Part shown: piece after piece, positions 1-64,000 of the stretch | Position numbering within the stretch: position 1 is the stretch's first letter | Layout: each line of letters begins with the position of its first letter | Assembly (NCBI GenBank): GCA_963665775.2 | Contig: CAXXTF010000002.1 | Location: 928,001-992,000, forward strand | Direction: 5' to 3' | Source of the DNA: Dehalococcoidia bacterium | GTDB taxonomy: Bacteria > Chloroflexota > Dehalococcoidia > SM23-28-2 > RBG-16-64-32 | Length of the DNA: 64,000 nt | The notes under the pieces: generated by a model | What the model saw: only the letters and a program-made list of their open reading frames with translations | What the model was told of the DNA's origin: nothing | The model's database searches: none | Made by a program: the position numbers and the translations under genes

Positions 1-2
1 CA

Positions 3-21
3 TTAAAGAAACGTTAAAGAA
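3..21. promoter_or_regulatory. Possible OmpR/PhoB-type regulator box (TTAAAGAA direct repeat, 11-bp period)
   Basis: TTAAAGAA at 3-10 and 14-21, with further TTAAG/CTAAC variants, upstream of the 127..780 gene. Confidence 0.3.
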
Positions 22-126
22 CTGGGCTCGATACCTTAAGAAGCTCTAACCCCTCTCTAACGGCCGTTTAAGGCCTCCGCCATACGATGTCACCAGGAGC
101 AAAGCCAAATTCCACGAGGAGGTGTT

Positions 127-780
127 GTGATGAAGAAGCTCCTGATCCTAGCAGCGGCGGTGGTGACCCTGAGCCTTACCGCCGTGGCCGCCACAGGGGC
201 GGCTGCCGATGGGGAGGATGGCCCCTTCGGAAACTTTCTGACCAGGGTCGCCGACAAGCTCGGCATCAGCGAGGAGCAGCTGGAGACGGCCATCCAGGAT
301 GCCCGGCTGGAGACGATAGACGAGGCGCTGGCCGAGGGTCGTATCACGGAGGAGCAGGCGGCCAAGATGAGGGAGCGCGTGCAGGAAGGCGCCAGCCTCT
401 TCCCGAAGCGGCCGCACCATCGCCCTGGGGCCGGAGTGATAGTGGGCTCGGCAGCACAGGTGCTGGACATGGAGAAGGCCGGCCTGGTCGAACAGCTGAA
501 GGACGGCAGCAGCCTGGCCGAGGTCGCCGAAGCGCAGGGGATGAGCGTGGAGGTTTTTACAGCCGCGCTGCTGAGCCAGACCGAGGCTCAGATCGACGAG
601 ATGGTGGATGAGGGTAAGCTGACCGCCGAGAAGGCCGAGCGTATCTCCCAGACCATCGAGGAGAACATCGACCGCATCGTGAACGGCCATCACGAGCCCG
701 GACGCCACCGCGGCCACTGGCACAGGGGCGGCGAGGGATCGCCCGCGCCATCCCAGACCTTCACCGAGGTAACCCTGTAG
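127..780 (+). CDS. Secreted helical hypothetical protein with His-rich segments
   Basis: RBS GAGGAGG, signal peptide MMKKLLILAAAVV..., two similar helical halves (GRITEEQA / GKLTAEKA). Confidence 0.8.
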   Translation: MMKKLLILAAAVVTLSLTAVAATGAAADGEDGPFGNFLTRVADKLGISEEQLETAIQDARLETIDEALAEGRITEEQAAKMRERVQEGASLFPKRPHHRPGAGVIVGSAAQVLDMEKAGLVEQLKDGSSLAEVAEAQGMSVEVFTAALLSQTEAQIDEMVDEGKLTAEKAERISQTIEENIDRIVNGHHEPGRHRGHWHRGGEGSPAPSQTFTEVTL

Positions 781-1029
781 GCGGGCGCTGGGTAAGCTCG
801 GAGAGGCCGGGGCACCCCTCGGCCTCCCCGAGCTTGCATGAGCTTTCCCATCGGGTCTGGCTTATTCCTTCAGCCAGAGCCCCCAACGGTTGACACTAGG
901 AGCTATGAGACTAAACTGGTCTCATACTGCCCCAGAGTTCCAGCCAGCGAGGGCAATCCCTCTAAGAATGGGACTCAACGTCGGGCGCTCGATTTAGCGC
1001 CTGGAAGACGGGCACGAAGGCGGCACCAT

Positions 1030-2145
1030 ATGGCCGCAAGATCAATCGCAGGGATAGCTGTCGGGCTATTCGTTATGGCGATCATGGCCGCCGCGGGGAC
1101 ATTTCTGGCACGGCCGGCGCTCGCGGGCAACTTAAATGGCGATGTTACAGTAGAGGCGACTCCCCTTACCGCCATAAATCCGGTGGGCACCGTCCATGAG
1201 ATCTGGGTCACCGTAAAGATGGACGGGTCGCCATATCCTGGCGCGCCGGTGAACTGGGAAGTGACCTTCGGGCCGAATCAAGGGGAATCTGGTAGCGGAA
1301 GCACCGATTCAAACGGCGACTACCACTTTATGTACACGGGCGACAGCGGTACCGGGACCGATACCATCGTGATAACAGTGCCCGATTATAGTGCTTCTAT
1401 CGAAGTCATGAAGACCTGGGTGCCCGTAACATCAACGTCCACGCCCACGCCTACTTCGACCAGCACACCCACACCCAGCTCAACGAGTACACCCACGCCT
1501 ACTTCCACATCTCCGCCCACGTCCACACCCACACCCACGCCTACTTCGACCTCAACACCCACACCGACCTCAACGTCTATTCCGACACCGACATCTACTC
1601 CGCCGGACGGAACGCCCGATGGAACTCCGGACGGAACGCCGCCGACTTCAATAACCATCACGATGGGACCGGCAGAGGGCCCGGGCGGTGGCGGCGAGCA
1701 GACCGGCACCGTCACCCTGACGGCCGTGAACGGCCAGACTGAGGTCGTGGTCGACATCATTCCGGGCGATCCCGCGGACGAACCGCAGCCCCTACACATC
1801 CACGAAGGCTCGTGCCCCGGTGTAGGGAGTGTAGCTTTCGACCTCACCGACGGCGGTGCCGCGGGCGTGGTCGGGGGTAGTTTTACGGCAATAGTCGATG
1901 TCTCCCTCACCTCCCTCCTGGCGGGTGACTTCTCAATCAACGTCCACAAATCCACCCCAGAGATTAGCGTTTACGTCTCCTGTGGCGATATCACCGCTCC
2001 AACACCAACACCGGGTGAGCTGCCTCCCACCGGTGGACCGGCCGGCGGAAGCTCCGGGGTCCCCTGGGAACTGCTAACCGCGCTGGTCGTCGGCGGAGTG
2101 GCCCTGGCAGGCGGCGCGGTAGCGCTGAGGCGGGGCCTGCGTTAG
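1030..2145 (+). CDS. Surface protein: Ig-like domain, Thr/Pro/Ser linker, CHRD/CuZn-SOD-like His domain, C-terminal LPPTG sorting signal
   Basis: Signal peptide from ATG 1030 (ORF open from 838); TPTPTSTS repeats; QPLHIHEGSC...INVHKS...VSCGDI; LPPTG + hydrophobic helix + RRGLR. Confidence 0.75.
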   Translation: MAARSIAGIAVGLFVMAIMAAAGTFLARPALAGNLNGDVTVEATPLTAINPVGTVHEIWVTVKMDGSPYPGAPVNWEVTFGPNQGESGSGSTDSNGDYHFMYTGDSGTGTDTIVITVPDYSASIEVMKTWVPVTSTSTPTPTSTSTPTPSSTSTPTPTSTSPPTSTPTPTPTSTSTPTPTSTSIPTPTSTPPDGTPDGTPDGTPPTSITITMGPAEGPGGGGEQTGTVTLTAVNGQTEVVVDIIPGDPADEPQPLHIHEGSCPGVGSVAFDLTDGGAAGVVGGSFTAIVDVSLTSLLAGDFSINVHKSTPEISVYVSCGDITAPTPTPGELPPTGGPAGGSSGVPWELLTALVVGGVALAGGAVALRRGLR

Positions 2146-2154
2146 AACACCGCC

Positions 2155-3087
2155 TTGCGTCACAGTGAATGGGGTGGCCTGCTCATTGTGCCCCTCGCCC
2201 TGCTGCTCGCCATCATCGCCGCAGCTTGTAGCGGCGATGACGAGCGTCACCTCCAGATCCTGTTCGACTCCGAGCGAAGTGGCAACCAAGACATATTCGT
2301 GATGCGGGACGACGGCAAGGAGGTGCGGCAGCTCACGGACGCACCGGGCCGCGACTACGAGCCGAACGCCAGCGACGACGGTTCGATGATAGTGTTCGTG
2401 TCGGACCGCGCCGGCGGAGAGGGAGCGCAGCTCTACCTGATGAGGTCCGACGGCTCGGAAGTGCGGCGGCTCACCTTCAGCCAAGGGGAAAGCGACACCG
2501 TGGTGGACGATTACGCACACTGGTCGCCAGACGGAAGAACGATTGTGTTCCAGCGCACGATCATCTCCGAGATAGCCCGAGGGCGGGATGCGGACATCTG
2601 GCTCATCGACATCGAGACGGGCGAAGAGAGGCAGCTCACCGATACGCCCGATGCCTGGGACAGTACGCCCAGCTTCTCAGCGGACGGACGATCTATTCTG
2701 TTCGAGAGCAACCGCGATGGTGACTTCGACCTGTACCGACTGGACCTGGCGACATCCCGAGTTGTGAACCTGACGAACGCCGGCGGAACGGATTTGGAGT
2801 CCAGCCAGTCACCGGACGGGAGCCGGATCGCGTTCGGGTCCAACAGGGACGGGGATTTCGAGATCTACGTGATGGACGCCGACGGCAGCAACGTACGGCA
2901 GCTGACGGACAACGCAGAGCTGGACCGGTGCCCGCACTGGTCGCCGGACGGCAAGCTCATCGCGTTCTACTCGGACCGAAACGGGGACCGAGAGATCTAC
3001 GTAATGAACGCCGACGGTAGCGGCGTCCGCCAGGTCACCGACGCCCCCGGTAACGATGAGGTCCCCAACTGGTTGGTGAAGCCCTAG
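2155..3087 (+). CDS. TolB-like PD40 beta-propeller lipoprotein
   Basis: Lipobox AAAC; repeated WSPDG..IAF.S.RDG..EIYVM.ADGS units. Confidence 0.9.
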   Translation: MRHSEWGGLLIVPLALLLAIIAAACSGDDERHLQILFDSERSGNQDIFVMRDDGKEVRQLTDAPGRDYEPNASDDGSMIVFVSDRAGGEGAQLYLMRSDGSEVRRLTFSQGESDTVVDDYAHWSPDGRTIVFQRTIISEIARGRDADIWLIDIETGEERQLTDTPDAWDSTPSFSADGRSILFESNRDGDFDLYRLDLATSRVVNLTNAGGTDLESSQSPDGSRIAFGSNRDGDFEIYVMDADGSNVRQLTDNAELDRCPHWSPDGKLIAFYSDRNGDREIYVMNADGSGVRQVTDAPGNDEVPNWLVKP

Positions 3088-3448
3088 GGGCCAAGGGGCA
3101 ACTCAGCCGTCGGTCGGGGTGGCAATCTGGCTGACAGCACCGGCACCACGATAGTTGTAAACGTTGTATACTTATGTGCGGTTTATACCATCGCTAGCTG
3201 GAGGAGCGACGTGACGCTCCTTTCTCGCGTCGCAGGGTAGACAAACAGTCCAGAGGCCAGCCTGGGGGCAGGTTGGCCTATCCGATACTCTACCCGCTGA
3301 CTCGCGGCGGGCCGCGCGGTGAAGGGGGTGATCGCTTACTGCGAGAGTCCAATGCATCCAGAGCGTCATACTTAGCTAGTGGAAAACGCGGCTCGCCCCC
3401 CAGAGTGTTCCCCGGCTGGGAGCCAGACAGTTACAGAAGGAGGATCCG

Positions 3449-4285
3449 ATGACCCAATATCACAACTCCTCGGCACTGGTGGAAACGGATTGGCTCGCCT
3501 CTAACCTCGACGACTCCGGCACCCGAGTTATCGAGGTGGACGAGGACAACGCCGCCTATGACACCACCCATATCCCCGGCGCCATCGCCTGGCACTGGCA
3601 GGATGATCTCCACGACCCCCTCAGGAGAGACATCATCGACGCCGCTGGCCTGCAGGCGCTCCTTTCGCGCTCCGGGGTCGGCGCCAACACTACGGTTATC
3701 CTCTACGGAGGCAACAACAACTGGTTCGCCGCTTACGCCTACTGGTTTCTCAAGTACCGGGGCTTCGACAACGTCAAGCTCCTCAACGGCGGACGCAAGA
3801 AGTGGGAGGGCGAAAATAGGACTATGACGGCAGACCGCCCCAGCGTAGCATCCGCTCAGCCCCCGCAGCTGGCCGGCGTTCGTCCCGAGATCCGCGCCAC
3901 CAGGGACGAAGTGCTCTCGAAGCAGGGTACCAACCAGGCCGTCTTCATCGATGTCCGCTCCCCGCAGGAGTTCAGCGGCGAGCTCTTGGCCCCACCCCAC
4001 CTGCCCCAGGAGCAGGCACAGGTACCCGGTCACATCCCGGGAGCCAAGAACATCACCTGGAGCAAGGCCGCCGCCGAGGACGGGACGTTCAGGTCACTTT
4101 CCGAGCTGCAGGAGCTATACGGCCCCGCCAGCGGCACTGAGCAGATCGCCTACTGCCGTATCGGTGAGCGCTCTTCCCACACCTGGTTCGTCCTCCACGA
4201 GCTGCTCGGCTACCAGAACGTCAAGAACTACGACGGCTCCTGGACGGAGTACGGCAGCCTGGTGGGCGTCCCCGTCGCGCGCTAG
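3449..4285 (+). CDS. Tandem-domain rhodanese/thiosulfate sulfurtransferase
   Basis: HIPGA motifs, active-site YCRIGERS, C-terminal YDGSWTEY signature; RBS AAGGAGG. Confidence 0.95.
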   Translation: MTQYHNSSALVETDWLASNLDDSGTRVIEVDEDNAAYDTTHIPGAIAWHWQDDLHDPLRRDIIDAAGLQALLSRSGVGANTTVILYGGNNNWFAAYAYWFLKYRGFDNVKLLNGGRKKWEGENRTMTADRPSVASAQPPQLAGVRPEIRATRDEVLSKQGTNQAVFIDVRSPQEFSGELLAPPHLPQEQAQVPGHIPGAKNITWSKAAAEDGTFRSLSELQELYGPASGTEQIAYCRIGERSSHTWFVLHELLGYQNVKNYDGSWTEYGSLVGVPVAR

Positions 4286-4468
4286 CCGCTACGGCACCCG
4301 TTGCCAGGCAGTTGGTTGGCGATGGGTGCCGTACCTCGCTAGAGCCTTGCCGGGATCCTGCCCAGGCAGAACTCCAGCCTGATCTGGGAAGGGGTTGACC
4401 CAAAGAGTTCGGTGGGCCAGCGTTGAGGCTGTGGGGCAGCGCGACGCCCCCGGAGAAGGTATGCTTTT

Positions 4469-5362
4469 TTGAAGACACAAACAGCGGCCGATACGTCCAA
4501 GACCAGCCAGGAAAAGCTAAATAGTCTGAAGGCCAACCTCCGGGAGATGGGCTCGGTCATTGTGGCCTACTCCGGCGGCGCTGACAGCGCCTTTCTGGCC
4601 GCCGTCGCCAGCGAGGCGCTGGGGCAGCGGGCGCTGGCTGTCACCGCCGCGTCGCCTAGCCTCGCGCCGTCCGAGCTGCGGGAGGCGGTGTCTCTCGCCG
4701 AGCGCCTGGGGCTGAACCACCGCGTCATCGAGACCAAAGAGGTCGAGCGCGCCGATTATCTGGCCAACAATCCCAACCGATGCTTCTTCTGCAAGGACGA
4801 GCTGTACACCCACCTGACCCGTTTCGCTGCCGAGGAAGGCTTCGCGCGAGTCGCCAACGGCACCAACGTAGACGACCTGGGAGATTTCCGGCCCGGCCTG
4901 GAGGCGGCCAAGCGGTACGGCGTGTGCAGCCCCTTAGTTGAGGCTGAACTTACGAAGGCGGAGATTCGTTCCCTGTCCAAGGATATGGGTCTTCCCACCT
5001 GGGATAAGCCGGCCCAGGCCTGCTTGGCCTCGCGTATTCCTTACGGCACCAGCGTCTCAGTGGAGGCGCTCACCCGCATCGCAAAGGCTGAGGAGTTCCT
5101 GCACGATCTGGGCATCAAGCAGCTCCGCGTCAGGCATCACGACGCTATCGCCCGAATTGAAGTGGAGCCGCAAGATTTTCCGCGCATCTTGGATGAGGGC
5201 ACCCGGAAGCGAGTCAGCGAGTACTTCCGTTCCATAGGCTACGCCTACGTCACGCTGGATCTGGAGGGCTTCCGTTCTGGCAGCCTTAACGAGGTTCTCC
5301 CATCGCTGGGGGAGAAAGGGGGCGCTATGGCTGAGGACGTAATACCGTTACACGCCAGTTAG
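4469..5362 (+). CDS. larE: ATP-dependent sulfur transferase LarE
   Basis: PP-loop SGGADS, RCFFCK, DFRPG, WDKPAQACLASRIPYG, GFRSGSLN. Confidence 0.92.
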   Translation: MKTQTAADTSKTSQEKLNSLKANLREMGSVIVAYSGGADSAFLAAVASEALGQRALAVTAASPSLAPSELREAVSLAERLGLNHRVIETKEVERADYLANNPNRCFFCKDELYTHLTRFAAEEGFARVANGTNVDDLGDFRPGLEAAKRYGVCSPLVEAELTKAEIRSLSKDMGLPTWDKPAQACLASRIPYGTSVSVEALTRIAKAEEFLHDLGIKQLRVRHHDAIARIEVEPQDFPRILDEGTRKRVSEYFRSIGYAYVTLDLEGFRSGSLNEVLPSLGEKGGAMAEDVIPLHAS

Positions 5363-5410
5363 GACATGGAACGGCCACCAATCATCATAAAACACAAGGG
5401 GCGCAATAAG

Positions 5411-6136
5411 ATGTACGATCTCAAGACCATCACACCGGCGCAGACGACGGAGCTTGGGAACGCTCTCAGCGGGCTGGGCTCAGGGGCCCAAAGCATGGAA
5501 GAAGCGGCCAACAGGATTGTTCGCCACCTTCAGGAAAATCTGATTGACGCGCAGAGTGGCCAGAAGTCGTGCGCGCTGGTCCGTTTCTACAAGTCGCACC
5601 CGTACGTAGAACTGGATGAGGGCCTTCAGGAGTTCGCCCGTGGGGTGCTGGGCGCGACCCCCGAGTCACCAGACATGAAGTGCCTGACCCTACTGGCAAC
5701 AGTCGGAGATCAACCACAGTGGAACTCGAGGGCGAACTCACAAGGACACAAGGCCATCCCGCTGGCCAGCGAGCAGGTGATCGCATCGATACCGATGATT
5801 TCACGACTCGTCAGTCAGTTTGGACTAGATGTGAGCGCTGTGGTGAAGCCAGAGCCCGGTCTCATTGGCGACCTCGCGCAGAAGACGTATAACACTTTCT
5901 ATATAGAGTAAGCGGCGGGAAGTCAATACATACCGGCCCAAGACGAGTTCGTGATTCCGTTCGGCATACAGTCGGCGCTTGGCTTCGGCGGCATACTGAC
6001 CTCCGGGGAGCTCTTCGCGGTCATCATGTTCTCCAAGACTCCCATCCCTGCGGCGACCGCTGAGAACCTCAAGGCTCTAGCGCCAAAGGTAAAGGAGGCG
6101 GTGCTGTCGTTCGTGGGCGCAAAGGTTTTCGCCTGA
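5411..6136 (+). pseudogene. Conserved hypothetical (GAF-like) protein interrupted by one in-frame TAA
   Basis: ORF stops at TAA 5909-5911 but the same frame continues AAGSQYIPAQDEFVIPFG... to 6136. Confidence 0.7.
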
Positions 6137-6287
6137 GCCGAGCACTCTCCTCCGGATGAGCAAATGTCGCAGGGCGAACCGGACCACGCGGGTAGTCACT
6201 ACCTAGGGGCGACCCGGCGCGCCCTCGCTGTCCCCAGGCTTCACCTGGAGACTGTTGGCACGACAGGGAGGAGCTTCGCCCCCTGCT

Positions 6288-6315
6288 TTGCATGCTAGCC
6301 CTTAGTTGGTATCAT
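6288..6315 (+). promoter_or_regulatory. Sigma70-type promoter for the tRNA cluster
   Basis: TTGCAT-16bp-TATCAT with extended -10 TG. Confidence 0.5.
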
Positions 6316-6446
6316 TGAGCGGAAGCGGGCCAGAGTTGGCCTCCAACCAGGCAGGCTCATGACCACTTCGACCGTGCGCAGCTGGCATGACTAGTCCATC
6401 CAGGACGGGTCTCGAGTTCGAGTTCCATTTCTCGTGCCGTACTTCT

Positions 6447-6535
6447 GCCGAAGTGGCGGAATTGGCAGACGCGGCAGACTCAAAATCTGCTGAGGGGTAA
6501 CCTTCGTGCCGGTTCGAGTCCGGCCTTCGGCACCA
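6447..6535 (+). tRNA. tRNA-Leu(CAA)
   Basis: Acceptor GCCGAAG/CTTCGGC, anticodon arm GCAGA-CTCAAAA-TCTGC, long variable arm, TTCGAGT loop, encoded CCA. Confidence 0.97.
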
Positions 6536-6560
6536 CACAACTGCATAGCACCCAGTCCAG

Positions 6561-6634
6561 TGCGGAGTGGTGTAACGGTAGCACACGGGACTTTGGATCC
6601 CATAGTCCAGGTTCGAATCCTGGCTCCGCAGCCA
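6561..6634 (+). tRNA. tRNA-Gln(TTG)
   Basis: Acceptor TGCGGAG/CTCCGCA, anticodon loop CTTTGGA, TTCGAAT loop, CCA. Confidence 0.96.
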
Positions 6635-6654
6635 GATGACTTGGGTCAACGCGC

Positions 6655-6729
6655 TCCCCGGTAGCTCAACGGTAGAGCGGGCGGCTGTTAACCGCTAGGT
6701 TGTAGGTTCGAATCCTGCCCGGGGAGCCA
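6655..6729 (+). tRNA. tRNA-Asn(GTT); integration target of the island
   Basis: Acceptor TCCCCGG/CCGGGGA, anticodon arm GCGG-CTGTTAA-CCGC, TTCGAAT loop, CCA. Confidence 0.97.
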
Positions 6730-7119
6730 GTTCACCAGCCAGGAGTTTACCCAGGTCCTTCAGGACCGCGGTGTGAAGATCAGCATGAACGGGAAGGGAA
6801 GGTATGCGGACAACATCTTCGTGGAGCGGCTGTGGCGCACGGTGAAGTACGAGGAGGTGTACCTGAAAGCCTACGCCAGCGCGGGGGAGGCCCGGAGGGA
6901 ACTGGGAGCTTACTTCCGGTTCTATAATGACCAGAGGCTCCATCAGGCCCTGGGATACCGGACCCCAGGCGAGGTGTTCAGCGAGGCCACGGCCCTCCGG
7001 GAGGAAGAGTCGAAGAAGAGGAGGTGTTCACCGGAACCAGTGGTGGTATCATCGGCAGAAGTGGCGGGACTCTCACTTAACTCCGCCCCAATTCTGTCCA
7101 ACTGACTGGGTCCACCTCA
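6722..7119 (+). mobile_element. IS3-family transposase 3' half with right end, fused directly to tRNA-Asn
   Basis: GSQFTSQEF...ISMNGKGRYADNIFVERLWRTVKYEEVYL; terminal ...CTGTCCAACTGACTGGGTCCACCTCA. Confidence 0.88.
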
Positions 7120-7331
7120 CTTTCCAAACAGCCTGGTGTCCTGCGGGTGCGGGAGATCACCTCGCCGCAGCCGGACGGGACGGCGGCCGGCAGGTCGCCC
7201 GCCTGCGACGGCAACAGGACCAGTGGAGGACAGGCGCCGTCCCGATAGGCGCCCGCACCGCTGAGGTCAAGCGAGGCCACGCGACCGGCCATGCACTGAG
7301 AAGACCACTCCCCCACAGGAAGAAGACACAG

Positions 7332-10300
7332 ATGATTCAAGGAAGGCTGTTCAGGGCGTCGGCTGTTGCCTTCGCGATGGTAGCCGTCACGTTCTTCGCG
7401 GTGTTCGGCTCCGGGGCGTCCGCCGATGAGGAGGAGGTCAAGACTCGGGACCAGGGTCAGGACGAGGCTGTGACGCTCCCGGAGAACCAGGCTCCGGCCA
7501 TCCCAGAGAAGCAAGGACAAAGATACCCCAACCTCGGCTCCCACTTGGACCGACTGGTGATCCAGGTCGAGGCGGGAGAAGCCTCCGTTCAAGACGCCGC
7601 CGAAGGCGCTGCGATGCCCGGGGGAGGAACGGTGGCAGTGACCATCCACCTCTCCGGCAACGTGGATGAGGTCGTTAGGTTCCTGGAGGACAACGGGGGC
7701 GACCCGCGCAACGTGGGTGAGGACTACATCGAGTCATACGTGCCGGTTACCTTGTTGAGACGGGTCTCGCAGCAGGCGGGCGTCATACGTGTGCGGGAAA
7801 TCGTCGTGGCGGAGCCGGACCAGAGTCCCTCGCGGGTGGCCGGGCACGGCCCGCCCGTGCACGGCTCCGCGGCCTGGAACAAGGTCGGATACGCCGGGCA
7901 GGGCGTCAAGGTAGGGATAATCGACGGTGACTTCAGGGGCCTGAGCAGCCTCATGGGAACCGACCTGCCGACGACGGTGGTCGCCCGCTGCTACACGGAT
8001 GTCGGCGTGTTCTCCAAGAATCTCGCCGACTGCGAGGCGGTCAGTGACGAGACTGTTTACCTCCCGTTCCCGGAATGTGGCGAAGCTGTTCAGCGCAGCA
8101 GCGTCCGCGATGCCGGTCATGGCACGATAGTTTCCGAGGCGATCATTGACATAGCTCCGGAGGTGTCACTGTACATCGCCAACCCACAATCAAAGGCAGA
8201 CATGCAAGATGTCGTTGAGTGGATGGCATCTGAAGGTGTAGCGGTTATCAACCAATCACAGAATTGGTTCCTTGATGGTCCCGGCGATGGCACTTCGCCA
8301 CGCAGCAACAGTCCGCTACGGACCGTGGATCTGGCCGTGGCCCGCGACATCACTTGGGTCAACTCAACTGGCAATACTGCTCGGAATACCTGGTTTGGGG
8401 GCTACGAGGACCCGGACGGCGATAGGATCATCAGCTTCGCGAGCGGCCTGAATGGCGAATTTCTCGATATCCCTGTCGGGGAGTGCAGGAGGTATACCGT
8501 TCAGCTGCGGTGGGAAGACACCTGGAACGGAACGAGTACGGATCTCGACCTATATCTTTACGACAAGCGATCTGGCGAACTCATTCCAGCAATGTCCAGC
8601 CGGGATGAACAATCGGGAGAAAGTGGTCATGAACCATTTGAATGGTTGCGATTCTGGTCCAGGACTGACAGCGATGATCTTAGTCTAGTAGTATACCACC
8701 ACGGTGGCGACGCGCCCGACTGGATTCAGTTGATGGTATGGGGAACCGCGTCTATCGAGCACTACACCAAAAGCGGCAGCATTGGGAACCCGTCGGAGAG
8801 CGCGAATCCCGGTTTGTTGGCGGTGGGCGCAGCCCATTGGGACGACGTTCGCGCCATCGAACCCTATAGCAGCCGCGGTCCAACCCCCGACGGGAGGGTT
8901 AAGCCCGACGTCGTCGGAGCGGACTGCGGAGCAACGGCGCTGGAACCTCTGAATGAGTACAACCAAGGATTCTGCGGCACCAGCCAGGCGGCGCCCCACG
9001 TGGCCGGTATGGCGGCCCTTGTACGCCAGCGGTTCCCAGGTTACACCCCTGCCCAAGTGGCCGGGTACCTGAAAGACACTGCCCAGCAGCGCCAGAGCCC
9101 CGACCCCAATAACACCTGGGGGCACGGATTCGCCAAGCTCCCGGCGCCCGACGGGTCAGTGTCCACGGTGCCGACGCCGTCCAATGCCTTTACCCGGAAT
9201 CTTGCGGCGGAATTCGACACATTGACCGGCGCTTTCAATTGGACGCCACAGGGCATCTGGTCCGACGGGACGACGATGTGGGTGGCGGACTGGCTCGACG
9301 CTAAGCTCTACGCATACCACGCGGTGACCAAAGCGCGGGTCCCCGGCAGGGACTTCGATACGCTGGCGGCCGCCGGCAACACTTGGCCGAGTGGCATCTG
9401 GTCCGACGGGACGACGATGTGGGTGGCGGACTGGCTTGACCAAGAGATTTACGCCTACGACATCGCGTCCAAGGCGCGGGTCCCCGGAAAGGAGTTCAAC
9501 ACCCTGGAAGCTGCCGGCAACGCTTGGCCGCAGGGAATCTGGTCCGATGGGACGACGATGTACGTCGCGGACTTCGCCGACGAGAAGATCTACGCCTACG
9601 ACATGGAGACGAGGGCGAGGGTTCCCGGCAAGGACTACGATACCTTGAGGGCCGCTAGAAACAGGTCTCCGCGTGGCATCTGGTCTGACGGGACGACGAT
9701 GTGGGTGGCGGACTCGGATAAGGAGAAGGTCTACGCCTACGACGTGGCGACGCGGGCACGGGTTTCCGGCAGGGAGTTCAATACCCTGGAAGCTGCCGGT
9801 AACTGGGGACCGCGAGGCATCTGGTCCGACGGGACGACGATGTGGGTGGCGGACTTCACGGGCACTGAAGAGACGATATACGCCTACTCCATGCTGAAAG
9901 AATCTGCCGCGGACAAGGGAGAGCTGATTGCCTTCTACAACGCCACCGGCGGCACTGGCTGGACGAACAACGCCAACTGGCTGACGAGCTCACCAATGGG
10001 CCACTGGCACGGCGTAACCATCGACGACGATGGCCGCGTCACTCGACTGGATCTCCACAATAACCAACTGAGCGGGAATATACCGTCGGAGTTGGGCAAC
10101 CTCTCCAATCTAAGAGAGCTGGTACTGAGCGAAAATCAGTTGACCGGGTCTGTCCCAACGTGGCTGGGGAACCTCGCCAACTTGACGGTGCTGAGCTTGG
10201 GGGGCAATCAACTGACGGGGGAGATACCGACTGAGTTGGGGAGCCTCTCCAACTTGACGGTGCTGAGCCTCTCAGACAACCAGTTGACCGGGTGTATCCC

Positions 10301-11147
10301 GGTCGGCATCGCGGGCGTGGCGAACAATGACCTCGATCAGATTGGCCTACCGTTCTGTGGGGGTTCGCAAGGGGCTCCAAGCATAAACTCGATCACTACT
10401 GGAGCTAATTTCCTCACCGTCACCTGGACTGCGCCGGGCGTCTCCGGTGGATCGGCGATCATCGCCTATGACCTGCGGTATATCCAAAGCGACGCCACCG
10501 ATAAGTCCGACGCCCGCTGGGCCGTTGTGGATAATGCGTGGACTACCGGCTCCGGCCCTCTGAGTTACCAACTATCGGGTCTCACCACCATTACCCAATA
10601 CGACTTGCAGATACGGGCAGTCACCGCCACCGGTGATGGCCCCTGGTCTTCCACTGCCACCGGAACGCCGACCCCGCCCACGGGCGCGAGCGCCACCCGG
10701 TCCTTCTCCGCAGCCTGGGTAGCGCCGGGCGGGACGTTGACGGTGACCATCACGGCGGACAACTACGGGAGTCTGGGCAGGATCGTCGAGGACGTTCCTG
10801 CCGGGTTCACCACCGAGGACGGCAGCCAGACGGTCATCATCAGGCTGCTGGCCGCAGGACCTCAGACCAGCACCTACACCGTTACCGCCTCCGACGTGGA
10901 GGGTTCCTATACTTTCTCCGGCACCCTGCGGGATGATGAAAGGAACAATCATGCGGTTGGTGGCGATACCACGGTGACGGTGTCCTCTGGGGACCCGCTG
11001 GTTGCGAGGTACGACGCCAACAACAACGGGACGATTGAAAAGAACGAGGTCATAACGGCCATAAACGACTATCTGTTTGGTGTGGGCGACGCCGCCATCA
11101 GCAAGGCAGACGTGATAGAGGTCATCAACCTCTACCTATTCGGTTGA
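7332..11147 (+). CDS. Secreted S8 subtilase with GIWSDGTTMWVAD propeller repeats, LRRs, FN3 and a C-terminal EF-hand/dockerin-like domain
   Basis: Triad GIIDGD / HGT / GTSQAAPHVAG; five GIWSDGTTM repeats; LxLxxNQLxGxIP LRRs; YDANNNGTIEKNE; signal peptide from ATG 7332. Confidence 0.88.
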   Translation: MIQGRLFRASAVAFAMVAVTFFAVFGSGASADEEEVKTRDQGQDEAVTLPENQAPAIPEKQGQRYPNLGSHLDRLVIQVEAGEASVQDAAEGAAMPGGGTVAVTIHLSGNVDEVVRFLEDNGGDPRNVGEDYIESYVPVTLLRRVSQQAGVIRVREIVVAEPDQSPSRVAGHGPPVHGSAAWNKVGYAGQGVKVGIIDGDFRGLSSLMGTDLPTTVVARCYTDVGVFSKNLADCEAVSDETVYLPFPECGEAVQRSSVRDAGHGTIVSEAIIDIAPEVSLYIANPQSKADMQDVVEWMASEGVAVINQSQNWFLDGPGDGTSPRSNSPLRTVDLAVARDITWVNSTGNTARNTWFGGYEDPDGDRIISFASGLNGEFLDIPVGECRRYTVQLRWEDTWNGTSTDLDLYLYDKRSGELIPAMSSRDEQSGESGHEPFEWLRFWSRTDSDDLSLVVYHHGGDAPDWIQLMVWGTASIEHYTKSGSIGNPSESANPGLLAVGAAHWDDVRAIEPYSSRGPTPDGRVKPDVVGADCGATALEPLNEYNQGFCGTSQAAPHVAGMAALVRQRFPGYTPAQVAGYLKDTAQQRQSPDPNNTWGHGFAKLPAPDGSVSTVPTPSNAFTRNLAAEFDTLTGAFNWTPQGIWSDGTTMWVADWLDAKLYAYHAVTKARVPGRDFDTLAAAGNTWPSGIWSDGTTMWVADWLDQEIYAYDIASKARVPGKEFNTLEAAGNAWPQGIWSDGTTMYVADFADEKIYAYDMETRARVPGKDYDTLRAARNRSPRGIWSDGTTMWVADSDKEKVYAYDVATRARVSGREFNTLEAAGNWGPRGIWSDGTTMWVADFTGTEETIYAYSMLKESAADKGELIAFYNATGGTGWTNNANWLTSSPMGHWHGVTIDDDGRVTRLDLHNNQLSGNIPSELGNLSNLRELVLSENQLTGSVPTWLGNLANLTVLSLGGNQLTGEIPTELGSLSNLTVLSLSDNQLTGCIPVGIAGVANNDLDQIGLPFCGGSQGAPSINSITTGANFLTVTWTAPGVSGGSAIIAYDLRYIQSDATDKSDARWAVVDNAWTTGSGPLSYQLSGLTTITQYDLQIRAVTATGDGPWSSTATGTPTPPTGASATRSFSAAWVAPGGTLTVTITADNYGSLGRIVEDVPAGFTTEDGSQTVIIRLLAAGPQTSTYTVTASDVEGSYTFSGTLRDDERNNHAVGGDTTVTVSSGDPLVARYDANNNGTIEKNEVITAINDYLFGVGDAAISKADVIEVINLYLFG

Positions 11148-11167
11148 TTCGGGTCCAGTCAGGTATC

Positions 11168-11201
11168 GGGAGGGGGTTCCTCCGTCACGGATCCCCCTCC
11201 C
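11168..11201 (+). terminator. GC-rich hairpin after the S8 gene
   Basis: GGGAGGGGG...CCCCCTCCC inverted repeat; no clear U-tract. Confidence 0.45.
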
Positions 11202-11218
11202 AGAACGTCACCTAACAA

Positions 11219-11455
11219 ATGAGGAAGAACTTGGTATTGAGAATCGCGTGGGCGGCAATGATGGTCACGGTCACAGCGGGCATGGTGGCCGTGGTGAGCA
11301 TCTTGTCCGCGGCCGCGCAGTCGGCTTCCGGCGCCAGCCGGAGCTTCGATTCGGCGTCGGTCGACCCCAGCGGAGAGGTGGCGGTGATGGTCACCACCAC
11401 CTACTACGGCTAGGCCAGAGGCGTCACCGAGACCCTGCCCGCGGGCTTCGCATGA
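11219..11455 (+). pseudogene. Truncated surface-protein gene sharing a domain with the S8 C-terminus
   Basis: Signal peptide + ASRSFDSASVDPSGEV...YG*ARGVTETLPAGF, similar to ATRSFSAAWVAPGG...YGSLGRIVEDVPAGF; TAG at 11411. Confidence 0.65.
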
Positions 11456-11500
11456 TGCGGTAGAACTGGGACTAACTACAGGTACAGCACCAGGGTCAAG

Positions 11501-11605
11501 GTGAAAGTTCTTGATTTTATCAAGTTTGGTGGGCCTAAGTGTACTGAAGCTAGCACCGTCTTCGAGCTTTGGCTGGGCGGGTTGGGCGGCCGTGCCGGAC
11601 GATAG
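11501..11605 (+). pseudogene. 3'-terminal remnant of a second-type serine recombinase with att-like core
   Basis: VLDFIKFGGPKCTEASTVFELWL resembles VLSTLPDGGPKYTKSRTFVLRL at the end of 30680..31620; 16/18 nt match. Confidence 0.5.
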
Positions 11606-11748
11606 GCTGTACCAACTTCTTGATGTGGCGGGCCGGACTGTGAGCGAACATTCGCAGTTCACAAAAGACACGAATCGCTCAGGTACTGGTGGGTAGTGGA
11701 CTTGAAGTACTACATGGCACGCGTGGCAGGCCCGCAACAAAATGGGGC

Positions 11749-13380
11749 TCAGAGGCGTACTCCGCCGGTCTTCTGAATTCTGAATGCGTGGGACGACACG
11801 TGCCCAACAAACAGCCCGCTCTTGTCCTCACCCCTGGCTAATTCGGCCACCCTCGCAAGGTCCGAGTCTGAAGTACGCACTCCGCCGTAGATTTCCTTGA
11901 TGGCCTCCGGCGGAACATCGACCACTTTGATCGGCCAGCCGTTGTCATCTTTCTGCCCAGTATCTCGCGCCTCCTGCAGATCCACCAGCAGTCTGCCCTC
12001 TCTTTCGTATTCCCACGATGGACCCTTTACGAACAGTAGCCGGCACAGGGCTTGCCAGTCTGCTCCTAGCTGCGTGAGCTCCACAGTTCCTAGAATCGGT
12101 GTTCCATTTCGAGTTCTGCCCGCCCTGGTGTCCTGGTCCATTCGCTCACGATCAGCAAAACGTAACTGAATGACATCGCCCTTTGTCGGCTCGTACACAG
12201 GGGCAATCTCCGTGTAACTCACCTGTCTCAATTCAAAGCCGAGGCTCCTCAAGACTTCCGTATCGTAGCCAACGACTATCCCTGTGTTGAGGGCATAGTG
12301 CGTCCACATCGTCGGGACCGATACGTCCGTGCTCAAGGAGACGACCCCCACAAGAGGATTCAGGGATTCCTGAATGAAGGTCGATAGTCTCAGGTCACCG
12401 AAACGGAGCGCCCGTTCCATGAGCTCCTCTTCCGCCACCTCCACTCCCAGACATTCCTTCAATCTTGACTGCACCCGGGCGATGAAATCGAGAGCATCCA
12501 TCTTCTGGCCGCGCATCGTTATGACATTGCATTCCATGTCGTCGTTCAGGGCCAGCAGTTGGGTTGCCCGCAGGCTGTTCGGCGCCCCTCTGCCAATGTT
12601 CTTCTTGGGTATGTACTTGTACAGGACGCCTGGAACGTCAGCCCTGCCCTCTGCCAGCCTATCCGCGCACTCTTGGAACTGGAACGTTTGGAGCCAGTGG
12701 ACCATGAGACCACGCAAGTTTGACTGCACCCACATGCGGCCCCTTTCGCTCCGAGAGGCTAGCGAACGCCAGGTTGAGGCTGCGTTAGCCGCCGCTCTCA
12801 ACCTGACCGGTTCGCTAAAGGCGTGGTAGCGTCCGTCGACCTGGCAGTAGAATCCTTCTTGCTCAGATGGTTCTATAAGAGCTTCGACGCCTGCGTCTCC
12901 GTTTGCCCTCGGAGCATTCTGTGAATTGGCCAACCTCTGGCGCAGTCGCTGGACGTAATCCTGGTGTCTGACGTTTGGAGACTTGCTTGCCCGGCTGGCC
13001 GTCTCGCCTTGCAAGCCGAAGTCAGAACAGAACACGGCGTAGTCTTGACCCTTCGATCCGCGGCAGTCGCAGTCGTCAGACAAGGTCTCGCACCACGGGT
13101 AAGGACCCTGAGCCAACCGAAACTCGTGGTCGTCCCAACCCTTTGGGAAGCTGTCCTGAATGGATTCCCAGTTCTCGATGTTGTGGACACGCTCGGACAG
13201 CTTAGTAGATATCTCAAAAGAGAAAAGGCGCGGGCGTATCGGCACCGGTGAGTCGGGATTCTCTCCGCCAAGTCGACTTTGGAAGAAAGTCTTGGCCTGC
13301 TCCAGCGACCACCCCGACGCCTGGAGCTTAATCCACATCTGATTACTTTCAAGGGCTATTTCGTAGAGGTGATGCTTCAT
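11749..13380 (-). CDS. DUF2971-like domain protein, possibly defence-related
   Basis: LYKY...LRATQ..ALND..E, VVSLS...MWTHYA...GIVVGYD, K..SWEYEREGR motifs in the C-terminal half. Confidence 0.65.
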   Translation of the reverse strand: MKHHLYEIALESNQMWIKLQASGWSLEQAKTFFQSRLGGENPDSPVPIRPRLFSFEISTKLSERVHNIENWESIQDSFPKGWDDHEFRLAQGPYPWCETLSDDCDCRGSKGQDYAVFCSDFGLQGETASRASKSPNVRHQDYVQRLRQRLANSQNAPRANGDAGVEALIEPSEQEGFYCQVDGRYHAFSEPVRLRAAANAASTWRSLASRSERGRMWVQSNLRGLMVHWLQTFQFQECADRLAEGRADVPGVLYKYIPKKNIGRGAPNSLRATQLLALNDDMECNVITMRGQKMDALDFIARVQSRLKECLGVEVAEEELMERALRFGDLRLSTFIQESLNPLVGVVSLSTDVSVPTMWTHYALNTGIVVGYDTEVLRSLGFELRQVSYTEIAPVYEPTKGDVIQLRFADRERMDQDTRAGRTRNGTPILGTVELTQLGADWQALCRLLFVKGPSWEYEREGRLLVDLQEARDTGQKDDNGWPIKVVDVPPEAIKEIYGGVRTSDSDLARVAELARGEDKSGLFVGHVSSHAFRIQKTGGVRL

Positions 13381-13700
13381 TGGTTCCCATCCACGAACGA
13401 GGTTCCGCATATGGGTCTGTCCGGTACAGTCCCAGACTCATCGCGGTGGTTGGTCTAGGGTCAGCATCGCTTTGGCACCGGTTAAGAGTCAACCGATGCG
13501 CGTCCTCCAGCGGGCCGTCCCTTCCAGCTCGGGGCACGATTTCCTGTTTCTTCGCAACCACCAACGTGTACGGTAGACAGGGCTATCTTCGAGATATGGC
13601 TGGGTGGCCTTGAGGATTCCCATACCGCCCTATAACCGTTTGGTGCAGGCGTCACTCGATATGACAGTAGAATCCCTGCCTGGCTAACTGTTCGACTAGG

Positions 13701-14708
13701 TCAATCATTAGAGTTGTGTTCCTTCTCCCCCTGCTCCTCCCCCTTCGCCATGCGGTAGCCGACCCTTGGCTCGGCGAAGAAGTAGGTGGGGTTGCTGGCA
13801 TCCTCGCCCAGCTTGCTGCGGAGCCGCTTCAGGTGCGTGCGGAGCGCCCCCAGATCGTCCGGCCTCTTGGCCCCCCAGAGCCTTCGTAGCAGCTCATCGT
13901 GGGTCAAGACCCGCCCGGCGTTGACCGACAGCTCGTAAAGGAGCTGATACTCCTTGGCCCTCAACGCCACCGGGCGGCCTGCAAGCGTGACCCGGCGCTC
14001 GGCGTAGTCGATGATGAGGTCGCCCAGCACGTAGGGCTCCGGCGGCTCGGATTGGGGATGGCCTCCACTCCGTCGCAGGGCCGCCCTCACCCTGGCCACC
14101 AGCTCGGTCGGCGAGAAAGGCTTGACGATGTAGTCCGAGGCTCCGGCCTCGAAGGCCCGCGCCACCACCCGGTCCCGGCCGTAGGCGGAGAGGAAGATCA
14201 CCGGCACGTCTGAAACGCCAAGGATGTCCCTCATCAGCTCGATGCCGTCGGAGCCGGGCAGCATCAGGTCAAGCAGGACGAGGTGCGGCCGGTTCTCCTC
14301 CATGAGCGGCAGGGCCTCCACCGGGTCGGCGGTCACTATCGCCCTGTAGCCCGCCTCGGACAGCGCCTTCCTCACGTACCGCAGCGTTTCGGGATCGTCG
14401 TCCACCACTAGGATCGACTCCGCCTCCGACTTCTCCTGTCGAGGGCCCTTGGCCGGCCGGTTGCGCTCCACGGCGGCCTCGTCGACCGCCGGTACAGTGA
14501 AGGTAAACCGCGCCCCCAGCCCCGGCCCGTCGCTCTCGGCCCGGATGCGCCCTCCGTAGGCCTCGACTATCCCCTTGCAGATGGCCAGGCCCAGGCCGGT
14601 GTCCCCTCCCGGGTCGTCGTCCTCGCGCTGGGAGAACTTGCGGAACAGGTGTGGCAGATGCTCGGTGGGTATGCCCCTGCCTTCGTCGGCAACCGAGACC
14701 GTGGCCAA
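13701..14708 (-). pseudogene. 5'-truncated hybrid regulator: HATPase end + REC + OmpR-type wHTH (KdpE-like)
   Basis: VADEGRGI, GTGLGLAI, ILVVDDD, LLDLMLP, KPF, LRSKLGE..NPTY...EPRVGYR; begins mid-ATPase domain. Confidence 0.8.
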
Positions 14709-14832
14709 GGTGGGTGCCAGCCTGTCGATGGTCGGGAGGCCAACACCAGGCTCGCCTGTCTCATCGAGGGTCCCTGTCGTAAGTGGCTCGGTGGTGGGGG
14801 AATCAGGAAGTCCCGTGGAGTCCTTCGACCGC

Positions 14833-15672
14833 CTACTCCCGCATCATCTCGACGAAACGGTTGCCTATCTGCTCCGCGCCCCGTTGGTAGGAGACCGGCA
14901 CCCACCCCTCCGGGTCCTCGCGGATGCGCCCTGCCGTCTCGGGGTTTTCTTGCACATCCTCCCAAACGAGGGCCCAGCGCCTTTCTGTGGGGAAGAGGCT
15001 CTGTGGCGAGTCCGACGCTCCGCCGTCGTCCGCCGTCATGTCTTCTATCATCGGCCGGTCGTACTCAGAGACCTGCCGAACCGCCACGTTGGCATAGCCC
15101 TCCAAGAAGTCCAGCTCCAGGGCGCGGCTCTCCTCTATGGCATAGCGGTGTATTGCTTTCAGCTCTGCCGCCATCTCCCGGACGCGCCTCACGTGGGCCT
15201 CCCACGCCTCGATCACCCGCTCGTTGAGTTGCACGCCGCTCTCCTTGCCCACGGGCAAGCGCTGCTTTCCCCATACCCCCCAAACGTATTCTCGCCAGAG
15301 TTGCGCGGAGAGTTAAGGGCTTGCCCGGCCTTAGGTAGGAGTTTTCGATGAGCAGGGGGCGTGCGGCCTCATTGAAGACTATCGCCTCCTCTACCTCCAC
15401 CAGCGCCCGCTCGAACCATAGGATACGGTCCCGCATTAGGAGTTCCCTTTCCATGCCGTTTACCAGATGAGTGAGCGTCTCCAAGTTGGACTTTAGGATT
15501 TCGTAGCGGCTTACGATGGCGAGAGCGCCGGTTGCTCCCGGAACAAGTTCTCGATGACCAGGCGGGCCTTTTCCTCCGGCCATCCCGAAAGGGCTTCGAC
15601 TATGTCCTCCAAGCGCTTTTCCGGGGAAAGGGCTTCGACTATGTCCTCCAAGCGCTTTTCCAGTGATCCCAT
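14833..15672 (-). pseudogene. Element conserved ~300-aa protein, copy A (frameshifted, 39-bp internal duplication)
   Basis: [25 protein letters not shown] motifs shared with 42519..43427; tandem duplication 15587-15661. Confidence 0.8.
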
Positions 15673-15875
15673 AACACCCCCCATCGGCAGCCTCATCGAC
15701 GGCCTCTGACCCTCGCGCACGGGCGCTCGTCGATGCTCATGAATAGACCCCCACGAGACCGAGCTGCTCAAATGCCCGCTCCACCCCTTCCCTTTGCGAG
15801 CGCAGGACCAGGATAGCCCTCTGTCTGGCTGTGAGGCCGTGACTGACCTTCTGGAGGCGGGTTGCAATCGACACG

Positions 15876-16274
15876 CTAGCGTCGCCTCCCTTGCTTGACC
15901 AGGCGCGGCCCCAGCGCCCCTTCCATGGCCGCCAGCCGGCTCTCGAGCTCTCCCTTCTCCAGAAGGTTGACCGCGACCTGCGCCAGATAGGCGAGGGTGC
16001 GGCTGCGGGCGACGCTGTTCTCCAGGCTGAGAGTATCGAGGATCGCCACTTCGAGTAGCCGCCTGATCCGGAGGATGCTTCCCAGCCCCTCGAAGTCGTA
16101 GGCGCCGGAGACCGCCTTCTCCTTGCGGCGCCGCAGCCCGCCCAGGCGCCTGGCCTCGGCCACCTCCTCGGCGTGCTCGGGCGAGTGCATTAGACAGAGT
16201 TCGGCATCGTGGAGCGGAGGTGCCCGGCAAGGGCTGCCGTCCCCTTTGAGGGTGTTGCAGGCCTGAGATGCCAC
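15876..16274 (-). CDS. Element Cys/His zinc-finger protein, copy A
   Basis: C..G..C.APP....[23 protein letters not shown]...ELESRL; paralog of 42135..42518. Confidence 0.8.
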   Translation of the reverse strand: MASQACNTLKGDGSPCRAPPLHDAELCLMHSPEHAEEVAEARRLGGLRRRKEKAVSGAYDFEGLGSILRIRRLLEVAILDTLSLENSVARSRTLAYLAQVAVNLLEKGELESRLAAMEGALGPRLVKQGRRR

Positions 16275-16364
16275 TATTTGCCACCTCTGCTGACAAGGGG
16301 TGATGGTGGCCTGGAATGAGGCCCAAACGAGTAGGCAGACCCCTGGCGGGGCCTGCCCCTGACG

Positions 16365-16778
16365 CTATTCGGCGGCCGCTGCCAAGCCGTCCGCCCGGTG
16401 CCCGCGGGGGCACTCCGCCGGCGCCCGGTCGTCCGCCACCTCGAAGGCCTCCCCGCAGGCGCTGCAGAAGTATCCGCCGTCCTCCAGACGGCTGACCAAC
16501 CCGTTGCCCGGGTTGGCCTTCCCCTTGCCAGACTTCTTTACCGCCCTCTTCGACTTGGCCTCCTCGTTGCCCGAAACGCTCCAGAACCGCCAGCCGTTGC
16601 AGGCCGTGCCGCCCATCACGGCGCTGCCGGCGGCCGAGGGGCTCTTGAACTCCCGGCCGTCCTCCAGACGGTAGCGTGTGCTCCCATCCCCCTGGACCAG
16701 CTCGGCGGTGTATTCCCGGCCCTTGTAGCGGGCCGCCAGACGCGTGCCCGACCTGAGGTTCCGGTCCGTGATGCTCAT
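16365..16778 (-). CDS. RAMA/DUF4357-like domain protein with C-terminal zinc ribbon
   Basis: GTRLAARYKG...FKSPSAAGSAVMGG..CNGWRFW; CSAC...CPRGH; RBS GAGGAGG. Confidence 0.7.
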   Translation of the reverse strand: MSITDRNLRSGTRLAARYKGREYTAELVQGDGSTRYRLEDGREFKSPSAAGSAVMGGTACNGWRFWSVSGNEEAKSKRAVKKSGKGKANPGNGLVSRLEDGGYFCSACGEAFEVADDRAPAECPRGHRADGLAAAAE

Positions 16779-16913
16779 GCAACACCTCCTCTTGAATTTG
16801 TGCTGTACTACTCACTCTCGTCGGCGCGGAAGTCAACGGGTCGGGGCGCTCACCCCGGCGGTTTCTCGCAACTCCAGGGGTGAGCCACTCACTAACCGGC
16901 GTTAGTGTCGGGT

Positions 16914-17543
16914 TCACTCCGGCCGCTCCTTCTCCGCCCTCTCGCCCGTGAACGCCTCCCAACGGACGATCGCCACCCGGCAGTAGCGGGGGTCCAGCTC
17001 CATCCCGTAGCACCTGCGCCCCGTCCTCTCGGCGGCGATCAAGGCCGTCCCCGAGCCTAGGAACGGCTCCGCCGCGATGTCGTTGGGCTTGCTGCCGTTC
17101 TCCATCGCCCGCACGTAGAGGGAGACCGGCTTCATCGTGGGATGCTGGGGGGAGGACTGGGGCCGGTCTTCCTGCCACACCGAGTCCTCCTTGCGGGAGC
17201 CCTGCCAGCTGCTCTTGCCCTTCCAGCCGTAGAAGATGTGCTCGTGGCGGTAGTGGTAGTGGGAGCGCCCCAGCACCAGCCTGTCCTTCACCCAGATCAA
17301 CCACTGGCGGTGCTCGATGCCGGCGGCCGCGATGGAGGCGCAGAGGGTAGAAATAAGAGGCCCCGGCGGGCAGAACACGTAGGCGTCGCCTTCCAAGGGC
17401 CAGGCGGAAAAGACCTGCGTCCAGAATTCGGCCTGGTCCTGGCCCAGGTCGTCGTTGGCGATGGGACGCCTCCGCTTCCGGCCCCCCGGCTCGTAGGCCA
17501 CGCCGTAGGGCGGGTCCGTCACCAAAAGCGTCGCCGTCTCACC
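16914..17543 (-). pseudogene. N6/N4 DNA methyltransferase, C-terminal part (copy A, ParB domain lost)
   Basis: TDPPY, HPTMKP, PFLGSGT, MELDPRY; homology to other copies stops near 17543. Confidence 0.85.
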
Positions 17544-17544
17544 C

Positions 17545-18164
17545 CCTCAAGATTGAGCCTCGATTGGCGGCGCCACGGCGATTCTTTTCCACAGAGCACG
17601 ACCACGATCAGGCTGGCTCCCAAAGCGCATGGGACCGCAAGGCAAGTTCGAGGGCGATTCTTTGAGTGGCGTAAGAGGGCTGGCCTGGCGGCCGGAGTCT
17701 ATGACCTCCAGGCCTTCATAGCGGATGGGCAGCCGCGCTCGTTCATCCTGCTGGCCGTCCCCAATGAAGAGGCCGTCAAGGTCTCGTCCGGCCAGGCTTT
17801 CGAGGTTGAGTTCCTCGCCTCAGGTCAGGGCCCGGACGAAGTTCTGGCGTGGCTCCAATCCTGTTATCTGGACGAGGCTGCTTCCTGGCAAACATCAGAC
17901 GAGTTGCTGGCGCTCCTAGCGGAGACCAGCGGCCGGCGTCGCTTCCAGGGCTTTGGTAGCGCATATCAGAGGCCTGACCAGGAAGCCACCGATCCTGAAT
18001 CCCAGCCGTTGGGCCGGGTCTCTGGCGGGTCGGGGAGAGTGAAGCAGGCGGAGATGAGCTGTCCTTTCTGTGGGGGCCGGGTCGAGTTTATCGGCGTCTC
18101 GGTCGGACTCGATTCCACCGAGAAAGCCCAGAAGGGCTATCTATGGCGAGGGCTGCCCCGATGA
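17545..18164 (+). CDS. Partial hypothetical protein with C-terminal CPFC motif
   Basis: Open frame from the junction, overlapping the start of the next element ORF. Confidence 0.35.
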
Positions 18165-18367
18165 GGGAAGTGCTAGGCCAACCCGTTGACGGCCCAGGCA
18201 GCGAGGAGCGAATCAAGGGGGTTATCGCCATCCTCGCCGCCGGCCTCGAACGGCTGATGGCCCAGAGGATAACGTCTTCAAATAAGCCGACGGCCGAACT
18301 TGACTTCGGGGATGAGTTAGCGGTTACTACGCACTGCCAGCGGAACGCCGACCGAGAGGAGTGTTAG
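18161..18367 (+). CDS. Small conserved ORF upstream of the recombinase (candidate directionality factor)
   Basis: MREVL...VIAILAAGLERLM...VTTHCQ paralogous to 36917..37117. Confidence 0.6.
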   Translation: MREVLGQPVDGPGSEERIKGVIAILAAGLERLMAQRITSSNKPTAELDFGDELAVTTHCQRNADREEC

Positions 18368-18371
18368 AGAG

Positions 18372-20183
18372 TTGGTCTCGGAGGCCCCTACCAGGATACG
18401 CCAGAACGAGGGTAAGCCGCAGCCGGCCCGACGCGTCGGCCTGGTGATGCGGGTTAGCACCGACCGCCAAGCGCTTAACGAGGAGGGCTCGCTCAAGAAC
18501 CAGCTCCAGCGCCTTCGCCAACACGTCGACTACAAACGGGCGGTCGCCGGCGAGGAATGGACAGAGGCAGAGATCTACGAACTCAGAGCCATCTCAGGCA
18601 AGGACTCCCTCCGCAGCCCTGAATTCCAGCGACTGTTCGCTGATATCCGCTCCGATCGCATCAACACCGTCCTCTGCACAGCCCTCGACCGCGTATCCCG
18701 CTCCGTGAAGGACTTCCTTCACTTCTTCGAGTTCATCAACGAGCACAACGTCGAGTTCGTCTGCCTGAAGCAGAACTACGATACGACGACCCCACAGGGC
18801 AGGCTGTTCGTAACGGTCATGATCGCCCTGGCCGAGTTCGAGCGGGAACAAACCTCCGAGCGCACCAGCGAGGCGGCGGCAGCCAGGGCGGAGCGGGGGC
18901 TGTGGAACGGTGGCCGTCTCCTTGGCTATGACCTGGACCCGGACAAGAAAGGGTCCTTGGTCCCGAACCCGGAAGAGGCGCTGCTGGTCAGTTTCGCCCT
19001 CGACGCCTACCTGGAGTGCGGCTCACTCAAGAATACCGCTCAGGCCCTCAACCGGCGTGGCTATCGGACAAAGGCGTATACGTCACGCCGCGACAGACAC
19101 CACCCAGGCAAGGAATTCACCCTTACGTCCGTCCAGTATCTCCTTAAGAACCCCGCTTACATCGGGATGAAGGAGCTTAATAAGAAACGCGGCCAAAGGG
19201 ATTCCAGCTACCGTCTGGTGGACGCCGTCTGGCCCCCCATCGTCGACGAGGCGAAATTCGAGCAGGTCCAGCGTCTTATGAGGGCCAACGGGCAATCCAA
19301 CCACAACGGCTCTCAGCCCGCCCGGCATTCATACGTCCTCAGCGGCCTCCTTCACTGCGGCCGTTGTCACTCCTTGATGGAGGGCAGGTGCGGGACCGGG
19401 CGGCTCGGCTCTCGATATTACTACTACGTGTGTCGCAATAGAGACTGCGGCCTGCGTGTCAGCGCTGACGAGATCGAGGGGGCAACCCTTGGCCGCATTC
19501 GCGAGCTGGCGAGCTCGCCGGACATCCTTGAGCGTCTTGTTAACGAGACCAACGGCAGGATTGCCGGCGAACGGCCCAAGCTGATTGCTCGGCGGGATGA
19601 CCTCGGGAAGAAGCTGCACGATCTCAAGAATCAGGCAGACAAGGTCCTCGTTGAATGGTCGGCTCTCGAAGAGCAGGCGGGAAGAGCCTTCCTCACAGAG
19701 AAGTTGGGGAATTTAGCTCCGCGCCGAAGCGACCTGGAGCGCGGCATCGCCGAAGTCGAAGAAGCCCTGGCGGCTATGGACAGGGAACGGGTGACGGTGG
19801 AGGTGGTTCGGACCGCCCTCGGCGACTTCGGCCGGCTCTACGCCTGCCTCACCCCGTTTGAGCGAAAGGAGCTAATCAAGCTGATACTTCGCCGGGCGGA
19901 AGTCGGCGTCCGCCAGATCGCGCTGGAGCTGTATCCAATTCCATCAACGGAGATGGCGGCGCAGGGCCGTGTACGCTTTGAGGCACCAAACTGGCTCCCC
20001 GAGTCGCTGCCGCAAAGCGTACTGCGCGACGCCTTTGCTATCCGCCTTCCCAGTATAACTGGCTGGGTTCGAAGGGCACGACGCCGATTCGATAGAGCCT
20101 CCAGATCCCAACGGCGTAATGACCCCAGCCTCTGTAGGGCATCTTCTCCTCCTAGGATTACTGTGCCTAAGTTGGGGGGTTAA
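18372..20183 (+). CDS. Large serine recombinase (intact copy B, attP-type C-terminus)
   Basis: RVST catalytic Ser, ISGK, LDRVSRS, recombinase domain, LSGLLHCGRC/YYVC zinc ribbon, coiled coil, WLP att core. Confidence 0.93.
   Translation: MVSEAPTRIRQNEGKPQPARRVGLVMRVSTDRQALNEEGSLKNQLQRLRQHVDYKRAVAGEEWTEAEIYELRAISGKDSLRSPEFQRLFADIRSDRINTVLCTALDRVSRSVKDFLHFFEFINEHNVEFVCLKQNYDTTTPQGRLFVTVMIALAEFEREQTSERTSEAAAARAERGLWNGGRLLGYDLDPDKKGSLVPNPEEALLVSFALDAYLECGSLKNTAQALNRRGYRTKAYTSRRDRHHPGKEFTLTSVQYLLKNPAYIGMKELNKKRGQRDSSYRLVDAVWPPIVDEAKFEQVQRLMRANGQSNHNGSQPARHSYVLSGLLHCGRCHSLMEGRCGTGRLGSRYYYYVCRNRDCGLRVSADEIEGATLGRIRELASSPDILERLVNETNGRIAGERPKLIARRDDLGKKLHDLKNQADKVLVEWSALEEQAGRAFLTEKLGNLAPRRSDLERGIAEVEEALAAMDRERVTVEVVRTALGDFGRLYACLTPFERKELIKLILRRAEVGVRQIALELYPIPSTEMAAQGRVRFEAPNWLPESLPQSVLRDAFAIRLPSITGWVRRARRRFDRASRSQRRNDPSLCRASSPPRITVPKLGG
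19989..20001 (-). repeat. att core (inverted copy of the tRNA-Asn 3' end) inside recombinase B
   Basis: Reverse complement CGGGGAGCCAGTT equals 6720-6732. Confidence 0.75.
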
Positions 20184-20186
20184 GGG

Positions 20187-21258
20187 TTGCGGATTCAGCA
20201 AGGCGGAGGCGGACGGGTGGCGGTGGAAGGCGAGGACGACAACAGAACACATCTCACTATCGAACATGTGGAGCTCGACCGGCTTAAGCCCGACCCCTTC
20301 AACCCTCGACGGATCGCAGAGCAGGATCTCGACGCCCTAACCAGGAGCATCCAAGAATTTGGATTCGTTGACCCCATCATCGCCCGGCGGGAGGACCGCG
20401 CCGTCATCGGCGGCCACCAACGACTGCTGGCGGCAAGGCGTCTGGGCTTGGCCAGCGTCCCTGTCATCTTCGTTGACCTCTCGCCTGAGCAGGCTAAGCT
20501 CCTCAACCTCTCCCTCAACAAAATCAGTGGCGCCTGGGACGAAGAGCTCCTAGCCCGCCTCCTGGCTGAGCTTAACGAGACTCCGAACGTTGACATCACC
20601 TTTTCCGGCTTCGCAGAGGACGAGATCGCCAAGCTGCTCAAGACCTTGGAGCTACGGGAGAAGCGGGAGCGTACCGAGGTGTTCGATTTCGACGCCGCAT
20701 GGGAAGCGGCAACCGCCGATCCCGGCGTTAGGCGGGGAGACATCTGGCTCCTGGGCGACCACCGGCTTATGTGCGGAGACTCGGCCGACAGGGGCGACGT
20801 GTCGCGCCTGATGGCGGGTCAGACGGCGACGCTGATGGTGACGGACCCACCCTACGGCGTGGCCTACGAACCGCAGGGGCGGACGCGCAGGCGTCCCATA
20901 GCCAACGACAACCTAGGCCAGGGCCAGGCCGAGTTCTGGACACGGGCCTTCTCGGGTTGGCCCTTGGAAGGCGACGCCTACGTGTTCAGCCCCGCGGGAC
21001 CGCTTGACCTGACCCTCTGCCGGTCCATCGTGGAAGCGGGCATCGAGCACCACCAGTGGCTGATCTGGGTGAAGGACAGACTCGTGCTCGGGCATTCCCA
21101 CTACCACTACCGCCACGAGCACATCTTCTACGGCTGGAAGGGCAGGACAAGCTGGAACGGCTCCCGCAAGGAGGAGTCGGTGTGGGAAGAAGACCGGCCC
21201 TTAGCTTCCCCGCAGCACCCAACAATGAAGCCGGCCTCCCTCTTCGTTCGGGCCATGG
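20187..21258 (+). pseudogene. ParB/Srx-N6/N4 methyltransferase fusion, copy B, 3'-truncated
   Basis: NPRRI, FGFVDPII, IGGHQRL, TDPPY, HPTMKP; SAM-binding FxGxG part replaced by unrelated sequence. Confidence 0.85.
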
Positions 21259-21259
21259 C

Positions 21260-21665
21260 CATCTTTACCCCTTTCTTTTCACGCCCAAGACTAACATTAC
21301 TCCTGGACCAGTTCTTGGGGGGCAGGTCAATACGAGCCGTGCTTGAAAGCGAGCGTCGGGTCTTCGCAGCGGCTGACATCACTTCCTTCGGAACGATTTG
21401 TGAGAGCGATCCGGTTGAACCTGAGGGTGACTATACCAACGACGAATCTTGTCGCGAGCGGACGTTTGAAGAGTACCTAAATGGGCAGTCTCGCTTGGAA
21501 TTCTACGACGAGAACATGACGGTGATGGATGTGTGGATAGGGGAGACCGGCCTGATCAATAAGATACGCTTTCAGATCCCCCCTGATGAGCATGGAAGGA
21601 TAGAGCAGGTCATCACCTTCGAATATTCAGAGTTTGGTGAGGTAGTGATCGAGCGTCCTGTTTAG
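21260..21665 (+). pseudogene. C-terminal fragment of a probable lipoprotein (LppX/LprAFG-like), fused in frame to MTase B
   Basis: MDVWIGETGLINKIRF...ITFEYSEFGEVVIERP ending. Confidence 0.45.
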
Positions 21666-22026
21666 CCCCACCACCCCCACGGCTACAGCTACTGTAGTAC
21701 GAAAGCTGAGGCGAACCGGGAGCTCATTTTCGGCAACGAAGCACCAGAGAATTTAGGCCAACTCATGATTGACCAAGCGATCAAGTGGGCTAGGCTGAAT
21801 GAGTGGCTAATAACAAACTTTCGGGAGATGGTTAGAAGTTCGGTCGAGGGAGAGAAAGATGGCGCACTTGATCACCTGCTCCTGGCGATGCTGTGGGAAT
21901 GGCCTGACTACTCCGTCGAGGAAAATGTCGCATCTCCCCAATCACGGAATCCGGTTTGCAGGTCCTCCGCACATGACGCCCCGCAGGAAGGCCAGACAGA
22001 GCAGGCTGGGGAAGCCAGACGCGGCT

Positions 22027-22659
22027 TCATGCCCCCAGACCCAAAGACGGCTGCCGCGTCATGCCCCAGAGGGGGATACCGTTCGGCAATGTCAACTCCG
22101 CCGTCACCAGGAAGCCGAACCGCTCGTAGTAGCCGAAGTTGTCCGGCGCTGACGTGTCGAGAAATGCGGGCAGGGCGTCGTCATCTATACGCGGAAGCAT
22201 CTGGTTGATGAGGGCGCTTCCCAAACCGGTGCGCTGCGCCGAAGGATCGACACCGATGCCGTTGAGGTACCAGCACGGGCCAGGCGGTTTGAGCGCGGCG
22301 AGCACGGGGGCAAGAGCTTACCGTCGCCGCCAGGCCGGGATGCCGAGCCGGACGGGCGCAGCCCAGAGGCCGGACCGCAACAGCGTCAGAGCACTGTGCT
22401 TGGGTTTTTGGGGTGAACCCCAGATAGCGACGCCCAGCACGGCATCACCGGATCCACCATGGGCGACGTACACGGCTCCGCCGGAGTGGACGCAAGCGCG
22501 GATGGTTGCGCCCCAGACCCAGGGTAGTCTTGCGTGCCGCTGCGCGTCGTTGGGAAGGAGAAACGTGTAGCGGGGAGCATTCGCGAAGGCGTTGGCCATG
22601 ACCCGCGCGGCGGAAGGGATTTGGTTCAGGCGTATCGGGGAGATGAGGGGCCCAGTCAT
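22027..22659 (-). pseudogene. GNAT acetyltransferase split by an in-frame TAA
   Basis: WYLNGIGVDPSAQRTGLGSAL, YYERFGF; stop at 22318-22320 in frame with both halves. Confidence 0.8.
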
Positions 22660-22782
22660 GAAAGAATTTTACCTGATCCGTCCCGGGAAGCGGTGTAAGA
22701 GGGCGAGGGTGAGGCGATTGCGATGGAAGCGGCCGGTCGGGGGTCATTGCGCCCCGACATTTGGCTGAGAGGCAATCACCCA

Positions 22783-22977
22783 CTATTCGCCATCCAGCAG
22801 TCCGTTCCGCACGGCCCAGACCGCCATTTCCTGCTTCGAGCCGACGATCAGCTTGCCCTGCATGGCGTAGACGGCGATCCGGATGGTCACCGGCTTGAGT
22901 TCCCTGGGCTCCGCTATCCTGGCGTATGACATGCCCCGGCAGAACGAAGCGAGTATCTCCAGGCCCCTCTCCGTCAC
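22783..22977 (-). pseudogene. LuxR-type HTH fragment of a response regulator
   Basis: GMSYARIAE...VTIR..VY.MQGKL..GSKQEMAVWAVRNGL. Confidence 0.65.
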
Positions 22978-23115
22978 TCCGCCCAGTCCCTTTTCTCCTC
23001 CCTCCCCGTTCTCCGGGCTCTGCCTCGCCTCCTCCGATTGCAGCCGGTCGGACCGTGGTCAGGAGGACGGGCTACCTCCAGAAGGTGTCGGGGGTGGAGC
23101 GCCGTCCTTGCGTGC

Positions 23116-23236
23116 CCGGCCACCTCCTCGGCGTGCTTGGGCGAGTGCATTAGACAGAGTTCGGCATCGTGGAGCGGAGGTGCCTGGCAAGGGCTGCCGT
23201 CCTCTTCACGAGCTTGCAGACGCGTGGGGTAACCAA
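23116..23236 (-). pseudogene. 5' fragment of the element zinc-finger gene
   Basis: Near-identical to 16157-16245 (GGCGAGTGCATTAGACAGAGTTCGGCATCGTGGAGCGGAGG). Confidence 0.75.
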
Positions 23237-23442
23237 CGGCAATCTCTGCTTATCGGGGGCCCTGCTTACCGCGGCCTGGAGCCAAGGCAGACCATGAAGG
23301 TATGGCCCTTCTGCAAGCTCTGGATTGATGGTCTCCTGCGCCGACGTTTGTGGCAGAAGGGCGACCGAGAATGATACATTAGGCTGGTCCTGCAGTAGGG
23401 TCGGCTCCAGCATGTACTCCGGCCTATTTCGAGGGGAAAAGC

Positions 23443-23868
23443 ATGTCCATCCTGATTCGTGCGGCAGCGGCTTATCTGGTTTTGGTGGCAGTAGCGGTAG
23501 CCGTGCTCTTCATTATTACCCCGCTGTACCACCCAGGCGGGGACGCGCCGTTCCCAGAGTGGAAGGTCCTCAACTGGTTCATGGCGGTAGGGATGGTGTT
23601 CACCCTGGTCGCCAGCTACGCAGAAAAGCGGCGTGTCGATGGCGACGGTTCGGCGGACCTGAAGCGCTACTTGGAAGCGAACACGGTTTTCTACGGGACG
23701 GCCGCCGTGTTCATCCTGTTCTTCTGGAACTGGTTCAGCTCTTTGTCTCCCAACAACCAGCCCGACGGACAGCTTTGGATCGTCATCGACACCCTGATGC
23801 CTATCGTAACGGGCGTCACCGGCTGTCGAATGTGGCGCAACGTGGAGGCCTACTTGCCGCGTCCGTAG
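23443..23868 (+). CDS. Four-TM membrane protein
   Basis: RBS GAGGGG; four hydrophobic segments. Confidence 0.75.
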   Translation: MSILIRAAAAYLVLVAVAVAVLFIITPLYHPGGDAPFPEWKVLNWFMAVGMVFTLVASYAEKRRVDGDGSADLKRYLEANTVFYGTAAVFILFFWNWFSSLSPNNQPDGQLWIVIDTLMPIVTGVTGCRMWRNVEAYLPRP

Positions 23869-24043
23869 TTGCGAGCTGCACAGCTAGAAAAATGAGCGTT
23901 CGTTGTTATGGGTAGAGGGCTCGCCGCTGACTAACGAAGCCGTACGCCAAGCAGCCTGCTGGACCTCATCGGTTCCTGGATTGAGGCTCTCATTCGTGAC
24001 GACTCATGACAGCCTAAAACACATTCGCTGCTCACGGGAGAAT

Positions 24044-25191
24044 CTATACAGAAGCCGTCTGCAGCGTAGGGTGACCGACGCTCCTGGAACGCCTTCGAGC
24101 CCATCGCTTAAAGGAATGCAGCTCGATCTTGACGACATCCCGAAGTACGCTCTGAGGAACCAGCCCGGGGAGCCAGTCTGGTGGCTCAGAGCGTGAACGG
24201 CTCTGGGCCGCCTCCATTTCTTGGGCCTGAATCGGATACAGCTCCAGCGCGACCTGGCGGACGCCCACTTCCGCCCGGCGAAGTATCAGCTTGATTAGCT
24301 CCTTTCGCTCAAACGGGGTGAGGCAGGCGTAGAGCCAGCCGAAGTCGCCGAGGGCGACCCGAACCACCTCCACCGTCACCCGTTCCCTGTCCATAGCCGC
24401 CAGGGCTTCTTCGACTTCGGCGATGCCGCGCTCCAGGTCGCTTCGGCGCGGAGCTAAATTCCCCAACTTCTCTGTGAGGAAGGCTCTTCCCGCCTGCTCT
24501 TCGAGAGCCGACCATTCAACGAAGACTTTGTCTGCCTGATTCTTGAGCTCGTGCAGCTTCTTCGTAAGGTCATCCCGGCGAGTAACCAGCTTAGGCCGTT
24601 CGCCGGCAATCCTGCCGTTGGTCTCGTTAACAAGGCGTTCAAGGATGTCCGGCGCACATGCAAGCTCCCGGATGCGGCCAAGGGCAGCCCCCTCGATCTC
24701 GTCAGCGCCGACACGCAGGCCGCAGTCTCTATTGCGACACACGTAGTAGTAATATCGCGTGCCGAGCCGCCCCGTCCCGCATCTGCCCTCCATCAAGGAG
24801 TGACAACGGCCGCAGTGAAGGAGGCCGCTGAGGACGTATGAATGCCGGGCGGGCTGAGAGCCGTTGTGGTTGGATTGCCCGTTGGCCCTCATAAGACGCT
24901 GGACCTGCTCGAACTTCGCCTCGTCGACGATGGGGGGCCAGACGGCGTCCACCAGACGGTAGCTGGAATCCCGTTGGCCGCGTTTCTTATTAAGCTCCTT
25001 CATCCCAATGTAAGCGGGGTTCTTGAGGAGATACTGGACGGACGTAAGGGTGAATTCCTTGCCTGGGTGGTGTCTGTCGCGGCGTGACGTATACGTCTTT
25101 GTCCGATAGCCACGCCGGTTGAGGGCCTGAGCGGTATTCTTGAGTGAACCGCACTCCAGGTAGGCGTCGAAGGCGAAACTGACCAGCAGCG
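24044..25191 (-). pseudogene. Serine recombinase copy D, catalytic N-terminus deleted
   Basis: Near-identical to 18980-19935 in inverted orientation; C-terminus EPPDWLPGLVPQSVLRD as in copy E. Confidence 0.9.
24163..24177 (+). repeat. att core, direct repeat of the tRNA-Asn 3' end
   Basis: GCCCGGGGAGCCAGT identical to 6717-6731. Confidence 0.85.
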
Positions 25192-25210
25192 GTTCTCCTG
25201 GCGATGGGCC

Positions 25211-25975
25211 GTGCTGCTGGTAGCGCTGGTGGCGGGGGCTTTGGTTTTCGCGGCGTGCGGCGGGTCCGCAGCGCCGACCCCCGATCCCACCGCCGCCCCC
25301 GATCCCACCGCAGCGCCGGCCCCCGATCCCACCGCAGCCCCCGCAATGATGTCTCTGAGCGATATCGACGAGACCACCACGGGGGCCGAACTGATCGCGT
25401 CGCTTTCCGAAGGTGAAGCCGACTGCCTGCGCGCTGCGATAGGGGACGCGAGCTACGAAGCTATGCAGGACCTGACCCTGTCCGAGAGTGCCATGGAATT
25501 CGATACGTTCCCACTGCAATGCCTGGAGCCGGACAACGCCATCGACCTGAGCCTAGCCATGATGTCGCTCCAGGCGGGCGGGCTGTCCGATGATAGCCAG
25601 GCCTGCATCAAGGACGTTTTCGCAGAGCTCGGAGAAGACGAGCTCGGGGTGCCGGGCGAGACGATGAGCGAGACAGACTCCTTGCGCTTCTTTATAACCA
25701 TGCAGCTCTGCCTGACCGACGAAGAAGCGCAAGCCATGTCGGGACCTGTTCCGGAAGAAGACGCATTTCTTTTGCCCTCCCAACTCCGCTGCGTATCCGA
25801 GCAGACGGAACTGGAGAACCTGTTCATCGTCTACCAGGCGTTCGTTGACCTGGAATCGAGCACGGAGCCGTCTACACCATCGCCGGAAATGATGATGGCG
25901 GTGGCCGAGATAATGGCGGCTCAGGAGACCTGCGGCATTCCCACCATCATCCAAGGGGAGGGGTCAACGCCCTAG
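25211..25975 (+). CDS. Acidic Cys-containing lipoprotein, probably clipped at the 5' end
   Basis: Lipobox FAAC, PDPTAA repeats, spaced cysteines. Confidence 0.7.
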   Translation: MLLVALVAGALVFAACGGSAAPTPDPTAAPDPTAAPAPDPTAAPAMMSLSDIDETTTGAELIASLSEGEADCLRAAIGDASYEAMQDLTLSESAMEFDTFPLQCLEPDNAIDLSLAMMSLQAGGLSDDSQACIKDVFAELGEDELGVPGETMSETDSLRFFITMQLCLTDEEAQAMSGPVPEEDAFLLPSQLRCVSEQTELENLFIVYQAFVDLESSTEPSTPSPEMMMAVAEIMAAQETCGIPTIIQGEGSTP

Positions 25976-25987
25976 GCGGCGGCTCGG

Positions 25988-26770
25988 GCTGATGCGCCGT
26001 ATCGATGAGCTGCACCTTGAGTATCCGTTTGCAGGCAGTAGGATGATGCGAGGCCTGCTCCGCCAGGAGGGACTCCCCTCCGGGCGGAGACACATCGCCA
26101 CACTGATGCGGCGGATGGGCATCGATGCGCTGTACCGGAAGCCCAACACCAGCCAGCGACGCCCCGGCCATACTGTGTATCCGTACCTGCTGCGCGGGCT
26201 TGAGGTGAGCAGGCCCAACCAGGTGTGGGCAATGGACATCACGTACATTCCGATGGCCAGGGGGTTCGTGTACCTAGCCGCAGTGATGGACTGGCATAGC
26301 CGCAAGGTGCTGGCCTGGCGGGTATCGGTCACAATAGACACAGGCTTCTGCGTGGAGGCGCTCGAAGAATCCCTGGGACGCCACGGCGCGCCGGAGATAT
26401 TCAACACAGATCAGGGAAGCCAGTTCACAAGTGACGCCTTCACCGGCCTGCTGAAAGCCAATGGGATCCAGATCAGCATGGACAGGAAGGGAAGCTGGAA
26501 GGATAATGTGTTCGTCGAACGGCTGTGGAAGAGCGTCAAGTATGAGGAGATGTACCTGAGAGCCTACGAATCGGTCCCGGAAGCCAGAACTGGACTCGGG
26601 CGGTACTTCGAGTTTTACAATGCCGGACGGCCCCATTCGAGCCTTGGGGGAATGACGCCGGACCAGTTCTTTGACAGAGTGCCTGCCGAGTCCGCGGCGG
26701 CCTAACGCACGGCAGCGTGATTCCACTTATCAAACCGGGCAGCGCTGTTCAGACAAACGAGACCACCTCT
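25988..26770 (+). mobile_element. IS3-family element remnant (orfB and right end)
   Basis: WAMDITY, FNTDQGSQFTS, DNVFVERLWKSVKYE; end ...CTGTTCAGACAAACGAGACCACCTCT; orfA absent. Confidence 0.9.
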
Positions 26771-26818
26771 AAGGATTCCGGCTGCACCTGCCAGAAAAAA
26801 GAGTTCAGGGGGTATGTC

Positions 26819-27499
26819 ATGCCATCGCTTTACTTGAATCGCCTATCCAACCAAGAGCGGGAGCGCTTAGTCAACAGCCTGCACGAATCCCAGAAAGGGA
26901 ATTGTTTCATTTGCGGACAAGACGTTGACTTGGTCCTCCACGCTGGCAGCCTTGATATTGACCACATAGAGCCAATCAGTGCTGGTGGTAAAGATAGGCC
27001 GGAGAACTTCGCTCTAACGCATGACTCCTGCAACCGGTCAAAGCAAGCCAGTGACCTACGGGTGGCCCGAGTGCTGGCCTCTTTCAGTAAACTGGCGCAG
27101 CAAATGTCAGAGGAGAACCGCGCCCCGAATCTCGGAGACGTTTTGGCGGAACACGGAGGCAGTCAATACAAACTTCCAGTAACGGTAAATGAGTCGTTGC
27201 TAAAGACGTCCTTCCCGGACATGGGCTTGAATGAAGTGAAGACTCTCCCAGTGTACAAGGATGAAATATCGGGATTTCGCTCGTCGCTCATGAATATTCC
27301 GATAGAGTATCTACATCACGACGATCACATCAATCCAAGAACAATAGGCAGCAATTTGAGGAAGTTGGTCGTGGAGTTCCATAGGAAACTCCCTCAACTC
27401 CATATTTCGTTGGGATGGATCGACACGTCCGACGGAAATCAGGTAAAGGTCAAAATCTTTGACGGGCAGCACAGCGGCGCATGCGCTTCCGCGGGCTGA
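26819..27499 (+). pseudogene. HNH endonuclease + ParB/DGQHR-like domain protein, truncated
   Basis: CFICG..DIDHIEP...GG.D..ENFALTH..CN..K; INPR...IFDGQH then abrupt end; AT-richer than its flanks. Confidence 0.75.
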
Positions 27500-27584
27500 A
27501 GTTTGACTCGGACACTTCTGGCGCAGCGGTAGTATCCGCCTTCGCGAGGTCCGGCGTCGCCCGTCGCAACCAGGGGGTTTGACA

Positions 27585-29315
27585 ATGCGCGCACTAATCA
27601 CAGTAACCCCGATCATCGCTCTTGTCCTGTCAATTGCTGCCTGCCAGGGAGACGCTGGGCCTCCCGGGCCGCAGGGCCCCGCGGGCGCACCCGCCCTCGT
27701 GGACGAGGCCACCGTCGCGTCTCTCATTGAGCAGATGCAGGAGCAGTTGGACACGAGTTATACCACGGCGGCCGTACCTCCCAAGTCGACGCCCGGGGCC
27801 TACACCAAGTTCCTAGTAGAGGACGCCATCAGCAGATACGAATCGGAAGGACTCGATGCCACCGTCGCCTACTACAACACCAAGGAGAGCATCGACGACC
27901 AGTGGTATGTCTTCATCATCGATGAGAACCAGACCATCATCGCTCATGCCCCCAACCCCGACCTGGTAGGCAAGCACGTCTCCCAGGCTCTCGGACCCAA
28001 CTCCTACCCCACGGGGTCCGCCGTCGCCGCCTCCGCCGACCAGGACGGCGCCTGGTTCGACTACACCTACCCCAATCCCGCCTCTGACGTTGTGCAGACC
28101 AAGCACTCCTGGGTGATCATCCACGACGGCATCACCTTCGGCTCCGGCTGGTACGAACGCGGCCCCGGCAAGTCCGATGCCCCCGCCTACACCAAGGCCT
28201 TCGTGCGGCAGGCCATGAACCTCTACGTCGCCCTCGGCCTGGAGGAGACCGTCGCCTACTACAACGCCAGGGAGAGCATCGACGGCCAGTGGTATGTCTT
28301 CATCATCGATGAGAACCAAACCATCATCGCTCATACCCCCGACCCCGACCTCGTGGGCAAGCACGTCTCCCAGGCTCTCGGACCCAACTCCTACCCCACC
28401 GGGTCCGCCGTCGCCGCCTCCGCCGACCAGGACGGCGCCTGGTTCGACTACACCTATGCCAATCCCGCCTCTGGCGTTGTGGAGACCAAGCACTCCTGGG
28501 TGGTCATCCACGACGGCATTACCTTCGGCTCCGGCTGGTACGAACGCGGCCCCGGCAAGTCCGATGCCCCCGCCTACACCAAGGCCTTCGTGCGGCAGGC
28601 CATGAACCTCTACGTCGCCCTCGGCCTGGAGGAGACCGTCGCCTACTACAACGCCAAGGAGAGCATCGACGGCCAGTGGTATGTCTTCATCATCGATGAG
28701 AACCAAACCATCATCGCTCATGCCCCCGACCCCGACCTCGTGGGCAAGCACGTCTCCCAGGCTCTCGGACCCAACTCCTATCCCACCGGGTCCGCCGTCG
28801 CCGCCTCCGCCGACCAGGACGGCGCCTGGTTCGACTACACCTATGCCAATCCAGCCTCTGGCGTTGTGCAGACCAAGCACTCCTGGGTGATCATCCACGA
28901 CGGCATCACCTTCGGCTCCGGCTGGTACGAACGCGGCCCCGGCAAGTCCGACGCCCCCGCCTACACCAAGGCCTTCGTGCAGCAAGCCATGAACCTCTAC
29001 GTCGCCCTCGGCCTGGAGGAGGCCGTCGCCTACTACAACGCCAAGGAGAGTGTTGACGGCCAGTGGTACGTCTTCATCATCGACCAAGACGGCTACACGA
29101 TAGCCCACCATAACCCGCAGTTTCGAGGGCGTGATCCCAGCCTCCGTGTGGACGCCACGGGGTATTTCTATGGCGACGACTTGCTGAGCGCCACTGAGGC
29201 GGGTCATTGGGTCGACTATGTGTTGCTCAACCCGGAATCGGGCGAGAACCGTCAGAAACACACTTGGATTGTGCGGCATGACGGGCTGCTATTTGGCTCG
29301 GGCTGGTATGAGTAG
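27585..29315 (+). CDS. Lipoprotein with four tandem Cache-like domains
   Basis: Lipobox IAAC, short collagen-like GPPGPQGPAG, repeats WYVFIID...IIAH...G.W.DY...NP....K.SW...HDG..FGSGWY. Confidence 0.85.
   Translation: MRALITVTPIIALVLSIAACQGDAGPPGPQGPAGAPALVDEATVASLIEQMQEQLDTSYTTAAVPPKSTPGAYTKFLVEDAISRYESEGLDATVAYYNTKESIDDQWYVFIIDENQTIIAHAPNPDLVGKHVSQALGPNSYPTGSAVAASADQDGAWFDYTYPNPASDVVQTKHSWVIIHDGITFGSGWYERGPGKSDAPAYTKAFVRQAMNLYVALGLEETVAYYNARESIDGQWYVFIIDENQTIIAHTPDPDLVGKHVSQALGPNSYPTGSAVAASADQDGAWFDYTYANPASGVVETKHSWVVIHDGITFGSGWYERGPGKSDAPAYTKAFVRQAMNLYVALGLEETVAYYNAKESIDGQWYVFIIDENQTIIAHAPDPDLVGKHVSQALGPNSYPTGSAVAASADQDGAWFDYTYANPASGVVQTKHSWVIIHDGITFGSGWYERGPGKSDAPAYTKAFVQQAMNLYVALGLEEAVAYYNAKESVDGQWYVFIIDQDGYTIAHHNPQFRGRDPSLRVDATGYFYGDDLLSATEAGHWVDYVLLNPESGENRQKHTWIVRHDGLLFGSGWYE
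27860..29083 (+). repeat. Near-identical 387-bp tandem repeats inside the Cache lipoprotein
   Basis: GGCTCCGGCTGGTACGAACGC at 28140, 28527 and 28914. Confidence 0.92.
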
Positions 29316-29384
29316 TAGCAACCCGCCTCGAAACTGGGAAGCGTTCCGGTTTGTTTGGGATTGGCGGCTTTTCCGGACTAAGTC

Positions 29385-29610
29385 TCCTGGCGCCTCGACG
29401 TAGATGCCAGTGAATGCGCCGTACCACCGGCCCGTTTCGACCCGGCATTTCCTTTCGGACTCAAAGATGACCTCCACTAGGCTCTCTGAGATGAGGGCCT
29501 CCTGCCGGGCGTCTTGGCAGTCTCCATCCTCGTCAATCCAGTGGTTCCATTGGGACCGGCTGTACTCCGGGATGTCCGGTGGGATTGGAGCGACGGTGAT
29601 AGCTAGAGTA
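29385..29610 (-). pseudogene. Fragment of a DUF1524/HNH-type nuclease
   Basis: Manual translation PEYSRSQWNHWIDEDGDCQDARQEALISES...C.V.TGRWYG.FTG...GDL, cut before the expected DIDH. Confidence 0.6.
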
Positions 29611-29623
29611 GTCGCCGCTTACC

Positions 29624-30045
29624 GTGCAGACAGCAAACCTTCTTAACATTGGACTTCTCCAGTCTAAACAGGTCCAGAAATTCGTCGAAACCATGAGCGG
29701 ATTTGATAGCACTTTCACAGGCAGATTAACGTCTGGCTTCGTCAACGAATATCAGCGGCATAGGCAGGCCGGGCTGGAAGGCGATTCGTTATTTGAGGCT
29801 ATGCGGCTGTTTTCTGCTCAGGGAAGGTCAGACATACGGTATCAATCTGCAGGGTTGGCTGTCTTGGTCTACCTGTTTGAACGGTGTGAGGTGTTCGAAC
29901 AGTGACGTTGTTGCCTAACAAACATGTACCTACGAGCCGCTCACTGGTCGGGATAGGGGCCCTGCTGCTGGAGCGCCTAGAAGCCGCATCGACTGTAAGC
30001 GGCCTTTGGGAACTGGTCAAAAACGAGAGCGAAGTCGGGAGCTGG
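29624..30045 (+). pseudogene. ABC-three-component (Lamassu-like) remnant: effector CTD end plus start of the middle component
   Basis: ...AVLVYLFERCEVFEQ* overlapping MTLLPNKHVPTSRSLVGIGALLL...TVSGLW. Confidence 0.65.
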
Positions 30046-30233
30046 CAGAGTGGCGGCAGAGGGAACGACCGAGGGATTGGCTCAGTTGCGCCAAGACCGG
30101 GGCGAGGTAACCGTCGCCGTCGCCCGCCGCGAGATACGGAAATGGCTGCGAGAGTCGAAGGAGGGCAAGGCCGTGGAAAAGGCAGTCGGGAAACTGTTGG
30201 CAAAGAAGGCCAGCAGCTAATATGTGGCCTCCT

Positions 30234-30680
30234 ATGTCAGAGCATCTCACCGTGACCGTCGAGTGGCGTAATGCCCTAACTGCTCAATACTGCATACTCG
30301 ACATCGAAACGGCTGGGCCTATTATACAGCCTCCTGACACGTATGAATTGCTCTTCACTGGGGTCAAAGTTGAGCAGTGCCGTGCGATCTTCCGTTCAAA
30401 CCGTAGTGAGTTGGAGCTTCTCGCTGCCTTCATGGATGACTTTAGGGGCATCGTAGTCACTTTCAATGGCAGCCGCTTTGACCTGCCAATCCTCAGGCAC
30501 GCGCTTCAAGTGGCTACAGGAAGGACCCTACGAGTATCGCATCACTATGACGTTTTGCTCAATATCATGCGTCAGTTGGGTAGGCGCATATCGTTAGATG
30601 CATTGGCCCGCGAGAATCTTGGCATTGGGAAATCATGGTGGGATCACGGGCGCAACCAAGAAGTCTGGCGATCAAGTCCC
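30234..30680 (+). pseudogene. RNase H-like/DEDD exonuclease, truncated
   Basis: ILDIET, VVTFNGSRFDLPIL, HYDVL, SLDALARENLG..K. Confidence 0.7.
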
Positions 30681-31620
30681 GATCTCCAACGAGGCGTACA
30701 CGGGCACACTGGTCTGGGGCGCAAACGCCAAGGACAACGCCGACCCGGTGCGGGTGGAGAAGGCGTTTCCCGCCATCATCACCAGGGCGCAGTTGCAGCG
30801 CGTCGGGAAGCATCTGAGCTCCCGCGCACCCAATTTCAGCCACCCCCGAAGAGTCGGAAGCTCCTACCTGCTCAGCGGCCTCGCCAAGTGCAAGACGTGC
30901 AACACGCCGCTCATCGGCCGGTTCGCCCAGAGCGGCAAGTACTCCTACTACGTCTGCCAGTCGACCATCAAGCTCGGCAGGGACGCCTGCAAGACTCCCA
31001 CGCTCAACGCCCGCCGCTTCGAGGAGCTGGTGGTCGCCAAGATTCGCTCCAACATCCTCACTGAGGGCAACATCCGAGATCTGGTCAAGGTGGTGGCCGA
31101 GGAGATGGACGGCGTGACCCGAGAGCAGCGCAAGAGGCTGGAGACCATCGAGGATGAGCTTGAGGAAGTGAAGCGGAAGCTGGGCCGCATCTGGCACTTC
31201 ATAGAGACGTCCGACGCCGTTATGACCGACGCCTCAGACCGCATCAGGGAGCACCGAGACCGGCAGGAGCGTCTGGAGTATTTCGCTGAGCAGGCGAGGG
31301 CGGTCCTGGCCCAGCGCCGGAAGGTCCTCGACGATGCGAACACCATCGCGGCCTACGCCAAGGACATGAAGGACTTCCTGAAGGAGAGCGAACTGACCGA
31401 GCGCAGGGCCTTCATTCAGTCCTTTATCAAGGAGATCGTCGTCGTGCCCGGCGACGCCCTGCTCAGATACACAGTCCCTATGCCAGACGACAGCTCGATA
31501 CCTGGGAGAGCCGCCGAAAAGGTGGCCCTGAACGGGTCTGTTCTATCTACTTTACCCGATGGTGGGCCAAAGTATACAAAATCAAGAACCTTCGTGCTCA
31601 GGCTCAGATTGGTGCTGTAG
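30680..31620 (+). pseudogene. Second-type large serine recombinase, C-terminal half
   Basis: NEAYTGTLVWG, FPAII, YLLSGLAKCKTC, YYVC, RRAFIQSFIKEIVV; no catalytic domain. Confidence 0.85.
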
Positions 31621-31924
31621 CTACGCGTCCATCTGATCGGCCCGATAGGGGCGACTACGGTCCGTTATTGAGGGCTGGCCGCGCCAGCCCAGCCGTTCAC
31701 TGGTTTCGGTGTTAACGACGGCACGGTCGGAGGATCTGCCTCACTGTTAGCAACCAACACAATCGGGATACTTCGCGACTCCAGAGATGAGGTGCCTGGG
31801 TTAAGGTCTGGTGAGTTGCCTGAGGGCTTGGGGTATTCGACTGAATAGGGCAACTTGCCAGATGCGCCTACGGAAATGGGCCAGTTAACGTAGAGTGGCG
31901 CCCCATGCTGTCCCTCCACCTCCG

Positions 31925-32389
31925 CTACGGGCCCTTGGCCCATCGTGCCAGCGCCTTCTCCGGCGAGGTTATTCCCTCCACCGAGATGTAGAAGTAGTTC
32001 TGCCAACCCTCCTCAGGTAGCCCAGTGAACAGCATCAGATTCAGGGGATACTCCTCGCTTTCGACAACGCGACGGAAATCGTCTCGCAACAAGAACGTGG
32101 GTTTCCCTAGCACGATCGCCATGCCCAACTCCACCATCACGCCCTCATCGGGAGGAACGCCGTTGACTACCGCGAAGATAGCATCCGACTCCACCACGTC
32201 GCGGAAATCCCTTTGGCCGATCCGATACGCCCACCCAGCCTCCAAGAAATCCACCTGGTTGTTCCGAGCGAACGGCTCCCAGACTTCCAACCCAAGCTCC
32301 TCCAGCGCCGCCACTATCGGTGGCAGAAGCATCATCCTCTGCTGGGCAGAAAACCCGTAAGGATTGGCCAGGTAGATGGTCTTTGTCAT
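31925..32389 (-). CDS. Nucleoside 2-deoxyribosyltransferase family protein
   Basis: IYLANP.GF, D...V..SDAIFAVVNG..PDEGVMVELGMA, NLML. Confidence 0.88.
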   Translation of the reverse strand: MTKTIYLANPYGFSAQQRMMLLPPIVAALEELGLEVWEPFARNNQVDFLEAGWAYRIGQRDFRDVVESDAIFAVVNGVPPDEGVMVELGMAIVLGKPTFLLRDDFRRVVESEEYPLNLMLFTGLPEEGWQNYFYISVEGITSPEKALARWAKGP

Positions 32390-32504
32390 CTTTACGCATC
32401 CCTTCTGGTTACCTCCGACGGCCGGTCAACCTACTCGCCCCGAATCCGCGAAGGCTAACACGGCATCCCTGAGTACGACGTAAGACTGCTGGCCCCGTCC
32501 GTAG

Positions 32505-33330
32505 TGTAACCCGTCAGGGAAAATGGGACACATTGGAGGGGTGGAAGACCCGAGAGTTTTGAGGTGGAGTGAGCTCCTGAAGTGGGGGTAGAGTACCCAA
32601 GGAAAGGAGCAGCCGGTGTCCCAGTCACAAGTAGGCAAAGCAGAGGCCGCCGAGGAGCGGACCGAGGAGACCAGGTCCTTCGTCAGACGAGTCAGAGCAG
32701 CCAGCCGGCGTAAGTACACCCCCGAGGAGAAGATCCGCATCGTCCCGGAGGGCTTCCGCCGGGAGGTCACAGTGAATGACCTGTGCCGGCGGGAGGGGAT
32801 TAAGCCACACTCCTACTAGGCATGGATCAAGGAGTTCATGGAGGCTGGCAAGGACAGGCTTACCCGTGACAGCGTGCGCGATGCCACCAGCAGGAGATTC
32901 AGGCGCTCAAGCGGGCCAATGGCGAGCTAAAGCAACTGGTCGCCGAGCTGTCCCTTGAGGCCTACCGTCTGAAGGGAGCGGACATCCCAATGCCTCAGGA
33001 CGGCGTCGATACCAGCGGATGAGTGCTGCTGAGAAGGCATCGATCCTGGCCCACAAGCTCCAGCAGGACATGACCTCTGACTCTTTCATCGAGGTCGTCC
33101 ACGCTACCTAAGCGTCAAGTACTCAGGGACCTGGGCGTTCCCAAGAGCACCTACTACCGGTGGAGCAGGCGGCTGCGGCTTGATGACCGGCCAGGAGGTA
33201 CCCCAACACCATGGAATCGCCTGAGCCCATCTGAGGAGCAGACGGTCCTGGCTGTAGCACAACGATCGCCTGAGATGAGCTGCCGTCAGTTGGCCGCCTG
33301 GACCACCGACAACAAGGGCTTCTCTGTCAC
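32505..33330 (+). mobile_element. Degraded IS3-family element (left end, orfA, start of orfB)
   Basis: TG end at 32505; RRKYTPEEKIRIV..G.R....V..LCRREGI with TAG and frameshifts; LGVPKSTYYRW. Confidence 0.75.
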
Positions 33331-33439
33331 TCTAACCCTGGTTCAGCAACTCACACCACCTTCACACTCTCGGCTCCTCTTCGCCTTCCAGCTGTCCCTC
33401 CCCAGGCTGATGGTCAAAGCAGATTCGAGAAGGCGGGAT

Positions 33440-33471
33440 TGGAGCTGGAGAAGGGACTCGAGCCCTCGACC
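33440..33471 (-). other. 3' fragment of a tRNA (Thr-like), probable att scar of another integrase element
   Basis: Reverse complement GGTCGAGGG-CTCGAGT-CCCTT-CTCCAGC-T-CCA gives T-arm + acceptor 3' strand + CCA. Confidence 0.65.
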
Positions 33472-33633
33472 CTCCATGAGAGGGTGGGCCGTTTGGGCGG
33501 CCGCGCTTGCGATAGTCCTGCTGTGCAATGCCACCGTATGACTATTGGTTGACTGATGTGTGAAAGGGAGCTTGAACGATCGCGGCCCGAGGGCAGGGCC
33601 TGTTCGTTTTGGCGCCATGGCCTACACCGAGAC

Positions 33634-34378
33634 TCACCTGCGAGCGTCCAGCCCCCTTGCCGCCTCCCCTTTCAGGAGCGCCAAGAGGCCGTTGCCCAAC
33701 CCCTCCATCTCTCGATCATAGGAAGCCGGCACCCAGTCCGCCAGGTCCTCTCGGATACGCCTAGCGGTTTCCGCGTTCTCCTCGACCTCTTCCCATACAA
33801 GCGCCCAGCCCTTGTCCACCGGGAATACGCTCTCCCGTCGCCAGGCATCGCTGGGCCCAGAGCCATCCTTCACCCGGCCGAGCACGTCCTCGATCAGAGA
33901 CCGGTCATACCCCGAGATCTGCCGGACTACCACGGTGGCGATCCCTTCCATGAAGTCGAGCCCGATCGCCCTGCTCTCCTCGACCAGATAGCCGTACATG
34001 GCCTTCACCTCGCCCGCCAGCCGGCGGGCGCGCCCAATATGATGCTCCAGCGCCCCCACTATCCCCTCATGAAGCTGAACGCCGCCCTTCTTGCCGAACG
34101 GAGACCGCTCCTTCTTGCCCCAGACGCCGAGGCGGACGGCGCCGAGACTCATCCGGAGCGTCAGGGGCTTGCCGGGCTCGAGGTTAGGATTCTTCACCAG
34201 GAGGGCGTCGGAGACACCAGGATCGAAGACTATCGCCTCCTCCAACTCGATGAGCGCCCGCTCGAACCAGAGGATACGGTCCCGAAGCAGGAGCTGCCTG
34301 CGGGCTTCGTCGACTAGCTGGGTCAGAAGACGCAGGTTCTCCAGGAGCGACTGGTCCCGGTCTATCACCTTGTCGTAG
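33634..34378 (-). pseudogene. Element conserved ~300-aa protein, copy E, 5'-truncated
   Basis: Paralog of 42519..43427 starting at YDKVIDR. Confidence 0.85.
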
Positions 34379-35086
34379 ACGCCTCCGCTTCCGGCCCTCC
34401 GGCTCGTAGGCCACGCCGTAGGGTGGGTCCGTCACCATCAGCGTCGCCGTCTCTCCCGCCACGAGCCGCGTCACGTCGCCCCTGTCCACCGAGTCTCCGC
34501 ACATCAGCCGGTGGTCGCCCAGGAGCCAGATGTCTCCCCGCCTGACGCCGGGGTCTGCGGCAGCCTCCTCCCAGGCGGCGTCGAAGTCGAAGGTCTCCGG
34601 TCGCTCTCGCCTCTCACGGGAGTCGAGCGACTTGAGGAGCTTGGCGATCTCGTCCTCCCCGAAGCCGGAAAGGGTTATGTCAACGTCCGGAGTCTCATTG
34701 AGTTCCGCCAGGAGCCGGGCCAGAAGCTCTTGGTCCCAGTCCCCGCTGATTCGGTTCAGGGCCAGGTTGAGGAGCTTAGCCTGCTCAGGCGAGAGGTCAA
34801 CGAAGATGACAGGGACGCTGGCCAAGCCCAGACGCCTTGCCGCCAGCAGTCGTTGGTGGCCGCCGATGACGGCGCGGTCCTCCCGCCGGGCGATGATGGG
34901 GTCAACGAATCCAAATTCTTGGATGCTCCTGGTTAGGGCGTCGAGCTCCTGCTCTGCGATCCGTCGAGGGTTGAAGAGGTCGGGCTTAAGCCGGTCGAGC
35001 TCCACATGTTCGATAGTGAGATGTGTTCTGTTGTCGTCCTCGCCTTCCACCGCCACCCGTCCGCCTCCGCCTTGCTGAATCCGCAA
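34379..35086 (-). pseudogene. ParB-methyltransferase copy E, 3' half deleted
   Basis: Near-identical N-terminus to copy B; ends just after TDPPY. Confidence 0.87.
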
Positions 35087-35089
35087 CCC

Positions 35090-36913
35090 TTAACCCCCCA
35101 ACTTAGGCACAGTAGTCCTAGAAGGGGAAGATACTTCATAAGGGCTAGCGTTATCGCGCCCTTGAGCCCGAGAAGCTTCATGGAATCGGCGTCGGGCCCT
35201 TCGGATCCACCTACTTAAGCTGGGGAGGTGGGTGGCAAAGACGTCTCGAAGGACGCTCTGTGGCACCAGCCCGGGGAGCCAGTCTGGTGGCTCAGAGCGT
35301 AAACGGCTCTGGGCCATCTCCATTTGTGGGACCTGAATCGGATATAGCTCCAGGACGATCTGCCGCTCGCTGACCTCAACGCGCCGCAGCACAAGTCGAA
35401 TCAGTTCCTTCCTCTCGAAGGGCGTCAGGCAGGCGTACACCTCGCTTAACTTCCCTAGAGCGGACCGTACCGCTTCCGCGGTGACTTGCTCCCTATCTAG
35501 TGATCTCAGGGCTTCCTCAGCCTCCACGATACCGTGTTCCAGATCGCCACGACGTTTGGCCAAATCGCTCAGCTTGTCCATGAGGAAGACCCGACCGCCA
35601 TCCTCTTCCAGGCCAGACCAATCGCCCATCAGCTTGTCGGCATCCGCCTTGACCTCGTCCAGGCTCTTCTGAAGGCCGCGGCGGCGGCGGGCCAACGCGG
35701 GCCTCTGCCGCGCCATCCTCTGGTTTGTCTCTCCCACGAGGCGTTCTAGCAGTCCGTCTGCCGTGGCCAAGTGTTGGATGCGCTACACGACCGCGCCCTC
35801 GATCTCCTCAGCCGCAACGTGCAGCCGGCAGTCCGAATTCCGACAGACATAGTAGAAATAGGTCACGCCTAGACGCCCTGTACCGGATCGACCCTCCATC
35901 GCCGAGTCACAGCGCCCACCGTGCAGAAGCCCCCGGCCCAGGACGTAGGCATGACGAACCGGGCGGGAGCCATTGTGGTTCGTTCATCCGTTGGCGGCCA
36001 TTAGTTGCTGGACCTGCTCGAACTTCTCCACGTCGACGATGGCCGGCCACACGGCGTCCACCAGCCGGTATCCGGCATCCACCTCACCCCTGGCCTTCGC
36101 TTTCTTGTTGATCTCTTTCTTCCCGATGTAGGCGGGGTTCTTGAGCATGTACTGGACCGACGTGATGTTAAACGGCTTGCCCGGATGGTGCTTACCCCGA
36201 CGGGATGTGTACCCCTTCGTCCGATAGCCCCGACTGTTGAGCGCCTTCACTGTCTCAGCGATCGATCCGAGATTCAGGTAGCTATCGGAGCCGAAGTTCA
36301 CCAGCGCTGCCTCCTGATCGTTCGGAACGAGATAGCCCGTGCGATCGGGGTCCAGGTCGTAACCCAGCAAGCGACCGCCATTCCACAACCCACGCTCCGC
36401 CCGGGCCGCGGTGGCGTCACGGGTTCGCTCCGCCGTTTGCTCCCTCTCGAATTCCGCCAGGGCCATCATCATGGTCACGAATAGCCTCCCCTGCGGGGTA
36501 GTGGTGTCGTAGTTCTGCTTGAGGCAAACGAACTCGACGCCATACTCGGTCAGGACTTCGAAGAAGTGGAGGAAGTCCTTCACCGAGCGGCTGATCCGAT
36601 CCAGAGCCGTACAAAGGATGGTGTTGACGCGCCCTGATCTAATATCAGCGAAGAGTCGCTGGAACTCGGGGCTGCGAATGGAGTCCTTCCCTGACACCGC
36701 CTTTAGCTCGTAGAGGCCGCCCTCCACCCATTCCTCGCCGGCCACGGCGGTCTTGTACTCCACGTGCTGCCGCAGTCTTTGCAGCTGGTTCTTTAGGGAG
36801 CCCTCGTCCGTCATCGCCTGACGATCGGTGCTCACCCGAACTACCAGCCCCACGTATCTAGCGAGCTGCGGGTGCGGGCCGTTGCCATTCTTCCTGGGAG
36901 CTTCAACAACCAA
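35090..36913 (-). pseudogene. Large serine recombinase copy E (nonsense TGA at 35984-35986 plus frameshift)
   Basis: RVST, VSGK, LDRISRS in 35984..36913; coiled coil and WLPGLVPQSVLRD in 35090..35770. Confidence 0.9.
35269..35283 (+). repeat. att core, direct repeat of the tRNA-Asn 3' end
   Basis: GCCCGGGGAGCCAGT identical to 6717-6731 and 24163-24177. Confidence 0.85.
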
Positions 36914-36916
36914 GGG

Positions 36917-37117
36917 TCACTGTTCCTCCACGTGGCCGTTCGATTGGCAGTCCGTAGTAACCGATACGTCGGGCGGTAAGTCAACGCCTGATCCAGCCGC
37001 TTGTCTTTGGCCCTCGAGCAGGCGCTCAATGCCGATTGCGAGGATGGCTACAACTCGCCGAGTCCGATCTTCGGCCCCGCCCTCATCGCTGGCGGCCCGA
37101 TCCAAAACCCTCCGCAT
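36917..37117 (-). CDS. Small conserved ORF upstream of the recombinase (candidate directionality factor)
   Basis: MRRVL...VVAILAIGIERLL...VTTDCQ; paralog of 18161..18367. Confidence 0.6.
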   Translation of the reverse strand: MRRVLDRAASDEGGAEDRTRRVVAILAIGIERLLEGQRQAAGSGVDLPPDVSVTTDCQSNGHVEEQ

Positions 37118-37268
37118 TTCAAGGTTCCTATACGCAAACCGATGACGATGTGTCGGATCGGCAACCGACCCGCAACTTGTGTTGGAGCAACGGATGGAAA
37201 AACCTCCGCTCAACCTCCGCTTAGACCCCGTAATTATGTAGGAGCCAAATAAGACCTAATTAAGAGGG

Positions 37269-37868
37269 GTGGACTCTTCACCCACTCCTCCAGAAGGCCA
37301 GTCAGATGAGTTCGAGACCTGGGAACTCGAACTAGCCAAACAGGTTATTCGGGACTTCCTGGCCAGCCGTCTTCCGTCCCCCGGATTGGAGTTTGATGAC
37401 CTCCTTCAGGAATGTCTCCTTCACTGGTGGAGACAGCGAAATGCATACAAAGAGACCAGGGGTGCCTCTCCAAAGACCTACATGCGGACAGTCCTCCGGG
37501 CCAAGCTTCTGGACATTGAACGGGCAGCCAAAGCTGGGAAGCGCGGAGGGGGTAGAAGTGACCACTCTTTTGATTCACCCTTCGGCACAAATGAGGAAGG
37601 CTCCACGCTACGAGATGTCATCCCCGATACCAAGCCCCACGGAGACCCCGAGAAGGTGGCTGAGAGATCTGCCCTGCTCCAAAAGATCAACAGCGTCCGC
37701 CGCAAGCTCGACCTCCGCCAGCGACGCCTTCTCGATGGACTAATGGTCGGGAGCAGCATGACGGAACTGAGCCGGCAGCTCGGCGTTCCCCGACCCACGC
37801 TCTACGGCGAGAGAGCGCGTATTCGAAAGACGTTTCGCGATGAGGGACTAGCGGAATTCCTGCGCTGA
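37269..37868 (+). CDS. Sigma-70 family (ECF-like) RNA polymerase sigma factor
   Basis: Region 2-like FDDLLQECLL..W...Y...RGASPKTY; region 4 HTH SMTELSRQLGVPRPTLY. Confidence 0.85.
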   Translation: MDSSPTPPEGQSDEFETWELELAKQVIRDFLASRLPSPGLEFDDLLQECLLHWWRQRNAYKETRGASPKTYMRTVLRAKLLDIERAAKAGKRGGGRSDHSFDSPFGTNEEGSTLRDVIPDTKPHGDPEKVAERSALLQKINSVRRKLDLRQRRLLDGLMVGSSMTELSRQLGVPRPTLYGERARIRKTFRDEGLAEFLR

Positions 37869-37919
37869 TCCCGACATTTTGGTGCTTTTTTTCGTATAGG
37901 AAGCCCAGGAGGAAAAACC

Positions 37920-38219
37920 ATGATCAAGGTCTTGCGATTTGACTTCGAGGAAGCCAACAGCCCGACAGAAGTCGAGGCCGACATCGCCCTCGCAATATTT
38001 GCTGCCGAGTGTCTCTATGGGAGGCCCCGCGTCCGGATGGAAACCTCTTACCTGGTCGACAAGCAGGGTAGATCGTGCGTGGTGGAAGTCAACGGCGAAT
38101 CGGGCGAGGCCGCCGCCCGCGTATTTGCGGGCCTCATCTCAGTTCGGGTCGGGGAGCACGCCTTCCGTATCGAAAGCGTGACTAGCCAGCGGCCCATTGA
38201 AGGAGGTGCCACAAGATGA
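37920..38219 (+). CDS. Hypothetical protein in the sigma-primase operon
   Basis: RBS AGGAGG, 99 aa, tightly packed with neighbours. Confidence 0.75.
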   Translation: MIKVLRFDFEEANSPTEVEADIALAIFAAECLYGRPRVRMETSYLVDKQGRSCVVEVNGESGEAAARVFAGLISVRVGEHAFRIESVTSQRPIEGGATR

Positions 38220-38429
38220 GCCAGAAGAAGCCGCCCATTGACGTGGACACCCCGCCTCTGCCCGGATTCGAGGCGGAGGTCGCGGCAATGCGCCTGGCAC
38301 AAGCAAGTCGCGAGTCCGAGCAAAGCACCGCCCGACGCCAGCGGAGGCGCGAACAGTCTGGTCGACGGCGAGCCCGGCAAGGTGGGGAGCGATCGCCACA
38401 GCTTCACCCACCGGGAGAGGGTCTCGGAA

Positions 38430-40844
38430 GTGGACTCTGACCTTGTAATCCAGATTGACCCGGTGGTAATGAGCCGCCAGGGCAAGGCCGAAGGGGGCGA
38501 AGTCCGCTTTCTGTGCCCCGCTCATGACGACCATCACCCGTCGGCCAGGTGGAACCGGACGAAGGCCGTCTGGCACTGCGACGCCTGCGGTAAGGGCGGC
38601 GGCGCGCTGGACCTCGCTAGGCGCCTCGGTATCCCGCTACCTGATCGTGGGCCAGCCGGCTTGTCCATGTCCGAACTCGCTGAGGCAAAGGGCCTTTCGG
38701 TCGAATTCCTGAGATCACTTGGCGTCGCGGAGGGAATCTCCGGCTCTGGAAGGATAAAGTGTGTAGACGTGCCCTACCTAGACGCAAGCGGGGAGATCTT
38801 ATCGCTCCGTAAGCGGCTCAACCTTACTACCGAGCCTCGGTTCGCCTGGCGGCGTGGCGACAAGGCCGTTCCCTACGGCCTCTGGCGGCTCAACGAGGCT
38901 CGAGCTGGAGGCCGTCTGATCCTCGTAGAAGGTGAGTCCGACTGCTGGACGCTATGGAATGCCGGCCTGGCCGCGCTCGGCATTCCCGGAGGGAGCACGT
39001 GGAAAGAGGCGTGGAGGGCTTACCTTACCGGCGTCGCCGCGGTGTATCTATGGCACGAGCCCGACCCCGGCGGCGACAGCCTCATCTCCAGAGTAGCCGC
39101 TGACCTTCCCGATGTCCGGGTGATCGAGGCCCGGCCAGAGGCAAAGGACCCCAATGCCATTTGGCTAACGCTGGAGCAAGATCCAGAACGACTTCGCGGT
39201 CATCTCGACCACCTCATGGCCGAGGCCAAGCCCGCATCTGAGATTCGGGCCGAGGCGCTGAGCGACGAAGCCAGAAAGCTCTACTCACATGTGCGCGAAC
39301 TCTTGCAGGCCCCTGATCTCCTCGACAAGATTGGAGAGGCCATCAGTTCAAGTGGCTACGCCGGCAACTTGACGCCCCCGCTGCTGGCCTATATTTCCCT
39401 CACTTCACGCCTCCTGGAGCGGCCGCTCAACCTCGCCTTCATCGCCCCATCGAGCGCAGGCAAGAACCGAGCCGTCGACGCCGCCCTGGAGCTCATGCCC
39501 GACGAGGCTTACCACCTGGAGAAGGCGGGCAGCGCCAGAGCCCTTGTCTATTCTGACGCGGACTTCGCCCATCGGATAGTGGTCGTGTGCGAGGCTGATT
39601 CCATTCCCGACGACGGGCCGGCCGCGTCTGCCGTGCGCTCCATCGCCTCCGATTTCGTCATGTGCTATGACGTCGTAGAGAAAGACCCGAGCACAGGCCA
39701 GTTCAAGACCCGCAGGATCGAGAAGCCCGGCCCCACCGGGCTGATTACAACATCAACAAGGCGGCTGGGGGAGCAGATGGGCACCCGCCTCCTGTCTGTA
39801 TCCGTTGACGACACTCCGGGGCAAACTCGGGCCGTGCTCCTATCTCACGCGGCCAGCGTCAACGGAGCCAAGCCTGCATGCGACCTTTCGTCCCTTATCG
39901 ATCTGCAGCGCTGGCTGCAAATATCCGGCGACCATACGGTCACGATCCCGTTCGCCCGCGCCCTCGCTACTGCCGTGCCTGACCGAATCGTGCGGATGCG
40001 GAGGGACTTCCGCCAGCTCCTTACAGTAATCCAGACCGTCGCGCTGCTGTATCAGATACAGCGACAACGTGACTCCGACAGAAGGATCATCGCCGAGATC
40101 GATGACTACCGTGTGGCCCGCCAGGTTCTGCTCGATACCTTCTCCGCATCGGCTAGCGGCGGACTCTCAAGGCAGGTTCGGGAGACCATCGCCGCCGTAC
40201 ACGAACTCTACGACGGGCAGCACCCCCTCACAATCAAGACGGTCGGCGACAAGCTCGGGCTAGCGAAGGATACGGCCTGGTATCGAGTGAGACGGGCCAT
40301 CTCCCTGGGCCACATAGTCAATCTCGAAACGAAAAAGGGGCAACCGGCAAGGCTCATCCCGGGCGAATCTTTACCGGATGATCATCCGGCTTTGCCTTCG
40401 CCAGCAGAGCTTGAAGCCCTTGTGTACTCCGAGGAGCCGAATTCCCGTTCAACCGTTCAACCGGATGGTGATCAACAGATACATCCCGTATCCGAGGACC
40501 CGGTTGAAAGCGCGGTTGAAACCCCCGTTCAACCGGATATTCAACCGCCCCTCACCCTGGATATAGATATAGAGACCGGAGCTGAGGAGGACGCGGTTGA
40601 ACGGTTGAACGCCATCACGGGACATGTTCCCACAGAAACAGTGCCGGAGCGGCATTACGCGTTCGCGCTGGCCGAGGAGCTGGAATTCCCGGCGCTCCGG
40701 CTTCGCCCCGGAGAATCCGTTGCTGCGGGACGAGCAGCCTGGCAAACGTTTATCGACCGCGCAGACCGAGACCGTCTCAACGAAGCCACCCATGAACTGG
40801 AAGAGAAGTCGAGATCCCCCGTTCAACCTGAGGATAGGATCTGA
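38430..40844 (+). CDS. Primase-ATPase/helicase: CHC2-type zinc finger + TOPRIM + P-loop + HTH
   Basis: CPAHDD..PS...WHCDAC; LVEGESD...LGIPG...EPDPGG...KDPN; Walker A APSSAGKN; ORF open from 38238, GTG 38430 has an RBS. Confidence 0.85.
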   Translation: MDSDLVIQIDPVVMSRQGKAEGGEVRFLCPAHDDHHPSARWNRTKAVWHCDACGKGGGALDLARRLGIPLPDRGPAGLSMSELAEAKGLSVEFLRSLGVAEGISGSGRIKCVDVPYLDASGEILSLRKRLNLTTEPRFAWRRGDKAVPYGLWRLNEARAGGRLILVEGESDCWTLWNAGLAALGIPGGSTWKEAWRAYLTGVAAVYLWHEPDPGGDSLISRVAADLPDVRVIEARPEAKDPNAIWLTLEQDPERLRGHLDHLMAEAKPASEIRAEALSDEARKLYSHVRELLQAPDLLDKIGEAISSSGYAGNLTPPLLAYISLTSRLLERPLNLAFIAPSSAGKNRAVDAALELMPDEAYHLEKAGSARALVYSDADFAHRIVVVCEADSIPDDGPAASAVRSIASDFVMCYDVVEKDPSTGQFKTRRIEKPGPTGLITTSTRRLGEQMGTRLLSVSVDDTPGQTRAVLLSHAASVNGAKPACDLSSLIDLQRWLQISGDHTVTIPFARALATAVPDRIVRMRRDFRQLLTVIQTVALLYQIQRQRDSDRRIIAEIDDYRVARQVLLDTFSASASGGLSRQVRETIAAVHELYDGQHPLTIKTVGDKLGLAKDTAWYRVRRAISLGHIVNLETKKGQPARLIPGESLPDDHPALPSPAELEALVYSEEPNSRSTVQPDGDQQIHPVSEDPVESAVETPVQPDIQPPLTLDIDIETGAEEDAVERLNAITGHVPTETVPERHYAFALAEELEFPALRLRPGESVAAGRAAWQTFIDRADRDRLNEATHELEEKSRSPVQPEDRI
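40446..40611. repeat. Iteron array (8 x TTCAACCG), putative replication origin
   Basis: Direct at 40448, 40456, 40528, 40540; inverted at 40501, 40513, 40594, 40602. Confidence 0.8.
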
Positions 40845-42127
40845 TGGGGAGCAGTTTTCGAATGGAGCTTACAGTCGACTACGTAGGCCTTGATCATCTG
40901 CGTCCCGACCCGTTCAACCCACGGCGCATGTCTGACGCCGAGTTGGATGCGCTTACCCGCAGCATCCAGGAGTTCGGGCTGGTCGATCCCATCATTGCCC
41001 GCCGTGATGACCATGCGGTCATAGGCGGCCACCAGCGCTTGCTTGCAGCCCGCCGCCTGGGGATGGAGTCAGTGCCCGTGGTGTTCCTCGATCTCTCCGC
41101 CGAGCAGGCAAAGCTCCTGAACTTGGCCCTCAACCGTATCGGCGGTGACTGGGACCAGGAGCTGCTGGCCCGCCTCCTGTCCGACCTAAACGATGTTCAA
41201 GACGTCGACCTCACCTTCTTGGGCTTTGCGGAAGACGAAATCAAGAACCTGCTCCGCACCCTCGACAGCCGCGAGAAACGGGACAGACCCGAGACGTTCG
41301 ACCTCGATGCGGCCCTGGAGGCAGCCGGAGCCGACATCGGCGTTGAGCGAGGCGAGGTCTGGCAGCTCGGCGACCATCGCATCATGTGCGGCGATGCCAC
41401 TGACGGCGGCGACGCGGAGCGCCTGGTGGGCACACGACAAGCCTCCGTGGCCTTCACAGACCCGCCATACAACGTGGGCTACGGCGATCACGGCGGCCAG
41501 CAGCGGCGCTCCCGCAAACGCCGGATCAAGAACGATACCCTCCCGCCGGAGGAGTGGGAGGCGTTCTGCCGCAGCTGGGCTGGGAACCTTTTGAGTTATG
41601 TCGATGGTGCTATCTACATCTGCATGTCCACGAAGGAGTGGCCTACCGTTTCCCGCATCCTAGATGAACTAGGTGCTCGCTGGTCGGACACCATCATCTG
41701 GGCCAAGGACCGCTTCACTCTCGGTCGGGCCGACTACCAGCGACAGTACGAGCCCGTCTGGTACGGCTGGCGGGAGGGAGGCACCCACCACTGGTGCGGC
41801 GACCGCGACCAGGGCAACGTCTGGACGATCCCCCGCCCATCGGAGTCGGAGTTGCACCCCACGATGAAGCCCTTGGAGTTGGTGGAGAGGGCCATCGAGA
41901 ACAGCAGCCGGCCCGGTGATGTCGTCTTGGACCTGTTCCTCGGTTCGGGCACCACCCTGATCGCCGCCGAGCGGACAGGAAGGGTCTGCTTTGGCCTAGA
42001 ACTGGACCCACACTATTGCCGGATAGCGATCGCCCGCTGGGAGTCCTTCACCGGCATTAAGGCGGAAAAGGCCCCAACTCCGGCGATGGCAAGCAAGCCC
42101 CCTGTTAGCAGAGGTATGGGAAGGTAA
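40844..42127 (+). CDS. ParB/Srx-N6/N4 DNA methyltransferase fusion (complete)
   Basis: NPRR, IGGHQRL, FTDPPY, HPTMKP, DLFLGSGT. Confidence 0.92.
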   Translation: MGSSFRMELTVDYVGLDHLRPDPFNPRRMSDAELDALTRSIQEFGLVDPIIARRDDHAVIGGHQRLLAARRLGMESVPVVFLDLSAEQAKLLNLALNRIGGDWDQELLARLLSDLNDVQDVDLTFLGFAEDEIKNLLRTLDSREKRDRPETFDLDAALEAAGADIGVERGEVWQLGDHRIMCGDATDGGDAERLVGTRQASVAFTDPPYNVGYGDHGGQQRRSRKRRIKNDTLPPEEWEAFCRSWAGNLLSYVDGAIYICMSTKEWPTVSRILDELGARWSDTIIWAKDRFTLGRADYQRQYEPVWYGWREGGTHHWCGDRDQGNVWTIPRPSESELHPTMKPLELVERAIENSSRPGDVVLDLFLGSGTTLIAAERTGRVCFGLELDPHYCRIAIARWESFTGIKAEKAPTPAMASKPPVSRGMGR

Positions 42128-42134
42128 GGCATAA

Positions 42135-42518
42135 GTGCAATCGCGCCTCTGCTCGTTCCGCAAGGAGTCCGGTGAGGTATGCGGAGCTCCACCCCTTCTG
42201 GAGGGGGAGTTCTGCTTCTGGCACGAACCAGAACGTGCGCAGGAGGTCGCTGAGGCACGGCGGCTCGGCGGATTGCGCCGGCGCAAGGAGCGCACCGTCG
42301 CCAGCGCCTATGACTTCGAGGGGCTGGAAACGGTCGGCCAGATCCGGAGACTGGTCGAGGTGGCGGCCGTAGACACCCTCTCCCTGGAGAACTCCGTGGC
42401 CCGCTCGCGTTCCCTGGCCTACCTGGCGCAGGTAAGCGTGAACCTGCTGGAGAAGGGCAGCCTGGATGAACGGCTGCGAGCCCTGGAGGACACCGTCCGG
42501 AGGAAGACGAGAGGGTAG
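42135..42518 (+). CDS. Element Cys/His zinc-finger protein
   Basis: C.....G..CGAPP.....CFWH; basic [10 protein letters not shown]; C-terminal LDERLRALE. Confidence 0.8.
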   Translation: MQSRLCSFRKESGEVCGAPPLLEGEFCFWHEPERAQEVAEARRLGGLRRRKERTVASAYDFEGLETVGQIRRLVEVAAVDTLSLENSVARSRSLAYLAQVSVNLLEKGSLDERLRALEDTVRRKTRG

Positions 42519-43427
42519 GTGATCATGACGTCGCCAGAGAAGCGGCTGCAAGAGATTATTAGCGGCCTGTCTCCGGAGGAGAAGGCGCGGCTGGCCATCG
42601 AGGATGCCCTCCGCCAAGAGCCCGTACTCTCGCCGGGTGACTGCGACAGGATGGTGCTAGCGCTAACCCCCCAAGATGGCCGCCGCTACAACAGGGTAAT
42701 AGAGCGATACCAGTCGCTTCTGGCGAACCTGCGTCTTCTGTCGCAGCTTGTCGACGAAGCCCGTAGGCAGCTCCTACTCCGGGATCGCATCCTCTGGTTC
42801 GAGCGGGCGCTCATAGAGCAGGACGAAGCGATCGCGTTTGATCCCGGCGTAGCTGATGCACTTCTGGTGAAGAATCCTAACCTCAAGCCCGGTAAGCCCT
42901 TGACCCTCCAGCTGAGTCTGGGCACCGTCCGCCTCGGTGTCTGGGGCAAGAAGAAACGTACTCCCTATGACAAGACCAGCGGCGTTCAGCTCGATGAGCG
43001 GATGGTGGAGGCGCTGGAGCACCATATCGGGCGCGCTCGCCAGCTAGCCCGCGAGGTGAAGGCCATCTACAGCAATCTGGTTGAGGAGAGCAGGGCGATC
43101 GGGCTCGACTTCGCTGAAGAGTTCGCCACCGGTGTTGTCAGGCAGATTTCGGAGTATGATCGGCCTCTGCTGGAGGATCTGATCAGCACTAGGAATGATG
43201 GCGCTCCGGCCAGCGAAGCCTGGCACCGGGAGAGCGTATTCCCGGTGGATAAGGCCCGGGCGCTCGTATGGGAAGAGATCGAGGAGGACGCTGAAACCGC
43301 GAGGCGTATCCGTGAGGACCCGGCCGACTGGGTGCCGGCTTCATATGACCAAGAGATGCAGAACAGCGGCCAGTTGTTGGAGATCCTGAAGGGTCAGGCG
43401 AAAAGGGGGCTGGACGCCGGCGGGTGA
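42519..43427 (+). CDS. Element conserved ~300-aa hypothetical protein (only intact copy)
   Basis: Paralogs or remnants at 14833, 33634, 54866 and 57993. Confidence 0.82.
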   Translation: MIMTSPEKRLQEIISGLSPEEKARLAIEDALRQEPVLSPGDCDRMVLALTPQDGRRYNRVIERYQSLLANLRLLSQLVDEARRQLLLRDRILWFERALIEQDEAIAFDPGVADALLVKNPNLKPGKPLTLQLSLGTVRLGVWGKKKRTPYDKTSGVQLDERMVEALEHHIGRARQLAREVKAIYSNLVEESRAIGLDFAEEFATGVVRQISEYDRPLLEDLISTRNDGAPASEAWHRESVFPVDKARALVWEEIEEDAETARRIREDPADWVPASYDQEMQNSGQLLEILKGQAKRGLDAGG

Positions 43428-43733
43428 GTCGGGAGGTTGGACATGCCGGCACGCTCAGGCACCGCCCTCGGGACGAGATCGCTCAAGGTCCACCTTGCGC
43501 ACCAGCCATCACAACTACCGCCTCGGTTTCGCCCTCTGCTAGCCATGCTGATGGAGTTTGACGCGGGACGGAGTCAGGGATAGGATACAAGCCGTTGGGC
43601 GCATAGCACACTTCGGGGTCACGAAGTTGATATGGGGAATCCCGGCCATAGGTTCTCTGCCCAGACTGGCTTGGAGAGCCTTTAAGGCGGATAAGATAGC
43701 GCTGGCGGTGGTTCACAGACCATCGCCGGCATA

Positions 43734-44996
43734 ATGAAGGAGCGTGGCATGCATAACCTGAGCCTTACGAGGGCAGGCATGGCCCTGGTTGCCGTGATCG
43801 GGGTGGTGGCGGTGGCTCTGGTCCTGGCGGTATCCCCGGCCCGGGGCCAGGGCGACATCACCTATAACGTGACCATAGAGAATCTCACAACGGGGCAACC
43901 TTTCACACCGCCGGTAGTGGCGGCCCACTCTGACCAGGTCGACGTGTTCGAGCTGGGTCAGGCGGCCTCCCCTGAGCTGCAGGCGATAGCCGAGAACGGC
44001 AACAACGATCCCCTGGTGGCCCTGCTCGGCGGCTCCGCTGCCGTCTTCGACATGGCGACCGGCACGGGACCCGTACTCCCCGGCGAGTCGGCTACCATCA
44101 CCGTTAAGGCCCCAGAGGGAAGTCTGCTATCCGTAGCCGCGATGCTCATCTGCACGAACGACGGCTTTACCGGCGTGGACTCCTGGGCGTTGCCCGCCAG
44201 CGGGTCCGCCAGCGTCGACGCCGACGCCTACGACGCGGGCACCGAAACGAACACCGAGGACTTCGCTGATATCGTGCCCCCCTGCCAAGGGCTGATCGGC
44301 GTCTCATCCGACGACGATGGCACCGGCGTGACGAACCCGGCGCTGGCCGAGGGCGGGGTCATAGCGGCCCACTCCGGAATCCAGGGCGGCACCGACCTGA
44401 CCGTGGCCGATCACGGCTGGACCGATCCGGTCGCCAGGATCACCGTGAATGTGATGCCCTCGCAGGAGCCCGATCTGGAGGCGATCTACCGGCAATGGAT
44501 CGATGCCTTCAATGCGGGCGACGTGGCTGGGGCCCTGGAGCTTCTTACCGATGATGCCGTCCGGGAGCCTGCAGGCCCATGTGCGCTGAACCCCTGTGTC
44601 GGCAAGGAAGCCATCAAGGGGGTGTTCGAGCACCTCGTGGCGGAGAATCCTAGCTTCACCATCACCAGCATCGAGGTGTCCGACAACATCCTGACTGCCC
44701 GCTTGGAGGTAATTTCGCCCATCATTCTGTCAGCCGGGGTAGAGCGGATCATCAGGTTGGACACGGTGGAGTTTACCGGCGACAAGATGTCGTCTATCAG
44801 CTCGTTCCCTGACCTCACTGACGAGCAGACAGTCGTCTTCCAGAAGTCCCAGATGCCCCCCGGGCAACTTCCGCCCACCGGCGGCCCTCCCTCGGCCGGC
44901 GACGGCGGCTTCGCTTGGTCGTACATCCTCATCGCCGCCGGTGTCCTGGCCGTGCTGGGTGGCGGCGCGCTGATCACCCGTCGCCATCGAGCGTAA
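43734..44996 (+). CDS. Spondin_N + SnoaL/NTF2-like surface protein with LPPTG sorting signal
   Basis: QPFTPPVVAAH, LQAIAENG, MLICTNDGF, YDAGTE.NTE; AFNAGD...L.LLTDDAV; LPPTG + TM + RRHR. Confidence 0.82.
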   Translation: MKERGMHNLSLTRAGMALVAVIGVVAVALVLAVSPARGQGDITYNVTIENLTTGQPFTPPVVAAHSDQVDVFELGQAASPELQAIAENGNNDPLVALLGGSAAVFDMATGTGPVLPGESATITVKAPEGSLLSVAAMLICTNDGFTGVDSWALPASGSASVDADAYDAGTETNTEDFADIVPPCQGLIGVSSDDDGTGVTNPALAEGGVIAAHSGIQGGTDLTVADHGWTDPVARITVNVMPSQEPDLEAIYRQWIDAFNAGDVAGALELLTDDAVREPAGPCALNPCVGKEAIKGVFEHLVAENPSFTITSIEVSDNILTARLEVISPIILSAGVERIIRLDTVEFTGDKMSSISSFPDLTDEQTVVFQKSQMPPGQLPPTGGPPSAGDGGFAWSYILIAAGVLAVLGGGALITRRHRA

Positions 44997-45022
44997 CGCC
45001 AGTCGCGGCGGTGCAAATAGCG

Positions 45023-45048
45023 GGGGCGGCCCGTCTCGGGGCCGCCCC
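45023..45048 (+). terminator. GC hairpin after the spondin gene
   Basis: GGGGCGGCCC-6nt-GGGCCGCCCC perfect 10-bp stem. Confidence 0.5.
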
Positions 45049-45305
45049 TGGCGTTATGGGGGCGGCCCGCTGCCGTTGTCAGGCCGCCGGCCACAGCCCT
45101 CGCAGCTCTCGCAGCTCTCGTACCATCTCCCGCCGCCAGATCGCCCACATGGGGCGTCCGGCAAGTGGCCGGGAGCGCGTCGATGCACTATGAGTTAATA
45201 GCGTCTCACAAGTGCTGTTCGCATGGACTGTACGATGCGCTGAAGGATGCCGGGCCCGTTACCACCGAGGGCGTCGCCTGTTCGGCGCGACCGGTTGCCC
45301 GCGCA

Positions 45306-46949
45306 TCACTCCCCATCCCCCAACGCCAGCGACAGCAACACTGGCGGGTTGGCGAACCCAACCGGAATCACCATCCGGTCGTCCACAATCGCCAGCCAGC
45401 CGTTAATGCCTCCAGGCGCCTCGTAGGACCAGACCTCCATGCCCGTAGCGCGGTCGAACGCCAGGATCACACCGCTCAGCATCGACGTGAACACCAGATC
45501 GTTGACGATTGTCGCTCCCCCGAAGCTGTCCCCAGGAAGTGACACGTCCCACAGGATCTCCCCGCTCGCCGCATCGATCGCAACCAGTTGGCTATCGAAC
45601 GAGCCGAGCCTGACCGCGTTACCGGTGCTCGATTCCTCCGGCCCCGCGTACATGATCGGGGCGTTCACCACGGACACGAACACAACGCCGTCCGCAACAA
45701 CGATTGGCGTTACCACCCCTCCCACAGCTCCCGGCATTACGTCTAGCGCGCCTTCGAAGGTGTCGAGGTCGTCGTTCATATGCATTCCGACCGGTGTGTC
45801 CCACAGCACCGTGCCATCCGGATCGAGGCCGATGACCCGCGCGAGCTTGCCGGTGCTGATGATCACCTGTTCGCCGTCGGGCAGGTTAACGACCGCGGTC
45901 AACACCGTGTCGCGGTCGAAGATGTCGTGCGGAACCGCCTGGTGTCCCCACCTCAGTTGGCCGGTGTGGAGGTCGACGGCCAGAATTGAATCCGTCCATC
46001 GGTTGTCGCCGGGCCGGCTGGAGCCGTTCGGGAAGCCAGACGCGCCGGGGAACGGGTACGGGTTTGACGTTCCCCAGTACGAAACGCCAGCTTCGATGTC
46101 GACTGCCGGAGTATACCAGGCCCCGCCGCCGCTGTTAAGTTCCGGGTTGCCCCAGAGGTCGTCCGACTCGATGGTGTCGAACGACCACACGACCGCGCCG
46201 GTCTCCTGGTCGAGCGCGAACAGCGTGCCACGGCCGCCCGGAATAGATAGCGATGATGTCGCGGCCAGGACCAGCCCGTCCGCTACCGTTGGCTGGATGT
46301 TGATCGCCCCGCCGCTCAATAGTAGGCCCGTCGCCCACAGCTCTTCGCCCGTCGTCGCGTCGTAAGCCGCGATCTCGCTGCCTCTCTTGTTCGCGAACAC
46401 CCTGCCGGAAGCGACGGCGACGCCGCTCGGCCCGAAAACCGGGCCGTCGACTTTGACCATCCATAGCCGTTCCCCGGTCGCCAGGTCAACGGCGTGCACG
46501 TTGGTCAGGAGATCGCCGAGGTAGACGACGCCGTCGATAATGACCGGCGTGGTCGCGGCCGCGCCGGATCCCCCGCCGAAGCGCAGCTCGTATCTCCATG
46601 CCTCGGTCAGCCGGTCAACGTTGCTGGAGTCGATAGTAGAGTCGAACGTAGCGCGAGTGTTCGCGTGGTCGTAGTTCGGCAGCGGCCAGTCGAACTCGAA
46701 CTCGGTCAGCCCTATCGGCGACGGTCGAGGCGTAGGCTCGCCGTCACTTTTGCTGTCACCGTCGGAGCACGCAGCCGCTGCCAAAACCACAATCGCAATC
46801 GCTGCTCTGGGGCAAAAGGCAAAGAATCGGCGGGCATTGTTAAATTTCCGAGTCACACGGAACCGCCGCAGCGTTAGTGGAGCGGACTCGGAGTCACCAC
46901 CGGTGGTGGATGTGCACGGCCTCCTGCGGTGAGGGCTTAAGACTCGCAT
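45306..46949 (-). CDS. PQQ-binding beta-propeller lipoprotein (dehydrogenase-like); true start probably later, near 46860
   Basis: Lipobox AAAC, repeated A.D..TG...W, GGGAW.TPA.D, YWGTSNP, Q.VPHD.FD.D. Confidence 0.85.
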   Translation of the reverse strand: MRVLSPHRRRPCTSTTGGDSESAPLTLRRFRVTRKFNNARRFFAFCPRAAIAIVVLAAAACSDGDSKSDGEPTPRPSPIGLTEFEFDWPLPNYDHANTRATFDSTIDSSNVDRLTEAWRYELRFGGGSGAAATTPVIIDGVVYLGDLLTNVHAVDLATGERLWMVKVDGPVFGPSGVAVASGRVFANKRGSEIAAYDATTGEELWATGLLLSGGAINIQPTVADGLVLAATSSLSIPGGRGTLFALDQETGAVVWSFDTIESDDLWGNPELNSGGGAWYTPAVDIEAGVSYWGTSNPYPFPGASGFPNGSSRPGDNRWTDSILAVDLHTGQLRWGHQAVPHDIFDRDTVLTAVVNLPDGEQVIISTGKLARVIGLDPDGTVLWDTPVGMHMNDDLDTFEGALDVMPGAVGGVVTPIVVADGVVFVSVVNAPIMYAGPEESSTGNAVRLGSFDSQLVAIDAASGEILWDVSLPGDSFGGATIVNDLVFTSMLSGVILAFDRATGMEVWSYEAPGGINGWLAIVDDRMVIPVGFANPPVLLSLALGDGE

Positions 46950-47101
46950 CCCCTGTACTATACGGTATTGACCCTCGGGCCCGAACTTGCGACGCGCGAT
47001 TCGGCTTCACGCGAGAGAGCGGCCGAAGTGTCCATTAGAAAACGGGCCGAAAAGTCCGAAAGTCGCTGAAGACTGTCACACTCATGGCTCACCTTCGTTC
47101 G

Positions 47102-47314
47102 TTAGTTGGTGAAGATGTCGATGACGTCCGCGACGCGCCCACCGGACTTCAGTCTGTACATTTCGGTATAACCGCAATTGCTGCAGGTTATGGTCCCGAA
47201 CTTCTTGTTCTGCAGGTTGAGGAATCTGCTGAGACCAGACCCGGTCGTGCGGATTTCCTCGGTCTCGTATTTCGTCAAACCGCACTTCGCGCAGGCGAAC
47301 TCTCGTTGTGCCAT
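47102..47314 (-). CDS. Small zinc-ribbon protein
   Basis: CAKCG...SRF.NLQNKKF..ITCSNCGYTEMY. Confidence 0.8.
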   Translation of the reverse strand: MAQREFACAKCGLTKYETEEIRTTGSGLSRFLNLQNKKFGTITCSNCGYTEMYRLKSGGRVADVIDIFTN

Positions 47315-48033
47315 TGCCCCTGCCCTCCTCAGGTATCGGTGCGGCATATGCGCCGCGCTTGGTTATGGTCGTGTGAATCTAAATTTCCGATTTCAGCCTG
47401 ATGACGCCGAAATGGTGGCCATCCAATCGACCCGCATGCTACGCTCGGCTCCACCTAGGGTCAACCCTCTTCTCTTTGCCAATGAATGGGTGCTCTGGCC
47501 ATCTTCGGAACACACGCCTTTGGGTTCTCGCGAAACCCGTCCGAGCAAGCCGCCATCGCCGTGGTGAGGACGAAGGAGACCACCTTCCACGTATCTACTG
47601 GTGACGCGCCCGCAGGATCGGAAGCGGTGGCTACACCGGAAAGAGGGCTCACCTGGCCGATGGACTACACGGACGCAGCGGCACGCTATGGCTGAATAGT
47701 GTGCGTTTGATTCAGACCGCGCCCCTGCCAGCGCGGAAGACCTCAGCGAGAAACAGGGGTCATTTGACTCATTTCGATCCGCGTAGACGGGGATCGAGCA
47801 CGTCCCGCAGGGATCCGTTGCGAGAGGGGCTGCGATTAGAGCCGGTCTAACGCGCTCTGCTTATTCTGCCCCTGGGCTGAGCCGTTGTCCTGGTCTGTGG
47901 CGGGAGTCTGACGGTGGGCCAACAGATGAAGTGAGCGCATCACCCGGGTCACCATCCGATTAGTATAGAGTGTGAGTGCCCGGCCGAAGAGTTCGGGTTG
48001 CTGGCGACAGACTGTAGGGAGTAAGGTGCGTTT

Positions 48034-49170
48034 ATGAAGCGGTGCCTTGCCTGCCTGGCTCTATCTATGGTCGCCATGTTTGGGCTGGCCTGCGGTCAGC
48101 AAGACGAGACCGGCCCTGCGACGATCAGTCCCAGCGCACCTCCGGCAGCCACTCCCGAGGCCACCGCGACCCCAGCGCGATCGCCGACGGAACGGCCCAC
48201 AGCCAGCGCGACGGGGCCGGCAACCGACGAATCGCCGGTCGCGAGCCCGGCCGCGCTGCGATGGAGTGAACTGGCGCCGTCGGGGCCCACACCGCCCGCT
48301 CGGCGCGACCACACTCTCGTGACGGATGGAGAAAGGGTCTTCCTCTTCGGTGGTCGCGGGCTGGCGATATTTGGCGACACGTGGGAGTTCGATACGGCAA
48401 GCGGCTCCTGGAGCGAGATCAGCTCAGCACAGGGACCGCCGGCCCGGTTCGGACACAACGCCTTCTACGACCCGGCCGGCCGGCGGATGCTGGTTTTCGG
48501 CGGGCAAGCGGGTAGCAGCTTCTTCAATGACGTCTGGGCGCTGGACGTGAACACAGGCGAGTGGACGGAGCTGGCCGGCGAGGAGGACCTGCCAGCGCCC
48601 CGCTACGGCGCGGCCGGCGCGGTGGATTCAGGAGGCCGCTTCTTGCTCTCCCATGGCTTCACCAACGGGGGCCGGTTTGACGACACGTGGCGATATACCT
48701 TGGCCGACGATTCATGGTCTGATGTATCGGCCGAGGGCGAGCGGCCAGTGGAGCGCTGCCTTATGCGTGCGGTTTGGGACTCTGGGAGCGAGCGCCTCCT
48801 CATGTTCGGCGGTCAGACCACGGGGCGACCGTTTCTGGGCGACCTATGGGAGTTCGCCGACGGAGAGTGGCGAGATCTGAGCACGACCATCGGCCCGTCA
48901 CCACGAAACTTCTACGCAATGGCGTTTGACGCCGATGCTGGACGAGTGGTGCTATACGGTGGCAACACGCAGGATGGGCCGGTAAGTGACGTCTGGTTCT
49001 TTGATTCGGCAAGCGACAGTTGGGCCCAATCGGCGGTGGACGGGGAAGGGCCGTCACCGCGATTCGGGCACGATGCCGTGTGGCTCCCCGATGGCATCAT
49101 GTTCATCTTCGGCGGTCGTGATGACTCCGGGGAGCTGAACGATATCTGGGAGCTGGAGATCGTTCTGTGA
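48034..49170 (+). CDS. Kelch-repeat lipoprotein
   Basis: Lipobox GLAC; repeats P.AR..H.......FGG.....D.W. Confidence 0.88.
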   Translation: MKRCLACLALSMVAMFGLACGQQDETGPATISPSAPPAATPEATATPARSPTERPTASATGPATDESPVASPAALRWSELAPSGPTPPARRDHTLVTDGERVFLFGGRGLAIFGDTWEFDTASGSWSEISSAQGPPARFGHNAFYDPAGRRMLVFGGQAGSSFFNDVWALDVNTGEWTELAGEEDLPAPRYGAAGAVDSGGRFLLSHGFTNGGRFDDTWRYTLADDSWSDVSAEGERPVERCLMRAVWDSGSERLLMFGGQTTGRPFLGDLWEFADGEWRDLSTTIGPSPRNFYAMAFDADAGRVVLYGGNTQDGPVSDVWFFDSASDSWAQSAVDGEGPSPRFGHDAVWLPDGIMFIFGGRDDSGELNDIWELEIVL

Positions 49171-49463
49171 GGTTGAGCCTACTACGGTACGCAAGCCCAG
49201 GGCTGTAACGCGCCTGACACTAAGTGTCGATAGTGGCGATTATGACAGGAGGCTCCGCGTCGAGATCATCAGGGCCTAGAGTGGCTGCGATAAGCGAATG
49301 CAGAGAGTGGAACTGCCAAGCGACACTTTTCGGCTGCACACCAGAGGTGACTCCGGATAACGCCGCATCTGACCGTCGTGGCGACGGTGTATAATCGGGC
49401 CACTGAGATCTTGGCCGCTAGTGTCGGCCAGGAACGCGGGGAAAGACTAAAAGGGAGGCTTTA

Positions 49464-50687
49464 ATGGGATCTCTCACCAGGAAAGCGGCCATCGTCGGTG
49501 CGTATGAACACCCGTTACGGGTAGCCCCTGGCTACACGGAGATGGGGATTGAGATGGAGTGCGCCAAGGCGGCGCTGGAGGACGCCGGCCTAAACTTTGA
49601 GGATGTGGACGGCTTCTTCGGGGTCACTGCACCGGTGGAGAACATGAGCGCCGCTACCTATTGCGACTATCTGAACATTCACCCCCGGATCGTCGGCGAC
49701 ACAAGTATAGGGGGCGCTACGTTCCTCCGGTTTGTGCTGGAGGCGGCGTCCTTCATCAACGCCGGCCTGATGAACGTGGGGCTCATCACCTACTCCCAGC
49801 TCCTCGTCAGCCGGGGTTGGGGTCTCTTTCGGCCTATCTCCTTCGGCGGTACCGGCGGCTCGAAGCGACCACGTAGTGCCTCGGCGATCAGGGCGGCAGC
49901 TCGCCCCGCTCCCTCGTGGACCGAGGCTTTCTCCGCCCCCTACGGTCTGGTGGGGGTAGCCGGCTACGGCCAGGTGGCGCAGCGCCACATGCACGAGTAC
50001 GGCACGACCAGCGAGCAGTTGGCGGAGATCGCCGTGGCCACCCGCTACAACGCCTCCTTCAATCCCCAGGCCAAGTACCAGAGCCCGATCACGGTGGAGG
50101 ATGTGGTAGACTCGCGGCTGATCTGCTCGCCCCTGCACCTGTTGGACTGCTGCGTTGTCACCGATGGCGCTGGTGCCGTAGTGGTGGCCAGCCCGGAGGT
50201 AGCGCGGGGCTGTAAGCAGCCGCCGGCATGGGTGTTGGGTGGGGCGATGGCGATCGGGCACCGCGACGCCGGCTATCGGGACTACGGGCGGATCGCCGCC
50301 GCCGAATCGGGCCCCCGGGCCTTTGCCGACGTTGGGCTCAGCCAAGACGACATCGACCTATGCATGCTGTACGACTCCTACACGATCACCGTCCTGACCA
50401 CGCTGGAGGGGCTGGGGTTCTGCGAGATCGGCGAGGGCGGGCCCTTCGTGGCCAGCAAGAACATGCGGTTCGACGGGGACTTTCCACTTAACACCGATGG
50501 TGGCGGGCTCTCCTCCAACCATCCGGGGGCCAGGGGGATGTTTCTGTTGATCGAGGCCACCCGGCAGTTGCGGGGCAACCAGGGGAAGAGCCAGGTGAAG
50601 GACTGCAAGATAGCCCTGTGCCACGGCACCGGTGGAACGATAGGAACCATACATAGCGGGGCCACCGTGTTCCTGGCCAAAGACTAA
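49464..50687 (+). CDS. Thiolase-like protein (SCP2/nsLTP type)
   Basis: PLHLLDCC.VTDGAGA, YDSYT, NTDGGGLS.NHPG.RG, EATRQLRG. Confidence 0.9.
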   Translation: MGSLTRKAAIVGAYEHPLRVAPGYTEMGIEMECAKAALEDAGLNFEDVDGFFGVTAPVENMSAATYCDYLNIHPRIVGDTSIGGATFLRFVLEAASFINAGLMNVGLITYSQLLVSRGWGLFRPISFGGTGGSKRPRSASAIRAAARPAPSWTEAFSAPYGLVGVAGYGQVAQRHMHEYGTTSEQLAEIAVATRYNASFNPQAKYQSPITVEDVVDSRLICSPLHLLDCCVVTDGAGAVVVASPEVARGCKQPPAWVLGGAMAIGHRDAGYRDYGRIAAAESGPRAFADVGLSQDDIDLCMLYDSYTITVLTTLEGLGFCEIGEGGPFVASKNMRFDGDFPLNTDGGGLSSNHPGARGMFLLIEATRQLRGNQGKSQVKDCKIALCHGTGGTIGTIHSGATVFLAKD

Positions 50688-51017
50688 GTCACCCTGATTG
50701 CGCTTCAGGCACGGAAGTGCGCCAAATGACCGCCCAGGGATTAGGACGGTCGCGGCCTTGAACCGCCGAACACTATGACTTCATCGTGTACCCTGGCAGC
50801 CATACTGGCCTTGACAACCCGTCACGAATCGGAGCTGTGTGTCTAGGCAGATAACTTTACCCAAGAGTTTGGGTTGTGGCCTATTCCGACCCTCATTGCG
50901 AGGCGCTGAAGGGAGTACTATAATCCTTTCTCACTAGCGTGGCGGCAGGGGCTTGAGGGGGAGGACCACGCCGCCCTTCAGGGTCCGTCGGATCTGGACG
51001 GCGGAAGGGAGATCGCT

Positions 51018-51755
51018 GTGATCAGAGTTCGTCGCAATAGTGAAATCTACGAAGTCGTGGGCGACTGGTATCACGCCCGCTGGCACTTTTCGTTTGAGAC
51101 GTACAACGATCCCGAGAATGAAAGCTTTGGGGCTATGCGCGTGTTCAACGACGACCGCCTGACCCCCGGTGCCATCTGGCCGCTTCACCCACACCGTGAC
51201 GTCGAAGGGCTCACCTATGTCGTGGAAGGCACGTTCGGACACGAGGACAACGTCGGAGGCTCATATGGACCACTACCGGCCGGGTCGGTGCAACGCATGA
51301 CGCTGGGCTCAGGGGCGCTCCACTCCGAGCAGAACGCGTCGAAAGACGAACCGATGCGATTCGTCCAGATCTGGATCCTCCCAGACACACCTGACCTCAA
51401 GCCAGGAGTCGAGCAGCGTGTCTTTACGCTCGAGGACCGCACCAACAGGCTCCTGAAGGTCATCGGTCCCGAAGGAGGCGACAGTGTCCGGCTTCATCAG
51501 GACGCGTCCGTCCACATCGCTTCGCTGGAGCCAGGCGTTGAGGTCACGCACGAGATTAGCACGCGCCGTGGCGTGTATGCATATCTGATCGATGGCGCGG
51601 CCCGGTTCTTCGAAGAGCACCTGCATACTGGCGACGCGGCCAAGGTGACGGACGAACCCGATCTTCGCATCCGTGCGGTTAATCGGAGCGAGCTCATCCT
51701 TGTGGATGTGCCAATGCAGTTCAAACCAGTGGGGATATGGAAGGGCCGAATCTGA
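51018..51755 (+). CDS. Pirin family protein
   Basis: HFSF..Y.DP, RVFNDD, HPHRDVE..TYV.EG...H.D, VQRM..GSG..HSE.N. Confidence 0.92.
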   Translation: MIRVRRNSEIYEVVGDWYHARWHFSFETYNDPENESFGAMRVFNDDRLTPGAIWPLHPHRDVEGLTYVVEGTFGHEDNVGGSYGPLPAGSVQRMTLGSGALHSEQNASKDEPMRFVQIWILPDTPDLKPGVEQRVFTLEDRTNRLLKVIGPEGGDSVRLHQDASVHIASLEPGVEVTHEISTRRGVYAYLIDGAARFFEEHLHTGDAAKVTDEPDLRIRAVNRSELILVDVPMQFKPVGIWKGRI

Positions 51756-51767
51756 AAGGAGCATATT

Positions 51768-52313
51768 ATGAGTGACTTGGACACCAAGGAGTCCGCCACT
51801 TTCGTTCGGGTTACGCGATTGAATCACGCCGTCCTATACGTTCGGGACCTGAACCGGTCGGTGGAATTCTACCAGCTAGCCTTCGGATTCCAAGAGATCG
51901 CCCGCGAAGCGGGGAAGATGGCCTTCCTGCGCTCCCGCGGATCCAGCAACCACCATGACCTTGGGCTTCTGGAGGTGGGACCGACGGCCGCGCAGCCGGC
52001 GCCCGGATCTACCGGACTCTACCATCTGGCCTGGGAAGTGGCCAAGATTGAGGATCTGGCCGAGGCTGCCTCCCTGCTGGCCGATCTAGGTGCGCTCACT
52101 GGCCAGAGCGATCACGGGGCTACCAAGTCGCTCTATGGGCGCGATCCCGATGGCAATGAGTTCGAGGTAATGTGGATGGTTCCCCGGGACCGATGGGGCG
52201 AATTCGATAGCCGCGCCGTGGTGGCCCCCCTCGACCTCAGACACGAACTAACTCGCTTCGGCAGTGTCCAACGGGACAACGAGCAGGCAGCGCGCCGCGC
52301 CAGCAGAGATTAG
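51768..52313 (+). CDS. VOC/glyoxalase family protein
   Basis: LNHAVLYVRDL, NHHDLGL, GLYHLAW, DHG.TKSLY..DPDGNEFE. Confidence 0.9.
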   Translation: MSDLDTKESATFVRVTRLNHAVLYVRDLNRSVEFYQLAFGFQEIAREAGKMAFLRSRGSSNHHDLGLLEVGPTAAQPAPGSTGLYHLAWEVAKIEDLAEAASLLADLGALTGQSDHGATKSLYGRDPDGNEFEVMWMVPRDRWGEFDSRAVVAPLDLRHELTRFGSVQRDNEQAARRASRD

Positions 52314-52459
52314 CCAAATACCCTTCGTTCATGTCACCGAGCGCCTTATCAGACGGTTGGGCGACCACACTAAGTCCGCATAGCCTCCCCCCAGATATGT
52401 TATTCTCCACCCCAGACGTTTCCATCAATATGATGACATGAAGATTAGGGTGACATCCC

Positions 52460-53335
52460 ATGCGCTTCGGCCTCGATGAGCCCGAGTCGCACTTCTATGA
52501 ATCTCAACGGCTCCGGCTGCACTACGTGGTATGGCGTGAAAGCAGCGGCCCTCCGCTCCTGCTTATCCACGGCAGCAGGGAGCACTGCAGAAGCTGGGAT
52601 TTCGTGGCGCGGACGCTCAAGGACCGCTATACCATCTACGCTCCCGATCTTAGGGGTCATGGCGATAGTGAGTGGGTTACAGATGGCTCTTACGGAACAC
52701 CTGAATTTGTCTTGGACATAGCGACTCTAGCCGAAACGATTGAGGGTTCACTTGCCATCATGGGTTTCTCCCGGGGCGGAAACATCGCCCTGCAGTATGC
52801 CGGAGTATTTCCGGAGAGAGTGTCGAAAGTGATAGCGGTCGAGGGACTCGGACCTCCCATGGTCGCTCACAGCCCGGACGGCATGGCCCCCCCTGCACGA
52901 ATGCGGCATTGGATCGACAGCAGGCGCCACGGGGAGCGACGACGATTGCGCAGGCATGTTTCCGTAGAGGAAGCTACTCGCCGAATAATTGAGGTGAACC
53001 CGCGAGTCAGCCCCGATATCGCTCGCCATTTGGCCCTTCATGGCATCCGGAAAAACGAAGACGGCACCTACTCGTGGAAGTTTGATAACTACCTCGTCGC
53101 AGGCGCAGGCGGTCTGCACCCTGACGGGGGCGAGGAGCTTTGGGCCAACATTCGAGCGCCCGTGCTTCTCGTAACTGGAAGCGAAAGCTGGTCCGCTCAT
53201 CCGGAGTGGCAGGCAAGAGCCCGCGCACTCCCCTTTTATCGCTCGGCGGTTATCGAGGGCGCTGGTCACTGGGTCCACCACGAACAGCTGGACCGCTTCT
53301 TGGAGGTAGTGGAGGCGTTCTTAGCGGACGGCTAA
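52460..53335 (+). CDS. Alpha/beta hydrolase
   Basis: LIHG, PDLRGHGDS, GFSRGG nucleophile elbow, GAGHWVHHE. Confidence 0.92.
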   Translation: MRFGLDEPESHFYESQRLRLHYVVWRESSGPPLLLIHGSREHCRSWDFVARTLKDRYTIYAPDLRGHGDSEWVTDGSYGTPEFVLDIATLAETIEGSLAIMGFSRGGNIALQYAGVFPERVSKVIAVEGLGPPMVAHSPDGMAPPARMRHWIDSRRHGERRRLRRHVSVEEATRRIIEVNPRVSPDIARHLALHGIRKNEDGTYSWKFDNYLVAGAGGLHPDGGEELWANIRAPVLLVTGSESWSAHPEWQARARALPFYRSAVIEGAGHWVHHEQLDRFLEVVEAFLADG

Positions 53336-53459
53336 GGCTCGGAGCCAGAAACCCTCCGAGGCCGCCGACGAGTCTGGTCAGCTCACCGCCGAAGCAACAT
53401 TATGTGTGGTTAGTGTGCCCTTGAGAGGCACCCTTGAGCACCGGAGTCGCCCTGCAACT

Positions 53460-54868
53460 CTACGCCGCCCAATCCAGGGACAGTACCTCGGCCTGTTCGA
53501 GGACGATGATGGTGGCTTTCTCTTGCTTGTCCGGTGGGTAGCCGTATCTCCGAAGGATGCGCTTCACAATCGTCCGGAGCTTCGCCCTCACACTCTGCTT
53601 GACTGTCCAGTCGATGGTGACGTTGCGCTTCACCGCGTCGACGAGCTCGCGAGCGATGGTCCGGAGGGTTTCGTCGCCGAGCACCTGGACGGCGCTATCG
53701 TTGACGCCGAGGGCATCATAGAATGCCAGCTCCTCGTCCGATAGGCCGAGGTCTTCCCCTCTCGCCTCGGCTGCCTGCATGTCCTTTGCTAGCTTGATCA
53801 ACTCCTCGATCACCAGGGCGGTCTCTATTGCCCGGCTCTGATAGGCGCGAACTGCACGCTCCAACATCTCCCCGAAGGACCGCGCCTGGACCACGTTTTT
53901 CTTGGCGCGCACCTTGATCTCGTCCTTCAGGAGCTTCGACAGCAGGTCGACGGCAAGGTTCTTCTGGGGCAGACCGCGTACTTCGGCGAGAAATTCGTCC
54001 GAGAGGATGGAGATGTCCGGCTTCTTAAGTCCGGCAGCAGCGAAGATGTCGACCACCTTGTCGGACACTATGGCTCTGGAGATGATCTGGCGAATCGCGT
54101 TATCGAAATCCTCCTCTGCCTTGCCACTCACGGAGGACTTGGCTATCGCTGCCCGGACGGCCTGGAAGAAGGCAACATCATCCCGGATGCGGATGGCCTC
54201 TTCACGAGTAGGGGCTAGGGCGAAGGCGCGAGAAAGATCAGTGACTGCTTTCAGAAACCGCTCTTTGCCGTCCACCTGGGCCAGGATATGCTCCTGAGCT
54301 GCAGGCAGAACGGAAAGCCGCTCTAACGGAGAGCCGGTCGTGAATGCCGAATAGTCTAAGCCGTCGAACATGGCCGCCACGATCTCGTACTTCTCCAGCA
54401 TGACAGCAGCGGCCTCTTCCAGATCGACGGCCGTGGTGCCTGAGCCGCCGCTCTCCGTGTAATTGGCAATAGCGCGCCGGAGCTGGTCAGCGAGGCCAAG
54501 ATAGTCAACTACAAGCCCGCCCGGCTTATCGCGGAATACGCGGTTCACGCGAGCTATGGCTTGCATGGAGTCCGTGGCCACGCATCGGCTTGTCTACGTA
54601 CATCGTGTGAAGGCTCGGAGCGTTGAAGCCCGTGAGCCACATGTCCCGTACAATCACAGCCTTGAGGGGGTCGTTTGGGTCCCGAAACCTCTTCGCCAGC
54701 GCCTCCCGGCGCGCCTTATTCCGAATGTGGGGTTGCCATGGCAGGCGATCTGAAGCCGAGCCAGTCATGACGACCTTCAGCGTGCCTTTGCTGTCGTCGT
54801 CCGGGTGATGCCACTCCGGCTTGAGGTGGACAATAGCGTCGTACACCTCTACGCAGATCCGTCGGCTC
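53460..54868 (-). pseudogene. hsdR: Type I restriction subunit R, C-terminal part (frameshift near 54570)
   Basis: [44 protein letters not shown] / [29 protein letters not shown]. Confidence 0.9.
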
Positions 54869-55431
54869 TCCTCGATCAGATAGCCGTAGATGGCCTTCAC
54901 CTCGCCAGCCAGCCGCCGGACCCGCCCGACGAGGAGTCCCAGTACCTCCACTATTCGCTCATCGAGCTGAACGCCGCTGGTCTTGCCGATTGGGGATCGC
55001 TTCTTCTTTCCCCAGACACCGAGGCGGACGGTCCCCAGAAACGCCCGAATCTCCAACGGTTCGCCGGGCTTGAGGTTAGGATTCTTCACCAACAGGGCGT
55101 TTGCGACAGCGGGGTCGAACACGATCGCCTCCTCCATCTCGACCAGCGCCCGTTCAAACCAGAGGATGCGGTCGCGCTCAAGGAGCTGCCTCCGCGCTTC
55201 ATCGACCAGCTGAGCCAGCAAACGAAGGTTAGGTAGAAGCACCTGGTACCGGGTTATTACCGCGTGATAGCGGTCCCACTCCTGGCTGCTGAGCGCCCGA
55301 ACCATCTTAAGACGGTCGCCCGGGGAGAGCGCCGGCTCCTTGCGGACGGTGTCCTCTATGGCCAGGCGCGCCTTCTCCTCGGGAGAGAGGGCACGGATGA
55401 TCTCTTCGAGTCGTTTCTCTTTGGACGTCAT
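54866..55431 (-). pseudogene. Element conserved protein copy F, fused in frame to the hsdR fragment
   Basis: MTSKEKRL...LIEES then HsdR RRIC. Confidence 0.85.
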
Positions 55432-55438
55432 AGGGACT

Positions 55439-55816
55439 CTAGGCGTTCCTCCGAAGCGTATCTTCCAGGGCTTCGAGCCTGCTCTCCAGCTCGCCCTTTT
55501 CCAGCAGATTTACGCTCACCTGGGCCAAGTAGGCCAGGGCGCGGGAGCGGCCGAGGGAGTTCTCCAGGGACAGAGTATCTACGGCCGCTACTTCGACCAG
55601 TCTCCGGATCTCGGTGACAGTGCCGAGCCCCTGGAAATCGTAGGCGCTGGCGACGGTCTGTTCCTTGCGCCGGCGGAGTCCGCCCAGCCGCCTGGCCTCA
55701 GCGACCTCCTGCGCACGTTCTGGTTCGTGCCAGAAGCAGAACTCCCCCTCCAGAAGGGGTGGAGCGCCGCATACCTCACCGGACTCCTTGCGGAACGAGC
55801 AAAGGCGCGATTGCAC
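55439..55816 (-). CDS. Element zinc-finger protein, copy F
   Basis: N-terminal 52 aa identical to 42135..42518. Confidence 0.82.
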
Positions 55817-55823
55817 TTATGCC

Positions 55824-57107
55824 TTACCTTCCCTTACATATGCTAACAGGGGGCTTGCTTGCCATCGCCGGAGTTGGGGCCTTTTCCGCCTTAATGCCGG
55901 TGAAGGACTCCCAGCGGGCGATCGCTATCCGGCAATAGTGTGGGTCTAATTCCATGCCATAGCAGACCCGCCCTGTCCGCTCGGCGGCGATGAGGGTGGT
56001 GCCCGAGCCGAGGAAGAGGTCCAGCACTACATCACCCGGTCTGCTGCTGTTCTCGATGGCCCGCTCAACCAGGGCCAGCGGCTTCATCGTGGGGTGCAGC
56101 TCCGACTCCGCCGGGCGGGGGAGGGTCCAGACGTCACCCTGGTCGCGGTCGCCGCACCAGTCGTGTGTGGCTCCCTCTCGCCAGCCGTACCAGATGGGCT
56201 CGTACTGGCGCTGGTAGTCAGCCCGACCGAGGGTGAAGTGATCCTTGGCCCAGATGATGGTGTCCGACCAGTGGCCACCGAGTTCCTCCAGGACGCGGGA
56301 AACCGTAGCCCACTCCTTGGTGGACATGCAGATGTAGGTGGCACCCTCCACCGACTCCAAGAGGTTCTTCGCCCAGGCGCGACAGAACGCCTCCCATTCC
56401 TCCGGCGACAGAGCATCGTTCTTGATCCGGCGCTTGCGGGTGCCCCGCTGCTGGCCGCCGTGATCGCCGTAGCTAACGTTGTATGGCGGATCCGTGAAGG
56501 CCAAGGAGGCTTGCCCTGTGCCCACCAGGCGGCCAACGTCGCCCTGGTCGGTAGCATCCCCGCACGTGATGCGATGGTCGCCGAGCCGCCAGACCTCGCC
56601 TCGCTCAACGCCGGGGTCGGCCTGGGCCGCCTCCAGGGCAGCGTCGAGGTCAAACGTCTCGGGCCGATCCCGCTTTTCACGGACGTTGAGGGAGCGAAGC
56701 AAGTTCTTGATCTCGTCCTCCTCGAAGCCGGTGAGAGTTATGTCGACCTCGGGGGCCTCGCCCAGCTCGGAAAGGAGGCGGGCCAGCAACTCATTGTCCC
56801 AGTCCCCGGAGATGCGGTTGAGGGCCAAGTTCAAGAGCTTCGCCTGCTCCACAGTGAGTTCCACGAAGATGACTGGAACGGTGGCGTAGCCGAGGCGGCG
56901 GGCTGCCAGGAGACGTTGATGGCCGCCGATGACACATTGGTCTTCATGGCGAGCGATGATGGGGTCTACCATGCCAAATTGCTGGATGCTGCGGGTCAGC
57001 GACTCCAATTCGGCATCGGAGATGCGCCTGGGGTTGAAGGGGTCGGGCCGGAGATCGCCGATGGGGACGTGCTGAATCTCGATTTTCGTCTTCGCTTCTG
57101 CAACCAC
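55824..57107 (-). CDS. ParB-DNA methyltransferase fusion, copy F (complete)
   Basis: NPRRI, IGGHQRL, FTDPPY, HPTMKP, DLFLGSGT; GTG 57107 with GGAGG RBS. Confidence 0.92.
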   Translation of the reverse strand: MVAEAKTKIEIQHVPIGDLRPDPFNPRRISDAELESLTRSIQQFGMVDPIIARHEDQCVIGGHQRLLAARRLGYATVPVIFVELTVEQAKLLNLALNRISGDWDNELLARLLSELGEAPEVDITLTGFEEDEIKNLLRSLNVREKRDRPETFDLDAALEAAQADPGVERGEVWRLGDHRITCGDATDQGDVGRLVGTGQASLAFTDPPYNVSYGDHGGQQRGTRKRRIKNDALSPEEWEAFCRAWAKNLLESVEGATYICMSTKEWATVSRVLEELGGHWSDTIIWAKDHFTLGRADYQRQYEPIWYGWREGATHDWCGDRDQGDVWTLPRPAESELHPTMKPLALVERAIENSSRPGDVVLDLFLGSGTTLIAAERTGRVCYGMELDPHYCRIAIARWESFTGIKAEKAPTPAMASKPPVSICKGR

Positions 57108-57128
57108 GATGGCCCTCCAAACCAAACG

Positions 57129-57158
57129 AAAAAGCCAGCCCAGAAGACCTGGGCTGGC
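57129..57158 (-). terminator. Intrinsic terminator immediately upstream of MTase F
   Basis: GCCAGCCCAG-5nt-CTGGGCTGGC followed by TTTTT on the minus strand. Confidence 0.7.
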
Positions 57159-57211
57159 CTCAATACTCCACACAGGGTCTTAGCCTGTGAAACCTTCTTT
57201 AATTATCTTAA

Positions 57212-57442
57212 TTATATCACAAGGTAGACCATTTCACTGCAGCCTCGATGTCTCAGGACTTCGGCAGGGCTCCCGCCCGCTGTGCCATTTCTTATGTGAC
57301 GCCACACCTGTCGCCACTCGTTTCGGGGACTCTTGCGGCGACATTGGGGGCAATAGACGACATCCTCTTTCCGCGTCGCGTTTGGCTCCCGGCCAGCCAC
57401 GCGGCCCGCGCCTCTTGGAAGTGCCCCTCCCTCTCTCATCAC
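57212..57442 (-). CDS. Small Cys/His-containing hypothetical protein
   Basis: YCPQC...HRGC; short, no family recognised. Confidence 0.35.
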   Translation of the reverse strand: MMREGGALPRGAGRVAGREPNATRKEDVVYCPQCRRKSPRNEWRQVWRHIRNGTAGGSPAEVLRHRGCSEMVYLVI

Positions 57443-57461
57443 TCCCCTAGACCGACGCCCA

Positions 57462-57698
57462 TCACTTCTGAGCGGGCCCGAGAACTTGGGTCACCCGCGC
57501 CCGTGAAACACCCTGGAGGCGAGCAAGAGCAGCGCGGTTTGGCGCTGCACCCGTTTCAAGCAGCCCTCTCCAGGAGTCCGCCAGATCCTGGACAGCCTTC
57601 CTAGCCGTTGCCTTCCGGCGAGACCAGTTGAGGAGGCTAGCTAAGCGAACGGGGAAAGACTGCCGCAGAACGCTCTGGGACACAAATCCGGGGAGCCA
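57462..57698 (-). other. attR-type end carrying a detached recombinase C-terminal tail with HTH
   Basis: Core CCGGGGAGCCA 57688-57698; reads WLPGFVSQSVLRQSF...NRAALARLQGVSRARVTQVL*; no recombinase upstream. Confidence 0.75.
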
Positions 57699-57992
57699 AT
57701 GTCAACTATTCCTTCGCCCCCATCCTTCTCCCTCTCCAGCCGATCCAGGGCAAAGAAGGGCAGATAGGCCATCTTGGGGGCGAAGGCTACCTTCTTTCGG
57801 TCTCGCACTGAGGGGTGTTCCCCGCCAGCAACTTTCAGAATCTGTGTAAGGAGATCCTAATGGACATCAGGACAGGAATTACTAAATGTTTCCTGCCGTT
57901 TCTGAGAGCCTATCCCCCAGGTAAATACATGGACCCTGGAGACGTCTCTGATGCGTGAAAGCAAGACTTCGGGCAGCCTCTCCCATTATTCC

Positions 57993-58049
57993 GGCCTCTT
58001 GGAGGTGTTGAAAGGAGAGGCGGAAAGAGGGCTGGACGCTGGTATGTGA
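57993..58049 (+). pseudogene. 3'-end remnant of the element conserved protein
   Basis: GLLEVLKGEAERGLDAGM* versus GLLALLKGEAARGLDARR* (copy E). Confidence 0.7.
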
Positions 58050-58094
58050 ACGAGCCTGGCGCGGGCCAGATGCTCGTAATGTACAATCAGTGGC

Positions 58095-59054
58095 ATGGCG
58101 AATGACGCGCCTCCCCTCGAAGTGGTGAGCAAGGACGGCGTCACCTACCGCATCCGACGCCTGACTGAGGTCTCGCAGATCCTACCTCGGCTGGAGAAGG
58201 ACCGCGTCTTCTGTGCCTACGCCATCTGCCAGCTAGAGCCTGGGCGCTTTCCGCACACTCGCTGGTACGTGGCGGAAGGCGAAGGTGATGAGGCCCTGGT
58301 GATGCACGGCACCGGCAGTTTGAGGCGCAGCCTGTACGGCTTTGGGGCCGACCTCTTCTGCATGGGTGACCTAGCCTCACTGGATGCGATACTTTCCCTT
58401 CACCCTGGCCCTCGTTACAAGTCCCGCTTGTGGGCCCAGGTCGAGCACGGCCCGATCCTCAAGCGGCATTTTCGATTGGTAGAGGACGGCCCCAAGCTTC
58501 TAATGCAGGAGTACCGGGAAGAGGTCGGGGCGATCGATCCTGCGATAGTGCGACTGACCGGCGTCGACATTGGGAAGATCAATCGACTCTTCAGAGCGGT
58601 GGGAGGCTCCTTGGGACTCTATCGGCGTGAACTAATAGATCGCGGCCACTGGTATGGTTGGGTTGAAGACGGGCGTCTTGTTGCCGTCACGTCCCACGAG
58701 ACCGTCTCGCCGAGCCACGGGATTGCCATTTACGGCAGGGGCCTGACCCACCCCGAGTACCGGGGAAGGCACCATATTAGAGATCAGCTTAGCATCGCCC
58801 TGAAGCGAGATACCTCAGCAAAGTACCCGATGCGGCTGTCTACGGTCGACCCCGCAAATGCCGCTATGATGCGCCGGGTGATCCGTACGCGGCCGTTGCG
58901 GGATACTGAAGAGGCTGTGCAAGTCCTAGAGTCGCGGGCCTACCGTCGCGGCGTGGTGGGCCTGGCCAGCTTCATCCGGCGGGTGCTGGCTCGGCGTCGG
59001 GCGAGAGAAGCTGGCTTGGCAGCGCCATCCGGTTTGCCCAGGAGAGAAGAATGA
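58095..59054 (+). CDS. GNAT/FR47-like protein, paralog 1
   Basis: WYG..EDGRLVA...VSP..G.....THPEYRGR. Confidence 0.78.
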   Translation: MANDAPPLEVVSKDGVTYRIRRLTEVSQILPRLEKDRVFCAYAICQLEPGRFPHTRWYVAEGEGDEALVMHGTGSLRRSLYGFGADLFCMGDLASLDAILSLHPGPRYKSRLWAQVEHGPILKRHFRLVEDGPKLLMQEYREEVGAIDPAIVRLTGVDIGKINRLFRAVGGSLGLYRRELIDRGHWYGWVEDGRLVAVTSHETVSPSHGIAIYGRGLTHPEYRGRHHIRDQLSIALKRDTSAKYPMRLSTVDPANAAMMRRVIRTRPLRDTEEAVQVLESRAYRRGVVGLASFIRRVLARRRAREAGLAAPSGLPRREE

Positions 59055-60016
59055 GCGCCGCCGGAAGCGAAGGGAAAAGGAACGACCCGCCTCCTGTCGA
59101 AGTGGTGAGCAAAGACGGCATCACATATCGCATCCGACAGCTCACCGAGGTCTCCCAGGTCCTGCCTCGGCTGGAGAAGGATCGGGTCTTGTCGGCCTAC
59201 GCCATCTGCCAGCTGGAGCCCGAGCGGTTCCCACACACGGGCTGGTATGTGGCCGAGGGCGAGGGTGGCGAGGCGCTGGTAATGCATGGCACTGGCAGTC
59301 TGAATGGCGGTCTGTACGGCTACGGTGCGGACCTCTTCTGCATGGGCGACCCAGCCGCACTAGATGCGATACTTGCCCTTCACCCAGGCCCTCGCTACAA
59401 TTCGCGCCTATAGGCTCCGGTCGAGCATGGGCCGGTGCTGAAGCGACACTTTATCCTTCTACGGGACTCTCCGATTCAGGTTGTGGCGAGGACCGGTGGT
59501 GGCAGCAACCCTGACCTTGGGCCGGATAATAACCCTGCGAGACGCCTCACGAGTGCTGACATTGGCGAAATCAACCGTTTGAGGCGTACAGCGGGATCCT
59601 TCGGGATTCTGCGCGGCAAACTCATCGACCGAGGCTCCTGGTACGGTCTATTTGAGGATGGGCGTCTGGTTGCGCTCATCGGTGGGGGGATCGGTTCCCC
59701 TACCTATGGGGTGAGGGTAGGCGGCCGGTCAATAGTAGACCCGAAGTATCGGGGACGCCGCTACGCAGACCTACCAAGCTACGCCCAGCGTCGAGATCGG
59801 TCGGATGACCATGTGTACTCCGTCGTAGTGAATACGGTCGACCCCTTGAACCCAGCCGCGATTCAGCGCAGAAGGCGGCGAGAAACGGAGCGACAGGGAA
59901 GGCTTCGTCGCGCCATGGAGGTGCTGGCGACCTCGGCGTTTCGTCGCGACCCGGTGGGCCTGACCAGCCTCATCCAGCGGGTGTTGGCACGACGAAGGGC
60001 CAAGAGAAGCGCCTGA
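59051..60016 (+). pseudogene. GNAT/FR47-like protein, paralog 2, in-frame TAG at 59411
   Basis: SRL*APVEH where paralogs read SRLWAQVEH; frame continues to 60016. Confidence 0.78.
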
Positions 60017-60160
60017 CCGACACTCCCCTACTTGAGCCCTTGCGCGATGAGTGCTCGGAATGCGCCCAATTGTTAGCTAATGCAGGTTTGAGGGTTATCA
60101 CACGCAAACAAGCACGCCCTAAAAGGCCCAGGCTCATCTACCAGGTGTACAATCGACGGC

Positions 60161-61096
60161 ATGGAGAATGACCCGCCTTCTGTCGAGGTGGTGACAAAAG
60201 AGGGCGTCACCTACAAGGTTCGGCGCCTAACTGAGGTCTCCCAGATTCTGCCCCGCCTGGAGAAGGACCGTGTCTTCGCCGTCTATGCCATCTGCCAACT
60301 GGAGCCTGGGCGCTTTCCGCACACACGGTGGTATGTGGCGGAAGGCGATACTGGTGAGGCCCTGGTCATGCACGGCACGGGCAGCCTCAGGAGCAGTCTA
60401 TACGGCTATGGGGCCGACCTTTTCTGTATGGGCGACCCCGCTTCCGTAGAGGTGATACTGTGCCTTCACCCCGGCCCGCGCTACGTGTCCAGACTCTGGG
60501 CTCAGGTCGAGCATGCTCCAATACTCAAGCATCACTTCCGCCTAGTTAATGACTACCCGATGGTCCTTCGAAAAAGCGACCGTGTGGAGGAAGGGACCGT
60601 CGAGCCACCGGTTCGGCGACTTACAGGAGCAGACATCGGGGAGGTCAACCGTCTGTACCGTGCCTGCGGCGGCTCGCTAGGGCGATATCGGAGGGAGCGA
60701 ATAGATCGCGGACACTGGTACGGGATATATGAGGATGGGCACCTAGTTGCGCTCAGTTCGGTAGATGCCACCTCGCCCACGTATCGAGTGTCGCTTTACG
60801 GCCGGGCCCTAGTGCACCCCAAGTACCGGGGGCGGCGCTACGTAGACCTAATGAACACTGCTCGGCGACGGGATACAGACAAGATATACAGCCTGAGGGT
60901 GAGCACACTTGATACCCGGAATAAAGGAATGCAGCGGGTCGAGGCGCGTAGAGGTGTGCGGTCAACAGACATTGGACATGTCCTGGAGTCGAGAGCCTAC
61001 CGCAGGGACCTGGTGGGCCTGGCCAGCCTTGTGCGGCGGGTGCTGGCTCGGCGTCGGGCGAGAGAAGCTGGCTTGGCAGCGCCATCTGAAGAATGA
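60161..61096 (+). CDS. GNAT/FR47-like protein, paralog 3
   Basis: Same architecture; VHPKYRGRRY. Confidence 0.78.
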   Translation: MENDPPSVEVVTKEGVTYKVRRLTEVSQILPRLEKDRVFAVYAICQLEPGRFPHTRWYVAEGDTGEALVMHGTGSLRSSLYGYGADLFCMGDPASVEVILCLHPGPRYVSRLWAQVEHAPILKHHFRLVNDYPMVLRKSDRVEEGTVEPPVRRLTGADIGEVNRLYRACGGSLGRYRRERIDRGHWYGIYEDGHLVALSSVDATSPTYRVSLYGRALVHPKYRGRRYVDLMNTARRRDTDKIYSLRVSTLDTRNKGMQRVEARRGVRSTDIGHVLESRAYRRDLVGLASLVRRVLARRRAREAGLAAPSEE

Positions 61097-62034
61097 GCAC
61101 CGCCGGAAGCGAAGGGAAAAGGAACGACCCGCCTCCTGTCGAAATGGTGAGCAAAGATGGCATCACATACCGCATCCGACAGCTCACCGAGGTCTCGCAG
61201 ATACTTCCACGACTGGAGAAGGACCGGGTATTCGCTGCCTACGCCATCTGCCAGCTGGAGCCGGAGTGCTTTCCGCACACGACGTGGTATATAGCTGAGG
61301 GCGAGGATGGCGAGGCGCTGGTCATGCACGGCACGGGCAGCCTGAGGGGAAGCCTATACGGTTTCGGTGCGGACCTCTTCTGCATGGGCGACCCTGCGGC
61401 TCTAGAGGCTATTCTGACCCTCCACCCTGGCCCTCGTTACAAGTCCCGTTTGTGGGCTCAGGTTGAGCATGGTCCGGTGCTCAATCGTCACTTCCATCTT
61501 GTAGAAGTCTCCCCCAAGTTGCTTCTATATCGGAACGTCCAGAATCAACCGGTGCTTGATAACCGGGTGCGCCGTCTCACCGGTGATGACCACAAGGAGG
61601 TCAACCGCCTGTTTCGGGCCGGGGGAGGTTCGCTGGGGCTATATCGCAGGGAGTTGATTGATCACGGTGTCTGGTACGGTCTGTTCGAAGGCCAGCGACT
61701 CGTTGCGCTGGCCTCTTACGAGTCTGTCTCGCCAACATATGGGCTGGCATTGTCTGGCCGATTCCTAACGCACCCAAATTATCGGGGAAAACGCTACGGC
61801 AACCTTGCTGACGCTGGCCGCTTGCGAGAGGCTGCAAGGATCTATCCTCTAGCCGTTAGCACAATCGAAGCTGGAAACGTGGCATCAGCACGGGCATCGA
61901 GTCGGGCACCGACGGGAGCTGGCATAGAGGCTGGGCAAATCCTGGAGTCGCGGGCCTATCGCCGCGACCCGGTGGGCCTGGCCAGCCTCATCCGGCGCGT
62001 CCTTGCACAACGAAGGGCCAAGAGAAGCGCCTGA
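61093..62034 (+). CDS. GNAT/FR47-like protein, paralog 4
   Basis: Same architecture; THPNYRGKRY. Confidence 0.78.
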   Translation: MSTAGSEGKRNDPPPVEMVSKDGITYRIRQLTEVSQILPRLEKDRVFAAYAICQLEPECFPHTTWYIAEGEDGEALVMHGTGSLRGSLYGFGADLFCMGDPAALEAILTLHPGPRYKSRLWAQVEHGPVLNRHFHLVEVSPKLLLYRNVQNQPVLDNRVRRLTGDDHKEVNRLFRAGGGSLGLYRRELIDHGVWYGLFEGQRLVALASYESVSPTYGLALSGRFLTHPNYRGKRYGNLADAGRLREAARIYPLAVSTIEAGNVASARASSRAPTGAGIEAGQILESRAYRRDPVGLASLIRRVLAQRRAKRSA

Positions 62035-62402
62035 CTGACACTCCCCATACTTGCCAGCAGGACTGCGGCTGACAGCGAGCAGCCCGCCGCCACCGCGAGC
62101 GCCATGGCCAGAGTCTTGATCTCCCAGAGTATAAGGTCAGCGAAAAGCAGGCAGCCAAGCGTCCACAGAGCGACCAAGAGCCCACTGGCCGCGTGACACT
62201 ATGAGTTAATAGCGTATCCGGGCCGCTGCCGCAAGGCGGTGACAATTACTCCTGTCAGGACTTGATCCGAGAGGGCCTTCCTCACCTCCAGATCGCGAAA
62301 GGACCACAGACAAACGCGCCGCTGGCCCTCACACAGCGCAAGTTCACTAGCACTCCTGGTCAGCCCCCGAAGCCCATCCAGTTTCCCGACATTCCGGATC
62401 CC

Positions 62403-62431
62403 TTGACACTCGCACCCGGAGCGGGTACCGT
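62403..62431 (+). promoter_or_regulatory. Sigma70-type promoter of the SBP gene
   Basis: TTGACA-17bp-TACCGT. Confidence 0.45.
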
Positions 62432-62463
62432 ACCATCATTCAAAGGGCCAAAAAGGAGGAGTC

Positions 62464-64000
62464 ATGGACAACAATTACTGGGCACGATACTGGCGTAACC
62501 GTCTGACGCGCCGAACCCTGCTGCGGACCACCGCGGTCGGTGCCGGCGGCCTCGTTACGGCGGCGGTCGTAGGCTGTGGGGACGACGAAGAGGTGCCGGG
62601 GGCGACTACGCCTGCCGCCACCGCTACCCCCGCCGCAACGACCCCGGGCGCCACGGCTACCCCCGGCCCAACTGCCACCGAGGCCCCACCGGCGGTCACG
62701 CGGGGCGGAAGGTACATTACCGGCGGTTCTACTCGGAGCCCCACCACCACGGACCCTCATAAGAAAGGCGGCAGTGCCTACAGGTCCACCGTGAACAGCC
62801 GTCTGTTCACTCGGGAGACTGGCCCAGGCTTCGACTTATGGGGATCGCCGGGCGTGCCAGACGCCGTCGACACGTTCGAGCAGCCCGAGCCCACTGTCCT
62901 CATCGTGAAGCTCAAGCCTAACGTCCTGTTCGGCCATCCCATCAGCCGGGCCATGACCGCCGACGACGTCATCTACTCCTTCAGCCGCTACACCGGTGGC
63001 ATCGAGGGGGTTCCCGAATCACCGGAAGGGGGAGCTACCAAGAGGATCTTCAAGTCCTGGACCAAGATAGACGATCTCACCGTCCGCTTCGACTTGAAGC
63101 AGCCCCAGGCCAACCTACTCTACTGGATGTCGGCCACCTACACCCCCTTCCTGATGCCCGAGGATGCTGACAAGCTGTACGACGTCGATAACGTGGCGGT
63201 AGGGTCCGGCCCCTGGCGTGTCCAGAATTTCACCAATGATGTCACCCTGGTATTAGAGCGGAACCCTGACTGGTTTGGCGGACCGGAAAGGCCTTACCTG
63301 GACCAGACCGAGAGTCTCGTTTCGGGGGACTACACCTCCAGGTTGACCCAATTCCTGGGCGGCAACTTTATGAGTCTGGTGAATGTCCCGGGTGGAGACC
63401 TCAAGCGGCTACAAGATACGATAGAAGGTGTGCAGCTCATCCTCAACCTTGTAGGAGACCCGGTGAACATGAGCGGCCTAACCTTCTCCCCTGAGAGGAT
63501 CACCCCGAACGCCCCCTGGCGGGACCCGAGGGTGCGTCAGGCAATCTCGATGGCAATCGACCGGGATGCCATGACCGAGGCCGCCTACGACATCTCGATT
63601 CTGCAAGCGCGGGGCTTGGACGTCGAGGTCGAGTGGAACGGCTTCATCCCGGTGGCGATGCGGGAGTTCTGGAACGACCCCAAGCGGGTGGGGCCCAACA
63701 AGATGGATCCGGAGTCGGCCCAGTACTTCGCGTACGATCCGGAAGGGGCCAGAAACCTGCTAAAGGAGGCCGGCTACGAGGGCGGCTTCAGTGGCGGGCC
63801 CTTCTGGTACATCAACATCTTCGGCCCGGGCAGCATCACCATAGCCGAGCTGACCGCCCAGTACCTCGCCCAGGTCGGGATCAACTTCGACCTCAGCGTC
63901 GCCGACTACCGCGGCTACTACGTGCCCTCGATCCGCAACACGGGTGATTACGAGGGGATGGCCTTAGTGCCATTCGGGACGTTCGGGGAGCCAGGTGAGG
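62464..64000 (+). CDS. Tat-exported ABC transporter substrate-binding lipoprotein (family 5), runs off the window
   Basis: RBS AGGAGGAG; TRRTLL twin-arginine signal and VVGC lipobox; MTADDVIYSF, VGSGPW, LERNPDWF, DPRVRQAISMAIDR. Confidence 0.9.
   Translation, partial: MDNNYWARYWRNRLTRRTLLRTTAVGAGGLVTAAVVGCGDDEEVPGATTPAATATPAATTPGATATPGPTATEAPPAVTRGGRYITGGSTRSPTTTDPHKKGGSAYRSTVNSRLFTRETGPGFDLWGSPGVPDAVDTFEQPEPTVLIVKLKPNVLFGHPISRAMTADDVIYSFSRYTGGIEGVPESPEGGATKRIFKSWTKIDDLTVRFDLKQPQANLLYWMSATYTPFLMPEDADKLYDVDNVAVGSGPWRVQNFTNDVTLVLERNPDWFGGPERPYLDQTESLVSGDYTSRLTQFLGGNFMSLVNVPGGDLKRLQDTIEGVQLILNLVGDPVNMSGLTFSPERITPNAPWRDPRVRQAISMAIDRDAMTEAAYDISILQARGLDVEVEWNGFIPVAMREFWNDPKRVGPNKMDPESAQYFAYDPEGARNLLKEAGYEGGFSGGPFWYINIFGPGSITIAELTAQYLAQVGINFDLSVADYRGYYVPSIRNTGDYEGMALVPFGTFGEPGE

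Follow-up and report, generated by a model that had tools for sequence, protein, structure and literature searches.

A probable tandem array of serine recombinase-inserted genomic islands at tRNA-Asn in a Dehalococcoidia bacterium

The 64,000-nucleotide stretch of Dehalococcoidia DNA that we analyzed (the window) very probably contains a partly decayed tandem array, ~51 kb long, of integrative genomic islands of one family, which occupies 6.7-57.7 kb, downstream of tRNA-Asn. Large serine recombinases (LSRs) are likely to have put each island into this single-copy tRNA-Asn(GTT) gene, at its 3′ end, and the junctions between islands (P-O-P′) would have arisen by repeated integration. The array is decaying, as one of its recombinases (rec2) is without a catalytic domain and another (rec3) has two stops. 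Since just one of the three recombinases is intact, the array is probably fixed in place, and present-day mobility of the array as a whole is unlikely. We saw neither excision nor a circle nor an empty site, and the contigs of public runs showed no joint at the cores.

The putative target belongs to a tRNA-Leu, tRNA-Gln, tRNA-Asn cluster at 6447-6729 (Rfam agrees), in which tRNA-Asn(GTT), at 6655..6729 on the + strand, is the genome's only tRNA-Asn gene, its last ~10-15 nt being the candidate integration core. The 15-mer GCCCGGGGAGCCAGT is found exactly at 6717, 24163 and 35269 and, with two mismatches, on the minus strand at 19990-20004, giving four matches vs. 0.48 expected, a number reached in 0 of 100 shuffles. 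The 11-mer CCGGGGAGCCA is also exact at 57688; with one mismatch allowed it is not special (nine matches vs. 3.8 expected, nine being reached in 3 of 100 shuffles). These exact or near-exact matches and shuffles confirm the repeats of the tRNA-Asn 3′ end that an initial sequence-only reading had placed at 24163, 35269, 57688 and, inverted, 19989. Three of the four non-tRNA copies point the same way as the tRNA, and among the 15 genome-wide occurrences of CGGGGAGCCA (both strands) an ACGCTYTG arm accompanies only this region's four non-tRNA copies.

The tRNA copy of the core has no arm on its right side. There, the C-terminal 125 codons of an IS3-type transposase (6731..7105, +) form an in-frame joint with the tRNA end: at the codon where the tRNA junction reads CCGGGGAGCCAG/TTCAC, the genome's IS3 relatives have CAGGGAAGCCAG/TTCAC. 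The IS3-type fragment thus stands in place of the first unit's expected P′ arm and recombinase, and the tRNA junction differs from a normal attL, its element arm having been lost to the IS fragment, presumably through a deletion into that fragment.

A 48-bp inverted-repeat frame, ACGCTYTG-N32-CARAGCGT, occurs exactly three times in the 2.35-Mb genome (vs. ~0.0014 expected by chance), and all three copies are within the array, each inside the 3′ part of an LSR gene's reading frame. The attP-like site at 19973..20020 (minus strand, inverted relative to the tRNA) is a complete 48 bp inside codons ~535-550 of rec1 and has its center at 19996/19997; the attP-like P-O-P′ junctions at 24147..24194 and 35253..35300, both 48 bp and on the + strand, are centered at 24170/24171 and 35276/35277. 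At 57670..57698 (+, center 57693/57694) the P arm ACGCTCTG (57670-57677) is followed by the core (57688-57698) and a right flank with no recombinase similarity; as this copy keeps the arm on its left, element side only, we read it as attR. The sequence-only reading had correctly placed an arm at all four non-tRNA copies and a recombinase at three of them, although the arm stands 9-10 nt, not 11-12 bp, from the identity block and is present on both sides at three sites, and the full sites are within the recombinase reading frames rather than beside their 3′ ends. Just right of attR, positions 57992-58049 show a 58-nt similarity to 33634-33691, which does not follow from our reading of the array.

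An attP of ~48 bp would accordingly have a central block that matches the tRNA's last 10-15 nt exactly, flanked on either side by one of two inverted arms (ACGCTYTG plus 9 nt). The short inverted half-site layout of LSR att sites is seen in the three full sites and in a second site in a related genome, G031, with 8-nt outer arms and a 24/24 center at GGGG/AGCC. Strand exchange may take place at this symmetry center, which would put the crossover in tRNA-Asn at 6724/6725 and mean that the tRNA's last bases then come from the element. Polarity is uniform: all three full sites have their recombinase on the P′ side, and three of the four sites have a ParB-methylase gene on the P side, the exception being 24163, where no more than ~25 bp of the P arm is left. 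This polarity, the P arm-only copy at 57688 and the relatives described below bear out the earlier proposal of attP-like junctions of one serine recombinase family that are stacked at tRNA-Asn and closed by an attR.

The only intact LSR is rec1 (18372..20183, +; 603 aa), which lies in inverted orientation and has all the family-invariant residues, including R27-V28-S29, invariant across 26 homologs. Its N-terminal Resolvase domain (PF00239, E 4.8e-32) is accompanied by PF07508 (Recombinase) and PF13408 (zinc-ribbon), it matches PHROG 95, "integrase" (E 1.6e-113), and the AlphaFold2 model of a homolog, P0057, has long helices at 377-466 following the zinc-ribbon strands, in keeping with the coiled-coil feature of LSRs. 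By its domains and att layout we consider rec1 to be an LSR of the phage/ICE serine integrase type, and recombination activity is predicted. In rec2 (24044..25207, minus), which matches rec1 residues 198-571 at 89% amino acid identity, the homology ends where a multi-copy repeat starts, at 25208, and this IS-like repeat probably cut the gene short. The third gene, rec3 (35093..36913, minus), is a full-length homolog (69% amino acid identity to rec1) that retains its Resolvase domain and is a pseudogene with one internal TGA and one TAG, stops that it would have gained after its integration. A genome search with PF00239 found only rec1 and rec3 inside the window, and no second small serine recombinase.

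We read four units, of about 11.6, 5.8, 11.1 and 22.4 kb. The successive units first proposed were three (6.7-24.2, 24.2-35.3 and 35.3-57.7 kb), and while the junctions at 24.2 and 35.3 kb and the end at 57.7 kb hold, the first unit proved to be composite, as a second end of a unit, made up of Y and a ParB-methylase fragment, lies within 6.7-24.2 kb at 14.8-17.5 kb, together with a recombinase-attP-ParB block in inverted orientation. In the second unit end, Y1 (14818..15627, minus), a copy of a conserved unnamed gene, "Y", aligns in three pieces, two of them overlapping, and the C-terminal (methylase) part of a ParB-methylase gene (16929..17546, minus) ends abruptly at the residue equivalent to 210; this part is the left arm of an inverted repeat, 17102-17544/20816-21258. 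ParB-methylase 1 (20187..21665, +) starts 4 nt past the rec1 stop, and residues 26-409 of ParB-methylase 3 align with it (tblastn), Pfam calling ParB_N only. When 17545-20815 is un-flipped in silico, one uninterrupted 420-aa ParB-methylase frame appears, colinear with residues 28-431 of ParB-methylase 3, and all sites come to be in direct orientation. A single inversion of 17545-20815 therefore explains the composite first unit and gives four units; such an inversion, between inverted ParB-methylase copies, would have flipped the first internal junction together with rec1.

The units carry backbone genes and cargo that consists of repeat-rich secreted proteins, regulators and small-molecule enzymes. 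The cargo of the first unit (7106..14708) comprises a subtilase-LRR-fn3 protein (ORF 6927..11147), a DUF2971 protein (11749..13410, minus) and a HATPase_c/receiver/Trans_reg_C protein (13701..14708, minus). The interior of the unit that starts at 24.2 kb (25208..33642) contains multi-copy IS-like repeats (25208-26771), an HNH endonuclease, a Cache-repeat protein with 387-nt tandem repeats, an RNase_H_2-like ORF, a nucleoside 2-deoxyribosyltransferase and the remnant of a different serine recombinase (30598..31620), and at its right end (33643..35086, minus) Y2 (33643-34386) abuts the N-terminal ParB part of a ParB-methylase (34355-35086) whose methylase domain is deleted. In the last unit a backbone at 37269..43427 (+) encodes an ECF-like sigma factor (37269..37868), an 868-aa CHC2-finger primase-like protein (38238..40844), a ParB-methylase (40844..42127) and Y (42519..43427), all on the + strand. 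Its cargo (43734..53335) includes a Spondin_N/SnoaL protein, a PQQ beta-propeller, a Kelch-repeat protein, a thiolase-like protein, a pirin, a glyoxalase and an alpha/beta hydrolase, and its right end (53460..57173) has, all on the minus strand, a C-terminal fragment of a type I restriction R-subunit (53460..54581), Y3 (54526..55431) and ParB-methylase 3 (55824..57173). The ParB-methylase is a fusion of ParB_N and N6_N4_Mtase.

The same target recurs in relatives. In 26 of the 46 loci that we examined, tRNA-Asn(gtt) is antisense at the homolog's end, and these 26 loci come from Dehalococcoidia/Chloroflexota, Omnitrophota, Planctomycetales and others; matches in the homolog loci stop at query residue 543-544. 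Three of the 10 loci from the same family or order with readable sequence past tRNA-Asn run straight into the P′ arm (GGCTCAGAGCGT) and a recombinase 3′ end, the other seven having unrelated AT-rich sequence there, and a recombinase homolog adjoins the tRNA cluster in G008, G026 and G031. In other genera the P′ arm and recombinase come immediately after tRNA-Asn. G031, whose recombinase copy appears frameshifted, and G066 each have a second full palindromic site, 34.6 kb and 28.5 kb from the tRNA respectively, and an attR-like site is present at 16 kb in G067. Within 60 kb there is no second core copy in G065 or G068, and each of five further genomes searched has a single family copy, so an array is not the usual state. 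Relatives somewhat further from rec1 are at tRNA-Arg, at tRNA-Gln and 524 nt from a tmRNA, the latter two at 39% identity. Comparison of the tRNA locus in related genomes had been suggested as a check on the array: it placed the recombinase at tRNA-Asn in those 26 loci, and an empty attB with both flanks of this genome was not found in the relatives. The flanks of the tRNA cluster show no synteny between genera, and this genome has a 20-fold expansion of the right-flank gene family.

Could local duplication, together with unequal crossing-over and homologous recombination between the paralogous recombinase and ParB-methylase genes, have made most of the array after one integration? We regard this as improbable, even though rec1 and rec2 share ~94-95% DNA identity over 1 kb, which indicates that some local duplication or gene conversion did occur, the layout needs at least one inversion between paralogous copies, and further primase-ParB-methylase-Y modules are found elsewhere in the genome. 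Also on its side, well-studied LSRs such as Bxb1 and phiC31 to our knowledge pair attP only with attB, so that entry of a second element at an occupied attL or attR, where a canonical LSR is not expected, counts against our reading of the array. However, cargo differs between the units and the recombinases are 69-89% identical in protein, which means that the units are not fresh duplicates; rec3, at just 69% to rec1, and the ParB-methylase copies, at 45-88%, also speak against it, as do the junctions falling exactly at complete 48-bp sites in direct order, and the second sites in G031 and G066. That the repeated core is merely conserved coding sequence, the W-L-P region of paralogous recombinases, without att function here, is very improbable: the three full sites are indeed within reading frames and the WLP motif is nearly invariant in the family, but no recombinase body lies right of the 57688 copy, coding alone does not require a DNA palindrome, the homolog ends exactly in tRNA-Asn at over half of the loci, and the low AlphaFold2 confidence for the attP-encoded residues fits little protein constraint. 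A row of prophages that entered at tRNA-Asn and then decayed is equally implausible: the recombinase, primase and ParB-methylase do match PHROGs for integrase, primase and methyltransferase but no capsid, terminase, portal, tail or lysis protein is among 40 window ORFs searched with Pfam or 10 searched with PHROGs.

In a tandem array made by integration, the location of attP at about codons 535-550 of the recombinase gene, where the conserved W-L-P is the antisense of GGGAGCCA, would have a consequence for the gene itself. Integration would cut it, leaving the body on the tRNA side and carrying the last 60-80 codons to the far end, by attR; the truncated gene at the tRNA would continue along the tRNA's antisense strand until it meets a TAA in the anticodon loop, and at an island-island junction it would gain the neighbor's tail. 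The window's tRNA-Asn read antisense gives WLPGQDSNLQPSG and a stop, and a 13-residue tail of the form W..xxDSNxxxxG makes up the end of 50 of the best 120 of 440 homologs, with five more cut short. What we believe to be new here is that a conserved 78-codon tail has been detached by integration and is now 22 kb away at attR: at 57465..57698 (minus) an open 78-codon frame runs from W-L-P to a helix-turn-helix-like end and is 60% identical to residues 539-610 (the last 72 residues) of a 613-aa full-length homolog (E 2e-25). In G031 and G066, too, the distal sites have this tail frame on their P side. In the AlphaFold2 models the attP-encoded residues are a low-confidence linker followed by a helical end, whose pLDDT is 74-84 in the full-length model and 85-94 for the tail alone.

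It is possible, and we offer it tentatively, that this split gene is a state switch, the circle or an island behind an island making a full-length enzyme in which a flexible linker encoded by attP leads to a small DNA-binding tail, and the tRNA-integrated copy a tail-less enzyme ending in 13 tRNA-Asn antisense residues. If so, and if the tail sets the direction of recombination, what controls direction in this cross-phylum family would be housed in attP itself; attP x attB might require the tail, or the tail might let occupied sites be used, which could also account for serine recombinases building tandem arrays. The displaced conserved tail offers a directly testable idea on direction control in serine integrases. 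In SSV1-type archaeal virus integrase genes and in mycobacteriophage integration-dependent immunity, attP is likewise inside an element gene and integration splits or truncates that gene and alters its product; both use tyrosine integrases, and the mycobacteriophage gene that is cut is a repressor, not a recombinase. We know of no attP inside the recombinase gene in SCCmec.

More broadly, our observations suggest that a whole recombinase family has kept tRNA-Asn as its target across Chloroflexota, Omnitrophota, Planctomycetota and other phyla, and that a single-copy essential tRNA can act as a landing pad that gathers cargo; in their main text, large catalogue papers on LSRs make no mention of tRNA. 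The family's natural integrase/att pairs, directed at a tRNA end that is conserved, could also aid genome engineering of poorly tractable bacteria.

Among known systems, the SCCmec islands of staphylococci, as we understand them and as summarized in PMC3146451, are likewise driven by LSRs (Ccr) into a gene that is essential and single-copy, at its 3′ end, with direct repeats, composite or tandem arrays and an unclear mode of cell-to-cell transfer, but their target is the protein-coding rlmH/orfX and both CcrA and CcrB are needed. The tycheposons of Prochlorococcus are described as cargo islands stacked at tRNA genes, newer ones pushing older ones along, with primase/helicase replication modules and degenerate remnants (bioRxiv 10.1101/2020.12.28.424599), and the array shares with them site-specific integration at a tRNA, stacking and a replication module; however, tycheposons mostly use tyrosine recombinases (910 of 937, vs. 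27 of 937 with an LSR), and the likeness is one of description rather than of sequence. Closest are the Dehalococcoides ssrA islands, with their integrase DsiB (McMurdie et al., 2011; PMC3146451), a parallel that the sequence-only reading had drawn soundly for the tandem arrays, although dsiB is the integrase gene and not the repeat. According to that paper's description, these too are tandem islands past a tRNA-like 3′ end, have a short direct repeat of it at their bounds, and carry a ~540-aa LSR integrase on the reverse strand by attL whose gene overlaps the repeat (attL/attP) at its 3′ end, an embedding that we find in the window and in relatives; they share a module with a ParB-domain protein, a DNA-modification gene and a large primase-like protein, and varied cargo. 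Their authors speculated that the integrase is perhaps complete only on the circle or beside a neighboring island (PMC3146451). In contrast to the ssrA islands as described there, the target here is tRNA-Asn and not ssrA (the genome's tmRNA, at C2:612018, is far from the window), ParB is fused to an N6/N4 methylase where they have a separate ParB plus Mom, no RecF homolog is among the ORFs scanned, there is no DsiA-type second small serine recombinase, and the family, which resembles DsiB by description and not by sequence comparison, spans several phyla. A true tRNA target, the lack of a second small recombinase and a cross-phylum family are what is new relative to the ssrA islands, and this family may tie the Dehalococcoides tmRNA islands to a much wider group.

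The recurrence of the tRNA-Asn 3' end, which a sequence-only reading had put forward as a tandem att array of integrated units, is real. ARAGORN placed tRNA-Leu, tRNA-Gln and tRNA-Asn at 6447-6729 of the window, and Rfam found the same three tRNAs and nothing else. The 15-mer GCCCGGGGAGCCAGT has exact copies at 6717, 24163 and 35269 and a minus-strand copy with two mismatches at 19990-20004, giving four matches against 0.48 expected, a number reached in none of 100 shuffles. The 11-mer CGGGGAGCCA has a further exact copy at 57688, and with one mismatch permitted its nine matches against 3.8 expected are unremarkable on their own. Among the 15 copies of CGGGGAGCCA in the entire 2.35-Mb genome, however, an ACGCTYTG arm accompanies only the four non-tRNA copies of this region. 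That arm had been described as one-sided; it is present, but at three sites it stands on both sides, forming the inverted repeat ACGCTYTG-N32-CARAGCGT at 19973-20020, 24147-24194 and 35253-35300. The resulting 48-bp frame occurs exactly three times genome-wide, against about 0.0014 expected from arm frequencies, and has its symmetry centre at GGGG|AGCC each time. At 57688 just the left arm is present, and in the tRNA copy the right side has no arm. The array interpretation is supported, with the corrections that follow.

Each of the three full, attP-like sites lies within the reading frame of a large serine recombinase, at about codons 535-550, where a conserved W-L-P is the antisense of GGGAGCCA. 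Recombinases had been noted at three sites, as is the case, but with their 3' ends beside the sites, which instead fall inside the genes. In the first gene, rec1 (18372..20183, plus strand, 603 aa), the Resolvase, Recombinase and zinc-ribbon domains are all present, as is every residue that is invariant across 26 homologues. The second, rec2 (24044..25207, minus strand), matches rec1 residues 198-571 only, and its homology ends at 25207/25208, where a multi-copy repeat starts. The third, rec3 (35093..36913, minus strand), is full length with one internal TGA and one internal TAG. On the P side, opposite the recombinase body, three of four sites are followed by a gene combining ParB_N and an N6/N4-methylase and then, where preserved, by an unnamed conserved gene, Y; at 24163 the P arm is reduced to about 25 bp. 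Unit 3, counting as in the sequence-only reading, additionally carries an ECF-like sigma factor, an 868-aa CHC2-finger primase-like protein and a second ParB-methylase-Y pair in the opposite orientation. No virion genes were found among 40 ORFs searched with Pfam or 10 ORFs searched with PHROGs.

A further large serine recombinase, unrelated to the others, has left a remnant at 30598-31620 in the interior of unit 2; it retains Recombinase and zinc-ribbon domains only and is 24% identical to rec1 over residues 258-479. Elsewhere in the genome, primase/ParB-methylase/Y modules with 74-93% protein identity to those of the window lie at C2:229464-237164, adjoining a different serine recombinase (Resolvase domain at C2:236724-237164), and at C2:256876-260206, about 6 kb from tRNA-Arg(ccg) at C2:266012. 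This maintenance module seems to travel with differing integrases.

The copy at 57688 is a true attR, as had been proposed, because recombinase similarity is restricted to its P side and its right flank has none; for the same reason, an extension of the array to the right of 57698 is ruled out. What the P side contains goes beyond the first reading. An open 78-codon frame on the minus strand at 57465-57698, WLPGFVSQSVL...NRAALARLQGVSRARVTQVLGPAQK*, matches the final 72 residues of a 613-aa full-length homologue (60% identity, E 2e-25), so a conserved C-terminal end of a recombinase lies, displaced, where the last unit ends, 22 kb away from rec3. An attP within the gene, with integration splitting that gene, would put the tail at just this place. 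The same tail frame occurs on the P side of the distal sites in two other genomes, G031 and G066, and the sites at 19973-20020 and 35253-35300 have a second, shorter tail type that reaches the start of the ParB-methylase gene. AlphaFold2 gave the full-length homologue the usual serine-integrase layout, with low confidence over residues 516-568, which include the attP-encoded part, followed by a helical end (block pLDDT 74-84); the window's tail alone was modeled with a mean pLDDT of 82. A Foldseek search of the tail against the PDB gave no matches at E <= 0.001, the best weak matches being helix-turn-helix DNA-binding domains of DeoR, SopB, ParB and Noc, and Pfam gave KORA/YdaS below threshold only; these matches are weak, and we therefore use "HTH-like" as a description and not as a family assignment.

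Evidence for splitting of the gene also comes from protein homologues, of which 440 were found at E <= 1e-20 and the best 120 classified by their tails. Fifty of these 120 end in a 13-residue tail of the shape W..xxDSNxxxxG and five in a shortened form of it; 21 stop within two residues past WLP, 15 have another tail of 6-39 residues, 14 have a long tail of 40 residues or more, and in 15 the WLP motif was not detected by the pattern used. The window's tRNA-Asn, read antisense, gives WLPGQDSNLQPSG and then TAA in the anticodon loop, which together with the tail classes indicates that most database copies represent the gene as truncated by integration. Of the 14 long tails, eight run from WLP into a helix-turn-helix-like end (...NRAELARRxGVSRARVTQVLG), and in seven of these eight, as well as in the homologous protein P0001, WLP is followed by xxV(S/P/A)QSV, the antisense of the P arm.

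The stretch 6.7-24.2 kb had been taken as one unit, but it is composite: two minus-strand pieces, a Y copy (14818-15627) and the C-terminal portion of a ParB-methylase (16929-17546), make up what is elsewhere the right end of a unit, and the next block, comprising rec1, its site and ParB-methylase 1, is inverted. An inverted repeat (17102-17544 and 20816-21258, 85% identity) encloses exactly 17545-20815, and flipping that segment in silico yields a single minus-strand frame of 420 aa without interruption, which is colinear with ParB-methylase 3 over its residues 28-431; the site becomes directly oriented, and rec1 falls on the minus strand. From the composite stretch and the flip result we read four units of approximately 11.6, 5.8, 11.1 and 22.4 kb. 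A single inversion via homologous recombination would explain the present layout.

What became of the left end of the first unit? Directly after ...GGGGAGCCAG, an IS3-type transposase fragment (6731-7105) continues in frame. At the corresponding codon, the genome's related IS3 copies have ...CAGGGAAGCCAG|TTCAC, and full IS3 relatives have a 15-of-17 core look-alike at the joining point (CAGGGAAGCCAGTTCAC versus CCGGGGAGCCAGTTCAC), so that the junction falls within a sequence nearly identical to the core. Loss of the P' arm and recombinase of the first unit probably came about through recombination with this look-alike or through a microhomology deletion; the look-alike could be a pseudo-site used by the recombinase or the place of such a deletion.

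The cargo is in part repeat-rich and eukaryote-like, with a subtilase-LRR-fn3 protein (6927-11147), a PQQ beta-propeller (45306-46949) and a Kelch protein (48034-49170). A Cache-domain protein at 27579-29315 consists of 387-nt tandem repeats (copies 87% identical). In the public runs compared, summed contig depth over this stretch is far above that of the surroundings, and in run X11 it rises to about 41,000 against approximately 55-85. The Y copy at 54526-55431 (Y3) is chimeric, its first ~210 residues alone matching other Y copies; its C-terminus and the ORF at 53460-54581 both derive from a type I restriction R subunit (T1R_D3-like; T1RH-like_C, E 1.4e-133) and hence represent a truncated cargo gene. 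Small shares of the stretch occur in some runs labelled sponge metagenome, which is a habitat lead rather than a finding since the one such run compared gave short pieces only. To the right of attR, 58095-62034 holds four tandem paralogues of ~310-320 aa without a Pfam match, and 300 nt from attR a 58-nt stretch (57992-58049) resembles the 3' end region of Y genes (compared with 33634-33691, to which it is 83% complementary, and 43377-43451) and may be left over from an older unit.

Taken as a whole, the array is probably fixed today, because it has no normal attL and only one intact recombinase. Contigs assembled from public runs and compared with window 17000-36990 had no joint at any core. 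For two joints, 34284>23117, which goes back, and 18482>36816, between opposite strands, the best explanation is paralogy between stretches (15371-15448 and 16157-16246; rec1/rec3); the remaining joints were of low depth and away from cores, and a contig starting at 35271 reflects the shared repeat only. Well-studied serine integrases are known to pair attP only with attB, and the model is weakest where a serine integrase has to enter a site that is already occupied.

The breadth of the tRNA-Asn-specific family is the other point that the first reading had not reached. The tRNA cluster is kept in 40 of 41 genomes searched within the window genome's order, and the locus comparison that had been suggested bore out the target: among ten loci with readable sequence past tRNA-Asn, the tRNA is directly followed in three by a P' arm and the 3' end of a recombinase, and in the other seven by AT-rich sequence that is unrelated. 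Strong recombinase homologues were found by protein search in seven of 65 genomes of the order, the window's own included, and in G008, G026 and G031 the homologue abuts the tRNA cluster. In G031, a one-contig genome from another family, the tRNA cuts the recombinase at residue 543, and the genome has a second complete palindromic site 34.6 kb beyond, with no attR found within 79.5 kb. Reading 60 kb downstream of the tRNA in each of four more genomes (G065-G068) revealed a second P-O-P'-like site at 28.5 kb in G066, an attR-like site at 16 kb in G067 and no second site in G065 or G068. A single family copy was present in all five genomes searched for copies, so arrays are not the rule.

In relatives, no empty attB flanked as in this genome was found; synteny around the tRNA cluster does not extend from one genus to another. 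Nor does 58095..59054, the first gene to the right of attR, give an anchor for an empty-site search, since the family of these tandem paralogues has 20 matches in this genome, where most relatives have one. A glyoxalase gene (51768..52313), with a homologue after tRNA-Asn in two relatives, was considered as a marker of the original flank and rejected, as the family is generic and an equally similar paralogue lies elsewhere in the genome.

In a named collection, a single-protein query returned nothing and an alignment query returned 66 loci, 20 of which were dropped (seven matching the N-terminal part of the query only, 13 distant at 22-39% identity and labelled mostly Firmicutes). Scanned with ARAGORN at the homologue end, the remaining 46 comprised 26 with tRNA-Asn(gtt) in antisense, two abutting tRNA-Arg(gcg), one overlapping tRNA-Gln(ctg) and 17 without a tRNA within 150 nt, counts that are not independent of the genomes above, as some loci may be the same. 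Labels among the 26 include Dehalococcoidia, Chloroflexota, Omnitrophota and Planctomycetales. One of the 17 has a tmRNA at 524 nt, and several show, uncalled by ARAGORN, either the core or a tRNA-like 3' half with a P'-like arm after it. Relatives at other tRNA-like 3' ends (L051, L055, L082 and L084: two abutting tRNA-Arg(gcg), 52% identity; one overlapping tRNA-Gln(ctg), 39%; one 524 nt from the tmRNA, 39%) suggest target switching among such ends. At five loci (L050, L052, L057, L059 and L063, with Omnitrophota, PVC group and Planctomycetales among the labels noted) the recombinase runs out into the 3' half of a tRNA-like sequence, a T arm plus ...GGGGAGCCA, and then a P'-like arm follows; ARAGORN calls no tRNA there, and what lies upstream of the half does not resemble one. 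Such loci may represent tRNA genes of an unusual kind or pieces of tRNA displaced at array junctions.

In the literature, supplementary files apart, no serine recombinase that targets tRNA-Asn was found described; tRNA-like targets already seen may be covered in the supplements to PMC3146451 and to the tycheposon preprint. The word "tRNA" occurs 0 times in the main text of the large serine recombinase catalogues (PMC10083194 and its preprint), and the tycheposon preprint gives a large serine recombinase in 27 of 937 tRNA-island elements (10.1101/2020.12.28.424599). The nearest described system is that of the Dehalococcoides ssrA islands, the parallel already drawn from the sequence. According to PMC3146451, these are tandem islands at a tRNA-like 3' end with a ~540-aa serine integrase overlapping the repeat, and they also carry ParB, a modification gene and a primase-like protein; its authors raise the speculation that a complete integrase exists only on the circle or next to a neighbouring island. 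The system described here differs from the ssrA islands in that its target is a true tRNA, it is without a second small recombinase, it has a ParB-methylase fusion and its recombinase family is spread over several phyla.

What the first reader, a model, noticed from the sequence alone, without database searches (positions are those of the whole stretch)
6717..20001. 13-kb inversion apparently made through a pseudo-att site in the IS3 GSQFT motif
Seen: the tRNA's last bases GGGAGCCA are also codons G-S-Q of the conserved IS3 DQGSQFT motif, and the IS3 5' half is missing exactly from there. The segment up to the inverted core at 19989 has unit 3's layout backwards, with recombinase and small ORF divergent from MTase, zinc finger, conserved protein and cargo. 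Inference: an element integrated into IS3's GGGAGCCAG look-alike, then attL x inverted attR recombination flipped the segment. That predicts the observed attB-like (tRNA|IS3) and attP-like (recombinase B) products. IS3 copies could therefore act as secondary attB sites.
Basis: inference. Interest (0 to 1): 0.72.

Follow-up and report, generated by a model that had tools for sequence, protein, structure and literature searches.

The report
Serine-recombinase island array flipped beside tRNA-Asn
A row of mobile islands sits behind the only tRNA-Asn gene of an uncultured Chloroflexota bacterium, and the sequence suggests, without proving it, that the islands' own recombinase flipped a 13-kb piece by using a look-alike of its target inside a broken IS3 transposase gene.

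Summary
tRNA-Asn (6655-6729) ends in CGGGGAGCCA. The same bases open the reading frame GSQFT... of an IS3 OrfB fragment that lacks residues 1-187. An exact inverted copy of the 13-mer lies at 19989-20001.

That inverted site is a true attP of a large serine recombinase (LSR). RecB reads into it, and a ParB-methylase gene follows it. The site has 17 of 24 dyad positions around a central GA.

In related genomes, the tRNA-Asn end is joined to the recombinase arm wherever such a recombinase lies beside it. In this window the two partners sit 13,256 bp apart and inverted. Swapping them restores a canonical attL.

It is not proven:
- The IS3 5' half is missing from the genome.
- No second case turned up: 0 of 11 GTDB loci, 1 spurious metagenome hit, and 2 of 2 other look-alike IS3 sites unrecombined.
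- Contigs could not test either orientation.
- A rival fits about as well: nested integration, then excision, then homologous inversion between methylase repeats.

This is a new member of known kinds and is moderately interesting.

The parts
6655..6729 (+). tRNA-Asn (GTT), the only tRNA-Asn gene of the genome; the B half of the attachment site
   Evidence: ARAGORN; 1 tRNA-Asn among 50 tRNAs in the genome
6720..6732 (+). Left core CGGGGAGCCAGTT. The inferred crossover dinucleotide GA is at 6724-6725. It forms a hybrid attB-like site (tRNA | IS3 3' fragment).
6722..7105 (+). C-terminal fragment (residues 188-314 of 314) of an IS3-family OrfB transposase ('IS3a'), starting at the G of DQ|GSQFT. 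It carries substitutions found in none of the five relatives aligned (SMDGKG to SMNGKG, QRPH to QRLH).
   Evidence: Pfam rve_3; alignment A1; homologs
6733..19988 (.). 13,256-bp segment between the two inverted cores; the candidate inverted segment
6927..11147 (+). Cargo: a long ORF with subtilase, LRR and fn3 domains (true start not determined)
   Evidence: Pfam
11749..14708 (-). Cargo: a DUF2971 protein (11749-13410) and a histidine-kinase/response-regulator fragment (13701-14708)
   Evidence: Pfam
15085..16274 (-). A broken copy of the conserved T1R_D3-like protein (15085-15627, three pieces) and the 121-aa zinc-ribbon-like protein (15912-16274)
   Evidence: tblastn; Pfam for the intact copy
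16929..17546 (-). N6/N4 DNA methylase C-terminal half (residues about 218-431), cut off at 17546
   Evidence: Pfam; tblastn
17631..18367 (+). A 178-aa ORF and a 74-aa ORF directly upstream of the recombinase gene, function unknown. The 74-aa ORF or its unit-3 counterpart has relatives beside the recombinase in 4 of 6 related loci.
   Evidence: no Pfam or PHROG hit
18372..20183 (+). Recombinase B, a large serine recombinase of 603 aa and the only intact copy in the genome. Residues about 545-603 are encoded beyond the core.
   Evidence: Pfam Resolvase, Recombinase and Zn_ribbon_recom; RVSTDRQ motif; TP901-1 integrase E 5e-18; other copies broken
19972..20021 (-). attP-type site: an imperfect inverted repeat (17 of 24 positions) around GA (19996-19997), containing the inverted core 19989-20001
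   Evidence: bridged by a 2635-nt contig of run X20 (17554-20188, 3 differences)
20002..20186 (+). P arm, encoding the recombinase tail. It is 88% identical to the arm left of the core at 35272.
20187..21665 (+). ParB-N/DNA methylase gene. It is colinear with a 95%-identical relative up to 21329 and has a degenerate C-end.
   Evidence: Pfam
24166..24178 (+). Core of the next island junction (attP-like, dyad 18 of 24), followed by a recombinase copy that lacks residues 1-197 and is cut by IS sequence at about 25208
35272..35284 (+). Core of the junction between units 2 and 3 (attP-like, dyad 18 of 24). Recombinase 3 has two in-frame stops.
57689..57698 (+). Core CGGGGAGCCA with a P arm on its left and an AT-rich, non-symmetric right flank; the likely attR end of the array

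Best explanation
Setting. The window holds a roughly 51-kb array of integrative islands (6730 to about 57700) that integrated one after another into the 3' end of the single tRNA-Asn gene, using a large serine recombinase. The attP of this recombinase is a roughly 50-bp imperfect palindrome around the dinucleotide GA in CGGG-GA-GCCA.

Proposed history:
1. An island copy integrated into an IS3-family transposase gene. Its codons for FNTDQGSQ (..TTC AAC ACC GAC CAG GGG AGC CAG) mimic the tRNA's T-arm and acceptor end. This made a site of the form P arm | core | IS3 3' half, in inverted orientation.
2. The recombinase, presumably with a directionality factor, exchanged strands between that site and the tRNA-proximal attL (tRNA | core | recombinase-B arm).
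3. Because the sites were inverted, the 13,256 bp between them flipped. This left a hybrid attB (tRNA | IS3 3' half) at 6720 and a reconstituted attP (recombinase B, core, ParB-methylase) at 19989.

What is shown: the two junction structures, the identity of the recombinase, the attP symmetry and the canonical attL in relatives.

What is inferred: the integration into IS3, the inversion itself, the need for a directionality factor, and a later deletion that removed the IS3 5' half.
For: - Exact inverted 13-mers sit at 6720 and 19989, each exactly at a module boundary.
- RecB has the Resolvase, Recombinase and Zn_ribbon_recom domains, an RVSTDRQ motif, and matches the TP901-1 integrase catalytic domain at E 5e-18.
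- The site at 19989 has 17 of 24 dyad positions around GA. The tandem junctions at 24166 and 35272 have 18 of 24. The array end at 57689 has at most 10 of 24.
- In relatives, tRNA-Asn is joined at the same core to GTTTGGTG... and a recombinase reading toward it:
  - 9 of 10 loci scanned for tRNAs carry tRNA-Asn with that junction.
  - 7 of 11 loci of the GTDB pattern scan carry a full tRNA-Asn on the left, 1 more has a contig end consistent with it, 2 have partial tRNA-like flanks, and 1 is attP-like.
  - 5 of 27 further relatives' tRNA-Asn loci with downstream sequence carry the arm.
- Proteins of relatives in the integrated state end ...NWLPGQDSNLQPSG, read from the tRNA (5 of 6 fetched).
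- The flipped segment has the layout seen next to the tRNA in two relatives, G387 and G031: recombinase and small ORF divergent from methylase and zinc-ribbon genes.
- The IS3 fragment begins exactly at the motif.
- An intact IS3 copy with the GGG codon matches the 25-nt tRNA half-site plus core at 17 of 25 positions. Only 125 of 4,699,178 positions in this genome score that high.
- A direct exchange between attL and an intact IS3 cannot give the observed P arm next to recombinase B. The IS3 half must therefore already have been joined to a P arm (follows from the junction structures).
Against: - The reciprocal product of integration into IS3 (IS3 5' half | core | recombinase arm) is absent. 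There is no tblastn match to the N-terminal 177 residues of IS3 OrfB other than the resident, different IS3 family, and no other core plus arm in the genome.
- The genome is only 91% complete by markers.
- No second example was found: 0 of 11 GTDB loci, 1 metagenome hit that is a chance match in a coiled-coil gene, and the 2 other IS3 look-alike sites among 401 class genomes both intact at the motif.
- No directionality factor was identified. The 74-aa and 178-aa ORFs have no Pfam or PHROG match.
- With an intact recB, an attP and a hybrid attB in cis, the recombinase alone should flip the segment back. Why the genome sits in this state is unexplained.
- The array carries other rearrangements that the model leaves unexplained: the methylase cut at 17546, the breakpoint at 21329, and the 80-bp overlap between 17465-17544 and 34378-34457.
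- Inverted methylase repeats (443 bp, 85% identical, with a 49-nt perfect run) flank the recB-attP block and could have flipped it by homologous recombination.
Confidence: 0.42

Rival explanations
1. No 13-kb inversion took place. The IS3 copy lay in direct orientation in the cargo of the first island, and another island integrated into its look-alike site. Recombination between the tRNA-proximal attL and that inner attR then excised everything between them as one circle. This left tRNA | core | IS3 3' half and removed the IS3 5' half. Separately, homologous recombination between the inverted methylase repeats 17102-17544 and 20816-21258 flipped the 3.3-kb block 17545-20815. That block holds the ordinary island-island junction (methylase, P arm, core, recombinase B).
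For: - It explains the absence of the IS3 5' half without an extra deletion.
- The repeats are 443 bp long and 85% identical, with a 49-nt perfect run, which is enough for RecA-type exchange.
- Flipping 17545-20815 back gives an array with all cores in direct orientation, and a complete ParB-methylase, zinc-ribbon and conserved-protein module next to a P arm. Units 2 and 4 and locus L044 have that arrangement.
- The same flanking of a junction by inverted methylase genes recurs at 35272.
Against: - It needs two independent events that happen to mimic the reciprocal products of one exchange.
- A 95%-identical relative (P0121) is colinear with the present methylase gene on both sides of the repeat: 97-100% in the N-half and 95-100% in the degenerate C-end, with only an 87% patch at residues 211-290. 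Relative to that lineage there is no single crossover, unless the inversion is older than their split.
- Another relative (P0210) joins the C-half at 17546 to an N-half that is 98% like unit 2's. The N-half that the flip-back would give it is only 77-100% like P0210.
- 85% identity strongly lowers homologous recombination (established knowledge, not tested here).
Confidence: 0.3
2. The tRNA|IS3 junction was made without the recombinase. A rare microhomology-mediated deletion occurred between the 12 identical bases GGGGAGCCAGTT of the attL and of an intact IS3 copy in direct orientation. The inverted recombinase block has a separate origin.
For: - The 12-nt identity between tRNA-plus-arm and the IS3 motif is real.
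- No integration into IS3 needs to be assumed, which matches the lack of any other such case.
- The IS3 5' half would be deleted automatically.
Against: - Deletions between 12-nt repeats kilobases apart are very rare (established knowledge).
- The breakpoint coincides with the one place where a site-specific enzyme encoded in the locus cuts.
- The IS3 site resembles the tRNA half-site well beyond the 12 nt (17 of 25 positions).
- A second event is still needed for the inverted attP.
Confidence: 0.08
3. The tRNA|IS3 junction is an assembly artefact that joins two repeated sequences.
For: - tRNA and IS3 are both repeated in the community: depth in bin 6651-7301 is 30-1000 times that of neighbouring bins.
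- None of the 32 contig pieces listed (4,234 more were not shown) bridges 6729.
Against: - The two sequences share only 12-13 bases, which is too few for a k-mer or overlap assembler to join them wrongly (inference).
- The window lies in a 1.49-Mb contig of a two-contig genome.
- The other junction is bridged by a contig of run X20, whose contigs also carry a 45-bp difference from the window elsewhere.
Confidence: 0.04

Closest known systems
Serine integrases of phages and integrative elements (phiC31, Bxb1, TP901-1, SPbeta SprA): attP x attB integration, with factor-dependent attL x attR
   Same: - Same domain set: Resolvase, Recombinase and zinc ribbon.
- The catalytic domain matches TP901-1 integrase.
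- The attP is a roughly 50-bp imperfect palindrome around a non-palindromic central dinucleotide.
- The rule that only attP x attB, or attL x attR with a factor, recombine is taken from PMC3783163 (abstract seen in the listing).
   Different: - The target is the 3' end of tRNA-Asn.
- The recombinase ORF runs through attP, so integration swaps its last 59 residues for 10 residues read from the tRNA.
- No phage genes were noted among the ORFs scanned.
- No directionality factor was recognised.
Dehalococcoides ssrA-specific genomic islands (McMurdie et al. 2011, PMC3146451; passages read)
   Same: - Same bacterial class, by kinship with named MAGs.
- Tandem islands lie behind a single-copy small-RNA gene, each bounded by a repeat of its 3' end.
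- A serine recombinase of about 540 aa lies next to attL on the reverse strand.
- A ParB-domain gene lies in the module.
   Different: - The target is tRNA-Asn, not ssrA.
- No second small serine recombinase (DsiA) was found.
- The passages read do not mention an inverted att site or a pseudo-site in an IS.
Pseudo-attB integration by large serine recombinases (PhiBT1 in Nocardia, PMC5937489; title and abstract start seen in the listing)
   Same: A serine integrase uses a chromosomal sequence that only partly resembles its attB.
   Different: - Here the use is inferred from one junction, not shown.
- The pseudo-site would be a conserved catalytic-core motif of a transposase gene.
- The product was then recombined with the primary attL.
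Integrase-driven chromosomal inversions (plasmid-borne integrase in Thermococcales, PMC5495485; abstract start seen in the listing)
   Same: A recombinase encoded by a mobile element is proposed to invert chromosomal segments between short tRNA-related sequences.
   Different: - That case is recalled to involve a tyrosine integrase; this detail was not seen in the listing.
- That case is in archaea and concerns large chromosomal segments.
- Here the enzyme is a serine recombinase, the segment is 13 kb, and it lies inside an island array.

Membership tests
Large serine recombinase (serine integrase) | N-terminal resolvase-type catalytic domain with the serine nucleophile | tested here: met
   Pfam Resolvase at residues 26-177, E 4.8e-32; motif MRVSTDRQ; TP901-1 integrase catalytic domain at E 5.2e-18. 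Which serine is the nucleophile is inferred from the motif (recalled).
Large serine recombinase (serine integrase) | C-terminal Recombinase domain and zinc-ribbon domain | tested here: met
   PF07508 at E 3.7e-18 and PF13408 at E 1.4e-07
Large serine recombinase (serine integrase) | attP is an imperfect inverted repeat of about 50 bp around a central dinucleotide shared with attB | tested here: met
   17-18 of 24 complementary positions around GA at three sites. GA is present in the tRNA core.
Large serine recombinase (serine integrase) | Catalysis of attP x attB recombination | not testable with these tools
   Needs an in vivo or in vitro assay.
IS3-family transposase OrfB | rve (DDE) integrase core with the DQGSQ motif region | tested here: met
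   rve_3 at E 5.7e-15. The fragment is 93-97% identical to residues 188-314 of 314-aa proteins that carry rve, rve_3 and HTH_21. It is a fragment, not a functional gene.
Recombinase-mediated inversion between attL and an inverted attR | Two cores in inverted orientation at the exact ends of the segment | tested here: met
   Exact 13-mers at 6720-6732 (+) and 19989-20001 (-)
Recombinase-mediated inversion between attL and an inverted attR | Swapping partners at the cores restores sites known from un-rearranged relatives | tested here: met
   tRNA plus recombinase-B arm equals the attL seen in relatives.
Recombinase-mediated inversion between attL and an inverted attR | The reciprocal product of the earlier pseudo-site integration (IS3 5' half | core | recombinase arm) is present | tested here: not met
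   Not found in the genome. The genome is 91% complete.
Recombinase-mediated inversion between attL and an inverted attR | Both orientations, or the ancestral one, seen in reads or strains | tested here: inconclusive
   Only contigs could be laid. One bridges the attP (X20, 17554-20188). None of the 32 listed pieces bridges 6729 or shows a strand change there, and 4,234 pieces were not shown.
Recombinase-mediated inversion between attL and an inverted attR | A recombination directionality factor is available | tested here: inconclusive
   The 74-aa ORF or its unit-3 counterpart has relatives beside the recombinase in 4 of 6 related loci, but it has no family match.
Dehalococcoides ssrA-GI type integrative elements | Integration at ssrA, with a DsiB/DsiA recombinase pair | tested here: not met
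   The target is tRNA-Asn. No second serine recombinase appeared among the ORFs scanned. The defining features are taken from passages of PMC3146451.

The most novel reading that the evidence does not exclude
The 13-kb segment may be a live, recombinase-driven flip-flop. In the present state, recombinase B is full length (603 aa, tail encoded across attP), and it faces an attP and a hybrid attB in cis. Flipping would give the canonical attL with a 553-aa recombinase. The conserved FNTDQGSQ codons of IS3 transposases with a GGG-AGC reading would then be a general secondary landing site for tRNA-Asn-specific serine recombinases. Islands could enter IS copies there and scramble genomes.
Probability: 0.1. 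Interest if true: 0.65.

Novelty: new member of a known kind. Interest (0 to 1): 0.4.

Why it matters
If the reading is right, this would be a natural case of a serine integrase leaving its tRNA target for a look-alike that is fixed by the catalytic motif of a widespread transposase family. The enzyme would then have rearranged its own island array through that site.

This would link two classes of mobile elements mechanistically. It would also give a concrete, testable pseudo-attB (GGG-AGC against GGA-AGC, that is GA against AA at the crossover) for a recombinase family from uncultured Dehalococcoidia. Such enzymes are of interest as genome-engineering tools.

As it stands, the locus is one scrambled array with an attractive but unproven history.

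Tried and rejected
- IS3a in relatives. I looked for other copies of the IS3 fragment's DNA in 40 relatives. Only about 79%-identical pieces of a different IS3 turned up.
- IS3 5' half. tblastn of the fragment and of a resident full OrfB against the genome found none.
- Sequencing runs. 6 runs hold the stretch, and all are kept as contigs. Laying 4 of them showed that the organism or close strains are present. It gave no bridge over 6729 among the 32 listed pieces and no strand-changing joint among the 15 listed joints. 4,234 pieces and 82 joints were not shown.
- One listed joint explained. The joint 15433 to 17465 is unit 2's sequence mapping in two pieces, not a variant.
- GTDB scan for the recombinase arm. 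11 loci, none with IS3 on the left.
- JGI metagenome scan for IS3 codons joined to the arm. 1 hit, a chance match in a coiled-coil gene. The cap then barred a second metagenome scan.
- Scan of 401 class genomes for the core followed by IS3 codons. 3 genomes matched including this one, and the other two are intact at the motif.
- Alternative-orientation protein. I searched for a near-identical recombinase B with the tRNA-read tail. The only close relative (P0241, 92% identical in the last 204 residues) has the attP-type tail.
- The core-like match at 63984 lies in a gene present in three copies in the genome and is unrelated.
- The match around 57689 to recombinase residues 515-568 (37% identical) suggested another junction. 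The site has no dyad symmetry, so I read it as the attR end.
- Earlier notes of this scan: none.
- I could not derive a single full history of the array. Several orders of events fit.
Full report
**What is at the coordinates**

ARAGORN finds three tRNA genes, the last being tRNA-Asn(gtt) at 6655-6729. Its 3' end reads ...CCTGCCCGGGGAGCCA. From 6722 the + strand reads GSQFTSQEFTQVLQDRGVKISMNGKGRYADNIFVERLWRTVKYEEVYLKAY... to a stop at 7103-7105. This frame matches Pfam rve_3 at E 5.7e-15.

A search for longer relatives found 314-aa IS3-family OrfB proteins that are 93-97% identical. In the alignment, the fragment covers their residues 188-314 and starts at the G of NTDQ|GSQFT. Codons GGG AGC CA(G) therefore overlap the last bases of the tRNA, and 187 codons plus orfA are missing.

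The 13-mer CGGGGAGCCAGTT occurs exactly twice in the window, at 6720-6732 (+) and 19989-20001 (-). One-mismatch copies lie at 24166 and 35272, with a further chance one at 63984, and a shorter copy at 57689.

**What the elements are**

The ORF 18372-20183 ('recombinase B', 603 aa) has the Resolvase, Recombinase and Zn_ribbon_recom domains. It carries an MRVSTDRQ motif, and its N-terminal domain matches the TP901-1 integrase catalytic domain at E 5e-18. It is a large serine recombinase.

Two further copies are broken. The copy at 24044-25519 lacks residues 1-197, cut by IS sequence at about 25208. The copy at 35093-36913 has two in-frame stops.

All three ORFs run through the core. Residues about 545-603 are encoded on the far side, the 'P arm', and a ParB-N/DNA-methylase gene follows directly.

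The sites at 19989, 24166 and 35272 are imperfect palindromes, with 17, 18 and 18 of 24 positions complementary. They are centred on the dinucleotide GA of CGGG-GA-GCCA. The site at 57689 has no such symmetry, with at most 10 of 24. The first three are therefore attP-type sites, as expected at junctions between tandem islands. I read 57689 as the attR end of the array.

The tRNA-Asn gene is the only one among 50 tRNA genes in the genome.

**The canonical arrangement in relatives**

Recombinases 49-76% identical occur in 19 of 401 genomes sampled from the same class, counting this one. Of 10 such loci scanned, 9 carry tRNA-Asn. In these loci the tRNA end CGGGGAGCCA (or CCGGGAGCCA) is followed directly by an arm such as GTTTGGTG... 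and a recombinase gene reading toward the tRNA.

A scan of one genome per GTDB species for the arm motif gave 11 loci:
- 7 have a full tRNA-Asn on the left.
- 1 ends after 16 bases that are consistent with tRNA-Asn.
- 2 have partial tRNA-like flanks.
- 1 is attP-like.
- None has IS3.

Among 27 further relatives' tRNA-Asn loci with downstream sequence, 5 carry the arm and the rest carry unrelated sequence. Proteins of relatives in the integrated state end ...NWLPGQDSNLQPSG, which is the tRNA read backwards (5 of 6 fetched). One close relative of recombinase B (P0241, 603 aa) has the attP-type tail.

Next to the tRNA, two relatives (G387, G031) show the recombinase and a small ORF divergent from methylase and zinc-ribbon genes. 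This is the layout that the window's segment has backwards.

**What this says about the finding**

In this genome the tRNA end is joined to an IS3 fragment, not to a recombinase arm. The only intact recombinase, with its arm, faces an inverted core 13,256 bp away and is joined there to a P arm.

Exchanging partners at the two cores (inverting 6733-19988) gives two sites:
- a canonical attL (tRNA | core | GTTTGGTGCCTCAAAGCG..., recombinase B reading toward the tRNA);
- P arm | core | IS3 3' half, an attR whose outer half is IS3.

The present sites are therefore formally a hybrid attB and an attP in inverted orientation. These are the products expected of attL x attR recombination. For serine integrases this reaction needs a directionality factor (PMC3783163, abstract seen in the listing).

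A direct exchange between attL and an intact IS3 is excluded, because it would put the IS3 5' half, not a P arm, next to recombinase B. The IS3 3' half must already have been joined to a P arm, which means an island had recombined with the IS3 site.

**Plausibility of the IS3 site**

The motif FNTDQGSQ is conserved in the family. Among 14 distinct IS3 motif sequences from the class, 2 use GGG for the glycine and 1 (in G079) reads GACCAGGGGAGCCAGTTC exactly. That copy matches the 25 bases of tRNA half-site plus core at 17 positions. In this genome, only 125 of 4,699,178 positions score 17 or more.

The six resident IS3 copies read GGA AGC, which puts AA and not GA at the crossover. By the known need for identical central dinucleotides, they should not be substrates.

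1. The reciprocal junction is absent. There is no IS3a 5' half and no other core plus arm anywhere in the genome, so a later deletion must be added.
2. No independent case was found.
3. The four runs laid are contigs only. One contig of run X20 covers 17554-20188 with 3 differences and bridges the attP. All four runs also carry a 45-bp difference at 15574-15620. None of the 32 listed pieces bridges 6729.
4. The array has other scars:
   - The methylase gene next to the 178-aa ORF is cut at 17546.
   - Its first 80 bp are 94% identical to the last 80 bp of unit 2's truncated methylase.
   - A relative (P0210) has these two halves in one gene.
   - The methylase after the attP is colinear with a 95%-identical relative only up to 21329.
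5. Inverted methylase repeats (17102-17544 and 20816-21258, 85% identical, with a 49-nt perfect run) flank the recombinase-attP block.

**The main rival**

- The IS3 lay in direct orientation in the first island, and another island integrated into it.
- attL x inner attR then excised everything between. This also removes the IS3 5' half.
- Homologous recombination between the methylase repeats later flipped 17545-20815.

Against it, P0121 is colinear with the present methylase gene on both sides of the repeat: 97-100% in the N-half and 95-100% in the C-end, with an 87% patch in between. That shows no single crossover relative to that lineage. Also, two unrelated events would have to mimic the reciprocal products of one exchange.

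**Probabilities**

| History | Probability |
|---|---|
| Composite excision plus homologous inversion | about 0.30 |
| Recombinase-independent microhomology deletion | about 0.08 |
| Assembly artefact | about 0.04 |
| Histories I could not formulate | the rest |

I put the narrower claim, that a recombinase-type exchange at the IS3 GSQ motif made the tRNA|IS3 junction, at about 0.7.

**Comparison with what is known**

The recombinase is a member of the large serine recombinases; all sequence features tested were met. The array resembles the ssrA-specific islands of Dehalococcoides, with tandem islands, a serine recombinase next to attL and a ParB-domain gene (PMC3146451, passages read). It differs in its target and lacks the second small recombinase.

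Use of pseudo-attB sites by serine integrases is known (PMC5937489, listing only). Integrase-driven inversions are also known (PMC5495485, listing only).

My four literature searches for the combination returned no paper on a serine-integrase pseudo-site inside an IS3 transposase motif, or on a natural inversion through one. These searches cover open-access papers and bioRxiv only.

**Verdict**

The locus is a new member of known kinds and is of moderate interest.

Noticed in passing
window 19989-20183; also 35093-35284 and 24083-24178: The recombinase ORF runs through attP. In the attP or tandem state the last 59 residues come from the P arm. In relatives' integrated state they are replaced by 10 residues read from the tRNA (...NWLPGQDSNLQPSG). 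The tail is conserved in a 92%-identical relative (P0241).
   Followed up: partly
window 17465-17544 and 34378-34457: An 80-bp direct repeat (94% identical) links a methylase C-half (cut at 17546) and unit 2's methylase N-half (cut at 34378). A metagenome protein (P0210) carries both halves in one gene (98% and about 94% identical). This points to a further rearrangement or to two nearby independent truncations.
   Followed up: partly
window 18979-20029 and 24138-25191: Recombinase B and the truncated recombinase 2 form a 1054-bp inverted repeat (93.7% identical) around a 4.1-kb segment that has P arms at both inner ends. Homologous recombination could flip this segment.
   Followed up: no
window 17605-17625: GGGAGCCAG on the - strand, directly next to a CGCTTTG motif like that of the P arm, lies 60 bp from the methylase truncation point. 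It may be a decayed att-like site or chance.
   Followed up: no
window 21329/21330: The ParB-methylase gene is 95% identical to relative P0121 up to 21329 and unrelated after. In the relative, an IS-like repeat and a type I restriction R-subunit-like region follow. This is a breakpoint in one of the two lineages.
   Followed up: partly
window 15574-15620: Contigs of all four runs laid skip 45 bp here relative to the window, so the strains in those runs differ from the assembly.
   Followed up: no
window 37269-43427 and 53460-57173: Unit 3 carries an ECF sigma factor and an 868-aa protein with a DnaG-type zinc finger upstream of the methylase. The 'conserved protein' has a T1R_D3-like domain, and the next gene has a T1RH-like C domain. 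The module therefore looks like methylase plus restriction-type helicase pieces, present twice in inverted orientation (81.5% identical over 2.2 kb).
   Followed up: partly
window 25208-26771: Recombinase 2 is cut by a patch of two different IS fragments. One is a 5'-truncated copy of the resident IS3, which has five other copies in the genome.
   Followed up: partly
window 58066-62045; 9245-9949; 27798-29083: Three sets of tandem repeats: four tandem paralogous genes of about 1 kb just right of the array end; 141-bp repeats inside the subtilase/LRR ORF; and 387-bp repeats inside a Cache-domain protein gene.
   Followed up: no
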